64,000 bases of DNA from Macrostomum lignano. Lineage: Eukaryota. This document shows positions 1 to 64,000 of the stretch, piece after piece (position 1 is the stretch's first letter; every line of letters begins with the position of its first letter). Position numbers and translations under genes: made by a program. Where the stretch lies: the NCBI GenBank assembly GCA_002269645.1, contig NIVC01001256.1, positions 1 to 64,000 of the forward strand, written 5' to 3'. The notes beneath the pieces were generated by a model that was not told the origin of the DNA, did no database searches, and saw only the letters and a program-made list of their open reading frames with translations.

Positions 1-243
1 TGACTGTCCCAGATTCTGATTGGTCCGTGACTGTCCCAGATTCTGATTGGTCCGTGACTGTCCCAGATTCTGATTGGTCCGTGACTGTCCCAGATTCTGA
101 TTGGTCCGTGACTGTCCCACATTCTGATTGGTCCGCTTCCGTCCTAGATTCTGATTCTTCGTAACTGTCCCATATTCTGATTGGTCCACTTCCGTCCTAT
201 ATTCTGATTGGTCCGCTTCCGTCCCAGATTCTGATTGGTCCGT
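1..243. repeat. 27-bp minisatellite (GTGACTGTCCCAGATTCTGATTGGTCC), ~9 copies, in a PIGW intron
   Basis: Period 27 read directly (tgactgtccc at 1 and 28); later copies diverge. Confidence 0.95.
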
Positions 244-333
244 GAATGTTCTAGTCTAGGTTTGCACCTTCCCAAATGCATCGTCATTGAGCCACAAAAT
301 CTCAATGCCTCCGCCCCTCTGCTGCTCCGCCAG

Positions 334-2036
334 GGACTTACCCTGTTTTCGGCTTCCATTCGGCAAGACGCGTACCTTTGGCACCGGCCTGATGGATGTC
401 GGCCTCGGCTGCTTCGTCTTTCTGATGGGCCTGACGGCGCCCACCTGCCGGGCTCGGGCGCTCAACCGGCATCAGCGGCAGGCGGCGCTGCTGAAGCAGA
501 CCGTACTGTGCCTGCTGCTGACCGGCTGCGGACTGGTGCGGCTGGGGTGGCACCCGATCAGGTACCGGTGTGTGGAGCGAGGATAAGGAGTGTGGAGCGG
601 GATAAGAAGTGTGGGAGCGGGGATAAGGAGTGTGGAGCGGGGATAAAAGTGTGAGCAAGAAGTGTGGAGCGGGATAAGGAGTGTGTGAGGGGGAGTGTGG
701 AGCGGGATAAGGAGTGTGTGAGCGTATAAGGAGTGTTTGAGCGGGGATAAGAAGTGTGGAGCGGGGATAAGGAGTGTGGAGCGGGAGGAGTGTTGAGCGG
801 TGATAAGGAGTGTGGTGAGCGTGGATAAGAGTGTGAGCGGGATAAGGAGTGTTGAGCGGGATAAGGAGTGTGTAGCGGGATAAGGAGTGTGGGAGCGGGA
901 TAAGGAGTGTGAGCGGGGATAAGGAGTGTGGAGCGGGGATGGGAGTGTGGGATAAACAATGGATGCATTCATCCCAGACTCTGCCTCCACCCCAGGCCGT
1001 GGAGGAGTACGGCCGGGACTGGAATGTGTTCTTTACGCTTGCCGCAGTGAAGATGGTGGCTCCGCTACCGAGCTGCTGCTGCTGCCGCCACAGTCGCGCC
1101 TTCCGCCGGCGCTGCCCGCCTGTCTCCTGTTGGCGCCTACGAGGTGGCCCTTGGCCGGTCGGCCGGCTGGCCATCACCATCGTCCGGCCAGAATCCGCGG
1201 CCGATGCAGAAGCTCCGGCGGCGGCGCCGCGGCCGCTCTGACCGCCAGACGCGATGCCGGCTTCTTCGAGGCCAACCGAGAGGGCCTGGTGGCCTGTCTG
1301 GGCCTTTACTGCCTCTACCTGCTGGCGCTGCAGGTCGGCCGTCTTGCCCTGCCCGTCCTAGCCAGCCGTCGGCCACTGATGTCGGCCGCGTGACCGGCTG
1401 GTGCGCAGCGGTGGCCGCCGCCACCCTGGCGCTCCGCGTCCTGCCAGCTGCCGGGCTTGCCCTGCCAGAGTCCCGGCGCCTGGGCAACGCCGCCTACGTG
1501 GCGTGGATCCTCGGCTTCTGCTGCGCCTACATGGCCGCCTGCGCCTTCGCGTCCTGCCTGTTTGCGGCCCTGGCCGGCCCCTACCCGGTCAGCTCCAACA
1601 ATGTGCACCTGCGCGAGCACCAGCGGGAGCACCAGTCCGAGCACCTGTCCCAGCCACCTCCCCCGCCGGCGTCCCCCTTCCTGCAGCTGGTGGACCAGCA
1701 CGGCCTGGCCTACTTCCTCATCGGCAACCTGCTGACCGGGCTCACCGGCCGCTGCATCTTGCCAGCCCTGTACGGCCGGCCCGACTTCGGCCCGTCATGC
1801 CGCCGGCCGCCTGCGCCCCTGTGCTCATGGCCTACATGCTGGTCCTCAGCCTGGCCACCGCCTGGCTGCTGCCCGCGATCTGCCGACTGCTTGCCGCGCT
1901 CTGGCGCCGCACCGCCACGGCCGCGGCCAGGCGGGAGTCGCGCCCGACGACCGTGCAGCCGCCGCTGCATCTGCCGCAGCAGCAACAGCAGCAATTTGAG
2001 CAGCAGCTTCGCCTTCAAACCATCAGCAGCGTGTGA
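334..2036 (+). CDS. PIGW: GPI inositol acyltransferase PIG-W/GWT1, 3' part (exon ~334-561, terminal exon 996-2036); reading frame broken by several indels; 5' exons lie outside the window
   Basis: GWT1-family motifs appear in order but in different frames: DLPCFRLPFGKTRTFGTGLMDVGLGCFVF, VEEYGRDWNVFFTL, FFEANREGLVACLG, ESRRLGNAAYVAW, VDQHGLAYFLIGNLLTG. Acceptors cag| at 333 and 995; donor |gtaccg at 562; stop at 2036 in the frame of ORF 1401..2036. Confidence 0.88.
570..950. repeat. Degenerate ~20-bp minisatellite (GAGCGGGGATAAGGAGTGTG) filling a PIGW intron
   Basis: Repeated gagcggggataaggagtgtg variants between donor 562 and acceptor 995. Confidence 0.9.
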
Positions 2037-2283
2037 CGATTGGGATTTTGTCTGCTTTATTCCTCAGTTATCAATGCAAACAGCCTGTCGATCATGCCTA
2101 GCAGAGCTCACAATATGCTATATATTTTTATCCGTGTTGCAGGTTTACATATATTTTCTAGTATGGCTAGTCTCTTATGATCATTTATTGAGCAGTGCAG
2201 TATTTGTGTATAAGAAACTTGGCAAGAGGCATCCTGAATTTTGTTGACTTTAATATTTACGCTTTGATCCGGTACATAAATAG

Positions 2284-2412
2284 ATTAAAAAATACGCAGT
2301 CCAGCTCCAATCTGCTTGTGAAAATCTTTGTAATTTTTGCATTTCAATTATTGATATTACCAAGACGCTACTGAGGTAAGTAGAGGAATGCGGAAAGCAG
2401 GTCAAATTTATT
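2284..2412. terminator. Candidate convergent polyadenylation signals: ATTAAA (+, 2284-2289, PIGW) and AATAAA (-, 2407-2412, OSBPL2)
   Basis: Hexamers in AT-rich sequence downstream of both stop codons; no transcript evidence. Confidence 0.3.
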
Positions 2413-2824
2413 GTTTCTGCGAGCCACTACAATAGAGAAATTCGCAGGGTGTGAAAAGTGGGGATTTAAAAATATTATCAAGTCTGGTTTTTTCCAGAGA
2501 GAATTTTTTCCATAGTAAATTGGCAAGTGACAGTACGCGATTGTGTGAATGTTTCCGAGCTGAATTTGGGCATCACAGTACAAGCATAAAGTACATTCGA
2601 ATGCATCCGAATTCATCTAATATGGTATGGAGATAGCCAACAAGTATTCAAGCCAGGTCAACCGCAACTAACAACCTGTTAAAGCACCCAAGCCAATCCC
2701 TATCCGCCTCAACCACCCACCTCACTCCCCTTTCTTCACTTCGCTACGGCTCTACCCGCTCCTATTGGCTGTTTTCTCCGCGGCCAATAGGAATCCAGCA
2801 GGGGTGAGGGGCGGCACTGCAGCC

Positions 2825-4003
2825 TCAGTAAATATCCGGGCAGCGGGCCCAGTCGCGCGCCCAGTATTCGCCCGTGAAGCGCCAGTCGCCGTCCTTGCCG
2901 GTGTGCGGGTTCCGCCACCTGCGGAACCAGACGCCGTCGGAGTCCGACTGAGCGCGGCGCCGGCGCTGCTTCTCTTCTAGGCGCGACTTCTCTGCCTGCG
3001 CCAGCGCAAGGTCACCGGCCTCGAGGGCGCGCACGTCAGGCTTCCGGCGAGCGTCGGTAGGCGGCAGGCGCGCCATCAGTTCGGCGTCCGAGCAGTCGTT
3101 GAGCTGCATGGCGAAGCGGGTGAAGCTGTAGTAGCGCTCGCAGCCCTGCGGCCGCTGCACCAGCTGCCAGAGCAGCCGCTGGCCGGGCAGCCGCAGGTCG
3201 GCCGCTGACCCGCGACTCGGCGGGCCCGTCTGGCCGTCCTCGCTGTCGCTGGCTGCCTTCCTGGACGGCGATTCGTCGCCGGCTGAGCCGCTGCTGATGC
3301 TGTTGGCGGCGATGAAACTCGATGGGCGCAGCTTAGGGCTGCCGTTGCGAGGCGATGAGGATACTTCGCGCTGCTGATGGTGGCGACGACGCGACGATTG
3401 GTGGCTGCCGCCGCTGCGCTTGTGCTCCTTCCAGGCCTCCACCGGCAGGCTATGGAAAAGCCGGGCGGCAAATTCTCTCAGCCGCCATTCACATTACTTA
3501 AAGTAGAACTAAGGTGGATGGTGCTAGAATTCGAGCATGCTGCACTCCCAGCCTTCTCTATTTCCGTCTCTCCAGATCACCCCCTATGTCAAAACTCATA
3601 TGGGTAATGGACTAACCGAATCCCCGGGAACGGAATGGATTCGAGAATTAGCACGCGCTGGGGCTTGCTAATCTATAAGCTGAGCTCTCCCAGACCAGCT
3701 CAGGTAAAGCAGGTGACAGCCGGTGCTGGGGCGCCTCTCAAAGCCCGAACTGGTTCAATCCGGCCCAGCTGAATTCATTGCCTAGCCGCCACCTGCACGG
3801 CTTCTGCTGGCTAAATAGTGAGGATGGAGCAGCGGGAAGCAGCTCCCCCAGCCTCCGCTCCTGCTTTGGTTTGCCGCTCTTAGCGACTCTTCATCTCTGC
3901 GGCGCTCATAGTGTTTCCACACGCAGCGGACCGCTCCTACTGTGGCGAGTCTAGCGAGAATGACACGCAGACAGGCAGACAGCCACATAGACAGACAGAC
4001 AGT

Positions 4004-4073
<70 letters not shown>

Positions 4074-4189
4074 GGCGGGCAGGCAGGCAGGCAGGCAGAC
4101 AGGCGGGCAGACAGGCAGGCAGGCAGGCAGGCGGGCAGGCAGGTAGGCAGGCAGGCAGGCAGGCGGGCAGGCAGGTAGGCAGGCAGGCA

Positions 4190-4243
<54 letters not shown>

Positions 4244-7200
4244 TAGGCAGGCGGGCAGGCAGGTAGGCAGGCGGGCAGGCAGGCGGGCAGGCAGGCAGAC
4301 AGGCGGGAAGGCAGACAGGCAGGCAGGTAGGCAGGCAGACAGGCAGACAGGCTCACCTGAACATGGCGTCAAGCCACTTGCCGTACAAGGCCCGAACTTT
4401 CCTGCCATCCTCATCGAACACGTAGCCGTCAACCCGGTGGTGGCTGGGGCTGAGCCAGGATGCCGGGTGCCAGCTGAGCTCAGCCTTGCGGCCGCTGCCG
4501 TGGCAGGTGATTGTCATGTCGCCGAACTGCAGTTGGGCGTGAAAAATTTTTAATTAGTCACTTTGGCCCATCTCGGCATTTAAAGTGCACTACATGTAGC
4601 ACCTCCGAGAAGTGCAGTCCCTTCTTACATGCTCAATCCACAGCTTCCCAATGATGATGTTGTGGATTTTGCACTGCACATTCTGCCAGGTGTACACCTC
4701 GCCGCGCCTGGGAAACTCCAGCGTCACCCAGCCCTTCGGGCAGACCTCCACGGATTTTCCCCAGAAGCTGAGGCGGGGCGTCACGCTGCCGTGGAAGCGC
4801 CAGGCGCTGTCCGAGGACTCGGCGTGGAAGGCGCTGATTGGCGGATGGTGAGAGACCTGCTCGCACACCATCCGGAAGCCGCCACCCTGCTCGTGGGTTC
4901 TGAGGGTTGCAGGTCCACAGAACTTACATGGAGAACGGACTGTCCACATATGATCCTGTGCTAGAAACTGGGAAGGGTCTTGTACATAGGAACAATGGTC
5001 TTGTACATAGGAACAATGGTCTTGTACATAGGAACAATGGTCTTGTACATAGGAACAATGGTCTTGTACATAGGAACAATGGTCTTGTACATAGTAACAA
5101 TGGTCTTGTACATAGGAACAATGGTCTTGTACATAGGAACAATGGTCTTGTACATAGGAACAATGGTCTTGTACATAGGAACAATGGTCTTGTACATAGG
5201 AACAATGGTCTTGTACATAGGAACAATGGTCTTGTACTAAAGCACTGTAACAAAATGCATGCATGAGCACGTTGTTCTATCCGGTTGGGGAGACAGAAAT
5301 ATAGAGAAAAGGAGACATTTGATCTGAGAGCGAGAATGAAGTTGATGAGGCTTAGAAACTGGGCTCTCTCCAAAGCGCCAGTACGTAGAAAGTGAGCGCA
5401 CGACATGCCATCATCTGTTCGGCGGTCCCAGCTGCAGTTTCTCTCCGCCATCAGCGCCGCATGGCCTCCTTCCATTTTCCCAGTCCCCAGCAATCAATTA
5501 TTGATCCACTGCGGGCCATTAGCCCAGCAGGGGGCCTCGGCAAAGCAAAGGTGCAGCCGCTCACCCAGTCGGTTCAGCAAACCCGGCCTCCCGATAGGCG
5601 CATCGCACTGAAGCGGTTCCGGCTCTCCAACGAGCCTCTCGGCGCTCAAGACTCTGGCTCGGGAAAGCACTCTAAAAGTCAATTTTTTTTCTTCAGCTTC
5701 GTCACTCTATCTTTCAGAGACCAAAAGCAGTAAATGCGTTTGGGAAAAATTTTGTTAACACTCTGCGGCAGAAATTTACGACTAACATGCTTCATGCGCT
5801 TTACGCTTTATTTACGCTTCATGCAGAGCGCTAAAAGTAATTACGGCAGGGCTAGAGCTAGGGCTAGGGCTAAGGCTATGGCTATGGCTATGGCCAGGGC
5901 TAGGGCGGCTAGGGCTAGGGCTAGGGCTAGGGCTAGGGCTAGGGCTAGGGCTAGGGCTAGGGCTAGAGTTACGGCTTGGGCTAGGGCTAGGGTTAGGAGT
6001 GATAGACAGAGGGCTATAGCTAGGGCTAGGCTTAGGAGTGATAGAGGGCTATAGCTAGGGCTAGGGCTAGGGCTAGGGTTAGGAGTGATAGACAGAGGGC
6101 TATAGCTAGGGCTAGGGTTAGGAGTGATAGACAGAGGGCTATAGCTAGGGCTAGGGTTAGGAGTGATAGAAAGAGGGCTATAGCTAGGGCTAGGGTTAGG
6201 AGTGATAGAAAGAGGGCTATAGCTAGGGCTAGGGTTATTAGTGATAGACAGAGGGCTATAGCTAGGGCTAGGGTTAGGAGTGATAGACAGAGGGCTATAG
6301 CTGCTTAAACCCGCATTTCTCTTCTTGACAGTCCCTCTCACCTTGAGCTGTCACCCATGCCATGTTCAACTTGGCTGCAGTTTGGATGCTGCGCTTTCTC
6401 CCAACTCCAACATATCAATTTATTTATAGTAAACTGAATAGGCATGCGATTCCAATTCCCCCCCCCCAACACAGCACCAGCAGCAGTCCCAGATGGCCAT
6501 AAACCAAACAACAGCTCCTGAGTCCCACACAAAAGTTCTCCTGCTATTTATACAAGGTGCATAATACGAATACATGCAAGCCCATACATGTATATTATTA
6601 GAATTCTGGTTGAATCAACTTCAACCTACCAGTACTCCTGCCATCAAATAGGGGCCGTTTTAATTCACTCTTTGCAAGCGGCAAAGCGGCAGGAGGAGGC
6701 TGCAGGAAGCACTATTAAGATGAGGCCAGAGGCCATGCAGGCTGCAGGAGGTTCCGTTGTTGGTGCTCTCCACTGAGCACACAGTGAGCCCAGGCCAGGG
6801 AAGCGAACTGACTAAAACTACTCCATTGTCCTCATCGGACTCACCTGAGCACTGATGGAGAACGAGAGGGAGAGAGAGAGATGGAAAAGCAGAATCCAGT
6901 TTCCTGGCCCTCTCGCCTTGCCCACTTGCAAGGCTGCATGGATCGCAGCTGTTTCAGGCATTGCTAGAAGCGGCTGCAGAAGGGCGGGTGTCCAGTCCAA
7001 CTACACTGGCGCTGCACTGGCGCTTATTCACCCTGGGAAACGCTTGCCAAACTGGCTTTGCAGTGAAATGGATTGTGGCAATAGCGGAAGGCATGGCAGT
7101 GTCGCGGACCAAAGACCAATTTAACCACTGGGAGCAACGCGGATCGGGCCAAAAACCGCTGTGAGTGTAGTGAAAAACAAAGGACTAAAAAAGTACTTCA

Positions 7201-10200
7201 CCCTCTAGAACTACAGGTAATCGAACCAAGGACCAGTAGGAGTATAGGGAATCGAACCAAGGACCAAATAGGAGTACAGGGAATCGAACCAAGGACCTGT
7301 TGGAGTACAAGGAATCGAACCAAGGACCTGTTGGAGTACAAGGAATCGAACCAAGGACCTGTTGGAGTACAAGGAATCGAACCAAGGACCTGTTGGAGTA
7401 CAAGGAATCGAACCAAGGACCAAATAGAAGTACAGTGAATCGAACCAAGGACCGAATAGGAGTACAGTGAATCAAACCAAGGACCAGTAGGAGTACAGTG
7501 AATCAAACCAAGGACCAGTAGGAGTACAGTGAATCGAACCAAGGACCAGTAGGAGTACAGTGAATCAAACCAAGGACCAGTAGGAGTACAGTGAATCGAA
7601 CCAACGACCAGTAGGAGTACAGTGAATCAAACCAAGGACCAGTAGGAGTACAGTGAATCGAACCAAGGACCAGTAGGAGTACAGTGAATCAAACCAAGGA
7701 CCAGTAGGAGTACAGTGAATCAAACCAAGGACCAGTAGGAGTACAGTGAATCAAACCAAGGACCAGTAGGAGTACAGTGAATCGAACCAAGGACCAGTAG
7801 GAGTACAGTGAATCAAACCAAGGACCAGTAGGAGTACAGTGAATCAAACCAAGGACCAGTAGGAGTACAGTGAATCGAACCAAGGACCAGTAGGAGTACA
7901 GTGAATCAAATCAAGGACCAGTAGGACTACAGTGAATCAAACCAAGGACCAGTAGGAGTACAGTGAATCAAACCAAGGACCAGTAGGAGTACAGTGAATC
8001 GAACCAAGGACCGAATAGGAGTACAGTGAATCGAACCAAGGACCAGTAGGAGTACAGTGAATCGAACCAAGGACCGAATAGGAGTACAGTGAATCGAACC
8101 AAGGACCAGTAGGAGTACAGTGAATCGAACCAAGGACCGAATAGGAGTACAGTGAATCAAACCAAGGACCAGTAGGAGTACAGTGAATCAAACCAAGGAC
8201 CAGTAGGAGTACAGTGAATCAAACCAAGGACCAGTAGGAGTACAGTGAATCGAACCAAGGACCAGTAGGAGTACAGTGAATCGAACCAAGGACCGAATAG
8301 GAGTACAGTGAATCGAACCAAGGACCGAATAGGAGTACAGTGAATCAAACCAAGGACCAGTAGGAGTACAGTGAATCAAACCAAGGACCAGTAGGAGTAC
8401 AGTGAATCAAACCAAGGACCAGTAGGAGTACAGTGAATCGAACCAAGGACCGAATAGGAGTACAGTGAATCGAACCAAGGACCAGTAGGAGTACAGTGAA
8501 TCGAACCAAGGACCGAATAGGAGTACAGTGAATCGAACCAAGGACCAGTAGGAGTACAGTGAATCGAACCAAGGACCGAATAGGAGTACAGTGAATCAAA
8601 CCAAGGACCAGTAGGAGTACAGTGAATCGAACCAAGGGACACAAAAACCAGGCACAGAGCACACTAGATCCTTAACCCTGTCGAGTCTCACCTGTCCAAT
8701 TCATAGGTCTCTCCCATCAGCGGGTTGAACGGCTTTCCCAGGCGGTCCCAGTTCGAGGAGACGGCCGACACAGCGAATGCTGCAATGAGCTGCGGGAGGT
8801 GCAGCGGCGGCTCAGAAGGCGCAATCTTCCAGCTTCAAGTTGCCCAATGAAAACCTGAGCACAATTAGCCAACTTACTTCCAGCCTCTCAGTCGGGCAGT
8901 CGCACTGCTCAGCCTGGAACAGCAGCTCCGAGTACTCCAGGTACTCGCAGATTCGCTGCAGAAACGACAGCGGCTCGTTGAAGTTCACCGGCATGGCGAT
9001 TTTGGTCAGCTCCTGCGAGCACGGGGGAAGGGGAAGGTCGCGGGTTCGAATCGGGACGTGGGCCTTTTCAACTCTCTCATCGACGGGCAGTGCACACTGG
9101 CAATGGGCCCTCAATGCCCCTATAGAATCGAACGGAATCGAACCTCGGTCCCGCCAGACTACAAGCCCATAAGACTGGGTGTGCGTTGGATCGCTTCCTG
9201 CATGCGAGTACAAAGAAGTTCCTTTCCGCATAAGCAGCCAATAGCAGGCGGGCTACAAAAGTACAACTCGCTCTCCTTCGACAGCTGATTCAAGGATCCT
9301 GTGGGCGACTTGGAAGTGAGATTAGCGCAGCCGACAGGGAAGGAGATTTCCCCTGGCAACGGCGCCTGCGTCCCCAAGGGTGCTAAGAGAAATATTGGGA
9401 AAGAATTGGGGGCCAAAATTTGCAATGGCCTCAGCCTGAGATCGATGAGGGCCAGAGAGGCTGGATCGATCCTTTTTGCGCGGCTTGAATTAATTCCCCA
9501 GGAATTTCGCTACCTATAGTGCTCAGCATGGCCAGTGACCTCGGCAGTTTCCCGCGGTTCCGGCTCAGCGATTGAAGTCCGAGCGCAGCTCAGAGGAGGT
9601 GGAGGAGAGAAGCTGGACGGGCTGGAGGGCGGGGTGGGGAATTTCGCGGGCGGGGCAATTAGTGGCCGGCCGGGTGCGCGCAAGTGCTGGGGGGGGGCAA
9701 ATTACACGAACAGAGGAGACGGCCGGCAGCAGTGCAGAGTGCCCGGGCGTGACGGACTGAAGCAGGGAAATAGAGGGCAGGCAGGGGGACTCAAATCTCT
9801 CTATCTAAATAGGGCGCTGGGCCGGACTGCCGATGGAAAGTTAATTTAGCAGCAGGAGGGCCGGCAGAGCAGCTTCTGCTCGACTTTCTCAGGCAAAAAT
9901 GCTACTACGATTGGCTGTCCAGCAGCGTTCAAGACTCTCAGTGGAGTTTTTAAGCGATTTGCTCGGAAAAGTTTGAAATCGAGGGGATGATGAAGCGAGG
10001 CTCATTCCTGACTTTCCTGACATTCCTAACTTTCCTGACATTCCTCACTTTCCTGATATTCCTGACATTCCTGACTTTCCTGACATTCCTGACTTTCTGA
10101 CTTTCCTGACATTCCTAACTTTCCCTGACTTTCTCATCACCAGGCATGTACACTATTGTGCTGTTGACCCTCACGAGCGTGAACCCCACGACAAGCCCAA

Positions 10201-11158
10201 GCGGAATCGTCTTTCAAGAGTTACAGACACGTTTCCAACCAGCCCTTTCAGGACTTGAAAAATGAACCATTTCAAAGAATTTCATTTTAATACTTTGAAT
10301 TTAGGAACAATATAGTAGGCCTGTTGGTTCTAGGGTAAATACTGTTTATCTCGCGCTCGTAATTAACGAGGGTACGCGCGTAAATAAAAAATTCCGCTAG
10401 GCGCCAGGTCTGCTCAACTTTACCTTGCCAATGCAGTTTTTCAGGATGCTCCACACGTTGAACTCAGCTCTGGAGGGCATCTCAGCGGGCAGCTGGCAGC
10501 TGTGTCATGGAAAACGGGGGCAAGGATGTTGGCCAGTCAGTTTTGATGTCCTTGAGGCATCGCCAAGGACTATTAATGATAAAGCAGAGTTTCAAATCGT
10601 CCAGCTGTGCATAGCTAGGCAATGGGGGGCTCATCAAAAGTGCACGGTGCAGGCGCAGGTGGGCAGCCAGGCCGCAGGAGCCCCAAGCTAATGATCGGAG
10701 CGGCACGAAGCGCAGACTGCAAGCAGAAAAGGCACGCTTAGGAAATAATGAGGACTCAGGCAGATGGCTGGGCGGGCCTTCGATCGGGCCGGCTGAAACG
10801 AAGAGGAAAAATTTCCTAACCGAGGAACAGAGAGCCGGGAGACTGCTCAAGCTTGATACGATTCAGTTGACAGTCTGTGTAACTTCAATTAGTTTTTTAA
10901 GGCCTCGTCAGACTATTGCAGAGTTGTGAAAACCGGCTAAGAGAGACCCGAGAGCACATTTCGAGGAGAGTTTTGCTACTACGAGCTAAGGAGGGCTGCG
11001 CGCACCCTGGCGCAACGCCTTCGGCGACATCGTCCAAAACCAGCGGTGAGGCGATTCTGCCCATTGCGCTGACTGCAGAAAGCTGCGGCTCACCGGTATC
11101 CATTGACAGCGGAGGAGGCGGTCGCTTCGGTCTGCTCACCGTTCTCCTCGTCCGCCAT
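2825..11158 (-). CDS. OSBPL2: Oxysterol-binding protein-related protein, OSBPL1/OSBPL2 (ORP1/2) type, 479 aa; exons 11158-11094, 10499-10424, 9012-8878, 8789-8692, 4899-4629, 4526-4357, 3449-2825
   Basis: Seven GT-AG exons join in phase (1440 nt including stop). Motifs: [58 protein letters not shown], signature [55 protein letters not shown]-terminal CPDIY as in ORP1/2. Confidence 0.95.
3968..4350. repeat. Compound (GACA)n/(GGCA)n microsatellite in OSBPL2 intron 6
   Basis: A cagacaga run grades into gcaggcag and ends at the donor of exon 4526-4357. Confidence 0.95.
4977..5237. repeat. 21-bp minisatellite (CTTGTACATAGGAACAATGGT), ~12 copies
   Basis: Near-perfect tandem copies; gives the 7-aa periodic ORFs (VQDHCSY). 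Confidence 0.97.
5849..6301. repeat. Telomere-like (GGGCTA)n run followed by a 39-bp unit containing GGGTTAGG
   Basis: gctagggctagggcta tract at 5849-5995, then gggttaggagtgatagacagagggctatagctagggcta repeats. Confidence 0.9.
7212..8637. repeat. 31/32-bp minisatellite (GAATCRAACCAAGGACCAGTAGGAGTACAGT), ~45 copies
   Basis: Tandem copies with interspersed variants (gaatcgaacc/gaatcaaacc; gaccagtagg/gaccgaatagg); ends ~55 bp from the exon 4 donor. Confidence 0.97.
10010..10135. repeat. Degenerate 9-bp repeat (TTCCTGACW)
   Basis: ttcctgacattcctgacttt repeated in OSBPL2 intron 2. Confidence 0.8.
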
Positions 11159-11458
11159 GCGAGCGGCAGATTAGGAATTGGCGCGCAAGACAACGGGTGG
11201 CCGTGGCCTCTCACAGTTAGCAGAGAGAACGCGAGGCCAGCTGTGAATTCATTGCCAGCAAACTTAGGCGGCGCAGCTGCAGAGTTGAACAAGCAGCTGC
11301 GGTGCGGAGGCAGACTCGCTCCGTATTTATACAATGGGAGGACGGGATGCAAGGCGAGACTTGGCAGCAGGGCCGCTGAGGGCAAGTGTAGGAGAAAGAA
11401 TTTGATTTGCTCAGCGCGTGCGGGGAGGCTGGAACTGAGGGACAGAATAGGCTGCATC

Positions 11459-11460
<2 letters not shown>

Positions 11461-11533
<73 letters not shown>
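11461..11533. repeat. (CAG)~24 trinucleotide tract ~300 bp upstream of the OSBPL2 ATG
   Basis: Pure gca run read directly. Confidence 0.97.
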
Positions 11534-11534
<1 letters not shown>

Positions 11535-11714
11535 GCACGCGTCATCAAATTTGAGAACAAGCGGACGCGATTAAGCAACTGTCCCAGCCCCCTGGCCTAA
11601 CCGGTCCCAGGACCGGTCTGCAGGTACAGCCGCTTCGATTGCTGCTTTTTCTGCTCTGAGAATTCTTTGCTACCCACACATGAATAAATGGGGCAAGGAT
11701 TGATGACTGAAAGA

Positions 11715-12200
11715 GTGACCTGCGAGCTCTGAGGGTGAGGGAGTGACATTGAAGATCTGAGAGGGTGACGGAGTGACATGGGAGATCTGAGAGGGTGACG
11801 GAGTGACATGGGAGATCTGGGATGGTGACGGAGTGACATGGAAGATCTAGGATGGTGACGGAGTGACATTGAAGATCTAGGATGGTGGCGGAGTGACATT
11901 GAAGATCTGAGATGGTGACGGAGTGACATGGAAGATCTAGGATGGTGACGGAGTGACATTGAAGATCTGAGATGGTGAAGGAGTGACATGGGAGATCTGA
12001 GAGGGTAACGGAGTGACATGGGAGATCTGAGCGGGTGACAGAGTGACATGGAAGATCTGGGATGGTGACGGAGTGACATGGGAGATCTGGGATGGTGACG
12101 GAGTGACATGGAAGATCTGGGATGGTGACGGAGTGACATGGGAGATCTGGGATGGTGACGGAGTGACATGGAAGATCTGGGATGGTGCCGGAGTGACCCA
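11715..12200. repeat. 30-bp minisatellite (GGAGTGACATGGGAGATCTGGGATGGTGAC), ~16 copies, intergenic
   Basis: Period 30; gives the 10-aa periodic ORF (MSLRHHPRSS). Confidence 0.95.
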
Positions 12201-12639
12201 GTAGATCGAAGAGTGACAGAGTGTCCAGAAGGGGTCCGAGAGCAATCGTAAAAAGGTGTCAGTGACTTTAAAAGGCCAGCCATGAGGAATTGACGCTGTA
12301 AGCAGGTGTAAATAGAAACAAAGAATTGTATGCTACTTGAAGTAGCTATAGTAACTTCGGAATTTTAACTGCGAATCGACAGACCGGCTTTTAAAAAACT
12401 TTCTTTTCGATTCGCTGCAGTACAATAATAATTAAATGGATCGAGACAAAAACTAGCTAAACCAATAGTTACTTCAAAGCTTTATAGCTTAGATGCATAA
12501 CATCCTTAAATTGAATGTTTAAATTTAATTTAGCAGTAGACTACATACAAACGTAAATGCGCGAGTTAAACAAAAATACTGTAAGCTTTACAGGCTGACT
12601 ATAAATGACTCGCATTAGTGCGCGCGCACTGCGGGCTAC

Positions 12640-14202
12640 TCAGTCAGCAGACGCGAGATTCTCCGCCAGCTCCGTCATCAGTTTCCGAATGCCAGCGGCC
12701 GCGGCGGCGGCATCGGTGCCGCAGGCGGCCGCTTGCTCAGCCAGGCGCGGCCAGAGCTGCCGCAGCTCCGGCAAGTTCGGGTCGCAGCTCACTGACGCCG
12801 AGGCTGCGTCAGCGTCGCCGTCGGTGACTTCCACAACAAGAAGGTAGCCGCGGCACAGCACCTGGAAGCTGACCGTCTCGCGTTCCGTCTTTGACTGCGG
12901 CTGACTGGGCCGACTGTGGCGCGGATTCGCGATGCGGCAGTCGGCGGAGTCCCAGGCGGCTGCGGGTGGCGGATGGAGGCTGGTGCACTGGGGAGAGCGG
13001 ATGGAGGCTGGTGCACTGGGAGAGAGCGGATGGAGGCTGGTGCACTGGGAGAGAGCGGATGGAGGCTGGTGCACTGGGAGAGAGCGGATGGAGGCTGGTG
13101 CACTGGGAGAGAGCGGATGGAGGCTGGTGCACTGGGGAGAGAGCGGATGGAGGCTGGTGCACTGGGGAGAGAGCGGATGGAGGCTGGGCCAATGCACTAG
13201 GAGAGGGCGGATGAAGGTGAAAACTCAAGATTTGATTATCAAAAAATTGATTATGGTGCTGAAATCAAGAAACGCTACTTACAAGGTCCAGAAATTTCGG
13301 TGAGCACTTTAAAGAATGTGCCGAGTGAAGTTCCTTTGGCAATGGCAGTCTGTTGCAGCTCTGGAAGAGATATTCAACCAGCTTTTGCTTTTAGACAGGA
13401 AGTTTCAGAAGCAACCATTTCATATACTAAAATTATTGACTAAATTTTTGTTCCATCGACCTGCCTTCCTGCTGCCTCAGGCAGTTCCTGAACCTGCCTT
13501 CCCGCTGCCTCAGGCAGTTCCTGAACCTGCCTTCCCGCTGCCTCAGACAGTTCCTGAACCTGCCTTCCCGCTGCCTCAGTCTGTTCCTGAACCTGCCTTC
13601 CCGCTGCCTCAGTCTGTTCCTGAACCTGCCTTCCCGCTGCCTCAGGCAGTTCCTGAACCTGCCTTCCTGCTGCCTCAGGCAGTTCCTGAACCTGCCTTCC
13701 CGCTGCCTCAGTCTGTTCCTGAACCTGCCTTCCCGCTGCCTCAGGCAGTTCCTGAACCTGCCTTCCCGCTGCCTCAGACAGTTCCTGAACCTGCCTTCTC
13801 GCTGCCTCAGGCAGTTCCTGAACCTGCCTTCCCGCTGCCTCAGGCAGTTCCTGAACCTGCCTTCCCGCTGCCTCAGACAGTTCCTGAACCTGCCTTCTCG
13901 CTGCCTCAGGCAGTTCCTGAACCTGCCTTCCCGCTGCCTCAGACAGTTCCTGAAGCTGCATCTCCAGGGCCTCTCTTAAACGATGAATTGGAATATTAGT
14001 ATAACAGCGCGAGTCCCCACGCACCCGACCGAGCATCCTGCAGCAATTTCTCATCGTCAGAATTCATCAAACTGGTTGTCTTGTCAACAGAGCTGCAATT
14101 CTCAGCGGCTGCACGAAGCGACAGAAGCCGCAGGGTGCTGAGAACCAGATCCAGGTCCATTCCGACAGCTCCAACTGTTTCGATGCTTTTCGCAGTCAGA
14201 AG
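12640..14202 (-). CDS. Unrecognised protein, last three exons (14202-14025, 13360-13283, 12959-12640), ~191 aa; 5' exons not found
   Basis: Three segments with canonical splice sites join in phase (0>1>1>stop) into one open frame: LLTAKSIETVGAVGMDLDLVLSTLRLL...ARSELQQTAIAKGTSLGTFFKVLTEISGPSAWDSADCRI...TVSFQVLCRGYLLVVEV...KLMTELAENLASAD*. No family motif recognised. Confidence 0.65.
12967..13190. repeat. 29-bp minisatellite (GAGAGCGGATGGAGGCTGGTGCACTGGGA), ~8 copies, abutting the acceptor at 12960
   Basis: Read directly. Confidence 0.95.
13459..13953. repeat. 33-bp minisatellite (GAACCTGCCTTCCCGCTGCCTCAGGCAGTTCCT), ~15 copies, intronic
   Basis: Period 33; source of ORFs 13316..13999 and 13440..14054. 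Confidence 0.95.
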
Positions 14203-14282
14203 CTGCAAATATTGATTTTAGAAATTTTTAATATAGCACTTACTACTCGTATAAGTAGTCTGCGTAAGCTGTTGACAAGTTT

Positions 14283-15381
14283 CAGCAAATTGTGTCACTC
14301 CTACATGGCTCCCAGGAGAACAGAAATGAGTCAGCAAGTGCAAATTGTGTCACTCCTACATGGCTCCCAGGAGAACAGAAATGAGTCAGCAAGTGCTAAT
14401 TGTGTCACTCCTACATGGCTCCCAGGGGAACAGAAATGAGTCAGCAAGTGCTAATTGTGTCACTCCTACATGGCTCCCAGAGGAACAGAAATGAGTCAGC
14501 AAGTGCAAATTGTGTCACTCCTACATGGCTCCCAGAGGAACAGAAATGAGTCAGCAAGTGCAAATTGTGTCACTCCTACATGGCTCTCAGAGGACCAGAA
14601 ATGAGTCAGCAAGTGCAAATTGTGTCACTCCTACATGGCTCTCAGAGGACCAGAAATGAGTCAGCAAGTGCAAATTGTGTCACTCCTACATGGCTCTCAG
14701 AGGAACAGAAATGAGTCAGCAAGTGCAAATTGTGTCACTCCTACATGGCTCCCAGGAGAACAGAAATAAGTCAGCAAGTGCAAATTGTGTCACTCCTACA
14801 TGGCTCCCAGGAGAACAGAAATGAGTCAGCAAGTGCAAATTGTGTCACTCCTACATGGCTCCCAGAGGAACAGAAATGAGTCAGCAAGTGCAAATTGTGT
14901 CACTCCTACATGGCTCCCAGAGGAACAGAAATGAGTCAGCAAGTGCAAATTGTGTCACTCCTACATGGCTCCCAGAGGAACAGAAATGAGTCAGCAAGTG
15001 CAAATTGTGTCACTCCTACATGACTCCCAGAGGAACAGAAATGAGTCAGCAAGTGCAAATTGTGTCACTCCTACATGGCTCCCAGGAGAACAGAAATGAG
15101 TCAGCAAGTGCAAATTGTGTCACTCCTACATGGCTCCCAGGAGAACAGAAATGAGTCAGCAAGTGCAAATTGTGTCACTCCTACATGGCTCTCAGAAGAA
15201 CAGAAATGAGTCAGCAAGTGCAAATTGTGTCACTCCTACATGGCTCTCAGAGGACCAGAAATGAGTCAGCAAGTGCAAATTGTGTCACTCCTACATGACT
15301 CCCAGGAGAACAGAAATGAGTCAGCAAGTGCAAATTGTGTCACTCCTACATGGCTCCCAGAGGAACAGAAATGAGTCAGCA
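14283..15381. repeat. 55-bp minisatellite, ~20 copies
   Basis: Unit AATTGTGTCACTCCTACATGGCTCCCAGAGGAACAGAAATGAGTCAGCAAGTGCA; atgagtcagc at 14821 and 14876. Confidence 0.97.
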
Positions 15382-15921
15382 GGTAAAGCACACCTGGGCT
15401 GCTAAATGAAGCACTGGCGGTCAAGCACAAAAACTGTAGAATTTACAGGTAGAAAACAGAGCATCGGAAACGCAAGCTTATATTTTATTAAACAGACAAT
15501 ATGATGACAGCTAAATGCCTGGCAACACAGATCAAAGTAGGAGACGCTGTGAAATGACATTATAACAGCACGGTGGAATCACTCACTGCACTGAAACAGC
15601 ACAGCTTAACCCCCCCCCTCACGTCAACACTCAAGCAGCAACACAGATCGCACCTTGATAAATAAAATGCCATAAATAAAACGAATAAAACTAGGGACTT
15701 GTTTGGCAAACATAATAAAACAAATTGAACGGCATGAAAATAAGTAAAAAGGCTTGTACTAGCTTTTACTAGGTTTATAAACAGGATTATAAATGCGAGA
15801 TATCCCTTCAACTTGAATAACCTATATTTTTATTCTGTCATTGTTAACAACCACTATATAATTCGGACAGCACATTAACTATTTATCCAGTTGGTCTTGC
15901 CAACCTACCAGATACTCACTG

Positions 15922-16125
15922 GGCCTGGCCCTATACAGTGATAGCCTGACATCCCTTGGCCCTATTACAGTTATAGCCTGACATCCCCTGGCCCTATACA
16001 GTGATAGCCTGGCATCCCCTGGCCCTATACAGTGATAGCCTGACATCCCCTGGCCCTATACAGTGATAGCCTGACATCCCCTGGCCCTAAACAGTGATAG
16101 CCTGACATCCCCTGGTCCTATAAAG
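15922..16125. repeat. 31-bp minisatellite (GGCCCTATACAGTGATAGCCTGACATCCCCT), ~6 copies
   Basis: Read directly. Confidence 0.92.
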
Positions 16126-16258
16126 TGTGGCTTTCTGATACCCCATGGCCCTCAAAAACAATAAAAGCCTCAGGTCTGTGTTATTTTACAAAATCGAATA
16201 AAGCTGCCGATTGCAATGCAACCTCGGTTGCAGCTGGTCTGAGCCAATCAACGCCGAC

Positions 16259-17332
16259 TTATCGGCACCGGTCGCACAGGAAGTCGGTGGCCGCTAACTG
16301 ATTCTCATCGTAGCCGGACAGCGAAGTGCAGGCGGCGTGGTACCAGGCCAAGCAGCAGTCGCAGCCAACCCACAGCAGGTTGGGGCCCAGCGGCAGGCTG
16401 CACTCGCCACCCAGAGCGCACGGGCCCTCGTCCGGCTGGGCGTCCGCAGCTGCGGCGGCAGCAGCGATGGCGGCCGCTGCATCGTCGCCGGCGGTCTCGG
16501 CTGCCGCTGTCACCAGGGCCACGGTTGTCGGCTGCGGCTGCTTCTGTTGGCGAGGCAGGCGCGACTTCCTACCGCCGCCGCCGCGTCGATGTCGGCTTTT
16601 GCCGCTGCCCGGCGTTGCACCACCAGGTGTCCTCGGCGTCTTCGGTGCGGCTGGCGGCGTCGCCGGAGGCAGCGCCAGCGAGTTCACCGGCAGCGGCGTG
16701 AGCGGCGCCAGAATGGCAGATTCGGGAGCAGGCAGAGGCCGGCCTGGCGACTCCGCTGGAGCCTCATCGCTAACCAGACGAGGCCGCTTAGCAGTCGGGT
16801 TCGCATCGGCGCCAGCCTCCTGGTCGGGTGTCCCAGACAGCCTGCGCTTGGAGGTCCCGCCAACCGACTCCGCACTCAGCCCGGCTTCCTCTTTGGGCGT
16901 CGCCGCACGCTCAAAAATGAACTTCAACTCGGAGCGAAACGTGGGAACGGACTCCCCGTGCGGGATATTCACCCCGTTGCGATGCCCGAACACCAGCACG
17001 TCTCCGGGCGTCAGTTTCACCAGCTTCATCTTTTCCACGCGAACAAAATTAACGTAGGTACCGTTGACGCTCAGGTCTTCGATTTCTATGCCACCGTCGG
17101 CGCAGGGGTGGAGGCGGGCGTGCTGCCGGCTCGGCATCATGGACTGGGCGGTGGACTCCAGCACATAGTCTGGCTGCACGCTCTGGCTGCCGCGGCCCAG
17201 GAGGGTCGGCCGGTCAGCATAGATTGGCATCAGCTTAGGCGTGCGGCCATAGAAGGCCAGGTCGCTGACCCGGCGGAGCTGCCAGCGACAGGCTGGACTG
17301 CTGGGCTCGGCTGCCTGCGGGTGTGGAGACAT
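16259..17332 (-). CDS. TCF19: TCF19-like protein (N-terminal FHA domain, Pro/basic linker, C-terminal PHD finger), 357 aa, single coding exon
   Basis: FHA motifs (LLGRG..., SRQHARL, IEDLSVNGTYVN, LTPGDVLVFG). C-terminal PCALGGECSLP...WVGCDCCLAWYHAAC...DFLCDRCR matches the TCF19-type PHD (PCAAPCCCLP...WVQCDGCDVWFHVAC...DFRCPGCR). Intact ATG-to-stop ORF. Confidence 0.82.
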   Translation of the reverse strand: MSPHPQAAEPSSPACRWQLRRVSDLAFYGRTPKLMPIYADRPTLLGRGSQSVQPDYVLESTAQSMMPSRQHARLHPCADGGIEIEDLSVNGTYVNFVRVEKMKLVKLTPGDVLVFGHRNGVNIPHGESVPTFRSELKFIFERAATPKEEAGLSAESVGGTSKRRLSGTPDQEAGADANPTAKRPRLVSDEAPAESPGRPLPAPESAILAPLTPLPVNSLALPPATPPAAPKTPRTPGGATPGSGKSRHRRGGGGRKSRLPRQQKQPQPTTVALVTAAAETAGDDAAAAIAAAAAAADAQPDEGPCALGGECSLPLGPNLLWVGCDCCLAWYHAACTSLSGYDENQLAATDFLCDRCR

Positions 17333-17348
17333 GCAGCATCAATCTTCC

Positions 17349-18061
17349 TTGGATCTGGTTCTAGACAAATAAGGACTTATTTATTTAACATTTATCAGGA
17401 ATTGTAACACACTAATCACTACTGACTCACTACTGATAGCCTAAAAGCAGTCTTGACAGTGATATCTGTTTCATAAAATAGTAGTTTACTGGTAGATCTA
17501 CCAAAAGTCCAAAATGAAATTGTTGCAAGTTTTTTCTAACTACAGAAGCTTACTTTAACAAATAAAAACAGTTAAACTTAGAAAACAAGTAAAAATTTGG
17601 ATGCAGGAATATTTGTTTTCCTAGTTGTATTAAAATGCATTTTATATTTCAATATTAAAACAAAATTACTATATCAAGTTCTATATAGTTTTTATTTTTA
17701 TTAAAAATTTTATTTTTAAAATAACGATAATAAAATTAATGTATACTTTGAACTAGTAAGATAGCAAAATGCTAGACACTAGGTATGTCAGAGACTGGGT
17801 CACATATTTATATTTGCATGGAAGAAAGTTCCAAAAAACATGCATAAATAAAAATAAAGAACTTCTAGAAATATAAATAAACAATGCTTTGTCATATGGA
17901 AAAGTTTCTAGAAGTCTGTCTTAATATGACAGTTTTATTGACTATTTTAGGATATTATATTAAATGTTGTTAAAAAAAACTATAATTGGATCTGGTTCTA
18001 GATAAATAAGGACTTATTTATTTAACATTTATTAGGAATTGAAACACACTAATCACTACTG
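17349..18061. repeat. 76-bp direct repeat pair (17349-17424 and 17986-18061), 3 mismatches
   Basis: ttggatctggttctagaYaaataaggacttatttatttaacatttatYaggaattgWaacacactaatcactactg occurs twice, offset 637. Confidence 0.92.
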
Positions 18062-18649
18062 TAAACTACACTACACTAATCACTAATCACTACACTAATC
18101 ACTACTTTTTAAAGAAAAATCTAAAAAATAATCATTGATAGTAATAGTTGTATATTAAACAGCTAAAGCCCACCATGAATATCCAAACTTGGTAGTAAAG
18201 AGGTGAGTGTCCATCTAAGGGTGTTCTGACCCCATGCACTTGCCTCTTATTTAGGCCATCTAACTCTGCTATACATATTTGCATTATTTTGGCTCACTAG
18301 ACTTTAAAGATTTATCATCTCTCTGTATCTATCTATATGAAGATACAGGCAAAACATGTTGCACAAAGATTAATAAATTATAATTTGGTATTATTAAAGA
18401 AAAAATGTGAATGCTCATTTTTGCTTTTGTTTTCTTGGCTTTCCTCAAAATATTTAACTTTATCTCAACTCTATTTTCTTTTTAGTAATCACTTATTTCT
18501 TTTTTAGCATATATTATAAGACTATAGTAGGTTTATCTTTTCTATTAAATTATTTTTTATCTATTAATCTATAGTTTGGAAGGCAACATGTATGCTAGGA
18601 TTTCCTGGCATACAACAAGGGTCTTACTATTTTTTAGCATATATCAAGG

Positions 18650-18937
18650 CATACATGCGCAACAGTCGGCCGAGTCGGCCGATCCGGCCGACCGATTTGG
18701 CGGCCAACCATGGAAGTCGCAAAAATGCCCACGCGAAAAACACGAAGTAGTGGTACTAAGTAGCTGACAAGGCATTTTGGCTTTATAAGACAGTCATAGT
18801 TACTCCTGCCGTTTACCCAAAGTTGCGTTATTTGCGGTTTTTTACATGTAAGTCGCATTTTTGGCCAACAACTACGTCGCATTTTTGTTAAAACTAAGTC
18901 GCACGGCCGACCGAATTTTGGAGGTCGCGCATGTATG
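18650..18937. mobile_element. 288-bp hAT-type MITE with 11-bp perfect TIRs and an 8-bp target-site duplication
   Basis: TSD TATCAAGG at 18642-18649 and 18938-18945; TIRs CATACATGCGC ... GCGCATGTATG; subterminal GTCGGCCG/CGGCCGAC and repeated GTCGCA motifs; no coding capacity. Confidence 0.88.
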
Positions 18938-20319
18938 TATCAAGGTATATCTTGGCATATAAGACACAGCAGATACATTGTGTCAAATGATAACTTTTAT
19001 ATTGACATACAAACATGACATGAGATCATTCATTTATCACTTATATTGAACCTCATTGAACCTTAACCTTACATTAGACCTCATTGAGGTCACTCAATGA
19101 GGTCTCATCATTTTTTCTGGCAATAAACCTGGCATACGCTAATACACAATCCAAACTATAGCTATTAAGTATTAATGTATTATTTTTTAATTTTTATCAA
19201 TTTTTGCTTGAAGTAAGTCTACTTTGAACTTTGAAGTTTGATTTTTTATTGCAGATAGCATGCAGCTATTGATACAAAGATAAATATAATCTTTTAACCA
19301 AAGACAAAGTAAAAGAACAATATTTAACCCAAATTTCTATTTATCAGAATGTTTATAGGCCTATCTATATATTGAAATATCTCATTAGCCCTCATAGGGA
19401 ATGCCAATGGCAATCCCTTTGCTATGGCTAAAATTGCAGATTATAGGGCCTAATTAAAGGAGCACATAGTTCTAAGCCCATGTCTAGCCTCTAGGGCCTA
19501 TTGAAATTCATTAATTTTATATAGTAGGCCTATAGACAGGGCCTAGTCTAGTTTATTAGCAAGAGAATGCAGAATGTTTTTACTTCCTCCTATGCATTAT
19601 TAAGGAATTTGAGTCTAAAGGAAGGAAGCCATATTATTAATTTGTTCATTTAATTCTTTTAAATTAGGCCTACCGCCTGCCTAGTAGGCTTACACACACT
19701 ACTAACAACTACAAGCCTGTACACCCATACAGGGCCCTAAGCATAGCATATAGCATATATTTTTCTTTTTGAGACTTCCCTGTTCATTACATTGTATTAT
19801 GCTATGTAATTGTAACTGTAGGCCTACAGTTGTATCTAGTCTACTCTAGGCCCCTGCCGCCTAATTAAATCGAAAGTGCCTTTGAATGAATCATTATAAA
19901 ACTATTTACATTGCCTGTCTATTATTATTTTTTAATAAATAAATTATAATATACATCATAATGGACAAATGAGATCCCAGCACCCACACGCATGCGTGTC
20001 ATACAAGCCAGCCTGACCTTGCATCGCACGAAAACTTTTTAAACCATTAAATTTTTAGGGCTTAAATCTTTACGATTATCGGGTTCCAAATTTGATTTTT
20101 CCGGGAAATAAAGCAGTGAAACTAAATTTAACCTGCCGAACGAATGATTATTTATCAACACAACTTTGAAAAACTGATGAGTACAAGTCCAGAAGTTTAA
20201 ATGGTAAAGTATGAGTGTAAATACATGTATCCTACATTAAACGTGTAAAGATGCAAATTTTACATAATTTTACATGAAATTGTAAAAATGTATTTTTTTC
20301 AGAAATTATAAATTAATTA

Positions 20320-20660
20320 TCTTCTCTACATATAAAAATCAAAACTCTGTCTGTGTGTCTGTGTGTCTGTTTGTGTGTGTACAATTTTGATCGCTATGGA
20401 CTCCCAAACCGCTCAACCAAATTACACCAAACTTTACACCCGTGGACCCTAAACTTACTACGGAGAATGTCTTAGGCTACCTTTAAATTTCCTAGACTCA
20501 AGTCTTCCTACCTAAAAGTACAAAAAACTGCTCAAAATGCGCGATTTTTTTTCACTAAATCCTCCATAGCGCCGCTCCACTTCTACCGATTCTCTTCAAA
20601 TTTGACACAGACAATCTTCAACTATTTTGGCACAATCATGTAAAATTTCGAGTCTTAAAG
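20320..20660 (+). mobile_element. Probable non-autonomous Helitron-like (HINE/Lep1/DINE-1-like) element; 3' end unresolved
   Basis: Starts A|TC; TCTACATATAAAAATC..., a (TGTC/TGTG) microsatellite, then AAACCGCTCAACC..ATT..ACCAAACTTT and a second ACCGATTCTCTTCAAATTTG block. This layout resembles known invertebrate non-autonomous Helitrons (recalled pattern, not searched). No convincing hairpin-CTRR end. Confidence 0.5.
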
Positions 20661-21290
20661 TTAATCCTGAGCGGTGCTGTGCACTTTTAAAGTTAGGCTG
20701 TTTTTTTCAAAGTAGCAACCACCCCAACCTCCGCCCGCCTGCCTCTCCTGATCCCGATCTGGGCCCAGATGTGTAAAAGTGTTATAGTTCAATAAAGTAC
20801 ACTTGCTTGTTGTACTGAGCTTCGATGGCTTTTTTGATGATGGAATCAAGTGGTGAGCCTCTCACCTGCAGAATCAATCGTTAAATTGATTGATTGGTTA
20901 GTTAATTGATGCTCAATTTATTTACGTGCATATTTGCTCTATACATTCTTGTAATTAATACATATAGTAAGTAGTTATCTAGCATGCTGTATATTCCTCA
21001 AGACTTGCCGGAGTTCGGAATTTCTGTTTGAATCGACACTGAAAAATAATTGACTTGGAATCGACATTATGTTGATGCTTATTCCAGCTGTGGATGCTCG
21101 AGTTTAATTGGCATCTGTCGTCAAAGTCCACTAGTGGAGAAATTGAAGTCCTTTGTTATGTGCACCAGCAACTCTCTGCAATGTATGCTTGTGTACATGC
21201 ATCTACATGTAAATGAGAGGGCAAATATGGCTGCAAAATTGATTTCAGAAAAGCAACACAAACCATATGTAGTTTCAAAAATTTAGGTTG

Positions 21291-21446
21291 GGGTCGCTTC
21301 ACAAGCTCGAAATTTCACAAACTCGAAAGTGTAAAAGGGTTATAGTTCAATAAAGTACACATGCTTGTTGTACTGAGCTTCGATGGCTTTTTTTGATTTT
21401 TTTTTAATTTCGAGGTTGTGAAATTTCGAGCTTGTGAAAGCAACCC
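21291..21446. mobile_element. 156-bp MITE-like inverted-repeat element; its core also occurs alone at ~20771-20838
   Basis: ~38-bp inverted repeats gggtcgcttcacaagctcgaaatttcacaaactcgaaa / tttcgaggttgtgaaatttcgagcttgtgaaagcaaccc around a core (ttatagttcaataaagtacac...gcttcgatggctttt); no TSD evident. Confidence 0.7.
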
Positions 21447-22028
21447 TATTTGATTGTGTACACTAACACACTGATTTCCGTGCTAATAACCTCTTGGTAC
21501 GGCCTAATTAGTCCACGTAAGAGAAACCAAAATTTAATACAATGCAGCAGATAAGCTCGAACAGTGCAAAAAAGGGATTTCTCCGAACTCCGAAGCTCCG
21601 AACTAACTGTGTAACTGAAGCGATTTAAACTCATGGATTTGCATAACATGTAGATTTGGCAAGTTTAACCAGAAATTGTACACAAGTTTATCTTTAATAT
21701 TCAATAAAGCTGCTGACGTCCCTAAGAAAATATACCGTGACAGCTTGAAGCAACGCTAATGTTTTATTCATCATGCAGCAGATCTCGAGATTGAAGCGGA
21801 CCCTTCAAACTTGGATTATAGGCCAGATGGCCAGACTGCAGGGTTGGAACTGCGGAGCCCTGACAGATGTTTGATGCAGGCGCTCCCGGGCCACCCAATC
21901 AGGGATGGGCAATGCAAAACTCGCCGCGATATAATGAAGAGAAGCAAATGCAGCGGAGTTAGGAGCAGATTGCGAGCTGTCGCTGGATAAAAAACGCTTG
22001 AGCAGCTGCAGCCAATTTCGAGTCAACT

Positions 22029-25000
22029 ATGGAAGCCGACAACAAGTGTGCAGACACCGCCGAGGCCATGGGCTGTGAGTTGAAAACTTGTCTACTGTTT
22101 TATATACTACGAGTATCTAGCCCGAAACTTTCAGGACAAGAAGCGGCCAAATCACCTTGACAGCTGCAATACCCCATTAGTGAGAACGAGTCCATGTGAA
22201 TTTGCCAGCCGAGCTTCACCCGCCATCGAAGTTCCAGTTTTGGGATTTCCAAACCCAGGGGCAACAGCTACAGAGAGGGGATGCCAGCTACAGAGGGGAC
22301 GCCAGCTACAGAGGGGATGCCAGCTACAGAGGGGACGCCAGCTACAGAGGGGCGCCAGCTACAGAGGGGATGCCAACTACAGAGGGGACGCCAGCTACAG
22401 AGGGGATGCCAGCTACAGAGGGGATGCCAGCTACAGAGGGGATGCCAGCTACAGAGGGGATGCCAGCTACAGAGGGGATGCCAGCTACAGAGGGGATGCC
22501 AGCTACAGAGGGGATGCCAGCTACAGAGGGGGTTGAGAGGCGCTTTCAGAATTTTGTACAAACAACTTTTTGTTGAATTTGTGTGCGGAAAGTTTGAAAT
22601 GGCTTGCCTCATAAAGACTATACTCTTAAATTGCCAAAACCAGCGAGGCTGGTTCAGTTTGGCTCAAGCAAAGACCATCGGTGCGTGAGATGGCAAAAAT
22701 GACTTTGCAGACGAATTGAATCAACCCAGCCGACTCTAAGGCTGCTACATTCAGTTGAGCCAATTTCCCGTGCCAATCTCTTGTGAACTCGCTGATACTC
22801 GTAGATGCCAGAGGGGGGATTCCCAAACAGCGATTAGCATCGCTTGCTCCGGAACTGCAGACTGACTCGCTTGCCAATCAAGAGTAAGTAAGGTCAATGT
22901 TTGTATGCATTCAGGCTGGATGACAACAGCTCACTCACTGTCAGCACTGTCAGTCAGCTCACTGTTGATGCACACAAACTCCTTGACAACCAGAGTCAGC
23001 TCACGAGTCTACGACACTTGACTGCCGCAATTTGACTGCCAGTGACATTTGACTGCCAGTGACATTTGACTGCCAGTGACATTTGACTGCCAGTGACATT
23101 TGACTGCCAGTGACATTTGACTTTCAGTGACATTTGACTGCCAGTGACATTTGACTGTCAGTGACATTTGACTGCCAGTGACATTTGACTGTCAGTGACA
23201 TTTGACTGTCAATGACATTTGACTGCCAGTGACATTTGACTGTCAGTGACATTTGACTGTCAGTGACATTTGACTGCCAGTGACATTTGACTGCCAGTGA
23301 CATTTGACTGTCAGTGACATTTGACTGCCAGTGACATTTGACTGTCAGTGACATTTGACTGTCAATGACATTTGACTGCCAGTGACATTTGACTGTCAGT
23401 GACATTTGACTGTCAGTGACATTTGACTGCCAGTGACATTTGACTGCCAGTGACATTTGACTGTCAGTGACATTTGACTGCCAGTGACATTTGACTGCCA
23501 GTGACATTTGACTTTCAGTGACATTTGACTTTCAGTGACATTTGACTGCCGCAATTTGACTTTCAGTGACATTTGTCTGTCAGTGACATTTGACAGCCAG
23601 TGACATCTGACTGCCAGTGACATTTGACTGCCAGTGACATTTGACTGCCAATCTAGCCAAGCTCTACAATGTAACTCTAACCAAGGACCAACTACTATAA
23701 TAGTTAAACTAGTCTATAAAGTCCTTGACTCTAACATTAAACTTATACTAATCCTAAACTCTAACCTAAAAACCAAACCATAACCTGAACCCTAACTCTA
23801 ATCCAAAACCCTAACCTAATTGCTGACGCCACTGCTCAATGGTAGCACAGCAGAAGACTTATTCCTTCCAGCAAAACTTACAAATGACGTCCCCAAATCA
23901 ATCCAGACCTGAATCTTGGAACTGTTTAGAAACTCTGCAAGCTTCTGCGCACCTGCATAAGACCGGCTGGCCCGGTAAATATTTGCATTCTTCCCCTCCA
24001 GTCTCCAAGCGCCGATATCTCCATTCGCTAATTCCCATTGCAACCCCATGGCTGCAACTGACACGGGTCGGACAGCCTTCCCAAGGGAAAGCCGCTTGGG
24101 GGGATTCGCTTCCGCCCCAGACGCTCCCATTAGGGCGGCCGGCACGAGTTGCACCAGCCAGCAGAAAAACCGGCAGCTGATGTATTGTTGCCGGGCTGTC
24201 ATGTCCAGCTGCCAGAATTTCCTTCATCAACTCTCTGGTGCTGGTGCTGCAGCTGTGGAAGAACGGAATGATTGAACGGCGAATAAGATGCATTGATTTC
24301 CGTTTCCCCTGAGCTGTGTCTCTCAGGTTAATTGTAAATGCATACAGATTACACGGAGCGCTCTGGCCTCAGGGCAACCTGAATGGGGGTTGAACAGAGC
24401 AGAGCTGATCGAATAGAGCCTGTATAGGACAGCTAGTATGCCAGTATGCAAGACACGGCAACGTGGGGAAGATAGTCCCACACCTTCAAGAACTTTTCAC
24501 AGGGGCTCAGGATGAAGATGCATAAACAAAGTTTCCAGAGAATTTGTCAGAAAAATTCCTGTCAATTATTGACACCTCAGCAGGACACGCGACCTGAATA
24601 AATCATATTCGACTTCGCATGCAGAGGAGCCTCACACAGATTCCCGCCGGAGAGTTCTAGGCTCAAGATTGACTCAACTGGAAGCCTGCGAGTCAAGCAG
24701 TGTGTTTGCTCAAGCAGCAAATTTTGTGAGAAGGCGAATCACTTCTCAAATTCTGCGAGCGGCTGCTAGCAACCCGGTCATAAATTATTGAGCGCACTGG
24801 GGCCAAAGAAATAGAAAAACACGGGACGCTGCCCAGGCTTGCCTGTTGGCCACCTCTTAAAAACGCGACTATGTTTTCATGTTACAACCAATGTTGCCCT
24901 TGCAAGCTGCCTGAATTTATTGAGTCAAACAAAAAATTGAAATATATTCTGCAAGCAAGATCACTCACCCGATTTAACTAATCAAATATCCTTTCGGAAT

Positions 25001-28000
25001 CACGTCTTCTACTTTGTCCAGCTGCTGCTTCTACCACCACTCTCAGCCACCTGCTCTCTACCATCACTATCATCTATCTACCCGCTCTCTACCACCACTC
25101 TCATCCACCTGCTCTCTGCCACCACTCTCATCTACCCACTCTCTACCACCAATTTCATCTACTCGCTCTCTACCACCACTCTCATCCACCTGCTCTCTGC
25201 CACCACTCTCATCTACGCACTCTCTACCACCAATTTCATCTACTCGCTCTCTACCACCACTCTCATCTAACCACTCTCTACCGCCACTCTCATTTATCTA
25301 CCCGCTCTCTACCACCACTCTCATCTACCCGCTCTCTACCACCACTCTCATCTACCCGCTCTCTACCACCACTCTCATTTATTTACCCGCTCTCTACCAC
25401 CACTCTCATTTATTTACCCGCTCTCTACCACCACTCTCATTTATCTACCCGCTCTCTGCCGCCACTCTCATCTACCCACTCTCTACCGCCACTCTCATTT
25501 ATCTACCCGCTCTCTACCACCACTCTCATCTACCCGCTCTCTACCATCACTATCATCTATCTACCCGCTCTCTTTCTCCACTCTCATCTATCTACCCGCT
25601 CTCTTTCTCCACTCTCATTTATCTACCCGCTCTCTATCTCCACTCTCATCTATCTACCCGCTCTCTGCCGCCACTCTCATTTATCTACCCGCTCTCTACC
25701 ACCACTCTCATTTATCTACCCGCTCTCTGCCGCCACTCTCATTTATCTACCCGCTCTCTACCGCCACTCTCATCTACCCGCTCTCTACCATCACTATCAT
25801 CTATCTACCCGCTCTCTACCGCCTCTCCTACCAATCTACCCGCTCTCTACCGCCTCTCCTACCAATCTACCAGCTCTCTACCGCCTCTCCTACCAATCTA
25901 CCCGCTCTCTACCGCCTCTCCTACCAATCTACCAGCTCTCTACCGCCTCTCCTACCAATCTACCCGCTCTCTACCGCCTCTCCTACCAATCTACCAGCTC
26001 TCTACGGACACTCACCGCTGGCACCGCCCCTCCCGCCCCCCAATTCCAGCCGAGCTCAGCCCGAACCAGTCCAGCCCGCGGATTTGTCCCGCCTTCTTTG
26101 ACGGCATCCGCTGCTGGCGGGCCGCCGCCAACGGCTCCACTGTCCGGCTGCCCTGCTACGAAGGTGAGGACTGCATGGCGTGCGGCGCGGGGATCTTGGG
26201 TCTGTGCTAGACTGGTACATGCACACAGATGATAGAGTTACTCCGCTCGGCATGACCGCTTAACTCCCCCTCACAAGGGCGACCTTGGGGGTTATCGCAA
26301 CTCTATGTATTCATTTGTGTACTAACCACTCTGAATCTGCTTAACTTGCATTCTGTAATGATGGCTACCCTACAATGAGAGGAGATAAGGTAAACAAAAG
26401 GTAATTAATAAACAAAGAAATTAAGAAAAACTATCAGGTGTCTTTGCCTAATTATTTACTCAAACTCATTCCCTGGGAGCGAATTTTTATCCACCATATT
26501 TTATTGAGCTCTCGTTTTTATCGAATTATTCTAAGTTCATTATTAACGCGACTCACGACTCACCTTTGACATCACCACGCCTTTGACATCACCACGCATC
26601 AAAGCATCTCACCGAAGACTCTGTTCTAAGAACCGTCGCATAAATTAATAAAACTCTTTCTCAGTAAAGACAACAAGCGTCATTTTCAGGCATTACAAAA
26701 TTTAATAAGCATCTGAACACGCTTTCCCGCTCACGTGCCTCTCTCCAAACATGAGAAGATGTTTTTGTTGTTGGAAGTCCCAAATTTCCAGTTTCGAACC
26801 ACGCGCAAAAGTGCAAAATCGGCAAAAATCCTCATGCAAAGCGTCGAATTCGCTATCTGGCACAATAAATGAGACACTGGCCCGCTCTCAGCTCGGGGGG
26901 GGGGGATTCACTCGATCCGCAAGTCCGACTTCCCCCGCTGCCGCCGGATTTTAACTGGAAATTTATAGCTGTATTTTGATTTCTAGATTTTGCTTTTTCT
27001 ATCTAGAATTCGACTATAACAAGGGAGGGGCGCAGCAGTCCAAGTGAATGCCAAAGTAATTTACCTGCCGTTTGCTAATCATTTACCTGCCGTTTGCCAG
27101 TCATTTACCTGCCGTTTGCTAGTCATTTACCTGCCGTTTGCCAGTAATTTACCTGCCGTTTGCCAGTAATTTACCTGCCGTTTGCTAGTCATTTACCTGC
27201 CGTTTGCCAGTAATTTACCTGCCGTTTGCCAGTAATTTACCTGCCGTTTGCCAGTCATTTACCTGCCGTTTGCCAGTCATTTACCTGCCGTTTGCCAGTA
27301 ATTTACCTGCCGTTTGCCAGTCATTTACCTGCCGTTTGCTAGTCATTTACCTGCCGTTTGCTAGTCATTTACCTGCCGTTTGCTAGTCATTTACCTGCCG
27401 TTTGCCAGTCATTTACCAGGCATTTGCCAGTAATGTACCAGCCATTTACCAGACATTAACCAGCCATTTACCAGACATTAGCCAGTCATTTACCAGCGAT
27501 TTGCCAGTCATTTACCATTCATTTATTTGTTAATCCGCCCATCCCGACGGACTCATCCACAGGCGCCGACACATTCGCCTTTCGGGTCTGCCACAGTTCG
27601 GGGCGCTGGCTGGGCCCGGACGGGCGGCCGGCGGCCAGCGCCGAGAACTCTTACTCCAACTACTCGGCCTGCATCACGCAGTTCTCGGCGGCCTTCGTCA
27701 AGAATAAATCCGTCAGGGAGATCTTTGTGAGGCCGATAAGCTGCGCCGCTGACTTGGAATAGAAGCATTGGTTCTTGTGTGACTGACAGCTGTAGCTTTG
27801 ATGTGATTGACAGCTGTAGCTCTGGTGTGATTGACAGCTGTAGCTTTGAAGTGATTGACAGCTGTAGCTTTGATGTGATTGACAGCTGTAGCTTTGATGT
27901 GATTGACAGCTGTAGCTTTGATGTGATTGACAGCTGTAGCTTTGGTGTGATTGACAGCTGTAGCTTTGGTGTGATTGACAGCTATAGCTTTGATATGATT

Positions 28001-31000
28001 GACAACTGTAGCTTTGAAGTGATTGACAGCTGTAGCTTTGATGTGATTGACAGCTGTAGCTCTGGTGTGATTGACAGCTGTAGCTTTGATGTGATTGACA
28101 GCTATAGCTTTGGTGTGATTGACAGCTGTAGCTTTGATGTGATTGACAGCTGTAGCTCTGAAGTGATTGACAGCTGTAGCTTTGGTGTGATTGACAGCTG
28201 TAGCTTTGATGTGATTGACAGCTGTAGCTTTGATGTGATTGACAGCTGTAGCTTTGATGTGATTGACAGCTGTAGCTTTGAAGTGATTGACAGCTGTAGC
28301 TCTGGTGTGATTGACAGCTGTAGCTTTGATGTGATTGACAGCTGTAGCATTGTGTGATTGACAGCTGTAGCTCTGAAGTGATTGACAGCTGTAGCTTTGG
28401 TGTGATTGACAGCTGTAGCTTTGAAGTGATTGACAGCTGTAGCTTTGTGTGATTGACAGCTGTAGCTTTGATGTGATTGACAGCTGTAGCTTTGAAGTGA
28501 TTGACAGCTGTAGCTCTGGTGTGATTGACAGCTGTAGCTTTGATGTGATTGACAGCTGTAGCATTGTGTGATTGACAGCTGTAGCTTTGAAGTGATTGAC
28601 AGCTGTAGCTCTGGTGTGATTGACAGCTGTAGCTCTGGTGTGATTGACAGCTGTAGCTTTGATGTGATTGACAGCTGTAGCTTTGGTGTGATTGACAGCT
28701 ATAGCTTTGGTGTGATTGACAGCTGTAGCTTTGGTGTGATTGACAGCTGTAGCATTGTGTGATTGACAGCTGTAGCTCTGAAGTGATTGACAGCTGTAGC
28801 TTTGGTGTGATTGACAGCTATAGCTTTGGTGTGATTGACAGCTGTAGCTTTGGTGTGATTGACAGCTGTAGCTTTGATGTGATTGACAGCTGTAGCTTTG
28901 ATGTGATTGACAGCTGTAGCTTTGATGTGATTGACAGCTGTAGCTTTGATGTGATTGACAGCTCTACGCATAGGTTTTGATAAAAGTAAAATAGGAAAGA
29001 TAAACCGTCTCGCGGTCCGCCTCCGCAGTTGATTGACATGGCCGTTCGAGTCAACGAAGTCGTGGAAATTGTCGGCGATATTCTCTCCTGCGTGTTTCTC
29101 GCCAGCGCAATTCTCATCTTCTTCCGCTGCAGGTGAGCTAATTAACTCGAGGAATTAATCACGGTAATTATCGGGGTGAAAGTTCGTGTCAATCATTGCG
29201 AATGGGTCGGAGCAATCATCAGAAATTGAGCAATCAGTATTCCACTTCCATCTCTGCCTCTCGTTTGCAATTTGTCCTTTGGTTATCATGTCGTGTCGTG
29301 TCGCTATCCACCTGACTGCGTACTTGTCGAACTTGCAGTCCATCAGTGGGTAGGCAATGAATGGCTGAACCAGGCAGTGCGAGCTCTCAGGGTTTATGGA
29401 CAGGCTGTGTACTCTGGGTAAGAAGCCAGGTATGTACATCAGGGAAGGAGTCTTAGAAAGGCTGTGTACTCTGCTTAATAAGCCAGGTATGTACATCAGG
29501 GAAGGAGTCTTAGAAAGGCTGTGTACTCTGGGTAATAAGCCGGGTATGTACATCAGGGAAGGAGTCTTAGGAAGGCTGTGTACGCTGAGGAAGAAGCCGG
29601 GTATGTACATCAGGGAAGGAGTCTTAGGAAGGCTGTGTACTCTGCGTAATAAGCCAGGTATGTACATCAGAGAAGGAGTCTTAGGAAGGCTGTGTACTCT
29701 GAGGAAGAAGCCGGGTATGTACATCAGGGAAGGAGTCTTAGGAAGGCTGTGTACTCTGAGGAAGAAGCCGGGTATGTACATCAGGGAAGGAGTCTTAGGA
29801 AGGCTGTGTACTCTGAGGAAGAAGCCGGTTATGTACATCAGGGAAGGAGTCTTAGGAGGGCTGTGTACTCTGAGGAAGAAGCCGGGTATGTACATCAGGG
29901 AAGGAGTCTTAGGAAGGCTGTGTACTCTGAGGAAGAAGCCGGGTATGTACATCAGGGAAGGAGTCTTAGGAGGGCTGTGTACTCTGAGGAAGAAGCCGGG
30001 TATGTACATCAGAGAAGGAGTCTTAGGAAGGCTGTGTACTCTGAGGAAGAAGCCGGGTATGTACATCAGGGAAGGAGTCTTAGGAAGGCTGTGTACTCTG
30101 AGGAAGAAGCCGGGTATGTACATCAGGGAAGGAGTCTTAGGAAGGCTGTGTACTCTGAGGAAGAAGCCGGGTATGTACATCAGGGAAGGAGTCTTAGGAA
30201 GGCTGTGTACGCTGAGGAAGAAGCCGGGTATGTACATCAGGGAAGGAGTCTTAGGAAGGCTGTGTACTCTGAGGAAGAAGCCGGGTATGTACATCAGGGA
30301 AGGAGTCTTAGGAAGGCTGTGTACTCTGAGGAAGAAGCCGGGTATGTACATCAGGGAAGGAGTCTTAGGAAGGCTGTGTACTCTGAGGAAGAAGCCGGGT
30401 ATGTACATCAGGGAAGGAGTCTTAGGAAGGCTGTGTACTCTGAGGAAGAAGCCGGGTATGTACATCAGGGAAGGAGTCTTAGGAAGGCTGTGTACATGTA
30501 CGTTGGAGAAGCCGAGAATGTACACCAGGGAAGGAATCTATCCTTAATAAATGTTTCATGCCATATCAGAATCGGTGCAGGGAACTATTAAACTACCTTT
30601 GATTGCAGCTGCCTCCGGAACCAGCGCACCAAGATTCACCGCAACCTATTTCTGGCAATGCTGGCTCAGACGCTGCTGCACTTGCTCCTGGCGAGTAGGG
30701 AGATCGTGCTGAGCAGGGCCACTGGCAGCCCGGCTGCTAGCGGCTTGAAGGCTCTGGTGAGAAGACTGTTCAACTGAACCGAAGTAGCATTCAGTAGTTG
30801 TTCAATGAAGAGTTCATTTGTTAGAAAGAGAATTTTTTACGTTCTAGTAAGCTTAGAATTGTAATTGTAATATATTAGTAGCATAAGACATTCAAGTTTC
30901 AAGGAGTTTCAAGACACGAAATTCTGCCAGAAGGTCGGATTTCTTTTCCATAAGCGCCAGTGTATTCAGTACAATCCTGTGCGCCAATCAGCACTGCGCC

Positions 31001-34000
31001 TCAGTGCAGCCTTGCCAAGCCTCCAAATTTCATCAGCACGTCGATCACATGTGTCTGCATCAGCTATGACTTCGTTGGTAACTGGCCTTCACTCAGGCGG
31101 AGCTTCTGGACCTTCAACAGGTGGCACCAGGTGACTATGGAAACCCTTTCCCCTTGGTAATTCGACGGGCAGAAAAAAGTAGTAAACTAATTAGTACGGA
31201 AAAGAGCAGAGCGATACACTGCCACGTGCTACTGCCACACTGCCAAATTCAGGGAATATGGGTAGTTAGTTTATTGATGCATTCAAACATAAACAAGTCA
31301 AACATTTTTTTACATTTTTGTCCTTCTTTGCTGAGTTAAAACTGTTTTAAAGAACACATTGGATGAGCCGTTCTGAGCCATTCTAAGCCACTCAAGCCTC
31401 TCCAAGCCTCTCTAAGCCACTCCAAGCCTCTCTAAGCCTCTCTAAGCCTCTCTAAGCCTCTCTAAGCCACTCCAAGCCTCTCTAAGCCTCTCTAAGCCAC
31501 TCAAGCCTCTCCAAGCCTCTCTAAGCCACTCAAGCCTCTCTAAGCCACTCCAAGCCTCTCTAAGCCACTCAAGCCTCTCCAAGCCTCTCCAAGCCTCTCT
31601 AAGCCTCTCTAAGCCACTCCAAGCCTCTCTAAGCCTCTCTAAGCCTCTCTAAGCCACTCCAAGCCTCTCTAAGCCTCTCTAAGCCACTCCAAGCCTCTCT
31701 AAGCCTCTCTAAGCCACTCAAGCCTCTCCAAGCCTCTCTAAGCCACTCCAAGCCTCTCTAAGCCTCTCTAAGCCTCTCTAAGCCACTCCAAGCCTCTCTA
31801 AGCCTCTCTAAGCCTCTCTAAGCCACTCCAAGCCTCTCTAAGCCTCTCTAAGCCTCTCTAAGCCACTCCAAGCCTCTCTAAGCCTCTCTAAGCCACTCAA
31901 GCCTCTCTAAGCCTCTCTAAGCCACTCAAGCCTCTCCAAGCCTCTCTAAGCCACTCCAAGCCTCTCTAAGCCTCTTTAAGCCACTCAAGCCTCTCCAAGC
32001 CTCTCTAAGCCACTCTTAGCCTCTCTAAGCCACTCAAGCCTCTCTAAGCCTCTCCAAGCCTCTCTAAGCCTCTCTAAGCCACTCAAGCCTCTCTAAGCCA
32101 CTCCAAGCCTCTCTAAGCCACTCAAGCCACTCCAAGCCTCTCCAAGCCTCTCTAAGCCTCTCTAAGCCACTCCAAGCCTCTCTAAGCCTCTCTAAGCCTC
32201 TCTAAGCCACTCCAAGCCTCTCTAAGCCTCTCTAAGCCACTCAAGCCTCTCCAAGCCTCTCTAAGCCACTCCAAGCCTCTCTAAGCCTCTCTAAGCCTCT
32301 CTAAGCCTCTCTAAGCCTCTCTAAGCCACTCCAAGCCTCTCTAAGCCTCTCTAAGCCTCTCTAAGCCACTCCAAGCCTCTCTAAGCCTCTCTAAGCCTCT
32401 CTAAGCCACTCCAAGCCTCTCTAAGCCTCTCTAAGCCTCTCTAAGCCACTCCAAGCCTCTCTAAGCCTCTCTAAGCCACTCAAGCCTCTCCAAGCCTCTC
32501 TAAGCCTCTCTAAGCCACTCAAGCCTCTCCAAGCCTCTCTAAGCCACTCCAAGCCTCTCTAAGCCTCTTTAAGCCACTCAAGCCTCTCCAAGCCTCTCTA
32601 AGCCACTCTTAGCCTCTCTAAGCCACTCAAGCCTCTCTAAGCCTCTCCAAGCCTCTCTAAGCCTCTCTAAGCCACTCAAGCCTCTCTAAGCCACTCCAAG
32701 CCTCTCTAAGCCACTCAAGCCTCTCCAAGCCTCTCCAAGCCTCTCTAAGCCTCTCTAAGCCACTCCAAGCCTCTCTAAGCCTCTCTAAGCCTCTCTAAGC
32801 CACTCCAAGCCTCTCTAAGCCTCTCTAAGCCACTCCAAGCCTCTCTAAGCCTCTCTAAGCCACTCAAGCCTCTCCAAGCCTCTCTAAGCCACTCCAAGCC
32901 TCTCTAAGCCTCTCTAAGCCTCTCTAAGCCACTCCAAGCCTCTCTAAGCCTCTCTAAGCCTCTCTAAGCCACTCCAAGCCTCTCTAAGCCTCTCTAAGCC
33001 TCTCTAAGCCACTCAAAGCCTCTCTAAGCCTCTCTAAGCCACTCAAGCCTCTCTAAGCCTCTCTAAGCCACTCAAGCCTCTCCAAGCCTCTCTAAGCCAC
33101 TCCAAGCCTCTCTAAGCCTCTTTAAGCCACTCAAGCCTCTCCAAGCCTCTCTAAGCCACTCTTAGCCTCTCTAAGCCACTCAAGCCTCTCTAAGCCTCTC
33201 CAAGCCTCTCTAAGCCTCTCTAAGCCACTCAAGCCTCTCTAAGCCACTCCAAGCCTCTCTAAGCCACTCAAGCCTCTCAAGCCTCTCCAAGCCTCTCTAA
33301 GCCTCTCTAAGCCACTCCAAGCCTCTCTAAGCCTCTCTAAGCCTCTCTAAGCCACTCCAAGCCTCTCTAAGCCTCTCTAAGCCACTCCAAGCCTCTCTAA
33401 GCCTCTCTAAGCCACTCAAGCCTCTCCAAGCCTCTCTAAGCCACTCCAAGCCTCTCTAAGCCTCTCTAAGCCTCTCTAAGCCACTCCAAGCCTCTCTAAG
33501 CCTCTCTAAGCCTCTCTAAGCCACTCCAAGCCTCTCTAAGCCTCTCTAAGCCTCTCTAAGCCACTCCAAGCCTCTCTAAGCCTCTCTAAGCCACTCAAGC
33601 CTCTCCAAGCCTCTCTAAGCCACTCCAAGCCTCTCTAAGCCTCTCTAAGCCTCTCTAAGCCTCTCTAAGCCTCTCTAAGCCACTCCAAGCCTCTCTAAGC
33701 CTCTCTAAGCCTCTCTAAGCCACTCCAAGCCTCTCTAAGCCTCTCTAAGCCTCTCTAAGCCACTCCAAGCCTCTCTAAGCCTCTCTAAGCCTCTCTAAGC
33801 CACTCCAAGCCTCTCTAAGCCTCTCTAAGCCACTCAAGCCTCTCCAAGCCTCTCTAAGCCACTCCAAGCCTCTCTAAGCCTCTTTAAGCCACTCAAGCCT
33901 CTCCAAGCCTCTCTAAGCCTCTCTTAGCCTCTCTAAGCCACTCAAGCCTCTCTAAGCCTCTCCAAGCCTCTCTAAGCCTCTCTAAGCCACTCAAGCCTCT

Positions 34001-37000
34001 CTAAGCCACTCCAAGCCTCTCTAAGCCACTCAAGCCTCTCCAAGCCTGTCCAAGCCTCTCTAAGCCTCTCTAAGCCACTCCAAGCCTCTCTAAGCCTCTC
34101 TAAGCCTCTCTAAGCCACTCTAAGCCTCTCTAAGCCTCTCTAAGCCACTCCAAGCCTCTCTAAGCCTCTCTAAGCCACTCAAGCCTCTCCAAGCCTCTCT
34201 AAGCCACTCCAAGCCTCTCTAAGCCTCTCTAAGCCTCTCTAAGCCACTCCAAGCCTCTCTAAGCCTCTCTAAGCCTCTCTAAGCCACTCCAAGCCTCTCT
34301 AAGCCTCTCTAAGCCTCTCTAAGCCACTCCAAGCCTCTCTAAGCCTCTCTAAGCCACTCAAGCCTCTCCAAGCCTCTCTAAGCCACTCCAAGCCTCTCTA
34401 AGCCTCTCTAAGCCTCTCTAAGCCTCTCTAAGCCACTCCAAGCCTCTCTAAGCCTCTCTAAGCCACTCAAGCCTCTCTAAGCCACTCCAAGCCTCTCTAA
34501 GCCTCTCTAAGCCACTCTAAGCCTCTCCAAGCCTCTCCAAGCCTCTCTAAGCCTCTCTAAGCCACTCCAAGCCTCTCTAAGCCTCTCTAAGCCTCTCTAA
34601 GCCTCTCTAAGCCACTCTAAGCCTCTCTAAGCCTCTCTAAGCCACTCCAAGCCTCTCTAAGCCTCTCTAAGCCACTCAAGCCTCTCCAAGCCTCTCTAAG
34701 CCACTCCAAGCCTCTCTAAGCCTCTCTAAGCCTCTCTAAGCCACTCCAAGCCTCTCTAAGCCTCTCTAAGCCTCTCTAAGCCACTCCAAGCCTCTCTAAG
34801 CCTCTCTAAGCCTCTCTAAGCCACTCCAAGCCTCTCTAAGCCTCTCTAAGCCACTCAAGCCTCTCCAAGCCTCTCTAAGCCACTCCAAGCCTCTCTAAGC
34901 CTCTCTAAGCCTCTCTAAGCCTCTCTAAGCCACTCCAAGCCTCTATAAGCCTCTCTAAGCCACTCAAGCCTCTCCAAGCCTCTCTAAGCCACTACAAGCC
35001 TCTCTAAGCCACTCTAAGCCTCTCCAAGCCTCTCCAAGCCTCTCTAAGCCTCTCTAAGCCACTCAAGCCTCTCCAAGCCTCTCTAAGCCACTCCAAGCCT
35101 CTCTAAGCCACTCTAAGCCTCTCTAAGCCTCTCCAAGCCTCTCCAAGCCTCTCTAAGCCTCTCTAAGCCACTCAAGCCTCTCTAAGCCTCTCTAAGCCAC
35201 TCAAGCCTCTCCAAGCCTCTCTAAGCCACTCCAAGCCTCTCCAAGCCTCTCTAAGCCTCTCTAAGCCACTCCAAGCCTCTCTAAGCCTCTCTAAGCCTCT
35301 CTAAGACTCTCCAAGCCTCTCCAAGCCTCTCTAAGCCTCTCTAAGCCACTCCAAGCCTCTCTAAGCCTCTCTAAGCCTCTCTAAGCCACTCCAAGCCTCT
35401 CTAAGCCTCTCTAAGCCACTCAAGCCTCTCCAAGCCTCTCTAAGCTACTCTAAGCTACTCTAAGCTACTCTAAGCTACTCTAAGCCTCTCTAAGCCTCTC
35501 TAAGCCTCTCTAAGCCACTCCAAGCCTCTCTAAGCCTCTCTAAGCTACTCAAGCCTCTCTAAGCCTCTCTAAGCCACTCAAGCCTCTCCAAGCCTCCCTA
35601 AGCCACTCCAAGCCTCTCTAAGCCTCTTTAAGCCACTCAAGCCTCTCCAAGCCTCTCTAAGCCACTCTTAGCCTCTCTAAGCTACTCAAGCCTCTCTAAG
35701 CCTCTCTAAGCCACTCAAGCCTCTCCAAGCCTCTCTAAGCCACTCCAAGCCTCTCTAAGCCTCTTTAAGCCACTCAAGCCTCTCCAAGCCTCTCTAAGCC
35801 ACTCTTAGCCTCTCTAAGCCACTCAAGCCTCTCTAAGCCTCTCTAAGCCACTCAAGCCTCTCCAAGCCTCTCTAAGCCACTCCAAGCCTCTCTAAGCCAC
35901 TCTAAGCCTCTCTAAGCCTCTCCAAGCCTCTCCAAGCCTCTCTAAGCCTCTCTAAGCCACTCAAGCCTCTCTAAGCCTCTCTAAGCCACTCAAGCCTCTC
36001 CAAGCCTCTCTAAGCCACTCCAAGCCTCTCCAAGCCTCTCTAAGCCTCTCTAAGCCACTCCAAGCCTCTCTAAGCCTCTCTAAGCCTCTCTAAGACTCTC
36101 CAAGCCTCTCCAAGCCTCTCTAAGCCTCTCTAAGCCACTCCAAGCCTCTCTAAGCCTCTCTAAGCCTCTCTAAGCCACTCCAAGCCTCTCTAAGCCTCTC
36201 TAAGCCACTCAAGCCTCTCCAAGCCTCTCTAAGCTACTCTAAGCTCTCTAAGCTACTCTAAGCTACTCTAAGCCTCTCTAAGCCTCTCTAAGCCTCTCTA
36301 AGCCACTCCAAGCCTCTCTAAGCCTCTCTAAGCTACTCAAGCCTCTCTAAGCCTCTCTAAGCCACTCAAGCCTCTCCAAGCCTCCTAAGCCACTCCAAGC
36401 CTCTCTAAGCCTCTTAAGCCACTCAAGCCTCTCCAAGCCTCTCTAAGCCACTCTTAGCCTCTCTAAGCTACTCAAGCCTCTCTAAGCCTCTCTAAGCCAC
36501 TCAAGCCTCTCCAAGCCTCTCTAAGCCACTCCAAGCCTCTCTAAGCCTCTTTAAGCCACTCAAGCCTCTCCAAGCCTCTCTAAGCCACTCTTAGCCTCTC
36601 TAAGCCACTCAAGCCTCTCTAAGCCTCTCCAAGCCTCTCTAAGCCTCTCTAAGCCACTCAAGCCTCTCTAAGCCACTCCAAGCCTCTCTAAGCCACTCAA
36701 GCCTCTCCAAGCCTCTCCAAGCCTCTCTAAGCCTCTCTAAGCCACTCCAAGCCTCTCTAAGCCTCTCTAAGCCTCTCTAAGCCACTCTAAGCCTCTCTAA
36801 GCCTCTCTAAGCCACTCCAAGCCTCTCTAAGCCTCTCTAAGCCACTCAAGCCTCTCCAAGCCTCTCTAAGCCACTCCAAGCCTCTCTAAGCCTCTCTAAG
36901 CCTCTCTAAGCCACTCCAAGCCTCTCTAAGCCTCTCTAAGCCTCTCTAAGCCACTCCAAGCCTCTCTAAGCCTCTCTAAGCCTCTCTAAGCCACTCCAAG

Positions 37001-40000
37001 CCTCTCTAAGCCTCTCTAAGCCACTCAAGCCTCTCAAGCCTCTCTAAGCCACTCCAAGCCTCTCTAAGCCTCTCTAAGCCTCTCTAAGCCTCTCTAAGCC
37101 TCTCTAAGCCACTCCAAGCCTCTCTAAGCCTCTCTAAGCCTCTCTAAGCCACTCCAAGCCTCTCTAAGCCTCTCTAAGCCTCTCTAAGCCACTCCAAGCC
37201 TCTCTAAGCCTCTCTAAGCCTCTCTAAGCCACTCCAAGCCTCTCTAAGCCTCTCTAAGCCACTCAAGCCTCTCCAAGCCTCTCTAAGCCACTCCAAGCCT
37301 CTCTAAGCCTCTTTAAGCCACTCAAGCCTCTCCAAGCCTCTCTAAGCCTCTCTTAGCCTCTCTAAGCCACTCAAGCCTCTCTAAGCCTCTCCAAGCCTCT
37401 CTAAGCCTCTCTAAGCCACTCAAGCCTCTCTAAGCCACTCCAAGCCTCTCTAAGCCACTCTAAGCCTCTCTAAGCCTCTCCAAGCCTCTCTAAGCCTCTC
37501 TAAGCCACTCCAAGCCTCTCTAAGCCTCTCTAAGCCTTTCTAAGCCACTCTAAGCCTCTCTAAGCCTCTCTAAGCCACTCCAAGCCTCTCTAAGCCTCTC
37601 TAAGCCACTCCAAGCCTCTCTAAGTCTCTCTAAGCCTCTCTAAGCCACTCCAAGCCTCTCTAAGCCTCTCTAAGCCACTCAAGCCTCTCCAAGCCTCTCT
37701 AAGCCACTCCAAGCCTCTCTAAGCCTCTCTAAGCCTCTCTAAGCCACTCCAAGCCTCTCTAAGCCTCTCTAAGCCTCTCTAAGCCACTCCAAGCCTCTCT
37801 AAGCCTCTCTAAGCCTCTCTAAGCCACTCCAAGCCTCTCTAAGCCTCTCTAAGCCACTCAAGCCTCTCCAAGCCTCTCTAAGCCACTCCAAGCCTCTCTA
37901 AGTCTCTCTAAGCCTCTCTACGCCACTCCAAGCCTCTCTAAGCCTCTCTAAGCCTCTCTAAGCCACTCCAAGCCTCTCTAAGCCTCTCTAAGCCTCTCTA
38001 AGCCACTCCAAGCCTCTCTAAGCCTCTCTAAGCCACTCAAGCCTCTCCAAGCCTCTCTAAGCCACTCCAAGCCTCTCTAAGCCTCTTTAAGCCACTCAAG
38101 CCTCTCCAAGCCTCTCTAAGCCTCTCTTAGCCTCTCTAAGCCACTCAAGCCTCTCTAAGCCTCTCCAAGCCTCTCTAAGCCTCTCTAAGCCACTCAAGCC
38201 TCTCTAAGCCACTCCAAGCCTCTCTAAGCCACTCAAGCCTCTCCAAGCCTCTCCAAGCCTCTCTAAGCCTCTCTAAGCCACTCCAAGCCTCTCTAAGCCT
38301 CTCTAAGCCTCTCTAAGCCACTCTAAGCCTCTCTAAGCCTCTCTAAGCCACTCCAAGCCTCTCTAAGCCTCTCTAAGCCACTCAAGCCTCTCCAAGCCTC
38401 TCTAAGCCACTCCAAGCCTCTCTAAGCCTCTCTAAGCCTCTCTAAGCCACTCCAAGCCTCTCTAAGCCTCTCTAAGCCTCTCTAAGCCACTCCAAGCCTC
38501 TCTAAGCCTCTCTAAGCCTCTCTAAGCCACTCCAAGCCTCTCTAAGCCTCTCTAAGCCACTCAAGCCTCTCCAAGCCTCTCTAAGCCACTCCAAGCCTCT
38601 CTAAGCCTCTCTAAGCCTCTCTAAGCCTCTCTAAGCCACTCCAAGCCTCTCTAAGCCTCTCTAAGCCACTCAAGCCTCTCTAAGCCACTCCAAGCCTCTC
38701 TAAGCCTCTCTAAGCCACTCTAAGTTTCTCCAAGCCTCTCCAAGCCTCTCTAAGCCTCTCTAAGCCACTCCAAGCCTCTCTAAGCCTCTCTAAGCCTCTC
38801 TAAGCCACTCTAAGCCTCTCTAAGCCTCTCTAAGCCACTCCAAGCCTCTCTAAGCCTCTCTAAGCCACTCAAGCCTCTCCAAGCCTCTCTAAGCCACTCC
38901 AAGCCTCTCTAAGCCTCTCTAAGCCTCTCTAAGCCACTCCAAGCCTCTCTAAGCCTCTCTAAGCCTCTCTAAGCCACTCCAAGCCTCTCTAAGCCTCTCT
39001 AAGCCTCTCTAAGCCACTCCAAGCCTCTCTAAGCCTCTCTAAGCCACTCAAGCCTCTCCAAGCCTCTCTAAGCCACTCCAAGCCTCTCTAAGCCTCTCTA
39101 AGCCTCTCTAAGCCTCTCTAAGCCACTCCAAGCCTCTCTAAGCCTCTCTAAGCCACTCAAGCCTCTCCAAGCCTCTCTAAGCCACTCAAGCCTCTCTAAG
39201 CCACTCTAAGCCTCTCAAGCCTCTCCAAGCCTCTCTAAGCCTCTCTAAGCCACTCAAGCCTCTCCAAGCCTCTCTAAGCCACTCCAAGCCTCTCTAAGCC
39301 ACTCTAAGCCTCTCTAAGCCTCTCCAAGCCTCTCCAAGCCTCTCTAAGCCTCTCTAAGCCACTCCAAGCCTCTCTAAGCCTCTCTAAGCCACTCAAGCCT
39401 CTCCAAGCCTCTCTAAGCCACTCCAAGCCTCTCTAAGCCTCTTTAAGCCACTCAAGCCTCTCCAAGCCTCTCTAAGCCACTCTTAGCCTCTCTAAGCCAC
39501 TCAAGCCTCTCTAAGCCTCTCTAAGCCTCTCTAAGCCACTCCAAGCCTCTCTAAGCCTCTCTAAGCCACTCAAGCCTCTCCAAGCCTCTCTAAGCCACTC
39601 CAAGCCTCTCCAAGCCTCTCTAAGCCTCTCTAAGCCACTCCAAGCCTCTCTAAGCCTCTCTAAGCCACTCCAAGCCTCTCTAAGCCACTCCAAGCCTCTC
39701 CAAGCCTCTCTAAGCCTCTCTAAGCCACTCCAAGCCTCTCTAAGCCTCTCTAAGCCTCTCTAAGCCACTCCAAGCCTCTCTAAGCCTCTCTAAGCCTCTC
39801 TAAGCCACTCCAAGCCTCTCTAAGCCTCTCTAAGCCACTCAAGCCTCTCCAAGCCTCTCTAAGCCACTCCAAGCCTCTCTAAGCCTCTCTAAGCCTCTCT
39901 AAGCCTCTCTAAGCCTCTCTAAGCCACTCCAAGCCTCTCTAAGCCTCTCTAAGCCTCTCTAAGCCACTCCAAGCCTCTCTAAGCCTCTCTAAGCCTCTCT

Positions 40001-43000
40001 AAGCCACTCCAAGCCTCTCTAAGCCTCTCTAAGCCACTCAAGCCTCTCCAAGCCTCTCTAAGCCTACTCTAAGCTACTCTAAGCTACTCTAAGCTACTCT
40101 AAGCCTCTCTAAGCCTCTCTAAGCCTCTCTAAGCCACTCAAGCCTCTCTAAGCCTCTCTAAGCCACTCAAGCCTCTCTAAGCCTCTCTAAGCCACTCAAG
40201 CCTCTCCAAGCCTCTCTAAGCCACTCCAAGCCTCTCTAAGCCTCTCTTAAGCCACTCAAGCCTCTCCAAGCCTCTCTAAGCCACTCTTAGCCTCTCTAAG
40301 CCACTCAAGCCTCTCTAAGCCTCTCAAGCCTCTCTAAGCCTCTCTAAGCCACTCAAGCCTCTCTAAGCCACTCCAAGCCTCTCTAAGCCTCTCAAGCCTC
40401 TCCAAGCCTCTCCAAGCCTCTCTAAGCCTCTCTAAGCCACTCCAAGCCTCTCTAAGCCTCTCTAAGCCTCTCTAAGCCACTCCAAGCCTCTCTAAGCCTC
40501 TCTAAGCCACTCCAAGCCTCTCTAAGCCTCTCTAAGCCACTCAAGCCTCTCAAGCCTCTCTAAGCCACTCCAAGCCTCTCTAAGCCTCTCTAAGCCTCTC
40601 TAAGCCACTCCAAGCCTCTCTAAGCCTCTCTAAGCCTCTCTAAGCCACTCCAAGCCTCTCTAAGCCTCTCTAAGCCTCTCTAAGCCACTCCAAGCCTCTC
40701 TAAGCCTCTCTAAGCCACTCAAGCCTCTCCAAGCCTCTCTAAGCCACTCCAAGCCTCTCTAAGCCTCTCTAAGCCTCTCTAAGCCTCTCTAAGCCTCTCT
40801 AAGCCACTCCAAGCCTCTCTAAGCCTCTCTAAGCCTCTCTAAGCCACTCCAAGCCTCTCTAAGCCTCTCTAAGCCTCTCTAAGCCACTCCAAGCCTCTCT
40901 AAGCCTCTCTAAGCCTCTCTAAGCCACTCCAAGCCTCTCTAAGCCTCTCTAAGCCACTCAAGCCTCTCCAAGCCTCTCTAAGCCACTCCAAGCCTCTCTA
41001 AGCCTCTTAAGCCACTCAAGCCTCTCCAAGCCTCTCTAAGCCTCTCTAAGCCTCTCTAAGCCACTCAAGCCTCTCTAAGCCTCTCCAAGCCTCTCTAAGC
41101 CTCTCTAAGCCACTCAAGCCTCTCTAAGCCACTCCAAGCCTCTCTAAGCCACTCAAGCCTCTCCAAGCCTCTCCAAGCCTCTCTAAGCCTCTCTAAGCCA
41201 CTCCAAGCCTCTCTAAGCCTCTCTAAGCCTTCTAAGCCACTCTAAGCCTCTCTAAGCCTCTCTAAGCCACTCCAAGCCTCTCTAAGCCTCTCTAAGCCAC
41301 TCCAAGCCTCTCTAAGCTCTCTAAGCCTCTCTAAGCCACTCCAAGCCTCTCTAAGCCTCTCTAAGCCTCTAAGCCTCTCTAAGCCTCTCTAAGCCTCTCT
41401 AAGCCACTCCAAGCCTCTCTAAGCCTCTCTAAGCCACTCAAGCCTCTCCAAGCCTCTCTAAGCCACTCCAAGCCTCTCTAAGTCTCTCTAAGCCTCTCTA
41501 AGCCACTCCAAGCCTCTCTAAGCCTCTCTAAGCCTCTCTAAGCCACTCCAAGCCTCTCTAAGCCTCTCTAAGCCTCTCTAAGCCACTCCAAGCCTCTCTA
41601 AGCCTCTCTAAGCCACTCAAGCCTCTCCAAGCCTCTCTAAGCCACTCCAAGCCTCTCTAAGCCTCTTTAAGCCACTCAAGCCTCTCCAAGCCTCTCTAAG
41701 CCTCTCTTAGCCTCTCTAAGCCACTCAAGCCTCTCTAAGCCTCTCCAAGCCTCTCTAAGCCTCTCTAAGCCACTCAAGCCTCTCTAAGCCACTCCAAGCC
41801 TCTCTAAACCACTCAAGCCTCTCCAAGCCTCTCCAAGCCTCTCTAAGCCTCTCTAAGCCACTCCAAGCCTCTCTAAGCCTCTCTAAGCCTCTCTAAGCCA
41901 CTCTAAGCCTCTCTAAGCCTCTCTAAGCCACTCCAAGCCTCTCTAAGCCTCTCTAAGCCACTCAAGCCTCTCCAAGCCTCTCTAAGCCACTCCAAGCCTC
42001 TCTAAGCCTCTCTAAGCCTCTCTAAGCCACTCCAAGCCTCTCTAAGCCTCTCTAAGCCTCTCTAAGCCACTCCAAGCCTCTCTAAGCCTCTCTAAGCCTC
42101 TCTAAGCCACTCCAAGCCTCTCTAAGCCTCTCTAAGCCACTCAAGCCTCTCCAAGCCTCTCTAAGCCACTCCAAGCCTCTCTAAGCCTCTCTAAGCCTCT
42201 CTAAGCCTCTCTAAGCCACTCCAAGCCTCTCTAAGCCTCTCTAAGCCACTCAAGCCTCTCTAAGCCACTCCAAGCCTCTCTAAGCCTCTCTAAGCCACTC
42301 TAAGTTTCTCCAAGCCTCTCCAAGCCTCTCTAAGCCTCTCTAAGCCACTCCAAGCCTCTCTAAGCCTCTCTAAGCCTCTCTAAGCCACTCTAAGCCTCTC
42401 TAAGCCTCTCTAAGCCACTCCAAGCCTCTCTAAGCCTCTCTAAGCCACTCAAGCCTCTCCAAGCCTCTCTAAGCCACTCCAAGCCTCTCTAAGCCTCTCT
42501 AAGCCTCTCTAAGCCACTCCAAGCCTCTCTAAGCCTCTCTAAGCCTCTCTAAGCCACTCCAAGCCTCTCTAAGCCTCTCTAAGCCTCTCTAAGCCACTCC
42601 AAGCCTCTCTAAGCCTCTCTAAGCCACTCAAGCCTCTCCAAGCCTCTCTAAGCCACTCCAAGCCTCTCTAAGCCTCTCTAAGCCTCTCTAAGCCTCTCTA
42701 AGCCACTCCAAGCCTCTCTAAGCCTCTCTAAGCCACTCAAGCCTCTCCAAGCCTCTCTAAGCCACTACAAGCCTCTCTAAGCCACTCTAAGCCTCTCCAA
42801 GCCTCTCCAAGCCTCTCTAAGCCTCTCTAAGCCACTCAAGCCTCTCCAAGCCTCTCTAAGCCACTCCAAGCCTCTCTAAGCCACTCTAAGCCTCTCTAAG
42901 CCTCTCCAAGCCTCTCCAAGCCTCTCTAAGCCTCTCTAAGCCACTCCAAGCCTCTCTAAGCCTCTCTAAGCCACTCAAGCCTCTCCAAGCCTCTCTAAGC

Positions 43001-46000
43001 CACTCCAAGCCTCTCTAAGCCTCTTTAAGCCACTCAAGCCTCTCCAAGCCTCTCTAAGCCACTCTTAGCCTCTCTAAGCCACTCAAGCCTCTCTAAGCCT
43101 CTCTAAGCCTCTCTAAGCCACTCCAAGCCTCTCTAAGCCTCTCTAAGCCACTCAAGCCTCTCCAAGCCTCTCTAAGCCACTCCAAGCCTCTCCAAGCCTC
43201 TCTAAGCCTCTCTAAGCCACTCCAAGCCTCTCTAAGCCTCTCTAAGCCACTCCAAGCCTCTCTAAGCCACTCCAAGCCTCTCCAAGCCTCTCTAAGCCTC
43301 TCTAAGCCACTCCAAGCCTCTCTAAGCCTCTCTAAGCCTCTCTAAGCCACTCCAAGCCTCTCTAAGCCTCTCTAAGCCTCTCTAAGCCACTCCAAGCCTC
43401 TCTAAGCCTCTCTAAGCCACTCAAGCCTCTCCAAGCCTCTCTAAGCCACTCCAAGCCTCTCTAAGCCTCTCTAAGCCTCTCTAAGCCTCTCTAAGCCTCT
43501 CTAAGCCACTCCAAGCCTCTCTAAGCCTCTCTAAGCCTCTCTAAGCCACTCCAAGCCTCTCTAAGCCTCTCTAAGCCTCTCTAAGCCACTCCAAGCCTCT
43601 CTAAGCCTCTCTAAGCCACTCAAGCCTCTCCAAGCCTCTCTAAGCTACTCTAAGCTACTCTAAGCTACTCTAAGCTACTCTAAGCCTCTCTAAGCCTCTC
43701 TAAGCCTCTCTAAGCCACTCCAAGCCTCTCTAAGCCTCTCTAAGCCACTCAAGCCTCTCTAAGCCTCTCTAAGCCACTCAAGCCTCTCCAAGCCTCTCTA
43801 AGCCACTCCAAGCCTCTCTAAGCCTCTTTAAGCCACTCAAGCCTCTCCAAGCCTCTCTAAGCCACTCTTAGCCTCTCTAAGCCACTCAAGCCTCTCTAAG
43901 CCTCTCCAAGCCTCTCTAAGCCTCTCTAAGCCACTCAAGCCTCTCTAAGCCACTCCAAGCCTCTCTAAGCCACTCAAGCCTCTCCAAGCCTCTCCAAGCC
44001 TCTCTAAGCCTCTCTAAGCCACTCCAAGCCTCTCTAAGCCTCTCTAAGCCTCTCTAAGCCACTCCAAGCCTCTCTAAGCCTCTCTAAGCCACTCCAAGCC
44101 TCTCTAAGCCTCTCTAAGCCACTCAAGCCTCTCCAAGCCTCTCTAAGCCACTCCAAGCCTCTCTAAGCCTCTCTAAGCCTCTCTAAGCCACTCCAAGCCT
44201 CTCTAAGCCTCTCTAAGCCTCTCTAAGCCACTCCAAGCCTCTCTAAGCCTCTCTAAGCCTCTCTAAGCCACTCCAAGCCTCTCTAAGCCTCTCTAAGCCA
44301 CTCAAGCCTCTCCAAGCCTCTCTAAGCCACTCCAAGCCTCTCTAAGCCTCTCTAAGCCTCTCTAAGCCTCTCTAAGCCTCTCTAAGCCACTCCAAGCCTC
44401 TCTAAGCCTCTCTAAGCCTCTCTAAGCCACTCCAAGCCTCTCTAAGCCTCTCTAAGCCTCTCTAAGCCACTCCAAGCCTCTCTAAGCCTCTCTAAGCCTC
44501 TCTAAGCCACTCCAAGCCTCTCTAAGCCTCTCTAAGCCACTCAAGCCTCTCCAAGCCTCTCTAAGCCACTCCAAGCCTCTCTAAGCCTCTTTAAGCCACT
44601 CAAGCCTCTCCAAGCCTCTCTAAGCCTCTCTTAGCCTCTCTAAGCCACTCAAGCCTCTCTAAGCCTCTCCAAGCCTCTCTAAGCCTCTCTAAGCCACTCA
44701 AGCCTCTCTAAGCCACTCCAAGCCTCTCTAAGCCACTCAAGCCTCTCCAAGCCTCTCCAAGCCTCTCTAAGCCTCTCTAAGCCACTCCAAGCCTCTCTAA
44801 GCCTCTCTAAGCCTTTCTAAGCCACTCTAAGCCTCTCTAAGCCTCTCTAAGCCACTCCAAGCCTCTCTAAGCCTCTCTAAGCCACTCCAAGCCTCTCTAA
44901 GTCTCTCTAAGCCTCTCTAAGCCACTCCAAGCCTCTCTAAGCCTCTCTAAGCCACTCAAGCCTCTCCAAGCCTCTCTAAGCCACTCCAAGCCTCTCTAAG
45001 CCTCTCTAAGCCTCTCTAAGCCACTCCAAGCCTCTCTAAGCCTCCCTAAGCCTCTCTAAGCCACTCCAAGCCTCTCTAAGCCTCTCTAAGCCTCTCTAAG
45101 CCACTCCAAGCCTCTCTAAGCCTCTCTAAGCCACTCAAGCCTCTCCAAGCCTCTCTAAGCCACTCCAAGCCTCTCCAAGCCTCTCTAAGCCTCTCTAAGC
45201 CACTCAAGCCTCTCCAAGCCTCTCTAAGCCACTCCAAGCCTCTCTAAGCCACTCCAAGCCTCTCTAAGCCTCTCTAAGCCTCTCTAAGCCACTCCAAGCC
45301 TCTCTAAGCCTCTCTAAGCCTCTCTAAGCCTCTCCAAGCCTCTCTAAGCCTCTCTAAGCCTCTCTAAGCCACTCCAAGCCTCTCTAAGCCTCTCTAAGCC
45401 TCTCTAAGCCACTCCAAGCCTCTCTAAGCCTCTCTAAGCCACTCAAGCCTCTCCAAGCCTCTCTAAGCTACTCTAAGCTACTCTAAGCTACTCTAAGCTA
45501 CTCTAAGCTACTCTAAGCTACTCTAAGCTACTCTAAGCTACTCTAAGCTACTCTAAGCTACTCTAAGCTACTCTAAGCTACTCTAAGCTACTCTAAGCCT
45601 CTCTAAGCCTCTCTAAGCCACTCCAAGCCTCTCTAAGCCTCTCTAAGCCTCTCTAAGCCACTCCAAGCCTCTCTAAGCCTCTCTAAGCCACTCAAGCCTC
45701 TCCAAGCCTCTCTAAGCCACTCCAAGCCTCTCTAAGCCTCTCTAAGCCTCTCTAAGCCTCTCTAAGCCTCTCTAAGCCACTCCAAGCCTCTCTAAGCCTC
45801 TCTAAGCCTCTCTAAGCCACTCCAAGCCTCTCTAAGCCTCTCTAAGCCTCTCTAAGCCACTCCAAGCCTCTCTAAGCCTCTCTAAGCCTCTCTAAGCCAC
45901 TCCAAGCCTCTCTAAGCCTCTCTAAGCCTCTCTAAGCCACTCAAGCCTCTCCAAGCCTCTCTAAGCTACTCTAAGCTACTCTAAGCTACTCTAAGCTACT

Positions 46001-49000
46001 CTAAGCTACTCTAAGCTACTCTAAGCTACTCTAAGCTACTCTAAGCTACTCTAAGCTACTCTAAGCTACTCTAAGCTACTCTAAGCCTCTCTAAGCCTCT
46101 CTAAGCCTCTCTAAGCCTCTCTAAGCCACTCTAAGCCTCTCTAAGCCACTCCAAGCCTCTATAGGCCATTCTAAGCCTCTCTAAGCCACTCTAAGCCTCT
46201 CTAAGCCACTCTAAGCCTCTCTAAGCCACTCTAAGCTACTCTAAGCTACTCTAAGCTACTCTAAGCTACTCTAAGCTACTCTAAGCTACTCTAAGCTACT
46301 CTAAGCTACTCTAAGCTACTCTAAGCTACTCTAAGCTACTCTAAGCTACTCTAAGCTACTCTAAGCTACTCTAAGCTACTCTAAGCTACTCTAAGCTACT
46401 CTAAGCTACTCTAAGCCTCTCTAAGCCTCTCTAAGCCTCTCTAAGCCTCTCTAAGCCACTCTAAGCCTCTCTAAGCCACTCCAAGCCTCTATAGGCCATT
46501 CTAAGCCTCTCTAAGCCACTCTAAGCCTCTCTAAGCCTCTCTAAGCCTCTCTAAGCCACTCCAAGCCTCTCTAAGCCTCTCTAAGCCACTCAAGCCTCTC
46601 CAAGCCTCTCTAAGCCACTCCAAGCCTCTCTAAGCCTCTTTAAGCCACTCAAGCCTCTCCAAGCCTCTCTAAGCCACTCTTAGCCTCTCTAAGCCACTCA
46701 AGCCTCTCTAAGCCTCTCTAAGCCTCTCTAAGCCACTCCAAGCCTCTCTAAGCCTCTCTAAGCCACTCAAGCCTCTCCAAGCCTCTCTAAGCCACTCCAA
46801 GCCTCTCCAAGCCTCTCTAAGCCTCTCTAAGCCACTCCAAGCCTCTCCAAGCCTCTCTAAGCCACTCCAAGCCTCTCTAAGCCACTCCAAGCCTCTCCAA
46901 GCCTCTCTAAGCCTCTCTAAGCCACTCCAAGCCTCTCTAAGCCTCTCTAAGCCTCTCTAAGCCACTCCAAGCCTCTCTAAGCCTCTCTAAGCCTCTCTAA
47001 GCCACTCCAAGCCTCTCTAAGCCTCTCTAAGCCACTCAAGCCTCTCCAAGCCTCTCTAAGCCACTCCAAGCCTCTCTAAGCCTCTCTAAGCCTCTCTAAG
47101 CCTCTCTAAGCCTCTCTAAGCCACTCCAAGCCTCTCTAAGCCTCTCTAAGCCTCTCTAAGCCACTCCAAGCCTCTCTAAGCCTCTCTAAGCCTCTCTAAG
47201 CCACTCCAAGCCTCTCTAAGCCTCTCTAAGCCACTCAAGCCTCTCCAAGCCTCTCTAAGCTACTCTAAGCTACTCTAAGCTACTCTAAGCTACTCTAAGC
47301 CTCTCTAAGCCTCTCTAAGCCTCTCTAAGCCACTCCAAGCCTCTCTAAGCCTCTCTAAGCCACTCAAGCCTCTCTAAGCCTCTCTAAGCCACTCAAGCCT
47401 CTCCAAGCCTCTCTAAGCCACTCCAAGCCTCTCTAAGCCTCTTTAAGCCACTCAAGCCTCTCCAAGCCTCTCTAAGCCACTCTTAGCCTCTCTAAGCCAC
47501 TCAAGCCTCTCTAAGCCTCTCCAAGCCTCTCTAAGCCTCTCTAAGCCACTCAAGCCTCTCTAAGCCACTCCAAGCCTCTCTAAGCCACTCAAGCCTCTCC
47601 AAGCCTCTCCAAGCCTCTCTAAGCCTCTCTAAGCCACTCCAAGCCTCTCTAAGCCTCTCTAAGCCTCTCTAAGCCACTCCAAGCCTCTCTAAGCCTCTCT
47701 AAGCCACTCCAAGCCTCTCTAAGCCTCTCTAAGCCACTCAAGCCTCTCCAAGCCTCTCTAAGCCACTCCAAGCCTCTCTAAGCCTCTCTAAGCCTCTCTA
47801 AGCCACTCCAAGCCTCTCTAAGCCTCTCTAAGCCTCTCTAAGCCACTCCAAGCCTCTCTAAGCCTCTCTAAGCCTCTCTAAGCCACTCCAAGCCTCTCTA
47901 AGCCTCTCTAAGCCACTCAAGCCTCTCCAAGCCTCTCTAAGCCACTCCAAGCCTCTCTAAGCCTCTCTAAGCCTCTCTAAGCCTCTCTAAGCCTCTCTAA
48001 GCCACTCCAAGCCTCTCTAAGCCTCTCTAAGCCTCTCTAAGCCACTCCAAGCCTCTCTAAGCCTCTCTAAGCCTCTCTAAGCCACTCCAAGCCTCTCTAA
48101 GCCTCTCTAAGCCTCTCTAAGCCACTCCAAGCCTCTCTAAGCCTCTCTAAGCCACTCAAGCCTCTCCAAGCCTCTCTAAGCCACTCCAAGCCTCTCTAAG
48201 CCTCTTTAAGCCACTCAAGCCTCTCCAAGCCTCTCTAAGCCTCTCTTAGCCTCTCTAAGCCACTCAAGCCTCTCTAAGCCTCTCCAAGCCTCTCTAAGCC
48301 TCTCTAAGCCACTCAAGCCTCTCTAAGCCACTCCAAGCCTCTCTAAGCCACTCAAGCCTCTCCAAGCCTCTCCAAGCCTCTCTAAGCCTCTCTAAGCCAC
48401 TCCAAGCCTCTCTAAGCCTCTCTAAGCCTTTCTAAGCCACTCTAAGCCTCTCTAAGCCTCTCTAAGCCACTCCAAGCCTCTCTAAGCCTCTCTAAGCCAC
48501 TCCAAGCCTCTCTAAGTCTCTCTAAGCCTCTCTAAGCCACTCCAAGCCTCTCTAAGCCTCTCTAAGCCACTCAAGCCTCTCCAAGCCTCTCTAAGCCACT
48601 CCAAGCCTCTCTAAGCCTCTCTAAGCCTCTCTAAGCCACTCCAAGCCTCTCTAAGCCTCTCTAAGCCTCTCTAAGCCACTCCAAGCCTCTCTAAGCCTCT
48701 CTAAGCCTCTCTAAGCCACTCCAAGCCTCTCTAAGCCTCTCTAAGCCACTCAAGCCTCTCCAAGCCTCTCTAAGCCACTCCAAGCCTCTCCAAGCCTCTC
48801 TAAGCCTCTCTAAGCCACTCAAGCCTCTCCAAGCCTCTCTAAGCCACTCCAAGCCTCTCTAAGCCACTCCAAGCCTCTCTAAGCCTCTCTAAGCCTCTCT
48901 AAGCCACTCCAAGCCTCTCTAAGCCTCTCTAAGCCTCTCTAAGCCTCTCCAAGCCTCTCTAAGCCTCTCTAAGCCTCTCTAAGCCTCTCCAAGCCTCTCT

Positions 49001-52000
49001 AAGCCTCTCTAAGCCTCTCTAAGCCACTCCAAGCCTCTCTAAGCCTCTCTAAGCCACTCAAGCCTCTCCAAGCCTCTCTAAGCTACTCTAAGCTACTCTA
49101 AGCTACTCTAAGCTACTCTAAGCTACTCTAAGCTACTCTAAGCTACTCTAAGCTACTCTAAGCTACTCTAAGCTACTCTAAGCTACTCTAAGCTACTCTA
49201 AGCTACTCTAAGCCTCTCTAAGCCTCTCTAAGCCACTCCAAGCCTCTCTAAGCCTCTCTAAGCCTCTCTAAGCCACTCCAAGCCTCTCTAAGCCTCTCTA
49301 AGCCACTCAAGCCTCTCCAAGCCTCTCTAAGCCACTCCAAGCCTCTCTAAGCCTCTCTAAGCCTCTCTAAGCCTCTCTAAGCCTCTCTAAGCCACTCCAA
49401 GCCTCTCTAAGCCTCTCTAAGCCTCTCTAAGCCACTCCAAGCCTCTCTAAGCCTCTCTAAGCCTCTCTAAGCCACTCCAAGCCTCTCTAAGCCTCTCTAA
49501 GCCTCTCTAAGCCACTCCAAGCCTCTCTAAGCCTCTCTAAGCCTCTCTAAGCCACTCAAGCCTCTCCAAGCCTCTCTAAGCTACTCTAAGCTACTCTAAG
49601 CTACTCTAAGCTACTCTAAGCTACTCTAAGCTACTCTAAGCTACTCTAAGCTACTCTAAGCTACTCTAAGCTACTCTAAGCTACTCTAAGCTACTCTAAG
49701 CCTCTCTAAGCCTCTCTAAGCCTCTCTAAGCCTCTCTAAGCCACTCTAAGCCTCTCTAAGCCACTCCAAGCCTCTATAGGCCATTCTAAGCCTCTCTAAG
49801 CCACTCTAAGCCTCTCTAAGCCACTCTAAGCCTCTCTAAGCCACTCTAAGCTACTCTAAGCTACTCTAAGCTACTCTAAGCTACTCTAAGCTACTCTAAG
49901 CTACTCTAAGCTACTCTAAGCTACTCTAAGCTACTCTAAGCTACTCTAAGCTACTCTAAGCTACTCTAAGCTACTCTAAGCTACTCTAAGCTACTCTAAG
50001 CTACTCTAAGCCTCTCTAAGCCTCTCTAAGCCTCTCTAAGCCTCTCTAAGCCACTCTAAGCCTCTCTAAGCCACTCCAAGCCTCTATAGGCCATTCTAAG
50101 CCTCTCTAAGCCACTCTAAGCCTCTCTAAGCCTCTCTAAGCCTCTCTAAGCCACTCTAAGCTACTCTAAGCTACTCTAAGCTACTCTAAGCTACTCTAAG
50201 CTACTCTAAGCTACTCTAAGCCTTTCTAAGCCTCTCTAAGACTCTCTAAGCCTTTCTAAGCCTCTCTAAGCCTTTCTAAGCCTCTCTAAGCCTCTCTAAG
50301 CCTCTCTAAGCCTCTCTAAGCCTCTCTAAGCCTCTCTAAGCCTTTCTAAGCCTCTCTAAGCTTCTCTAAGCCTTTCTAAGACTCTCTAAGACTCTCTAAG
50401 AAATATAAATCATTCTAGGCCACTCAAACGCACCCAATATATGTGCAATCCTCCTTTTTTGACGCGAATTCGAATTGAGAATAAATCGGCACTAGAAGCC
50501 CACGACAAGTGAGTATGAATTTATTATGAAGAAAAAATTTGCATATTCAATCTAGTATAAATGCTTTGCTCGGATTCCACAGCCACTGAGCCAGTCCAAT
50601 GGCAGCTGCAATATGGCGCCTACCCGACCCGGTTTGCCGGGGAGGCCGCTCACTCCCTTGCGGACAGCTGTTTTATTGATTTGCGCGAGTGGACGAGACG
50701 GCTAAGACTGCTTTAAACCCAGAGGCTAAATAGAATAGAGGGCCCGCCGATTACCATTTTGCTGGCGGGTGGCCGGGTTGGGGGGGGGGCAAGTCCCACT
50801 TTAATGGCAGATTCACTTCACCGGCTGCGTTAATTAGAGTTCTGCAGGCTGCTCACGATGTCCAGATCGGCAGATCCGGGATCTCTGCAGAATTCGCCTA
50901 CCTCCCTTGGGGACTTGGGGGGAATACTGTGTAGTACTTGGGTACACTTTTTCCCTTCAATCATGATAGTTTGGAATTAGGCATCAGGATGGATCGCTAT
51001 TCCCTGTCAAGGAAGCTGTCGTTGAAAAAAGCGATAAGCGGGAACGCCGCCATTCTTCCGAGCCCCTGGGTCGTCTGGTCATTCAGTCCATCCGTCATTT
51101 TCAAACTACCGAAACAGTTTTCTATGTGCTATAATGTACTATCTCTCTCGCGTGTCTACAAACTTAAATTATAAACTACTAAAAAACCGCAACCCAACAG
51201 CCGTATCTCTGCATTCTGCTCAAGTGCATCTGGGAAACCACGCGAACCTCCATCTTCGCGTGGATGCTGGCCGAGGGGATTAATATTCACGATAGGATCG
51301 CGGTCACCGTGTTCCAGACCAACACCGGAATGTGGCGCAACTACCTGCTGGGATATGGTGAGTCCTACGGGTGGCTCTTGATGCTGGTCTTGATGCAGTG
51401 AGTCCTGCGGGTGGCTCCTGATGCTGCTCTGGGATGCAGTGAGTCCTGCGGGTGGCTCCTGATGCTGCTCTGGGATGCAGTGAGTCCTGGGTGGCTCCTG
51501 ATGCTGTTCTTAGATGCAGTGAGTCCTCCTGGGTGGCTCCTGATGCTGGTCTTGATGCAGTGAGTCCTGCTGGTTGGCTCCTGATGCTGGTCTTGGATGC
51601 AGTGAGTCCTGGTTGGCGCCTGATGCTGGTCTTTGATGCGGTGAGTCCTGAGTGGCGCTTGATGGTGGTCCTGGATGCGGTGAGTCCTGAGTGGCGCTTG
51701 ATGGTGGTCCTGGATGCGGTGAGTCCTGAGTGGCGCTTGATGGTGGTCCTGGATGCGGTGAGTCCTGAGTGGCGCCTGTGAGTCCTGAGTGGCGCTTGAT
51801 GGTGGTCCTGGATGCGGTGAGTCCTGAGTGGCGCTTGATGCTGGTCCTGGATGCGGTGCGCCACGTGTGACTCCTGGGTCCTGATGGTGCTTTTGGATGC
51901 GGTCAGTCCTGAGGGGTTCTATCGGGAGCTCCGGAATGCGGTGAGTCCTAAATGATTCTCATTCGGCATCCCAGTTTCCCAGTTTGCCCTGGTGCATCCC

Positions 52001-53212
52001 ACAGGTCTGCCCGTGGTTCCAACCATCGTCTGGTCTGGTGTTGTTCTGTGGCACAATGAGCACAACCCGAATAAGTAAGTCTAAGTGAAATATCATCAGT
52101 TTTCGTGAGTCCAACTGCTGAAAATGTCCTCTGCGACACCCACCTCTAAACTTGACCGCAAAACTTTCAGGTGCTGGAAGGAGTCATTTTTCTCGAATTT
52201 CTACTGGATTCTGAGCGCCTGTCGAATTTTTACCTTTGCTGTGAGCTAAAAAAATGTTCAACTCTTGAAAACTTCTAACGATCCACCAACCGCTTGCAAA
52301 CTGATGCCGATTGTCCTCAACTCACTCAGATCAACATTGGCTTCTTGCTCAACGTACTTCGAGTTCTGGTGATGCGTCTGCGAGAGATTCGCTCCAATGA
52401 GACCCAGCAGATGAGGTGGGTGGCCGGCTGGGTAAATTTTAGTTCTGAATGGTGACAAACTGCTATTAATACTACTTATAGCGACTATAAAACCTTTTTA
52501 TAGTTACTCGTAGGCCGAACTATCTCAAACTTCGGCAAGAATTTCCATTGAAACGTTTCTAGGAAAGCGCTCCGCGCCGCCTTCCTCCTGCTGCCCCTGC
52601 TGGGCATCACCAACGTGATCTGCACGGTGCCCGACCCGGTCAAAACAGTGAACTTCATCGTCGTCACGACGCTCAAATCCTGCCTGCTGAGCTTCCAGGG
52701 CCTGTTTCTGGCACTCATGTACTGCTTCCTGGACAAGGAGGTGAGACGCGAGCTCAGTACTGGAATAGCGGTGGATCAGAGTGAGATCAAGCTGAGATTT
52801 TTATCAGATCTCAGCCAGAGGGCACAGGGTACACATGCTTAAGGAAGATAAGAAGGCTTAGCGGTCAGCAAAACAGGCATGGCTGCTTGGTTGCTTACTC
52901 GCTTCAGGTCAAGGTACGAGCTATATTTGTGGCCGCAACACCCACCATACTACCCCCTCCCCCTGTTTCAATCCCATGCAGGTCCAGGCCACCCTCAGCC
53001 GCCTGCTTGCCCGCCATCGCCTGCGCCGAAGTCGAACACCCGGAAGCGCCTGCAGCGCCGGCGGCGTTGTCGGAGGCGGCATCGGCAGCGCCGGCGGAAG
53101 CACCAGCCGACGTGGCAACGGGAAAGAGACGATCGCCGACGAAGCTGGACTCCAGCTGACTGCCACCGCCGCGATCTGTCACACGGCTGGAGTGCAGAGT
53201 CCGGCTGACTGA
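22029..53212 (+). CDS. PDFR: Class B (secretin-family) GPCR, pigment-dispersing-factor receptor-like, ~455 aa; exons 22029-22074, 26050-26163, 27563-27726, 29029-29132, 30609-30756, 51201-51357, 52005-52074, 52171-52240, 52330-52415, 52563-52740, 52982-53212
   Basis: Eleven GT-AG exons join in phase (1368 nt). Six-Cys hormone-binding domain (KC...CPAFFDGIRCW...LPC...FRVC..GRW...SNYSAC); LRNQRTKIHRNLFLAM (Drosophila PDFR LRNNRTKIHKNLFVAM); PYLC; FAWMLAEG; FYWIL; LLNVLRVLVMRLR; KALRAAFLLLPLLGITN; SFQGLFLALMYCFLDKEV. First exon and start codon less certain. Confidence 0.9.
22264..22530. repeat. 18-bp minisatellite (ATGCCAGCTACAGAGGGG), ~15 copies, PDFR intron 1
   Basis: 6-aa periodic ORFs (PATEGM, GDASYR). 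Confidence 0.95.
23030..23651. repeat. 17-bp minisatellite (GTGACATTTGACTGYCA), ~36 copies, PDFR intron 1
   Basis: Read directly. Confidence 0.96.
23740..23820. repeat. Degenerate CCCTAA-like tract
   Basis: taatcctaaactctaacctaaaaaccaaaccataacctgaaccctaactctaatccaaaaccctaacctaa. Confidence 0.55.
25030..26000. repeat. Degenerate 27-bp grading into 31-bp pyrimidine-rich minisatellite, ending just before PDFR exon 2
   Basis: tctacccgctctctaccaccactctca and ctaccaatctacccgctctctaccgcctctc units. Confidence 0.92.
27058..27515. repeat. 22-bp minisatellite (TTTACCTGCCGTTTGCCAGTCA), PDFR intron 2
   Basis: ~17 good copies plus a degenerate tail. Confidence 0.95.
27778..28963. repeat. 24-bp minisatellite (TGTGATTGACAGCTGTAGCTTTGA), ~49 copies, PDFR intron 3
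   Basis: 8-aa periodic ORF (VIDSCSFD). Confidence 0.97.
29402..30535. repeat. 57-bp minisatellite, ~20 copies, PDFR intron 4
   Basis: 19-aa periodic ORFs (MYIREGVLGRLCTLRKKPG); unit GGGTATGTACATCAGGGAAGGAGTCTTAGGAAGGCTGTGTACTCTGAGGAAGAAGCC. Confidence 0.97.
31366..50400. repeat. ~19-kb satellite array of 9-10-bp monomers (AAGCCTCTCT, AAGCCACTCC, AAGCCACTC, AAGCCTCTCC, AAGCTACTCT) with higher-order repeats, inside PDFR intron 5
   Basis: About 1,900 monomers between donor 30757 and acceptor 51200; rare-variant markers recur at 3,580-3,615-bp offsets. Confidence 0.98.
51358..51950. repeat. ~39-bp minisatellite whose unit contains the 5' splice-site hexamer GTGAGT; starts exactly at the PDFR exon 6 donor
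   Basis: Unit GTGAGTCCTGAGTGGCGCTTGATGGTGGTCCTGGATGCG and variants; 13-aa periodic ORF. Confidence 0.93.
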
Positions 53213-54120
53213 AATTTGATGAAAAAATTCTACATTAACAGTGTCGACACTGGGATTTTGTTCTGCAAGGTCGAGGTCCAGCCTAGCGACGAGCTACTCT
53301 GCTTTTGCCGTCATTCATGCTGACACCCCGTCAAGCTAGTCAGTTCGGTGTGCTTCTAGTCGTTTCATTCTGTTGTGCGTCGCTTGGCTTAGATTTGAGT
53401 TTGAAGGCTGTTGTAGTAGCGCCTTCAGAGAGCGCTTTTTTAGCTTGTAGTCACAATCGCTTATGAGCATGCGCCCCAGGACCACTAGAAGTTACTATCG
53501 TATAACAGCGTTAACTTCTAGCGGTTCTTGGATAAGTAATAAGCAAGTCTGCAATGAACTTTTATTGTTTTTTTTTCAATTTTCGAGTGGAAGCTTGAGG
53601 TCTGAAGACAAGCAAGGCGAGACAGTTGAATTGTGGCTGAATGCATACACGTGAATTGCAGAGCCAGCCGACCAGATTAACCTGCCGAGTGTCCCAGTTC
53701 TTAAATCGAAAGGAAATGCTAAACTAGCGGAATTTGTTGACCAAGTTTTCCAGAAGAAGTTTTCTTATCGAGGGGCCTTTTGTGATGGAACTTTCCGTTC
53801 GCATTGGCAGCCAGTCACGCCGCTGAGGTCAACGCGACAGGGCGTTTCGCTGTAACGGTTTTGATAGACATGGTGGCAGCTCGGGCACGTGAGCCGCTTT
53901 TGCCGATTCTCCCGCTATAAAAGTCTGCACTGGAAGGACAGGTTGAGGAATTAAACTGAACTTCTACGGAAACTATATTTAGAAATAAGCTGCGAGCTAC
54001 TAAATCTGCACTGCATGGTACAGACAGTGGAAAGGATGGACTGCTTTTATGATTATCTTCACCATGCTTTACTGCCCGAGACAACTTTGGGGCGGAGAAG
54101 AGTACGAGTAGCCAGACTCA

Positions 54121-54960
54121 GAGAGGGATTTGATAGGCGAAGATAGGAACTTGATAGGGCAAGAGCGGGATTTGATAGGTGAAGATAGGAATTTGATAGG
54201 GCAAGAGAGGGATTTGATAGGTGAAGATAGGAACTTGATAGGGCAAGAGAGGGATTTGATAGGGCAAAAGAGAGATTTGATATGGCAAGAGAGGGATTTG
54301 ATAAGGCAAATGAGATTTGATATGGCAAGAGAGGGATTTGATAAGGCAAATGAGAGATTTGATATGGCAAGAGAGGGATTTGATAAGGCAAATGAGAGAT
54401 TTGATACGAGCGTATGGCAAGAGAGGGATTTGATAAGGCAAATGAGATTTGATATGGCAAGAGAGGGATTTGATAAGGCAAATGAGAGATTTGATATGGC
54501 AAGAGAGGGATTTGATGGGGCAAATGAGAGATTTGATATGGCAAGAGAGGGATTTGATAAGGCAAATGAGATTTGATATGGCAAGAGAGGGATTTGATAA
54601 GGCAAATGAGAGATTTGATATGGCAAGAGAGGGATTTGATAAGGCAAATGAGAGATTTGATATGGCAAGAGAGGGATTTGATAAGGCAAATGAGATTTGA
54701 TATGGCAAGAGGGATTTGATAAGGCAAATGAGAGATTTGATATGGCAAGAGAGGGATTTGATAAGGCAAATGAGAGATTTGATATGGCAAGAGAGGGATT
54801 TGATAAGGCAAATGAGAGATTTGATATGGCAAGAGAGGGATTTGATGGGGCAAATGAGAGATTTGATATGGCAAGAGAGGGATTTGATAGGGCAAGAGAG
54901 GGATTTGATAGGGCAAATGAGAGATTTGATAGGGCAAGATAGGAACTTGATAGGTGAAGA
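54121..54960. repeat. 21/42-bp minisatellite (GAGAGGGATTTGATAAGGCAAATGAGAGATTTGATATGGCAA) between the convergent PDFR and HR96-like 3' ends
   Basis: 14-aa periodic ORF (RFDMAREGFDKANE). Confidence 0.95.
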
Positions 54961-56012
54961 GAGTTTTGATTTACTGTAAGCGCCTCATACGTAAATGGTT
55001 TCCAGTAAAGTTTTTAATCAAAACTTTAAAACTAATTGTGACAAATTCTAAAGCCCCATCTCAATGTGCAATCTCTCAATAGAAGTAGTGATTGAAAATT
55101 GGGACTCAGCAGGTTCAAAGCTAAAACTCAAAACCACTGGTCACCGAGAAATGTCAGTAAATAAAATTCGAAGATCGGCACTTTCAGACAAGTAAAGCAA
55201 GAGAGTAATATTCGATCAGATATATTTAAGTTTCTCTGCTCCATAGCACGATAGAACGCGTTACAATCTACGCATGCAGCACATCGTTGAAATACAGTTA
55301 GCTATTTATTTATATTTGCACGAGCACAATACGAATCCTGGTCTTATAGTACGCGAGAGAACAATAATTGGAAACATCTGACACATCAGGTTAAGCAGCA
55401 ACTGCACAGAAGCGCCGCAGGTGGTGGCACACAGATTACAGGTTAATCGGAAACAATTAGTGCGTAGGATGATGCAACAAAATACAATGAAGTCGAGCAC
55501 AGGAAATCAGGGAGTTGATATCAACAAACATCTGCTACACTGCAATGCTTCGAATGCTTCGTCTGGAGACCGACACTCCGCAGCCAGATTTCGCTCTGCT
55601 ACAGTGTAGTGCGACTCCATTCTAAACATTCGACTAAAATATAAACTCATAGAAAAACACGCATACATCTATAAATATTGCTCTGTGCGCGCCAGTGCTA
55701 CTAAGAGAAGTACATACGAGTAGTACGTGCAAGAGTACAGCTAAAGCAATCGTTCGAGCGCTGGCTGAAATGCACGGCCAAGGCTGGACGCGATACGCGC
55801 CTGGCCGCCAGCGGGCGGACCAGACATACGGGGGGCTCACAACGCTGAGCAGATCGCAATAAGTGGTATTAATAGTATCGTCTGAGATCAGCGCGGCTGG
55901 TCAGGACGGCCTCTGGCATTCGAGAGCCGCTTCAGGCATCAAGCAACGCGGCACCCACTGAATGCGGTGGAATGTCATAAAAGAAGGCCGTGGAAGCCAC
56001 CAAAGACGTGGC

Positions 56013-58329
56013 TTACTCGCTGACCAGCTCCTGCATCAGGGGCGGCACCTTGGCCAATTCCAGCGCCTTGGCCGCGTCGCTGTAGCAGGTGTCCAGCCAG
56101 CGAATCTGCACCAGCAGCAGCAGCGCCTTCTTGCTGGTGTACCTGGCCACCTGGCCGTCCAGTTTGCAGCTGCCAGCCGCAATATCGTCCAGGTAGTTCA
56201 GGTAGTTCCACTGCACCTGGCGCAGGCTGGACTTCTCGGCATCCGTGAGGGCCAGCGGAACATCCTCCTCAAGCAGGTACAGGGCCATGAGCACCACGGC
56301 TGCCAGGTGGCAGCGCTCGCGAAACAGGCGCTGCATCTCTCGATAGAAGCCGATCAATGCGTTGTACATACGCTCCACGTCTGCTGGGGTGTACAGCGCC
56401 CGGCCGTCCGTCAGACAGCGCTTGGTGAGGCACATAAAGGTGCTGTAAACGCCATCCCTGGCCGGTATGACGGCCTCGTCCAGTACCGGCCGGCCGCTGT
56501 CCACCGAATAGACCCACGCGTCCCTGTCCGGTTCGTAGTTCAGCTGGCTGATGATTTGCAGGGCGCCGAACACTCGAAACTGGCGGGGTGGATGGGGGCG
56601 GGAGCTCCGAGATTTAGAGGGGATAGGATCCCAACGAAATCTCAAATCCCGAAATTATGAAGACTTTCTCAAGTATAGATAAGAGTGTCTCTGTAGCCGG
56701 GTGGCTCATCCGTGTCTTTAGGGTGTAACACTAGTCCTTAATGAATGTCCCGATGGCGAGCATGACCAAATCCTGTCCAGACTTGTCCCGCCACAAAAGC
56801 TACAGAGCCAAAAGGTACCCAGTCTCACCTTGACGATGCGGCCAAGCAGAGCCTTGTCCAGCTGGTCAAAGTAGGGCAGCTGCGGGATCAGGCGGATCAT
56901 CTTGCGGATGGGGTTGTCCATGCAGGCGAACCCGTCCTCCAGGTACAAAATCTTTATCAGCAGCGCGCCAGCCGACTTTCTGTCCTGCGGCTCTCGGTAT
57001 TCGCGGACGCAGCTGGACAGCACGCTGAACTTCGGGCTGGCCTCGAGCTGCTTGCTGTCAGGGCTGAGCTCCGGCTCGCTGGGCGACTCTTCTTCTTCTT
57101 CTACTTCATCGTCTTCGTCTGCGTCGGCAAAGTCGGCGGCCTCCTCCTTCACGCGCAGCTGGTGCGGCGGCGAGGGCTGCGACTGGGATCTGCCGGAGCC
57201 TGACGGGGCTTCGTCGCTGATGCTGCTGCGGCTGCCGCTGACGCTGGCGAGGGGCAGCGCGGCGAGCAGCTGGTTGATGTCCACGCTAGCCGGGATTCGG
57301 CACCAGCGATAACGCGGCTTCTTGAAGGTCGGCCGGGCCCGGCTACGAAGCTTCTCGTCGGCTGCACGGAGGTGGCATAGTAGGCAGAATGGTAGGGTCA
57401 GAGTAGATAGAAAAGATAGAGAGAGAGAGGGAGTTGTTAGAATCGTACATCAGAAAGGCTGCTTGAATCTGAATACAAATGCAGAGTTGGAGTGGTTTAA
57501 GCCAGGGGATAACAACATCCAGTTCAAATTAGAAGCTAAAATTTCCCAGTTAATCCCGGGCGGTGTGAGAGGCAGCAAAGAGTCACATTCATCGGAAGGC
57601 TTATACTCACACAAGATGAGCTCCTTCCGCATGCCCACAGCGAAGCACTTCCTCAGCCGGCAGGCCGTGCAGGAGCGGCGGTACTCGCGCAACACGTTGC
57701 AGTTGTTGTAGTGCAGGCAGCGGATTTGCGACGGCTGCGAGACGGCGGACAGTGGGTGTTGCTAGGTGACTGATTGGCACAACACGATTTATCAGGATCC
57801 TCACCGTCTCCCCTCACTGTCTCCCCTCACTGTCTCCCCTCACTGTCTCTCTCACTGTCTCCCCTCACTGTCTCCCCTCACTGTCTCCCTCATCGTCTCC
57901 CCTCACTGTCTCTCTCACTGTCTCCCTCACCGTCTCCCTTACCGTCTCCCTCATAATCTCCCCTCACTGTCTCCCCCACTGTCTCCCTTACCGTCTCCCT
58001 CACCGTCTCCCTTCACCGTCTTCCTTCACCGTCTCCCTCACTGTCTCCCCTCACTGCTTCCATCGGCCCTGCCTACCTCTCGCTTGGCATTCCGCCTGAA
58101 GAAGGTTTTGCACGACTCGCACGTGGCCACGCCGAAGTTGTTGCCCGAGGCGGCCAGCTGGCAGACCAGGCACTCGGCGTCGCCAGACAGAACCGGCTGG
58201 CGGCTTCGCCGGGCAGGCTGCTGGTGCTGGTTCTGTTGTTGGTGCTGGTACTGCTGGTGCTGGTACTGCTGGTGCTGGACTTGCTGTGGCCAATAGATAT
58301 CATCGGTAACCTCTTCCAGTTCAACGAAG
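56013..58329 (-). CDS. HR96: Nuclear hormone receptor, HR96/DAF-12/VDR group (NR1I/J), ~490 aa found; exons 58329-58077, 57734-57611, 57361-56829, 56579-56013; start exon not found
   Basis: In-phase exons encode C4 zinc fingers CLVCQLAASGNNFGVATCESCKTFFRRNA and CLHYNNCNVLREYRRSCTACRLRKCFAVGMRKELILSDEK (cf. HR96 TCESCKAFFRRNA...CRLRKCLDIGMKSENIMSEE). LBD-like RKMIRLIPQLPYFDQLDKA and AF-2-like PPLMQELV. Gln-rich N-terminus. Confidence 0.85.
57800..58056. repeat. 13-bp minisatellite (CTCACTGTCTCCC) filling the intron between the two zinc-finger exons
   Basis: Read directly. Confidence 0.92.
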
Positions 58330-61300
58330 CTGAAGATTGAGTTTAATTAACAATTAGTTCAACTCTTTCTTTTTGTGCTTTTAGTGGTTACGATATTCAT
58401 TATTTGCTTATTTTATTTTATTTATGGTATCATTTGCACAATTATATTAACAATTACTATTAAACTACTTATAGTAGACGTGCCAATGGATTTGAAAATC
58501 AACTGTAATGTCTATAATTTCTATCAATAGTATATAAGAAAATACAATGTGGCATGATATAGCTTTTTGCTATCGGTTTGAGCTTATGGGCAGCAGGGCA
58601 GTTGACTAAATCCAGAGGGGTAGAAAGATGCACTCAAGTCTCCAGACAACTGCTGCTCCCAGTCTATGGGCCGAAAGTGTGACTGACTGTGACTGGTGAG
58701 CAAAGACGATCTTTGGAGCTTTAACTTAGTCCTCTTGTGTCTGCTAAAGACTTACCATCGCTCTCTAACCTACAAATCAGCAACAATATGAGCTTGGAAG
58801 ATGAAGATAGCGACACTAGCTATGCAAAAACGGCCCCTGCAGACGAGCCCGCAACCAAAAACATGGACAAAGATCAGTGATAGTTGAAATGGAGCTTGTA
58901 AAAACAAATTTTTATAAGTCGATATTTTTATAATTACCAATTCGGATCGCTGTCCCATAGCGACATGGCTGATTTAGGGCAGTAATAATCTTATGTAACT
59001 TATAAAGTCCGGTCCAAATACAGTTTTACATGTGCCGCCGTCGCCTGTGGAATAGCTCGATGTCGAGATGGACGAGTGCGAAAATAAGAGAATCCAACGA
59101 CAGAGATAAAGAATGGCAGAGCGCGGGTCCGAAACGGGGGGTTGCCACTAGCTGGGGTGCCCGCGGCTGTCTGTCTGTATATACATGCAGTTTGTTGTGC
59201 CAAACTGGCTGGCTCAACTGGCTGGGCGGATTCGCGGGTCCGCCGGGAATGGGGGTTGGGGGGGGTGGGTGCGCCGCAAACAGCGGAGGCGGGGAGGCGG
59301 CGCCCAGAAAACCCACCGGCCAATGCTAGGCGGGCTGGGTAGGCGAGGCCTGCACTATACAATCGTACACACGCGCGCAAGTGAGTAATGCTGGTGAAGA
59401 GAGAAAAATAGACCTGAAATACGCGTCAGGGACGGGGCGGAACATGTGAAGGACAAACAGCGTGCATGCCCTGAACTGTCCCGCGCCCACCTCTTCCCCG
59501 CTCTCCCCTTCATCTCTCCCGCTGCAATGTACTATAAGTGCTGTTGCACTTTTAACCATGCTCCTTCCAGAGAAGCTTTCCTTCTATTTTGCATGCTTTT
59601 TAGTTTAATCTGGCAGGCGGTTCAGTGGCGTCAGCTAAGTGAGTCTGCTTGTGGACCGATGGTGGGTGCATGGCCAGCATGCGTTCTGTACAAGTTGGGC
59701 TATGATAAGACTTGTAGAATAATAGAACTGCTGCCATTACTTTGTCTGCTTTGTACTGAGCGAAGCTCGGAGATTCTGTATGGCTTATCTCCTCGTATCA
59801 GGCGATTCTTTGTCTGTAATCCACGGCGTGTGCGACCCGAATATAACGCCTTATCTCCGACGGAGATAATGAGTTTCAGTTACCTCCGCTAGCCATGTAT
59901 AGCACGGATACTTAGATAGCGCGGATACTTTTCACATGCGACAGATGTATGCTGAAAGGCTAGCTGGATGGGGGACAAATAATGTCAGGCGATACTGCAG
60001 TCTGCTGCGGCTGGATTTCCCGCTAGATAGACACCTTCCCAAAAAAAAGACAGGATGGGCAAAAGGGAAATCGAGGTAATAGGACTGCCGCCTTCCCATA
60101 AGAGGAGGGGCTCCCATAGCGCGCACTTGTAGAAGGGTTGAACTTTCGCTGGGAACTGGGAAGACCCATCAAGACAGCGGACGGACTTTTATCCGTCTTC
60201 CCCTTGTTGCGGTGTTCCAGCTCTTCATTGCTACCCACGACAGGAGCAGACCCATGCAAAACATTTAAGGTTCAACAAGCCTATTCCGGGCCGGACCGAC
60301 TTGGGAGCAATCGTAAGGTCAAACCGACTCCATGCACAGCTCAATGAAATTCCTAAGCTCAAAAAATCGATTAAAACTTAAGCTATAGGTTGCTCACAAA
60401 AACACGTGGCTGCATTTCTGCATCTAGGGAGTGGATCAGGATCAGGTGACAGAAAAACGGGGGAGCTGATAAGCAGATGAGGAGCAAGGAAAAACGGAAC
60501 TGCCACACGTGTCGTCATTTGGAAGATTTTCTATACATCTACTGCTGCAGCAAAAGCAGAATTTGAAAGCGATTGTCCAGTTGCTCGCCCCCCCCTCCCG
60601 CAGATTCAGACAGAGCCAAACAGTTGTGACAACAATAACACGGCAAGCACTCAGCAACCCTGTCACAGTGGCAGCTCAACTGAGCACCGGACTGCAGGGG
60701 TTAGACAGGCTTGGCTGGCTGAGGTGGGTGAGCAGCCGCCCCTCATTCACTGTCTCACCCACCCGTCCTCGCAGCAGGCCAGCCAGCAACCCCAAACCCG
60801 CCCTAAACCGGATCAGGCATTTAGCAAATATAGCTCTATGCAGCCCGCTTCACTCCAGTGGTCAGGTCAGGCCAAGCGAATGCAGAAACTGGCAAAATTT
60901 GTACAACGGCCAGTTATATCGGGGCAGACTCGTAGTAAGTGGGATAGAGAGGCAGATGGAGAGTCAGGGAGATGTGCGAGAGAACTGAGGAAAGAAGACC
61001 TTTGAAAGCGCAGCCGGTTTGTTGAAAGGGTCTCTTTCCAGCCGCGCCTACAACTCGCTAATCCGGGAAGAAGGCGGGTTAGCCGGATTGAACGGCCTAA
61101 GAAAAGAAGTAGGCCGACCGGTCATTGCGACGCGCGACCTTTGCTGATTAAGGAGCCCGCAGAACACGGAGACTGTTTTTAACAAGAGATTGATTAGGTC
61201 TCGCGTGCCAACAAACTTGAGTACCCTCAATGAAATTGAACTGAATCGAATCTGAAAACTGATCTTTTCAATACGGAAAGCTTGTTGTCACGGGGCAGAG

Positions 61301-61845
61301 CAGCAGGCATTTTCCTTGAGCGACTCCAACAGGAAAATGATTGAGCAACCCAAATGAAATGTTTACGAATAAAATCTGAATTTACCGGACACATTGTACA
61401 GTCGAGAAGCTTTGTGCATAGGGAACAAAAATATTACTATACTCGTATGCAGGCAGTTAAGGTTCCGAAAGGTCTGGAAGCAGAGGGACATCATTGCAGT
61501 GGCGCCTGTCTGTCTGTCTTAATGTCTGCCTTGGTGCCTGTTGTGGTGGGCGCACACCAGTGCTTAGCGGGTTAATTTAAAGTATGCTATGCGTCACCCA
61601 TCTAACTGTCATTCACTCTCAGTCTGATTGCGTCATCCATCGACTCATCTCTCATCGTACAGTATTGGGTTATTTCTATCGTACGCGATTACAACGTGCT
61701 AACTTGTTAACATGCAGTACGCTAGTATAAATACGAGTATATAGCAAATCGCGAGCAACTCAAATAGAAACTCTCTATTAACAAATCATTGAAGCTCAAT
61801 TCAAACACAACAGTGCCGGTTTGCCAGCATGCCTTAGTGCCGGTC

Positions 61846-61972
61846 TGTCTGTCTGCTTGTCTGTCTGTCTGCTTGCCTGTCTGTCTGTCTTAGTGTCTGT
61901 CTGCTAGTCTGCCAGCTTGCCTTAGTGCCGGTCTGTCTGCTTGACTGTCTGTCTGTCTGTCTGTCTGTCAGT
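61846..61972. repeat. Degenerate (GTCT)n microsatellite
   Basis: gtctgtctgtct runs. Confidence 0.85.
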
Positions 61973-62804
61973 ATGCCCATCTTTCTGTCAGTATTTTAAA
62001 CTGCTATAACTCTAAGGTAAAAAAACTCACGAAAAGTAGAAATTAATTGTTTCGACTTCCTTCACAAGGCACACAGTAATAATATAATATGATATTAATA
62101 AGCTCACTCTAAGAATATTTTAGCAGAGTGCGGTAAACTGGAATCAGTGAGCAGCGAATCGATAAAAATTTATTGAATATTTAAACAATTCTGCAAGAAA
62201 ACAAATGAGTTTGGCCGGACGAAAAATTCAGGTGCCAACAGATTTGCAGAGCCCAAACTTTAGTTTATGTACATGCCAGCGGCTCTTTCGCAACCAGCGC
62301 TACTTGTAAGTAGAGTAGTTGGAGTGCCCGCGCCGAACTAAAAAAATAATAGAAATTTTGCTAAGCAGTCGGTTTGAAAGATTGCAAAAATTTTAATGCT
62401 AATACAGGTAGATAGGCGCAAATAACATAATAAGATAATTATGATTTTAATAAAGTCTAATAAGATCGACTTACACGAACATAATAACCACATCTGTTGC
62501 AGCGGATCTACAGTAGATGAAGGGACATCCATACATGTATACATGTACATGTACACAACGCAGGCATGAATAAGAAGTTACCTTAATCCATAAAATTTCT
62601 AAATTTAACAGTTATCGAAATCGGAAACCAGCGCTTTGCAGAGCATTTTGAAAGCAGAAAAATGTGAGCCATGGCAGTCCAGGGACGCGAAATTACAGCT
62701 TGCATCTACAAGTAAAAACAAAACAACAACACAAGTCGCGGGGTTTCAACCCGCATTCAATTCAGGCAGCAGGCGAACGCAGACTTCTAGAGCAGCAACT
62801 CGAA

Positions 62805-63156
62805 TCAGTCCTTGGGCCCCTGGTAATAGGAGCAGCGCACCTTGGCGTCCCAGCCGGCGGACAGCAGGCGCTGCGAGTCGAACGGATGCCAGCTGACGTC
62901 GCGGACTGGCGCGTTGCCGTGGGCGCCAGGCAAACGGCGCAGCAGGCGGCCGCTCAGGCAGTCCCAGATCAGCACGTCGCCGTTGGCTGAGCCCGCGTAC
63001 ACGTAGCGCTGGCCGGTGGTGGCCTGGGGAGAGAAGCGGGCCCTCAGCAGGGTGCGGGACACCACGTGGCCGGTGAGGGTGGCCAGGCTCGGATCGTCTG
63101 ACAGCGGCGTCGAGTCGAATTGCGGCACGGACTGGTAGCGGTAGTCGAACTGGTGG
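62805..63156 (-). CDS. DCAF11: DDB1- and CUL4-associated factor 11 (WDR23), terminal coding exon; upstream exons lie beyond the window
   Basis: FDYRYQ...DPSLATLTGHVVSRTLLRARFSPQATTGQRYVYAGS..GDVLIWDCLSG...VRDVSWHPF...SAGWD matches the DCAF11 C-terminal WD40s (WDYRWQ...RGHGVLHTLIRCRFSP..STGQQFIYSG...VRDVSWHPF...SSSWD). Acceptor ccccag| at 63157. Confidence 0.9.
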
Positions 63157-63194
63157 CTGGGGCGGGAGCGGTTTGGTTCGGTCCAGTTGATTCT

Positions 63195-64000
63195 TCAACT
63201 CAACTGCACCCTCCCAGATGCTCTCAAACTCAACTGCACCCTCCCAGATGCTCTCAAACTCAACTGCACCCTCCCAGATGCTCTCAAACTCAACTGCACC
63301 CTCCCAGATGCTCTCAAACTCAACTGCACCCTCCCAGATGCTCTCAAACTCAACTGCACCCTCCCAGATGCTCTCAAACTCAACTGCACCCTCCCAGATG
63401 CTCTCAAACTCAACTGCACCCTCCCAGATGCTCTCAAACTCAACTGCACCCTCCCAGATGCTCTCAAACTCAACTGCACCCTCCCAGATGCTCTCAAACT
63501 CAACTGCACCCTCCCAGATGCTCTCAAACTCAACTGCACCCTCCCAGATGCTCTCAAACTCAACTGCACCCTCCCAGATGCTCTCAAACTCAACTGCACC
63601 CTCCCAGATGCTCTCAAACTCAACTGCACCCTCTCAGATGCTCTCTAACGCAACTGCAACCTCCCAGATGCTCTCTAACTCAACTGCACCCTCTCAGATG
63701 CTCTCAAACTCAACTGCACCCTCCCAGATGCTCTCAAACTCAACTGCACCCTCCCAGATGCTCTCAAACTCAACTGCACCCTCCCAGATGCTCTCAAACT
63801 CAACTGCACCCTCCCAGATGCTCTCAAACTCAACTGCACACTCCCAGATGCTCTCAAACTCAACTGCACCCTCCCAGATGCTCTCAAACTCAACTGCACC
63901 CTCCCAGATGCTCTCAAACTCAACTGCACCCTCCCAGATGCTCTCAAACTCAACTGCACCCTCCCAGATGCTCTCAAACTCAACTGCACCCTCCCAGATG
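63195..64000. repeat. 30-bp minisatellite (CTCAACTGCACCCTCCCAGATGCTCTCAAA), at least 26 near-identical copies, DCAF11 intron, runs off the window
   Basis: 10-aa periodic ORF (LNCTLPDALK). Confidence 0.98.

Follow-up and report, generated by a model that had tools for sequence, protein, structure and literature searches.

Intron 3 of human CACNA1C carries a VNTR with a 30-mer unit, whose median length is 5.7 kb and which can reach 13-61 kb; it contains large internal duplications that have been attributed to unequal exchange, and its ancestral 30-mer was single-copy (PMC11118589). On a much larger scale, simple tandem DNA dominates transcribed introns of the Drosophila Y genes kl-3, kl-5, and ORY (PMC6508621, PMC11207136), where the introns of Y-loops measure hundreds of kilobases to megabases, more than 1000 times the typical length. 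The PTB homolog Heph localizes to the Y-loops, and production of kl-5 mRNA depends on it (PMC6508621). Y-loop genes are further marked by lampbrush loops, by RNA-binding factors dedicated to them, and by a transcription program that is prolonged and staged. In the flatworm Macrostomum lignano, simple and tandem repeats account for 15% of the genome, and the mean intron is 1.1-1.4 kb long; the species is neopolyploid, 180-312 Mb of its sequence being duplicated, and its simple repeats and duplicated chromosomes make it difficult to assemble (PMC5730564). Neopolyploidy is also stated in PMC10733133 and PMC5704211.

The window analyzed here, 64,000 nt of M. lignano contig NIVC01001256.1 on the forward strand, holds a PDF-receptor-like gene in which the exons encoding TM2 and TM3 lie 20,444 nt apart (Table 1). 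They join in phase 0 (...SGLKAL/PYLCILL...) across a GT-AG intron with donor CTG/gtgaga and acceptor caacag/CC. Within this intron, Tandem Repeats Finder reports a single head-to-tail array of period 10 with 1919.6 copies, 87% matches, and a score of 27821. The array spans 19,019 bp, or 93.0% of the intron (19,019/20,444), so that the gene model and the repeat search together confirm the first-pass annotation, which had described an in-phase exon pair separated by an intron that is 93% one satellite; the 19-kb length is the value from one assembly. The array lies wholly inside the intron, separated from the canonical splice sites by unique flanks of 608 and 771 nt, of which the 5' flank contained no family-matching open reading frame, no Rfam match, and no tRNA match.

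Table 1. Coordinates, within the 64-kb window, of the PDF-receptor-like gene, its large intron, and the 10-bp array.
Feature	Position	Strand	Basis
PDF-receptor-like gene, recovered part, 10 exons	26084..53212	+	gene model
Exons 1-5 of recovered model	26084?-26163, 27563-27726, 29029-29132, 30609-30756, 51201-51357	+	
Exons 6-10 of recovered model	52005-52074, 52171-52240, 52330-52415, 52563-52740, 52982-53212	+	
TM2 exon, CLRNQRTKIHRNLFLAMLAQ...SGLKAL, ending at a codon boundary	30609..30756	+	alignment to TM2 of solved calcitonin receptors
Phase-0 GT-AG intron, 20,444 nt	30757..51200	+	gene model; position common to mussel ortholog
Unique 5' intron part	30757..31364	+	ORF, Rfam, and tRNA searches
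Degenerate leading units, GAGCCGTTCT GAGCCATTCT AAGCCACTC AAGC	31365..31397	+	direct reading of sequence
Seed-like direct repeat, left copy	31378..31397	+	direct reading, compared with right edge
Tandem array, 10-bp unit, ~1,920 units	31382..50400	+	Tandem Repeats Finder, unit census
Penultimate ~3.6-kb super-repeat block	42950..46396	+	lag analysis, block comparison
Last super-repeat block, near-identical partner of 42950-46396	46565..50011	+	block comparison
Seed-like direct repeat, right copy, TCATTCTAGGCCACTCAAAC	50410..50429	+	direct reading of sequence
Unique 3' intron part, acceptor ...aacccaacag at end	50430..51200	+	gene model
TM3 exon, PYLCILLKCIWETTRTSIFAWMLAEGINIH...LGYG, with conserved TM3 cysteine	51201..51357	+	gene model, alignment

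Judged by its sequence, the host gene is intact and encodes a PDF-receptor-like class-B GPCR. Its spliced product matches Pfam 7tm_2 (PF00002, 1.4e-43, residues 91-341) and HRM (PF02793, 3.2e-09), domains that it has in common with class B1 (secretin-family) GPCRs and PDF receptors, and it aligns with calcitonin and PTH receptors of solved structure. The best named matches are the PDF receptors of an ant, a mussel, and a scorpion (E 2e-58 to 2e-46), with identities of 35-39% (35-38% in the search, 35-39% in the alignment); calcitonin/CGRP-type receptors come next (E 1e-15), in a comparison that is one-directional and made on similarity scores rather than on a tree. Conserved class-B motifs are kept, and several class-B motifs diverge in the flatworm product (for example, WILSACR versus WILEGPR and EGINIH versus EGxYLH). 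All nine introns are GT-AG with YAG acceptors, and the 10 exons are free of stops and frameshifts, with every splice site unbroken; one or more coding exons at the N-terminal end could not be located in the window. The intactness of the gene had been proposed from the first reading, as had a length of only 89-241 bp for its four most 3' introns, and both statements hold: with the ninth exon ended at 52740, these introns measure 96, 89, 147, and 241 nt.

Two annotated M. lignano proteins, A0A1I8G7Q9 and A0A1I8F328 (99% identical), use the 30756/51201 junction, likewise proposed, and read through ...LKAL/PYLC...; the receptor alignment is conserved over the join. The TM2 exon is covered by an M. 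lignano database protein from MLAQ onward. The mussel (Sinanodonta) ortholog has a 3,311-nt intron at the same codon and phase, just before PVLC (gtaaga...tgtag), and its exons correspond one-to-one to those of the flatworm gene, with boundaries matching nine of nine intron positions. By this comparison, the host intron is ancient and conserved in position.

These features also bear on whether the gene is a decaying or silenced duplicate, that is, a copy whose frame is intact but whose expression or splicing may be poor, and in which a 19-kb disruptive insertion is tolerated because homeologous or allelic counterparts supply the receptor. M. lignano databases do hold at least two other near-identical versions of the protein, one with a different C-terminus, the duplicated sequence of this neopolyploid species would provide such copies (PMC5730564), and the tract upstream of the host intron's acceptor is weak and A/C-rich. 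However, a weak pyrimidine tract is the rule at the nine acceptors of the gene, none of the 10 exons is damaged, and only 3 of 296 residues (T/A, G/S, and V/I) differ from the M. lignano database copies, with the class-B motifs retained. A decaying duplicate thus seems unlikely.

The array itself has a strong consensus with few variants. Among 1,888 tokenized units, 1,036 are exact AAGCCTCTCT, and with the main variants AAGCCACTCC (288), AAGCCTCTCC (173), AAGCCACTC (160), and AAGCTACTCT (108), the five commonest forms cover 1,765; a literature search for AAGCCTCTCT returned primer matches only. In the unit map, long motifs recur, and the order of variants is rich and non-periodic across all 19 kb. 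The dominant long-range lags are 3615, 3580, and 3582 bp. The penultimate block differs from its partner 3,615 bp downstream at 3 positions (99.9% identity over ~3.4 kb), and the longest exact run common to these last two blocks is 1,811 bp. Given the 99.9% identity of the two terminal blocks, the array looks to have expanded recently, in ~3.6-kb blocks. Near-identical 3.6-kb blocks are also the expected look of an assembler copy-number error.

An assembly artefact would leave the repeat real but make its 19-kb length, or its linkage to the flanks, a product of the assembler, either because near-identical 3.6-kb blocks were miscounted or because two homeologous copies were joined, the genome being neopolyploid. 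Terminal blocks that agree at this level over ~3.4 kb are the hardest case for block copy number, and the simple repeats and duplicated chromosomes of M. lignano are a known source of difficulty (PMC5730564). Nevertheless, a variant order as rich and non-periodic as this one is neither a collapsed nor a padded monotone, and the consecutive exons on both flanks are correct in order, strand, and phase. Moreover, two of the differences from the database protein fall in exon 4 and one lies downstream of the intron; flanking the intron in this way, they give no sign of a chimera. We consider an artefact quite improbable.

At the edges of the array, the units are degenerate, and the two edges form a direct repeat (17/20 bases matching); elsewhere in the 64-kb window, neither strand contains any of the five main unit variants. 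For these reasons the array looks to have been born locally. On its anatomy, it belongs with known intronic VNTRs such as that of human CACNA1C. Both are multi-kilobase arrays in introns of intact, neuronally relevant genes that are euchromatic, the flatworm gene probably so; both have one consensus unit, with limited variants in a stereotyped order; and both contain large internal tandem duplications, which in the flatworm are the ~3.6-kb blocks and would fit unequal exchange. The CACNA1C size range brackets the 19 kb of the flatworm array, and the flatworm edge repeat and window-private unit would fit a local birth comparable with the local single-copy origin of the human repeat. The two differ in unit length (10 versus 30 bp) and in their share of the intron, the flatworm array filling 93% of its host, whereas the intron of CACNA1C is very large and its array occupies little of it.

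Repeats are common in the surroundings. Outside the big array, tandem repeats make up 29.7% of the rest of the window, and arrays of several hundred base pairs to kilobases occupy every long intron of the gene. Tandem repeats account for 33, 91, 77, 93, and 77% of these five introns, and no two of the introns have the same unit. In the mussel PDFR-like ortholog, 86% of the neighboring intron is an 8.2-kb array with a 31-bp unit. Private arrays in every long intron are a likeness to the generic intronic minisatellite load of M. lignano and other lophotrochozoans; the 10-bp array differs from that load in being far larger, ~16 times longer than the second-largest array in the window (1.4 kb), in an intron whose length is ~15-18 times the mean for the species. 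The array looks like the far end of a repeat growth that is ordinary in this genome, where it occupies most introns.

The window contains at least five genes in 64 kb: GWT1, OSBP (an open reading frame of which matches M. lignano at only 51%), the GPCR, a nuclear receptor, and a WD40 gene. This gene-dense setting argues against heterochromatin, and the first-pass description of the intron as heterochromatin-like DNA is not upheld, the 10-mer being found nowhere else in the window and other arrays making up 30% of the rest. The likeness to Drosophila Y giant introns, drawn in the same reading, is an analogy only. Here too simple tandem DNA, in this case one 10-bp array, dominates an intron that would have to be transcribed for the mRNA to be made, but the 20,444 nt of the flatworm intron are ~100 times fewer (20 kb versus megabases, PMC6508621), the Y-loop genes lie on a heterochromatic chromosome whereas the flatworm gene lies in a gene-dense region, and the repeat units are unrelated in sequence.

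The sense strand of the array is C-rich and G-poor, and the predicted transcript (66.5% pyrimidine, 10% G) bears out the expectation that the excised intron is a large CU-rich RNA. The sense strand of the array has 8 GT dinucleotides versus 472 expected from base composition, 23 TAG, and no GTRAG, CAG, or AGGT; the antisense strand has 623 GT and 1,355 TAG. The void of splice signals arises from the unit sequence itself and is therefore no proof of selection. Neighboring intronic arrays in the gene carry sense-strand GT, even GTGAGT, so there is no general rule demanding inert arrays. A 300-nt sample of the array folds at -12.6 kcal/mol versus -37.2 for shuffles (z = +5.9), and in this modeling the array RNA is unstructured, folding far worse than shuffled sequence. 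C-rich, G-poor transcripts disfavor R-loops, and motifs of the CUCUCU class are bound by PTB.

On paper, then, the array gives a sense RNA of 19 kb that is unstructured and rich in CUCUCU, an ideal PTB-type ligand, and it makes up 70% (19,019/27,129 nt) of the primary transcript as recovered. It could accordingly be imagined as a functional element. It might delay transcription as a timer, serve PTB/Heph-like or poly(C)-binding proteins as a platform or sink, or form a chromatin boundary, and would then be an autosomal, small-scale counterpart to the Y-loops, on which a PTB homolog is present and is required for kl-5 mRNA (PMC6508621). However, the 99.9% block duplication and the heterogeneous variant domains have the look of turnover rather than of a conserved length, and the intron falls far short of Y-loop scale, in a setting whose gene density argues against heterochromatin. 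Arrays differ from one long intron to the next, and the mussel array is unrelated and in a different intron; the common factor is repeat-prone introns, not array sequence. Pol II elongation is commonly quoted at roughly 1.5-4 kb/min, so that 20 kb would add a delay of just ~5-14 minutes, and the earlier suggestion that array length could tune transcriptional delay or output in a receptor family tied to circadian timing is, for circadian timing, speculation. We regard a functional role as highly improbable.

The array is probably an in situ-grown intronic VNTR, or "private satellite," in an ancient intron of an intact gene, a passenger rather than a device. A short local seed (...CCATTCTAAGCCACTCAAGC...) would have started slipping or duplicating as a 10-bp unit, and growth would have continued through unequal exchange or gene conversion at the level of 10 bp, of motifs of tens of units, and of ~3.6-kb blocks. 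Most likely the array would be neutral or mildly costly, and three reasons for its tolerance may be proposed. First, introns in this genome fill with arrays generally. Second, the sense strand offers the spliceosome almost nothing (8 GT and no GTRAG, CAG, or AGGT); with no cryptic exon or recursive site possible, the host intron would therefore have to be excised whole, in a single step from one unique end to the other. Third, the transcript would be unstructured, C-rich, and G-poor, a makeup unfavorable to R-loops. The mode of growth, the neutrality, and splicing inertness as a reason for tolerance are what we infer from the array.

A stronger version, in which the near-void of splice signals and the unstructured, R-loop-averse, CUCUCU-rich RNA are the signature of a filter, such that in this repeat-prone genome only arrays invisible to the spliceosome in sense orientation reach tens of kilobases within genes, is in our judgment very doubtful. 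If it were true, the introns of Macrostomum would amount to a natural experiment in the sequence rules of tolerated intron gigantism, and the array RNA might also act as a sink for PTB-like proteins or as a minutes-scale delay in expression of the receptor.

The frame and splice sites of the receptor gene are intact on both sides of its largest intron. All nine introns of the model are GT-AG. The TM2 exon ends at a codon boundary (...GCTCTG|gtgaga), and the TM3 exon opens with CCG TAT CTC TGC after the acceptor ...aacccaacag|; the intron between them is 20,444 nt long, 93.0% of which is a single array of a 10-bp unit. The four 3'-most introns measure 96, 89, 147, and 241 nt. The first-pass annotation had read the same exons and in-phase join, a satellite share of 93%, and 3' introns of 89–241 bp, all of which stand. 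Coordinates are collected in the table.

The 428-residue product matches Pfam 7tm_2 (1.4e-43) and the hormone-receptor domain HRM (3.2e-09) and can be aligned along TM1–TM7 with the solved calcitonin, PTH, and CRF receptors. Its nearest named relatives are the PDF receptors of ant, mussel, and scorpion (35–38% identity, E = 2e-58 to 2e-46), and CGRP/calcitonin-type receptors are far weaker matches (about 1e-15). Because of these domain matches, and with PDF receptors as the best named relatives, the earlier label of a PDF-receptor-like gene is fair. WILSACR replaces the PDF-receptor-conserved WILEGPR and EGINIH replaces EGxYLH (model residues about 254–260 and 190–195, respectively), in the window and database copies alike; the flatworm receptor is thus a divergent family member, and these changes are no lesion of the window copy. 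The first coding exon or exons were not found within the window.

A homology query with just the joined TM2 and TM3 exons (102 aa) gave no match, and the full model was required. The top match was then a 296-aa M. lignano protein (UniRef A0A1I8G7Q9, 99% identity); both it and its cluster mate A0A1I8F328 read ...SSLKAL-PYLCILL... across the proposed junction, and beyond it they use the same exons as the model. The receptor match points to M. lignano as the source organism; a second gene, OSBP, gave no more than 51% identity to an M. lignano protein, which would also fit a sibling Macrostomum species. Both are N-terminally truncated, starting inside TM2, and each shows three residue differences from the window, so that they derive from another allele, homeolog, or assembly; stretches diagnostic of the window copy are RATGSPAASG and VVLWHN. 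No record was found for contigs encoding P0001 (one database version of the protein), P0002, or a pair of contiguous window ORFs, of which one lies in the 3' flank of the intron. In the ortholog of the freshwater mussel Sinanodonta woodiana, an intron of 3,311 nt (gtaaga...tgtag) lies at exactly the same codon boundary (...YDT|PVLC...), 9/9 intron positions of our model coincide with mussel exon boundaries, and a multiple alignment shows good conservation on either side of the TM2|TM3 join. The junction and the mussel intron together therefore place the satellite within an old, conserved intron. Other near-identical copies of the gene do exist, as would be expected if the window held a decaying homeolog whose array is tolerated through redundancy, but lesions are found in 0/10 exons, and this explanation appears unlikely.

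The C terminus may vary. Read-through of the donor that follows the ninth exon would give an alternative end, EVRRELSTGIAVDQSE...*, which also fits the class-B "EV(R/Q)xEL" motif and may represent intron retention or an alternative tail; the database proteins carry the spliced form, EVQATLSRLL... Another database version, P0011, ends in ...TAGQPPRPTVAASCASF rather than the ...TAGVQSPAD of P0001 and the window, which hints at an indel, or at a last exon that ends differently, in another copy of the gene.

Coordinates of features in the window
Feature	Positions	Strand	Remarks
OSBP (oxysterol-binding-protein) gene	2828-5276	-	
OSBP ORF	2828-3493	-	top M. lignano database match just 51% identical
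(CAGG/CAGA)n array	3967-4352		between OSBP exons
21-bp in-frame array	4976-5237		open, contiguous with OSBP-coding ORF
31-bp array	25030-26005		directly upstream of HRM exon; 77% pyrimidine, no GT, all three frames open
Receptor gene model	26084-53212	+	10 exons
Five long receptor introns	26164-52004	+	
TM2 exon	30609-30756	+	
TM2|TM3 intron	30757-51200	+	junction 30756^51201
10-bp array	31382-50400		
CCATTCTAAGCCACTCAAGC	31378-31397		at array start
3'-most block pair, reference block	42950-46396		compared at +3615
TCATTCTAGGCCACTCAAAC	50410-50429		past array end
TM3 exon	51201-51357	+	
39-bp array	51358-51858		starts at first intron base past TM3 exon
Ninth exon end	52740	+	donor at 52741
Read-through tail	52741-52842	+	
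C-terminal end of model	53180-53212	+	
Nuclear-receptor gene	57453-58346	-	two zf-C4 exons
13-bp array	57799-58056		almost the whole intron between the zf-C4 exons
WD40-coding ORF	62808-63194	-	
30-bp array	63197-64000		directly adjoins WD40-coding ORF; at least 26.8 copies, 98% matches; extends past window end

Tandem Repeats Finder reports the intronic satellite as one array of period 10 (1919.6 copies, 87% matches, score 27821). When units were defined by splitting at each AAG (n = 1,888), 1,036 were exactly AAGCCTCTCT, 288 were AAGCCACTCC, 173 were AAGCCTCTCC, 160 were the 9-mer AAGCCACTC, and 108 were AAGCTACTCT, the last in runs concentrated in the 3' third. On the sense strand, C accounts for 42% of bases, G for 10%, and pyrimidines for 66.5%, in agreement with the CU-rich repetitive intron RNA expected from the first reading. 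Each frame contains about 430 stop codons, and the array is therefore without coding potential; the unique flanks of the intron hold no notable ORF, and no Rfam families or tRNAs were found within the window, and the idea that the intron conceals a gene or RNA was rejected. The five main unit variants were found 0 times elsewhere in the window on either strand, and in the literature the 10-mer, sought on both strands, turned up only as chance matches to primers.

When the units are mapped as a letter code, long motifs of tens of units are seen to recur. Self-comparison of the array, by the spacing of long k-mers and by unit-string diagonals, gives a main super-period of ~3.6 kb (lags of 3615, 3580, and 3582 bp) and roughly five blocks. 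The two 3'-most blocks differ at only three positions and are identical over an uninterrupted 1,811 bp, and an earlier pair (lag 3580/3582) is near-identical over about 2 kb. Copy number is difficult to establish for near-identical blocks of this size, and the genome is neopolyploid, both of which would favor an artefact of assembly in the length or the join. The order of units is, however, rich and non-monotone all through the array, both flanks bear the correct consecutive exons in phase, and differences from the database protein fall on both sides of the intron, so that an artefact is quite unlikely. The array opens with GAGCCGTTCT GAGCCATTCT AAGCCACTC, and the 20 bases of TCATTCTAGGCCACTCAAAC match those of CCATTCTAAGCCACTCAAGC at 17 positions. 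Judged by sequence, these features are as might be expected of birth from a local seed, and they would also fit slippage followed by unequal exchange or conversion of blocks of growing size, in part very recently.

The closest described object, both functionally and structurally, is the 30-mer VNTR in intron 3 of human CACNA1C, whose median length is 5.7 kb, with extremes of 13–61 kb; it is built from few unit variants in stereotyped order, contains large internal duplications ascribed to unequal exchange, and descends from an ancestral single-copy 30-mer (PMC11118589).

The transcribed strand of the array is poor in splice signals. GT occurs 8 times in sense, against 472 expected from base composition, and 623 times in antisense; GTRAG and AGGT occur on neither strand; and CAG is found 0 times in sense and 1 in antisense, TAG 23 and 1,355 times, and AAG 1,895 and 49 times. 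The genuine receptor acceptors are YAG in 9/9 cases and CAG in 8/9, and AAG is a disfavored acceptor form. This poverty is a direct consequence of the unit sequence. A general rule of donor avoidance in sense intronic arrays was rejected because GT is frequent in the neighboring 39-, 57-, 24-, and 22-bp arrays (80–108 per kb), and a perfect GTGAGT donor recurs in the 39-bp one. Recursive splicing through the 10-bp array was likewise rejected, given its 0 AGGT sites. The folding energy of a 300-nt sense-RNA sample is -12.6 kcal/mol versus -37.2 for dinucleotide shuffles (z = +5.9; 200/200 shuffles fold better), and the transcript would therefore be an open, single-stranded CU-rich polymer. With a GC skew of -0.61, the nascent RNA would be C-rich, an orientation that disfavors R-loops.

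The best-supported and most likely interpretation is that the array is a passenger, an intronic VNTR that represents an extreme instance of a genome-wide tendency; the intron that bears it is about 15–18 times the mean M. lignano intron. Splice-signal poverty on the transcribed strand could provide a mechanical reason for its tolerance. Without donors, no cryptic exon would be definable within the array, and without AGGT, no recursive-splice sites would be available, so that the intron would be excised in a single step from one unique end to the other, while an open C-rich transcript would keep R-loops disfavored. We infer both the splicing inertness and the aversion to R-loops.

A functional element, whether a timer, a sink for RNA-binding proteins, or a small Y-loop analogue, is very unlikely. 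The array RNA is predicted, on paper, to be an ideal PTB-type ligand, and in flies kl-5 depends on the PTB homolog Heph (PMC6508621). Nevertheless, the turnover signature speaks against conserved length, each receptor intron carries a different array, and the array of the mussel gene is unrelated and lies in another intron. Moreover, at an assumed Pol II elongation rate of roughly 1.5–4 kb/min, the added delay is only about 5–14 minutes, and the role in timing suggested in the first-pass annotation is unsupported. The likeness it drew to Drosophila Y genes fares no better: satellite-dominated content is common to Y-loop introns and the flatworm intron, but the defining scale differs, and the heterochromatic setting probably does so too. 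Nor is a heterochromatin-like setting supported, as the window also carries a GWT1-like ORF and oxysterol-binding-protein, nuclear-receptor, and WD40 genes.

The passenger interpretation places the array among many. Tandem arrays in the window number 33 and cover 50.6% of it (29.7% with the 10-bp array set aside), although that array exceeds the next largest about 16-fold in length. The five long receptor introns are 33, 91, 77, 93, and 77% tandem repeat, with unrelated arrays of 22-, 24-, 57-, 10-, and 39-bp units, in that order, and the four short introns contain none. The arrays of the long introns often stop within 50–70 nt of splice sites. In the 39-bp array, all units begin GTGAGT, so that the 5' splice site is copied in tandem about 12 times (25.9 GTRAG per kb); the second of these donors, if used, would meet an in-frame TGA. 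Simple and tandem repeats together account for 15% of the M. lignano genome, the mean intron is 1.1–1.4 kb, and simple repeats as well as duplicated chromosomes have hindered assembly (PMC5730564); the repeat load of the window fits these published repeat and intron figures. Two further genome papers on Macrostomum say nothing about tandem repeats. Array-filled introns are also a phenomenon beyond flatworms: in the mussel ortholog (Sinanodonta woodiana, CM101000.1; positions 15114-23359 of locus L001), an 8.2-kb array of 266 copies of a 31-bp unit (92% matches) fills 86% of the 9.5-kb TM1|TM2 intron, which neighbors the intron inflated in the flatworm.

On present evidence, then, the array is an instance of the unusually high tandem-repeat load already known from Macrostomum genomes, and not of a new mechanism. 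Repeat-filled introns seem to have truncated gene models here, and annotators should be warned that such introns can split or truncate gene models in the M. lignano genome. Provided that the assembled length is correct, the locus is a sequence-resolved case of an intact neuronal receptor gene in which one simple repeat makes up about 70% of the primary transcript. As its host is a transgenesis-capable flatworm, the handling of long intronic arrays by Pol II and the spliceosome becomes tractable, and whether repeat orientation and splice-signal content set the limit of expansion is testable here.
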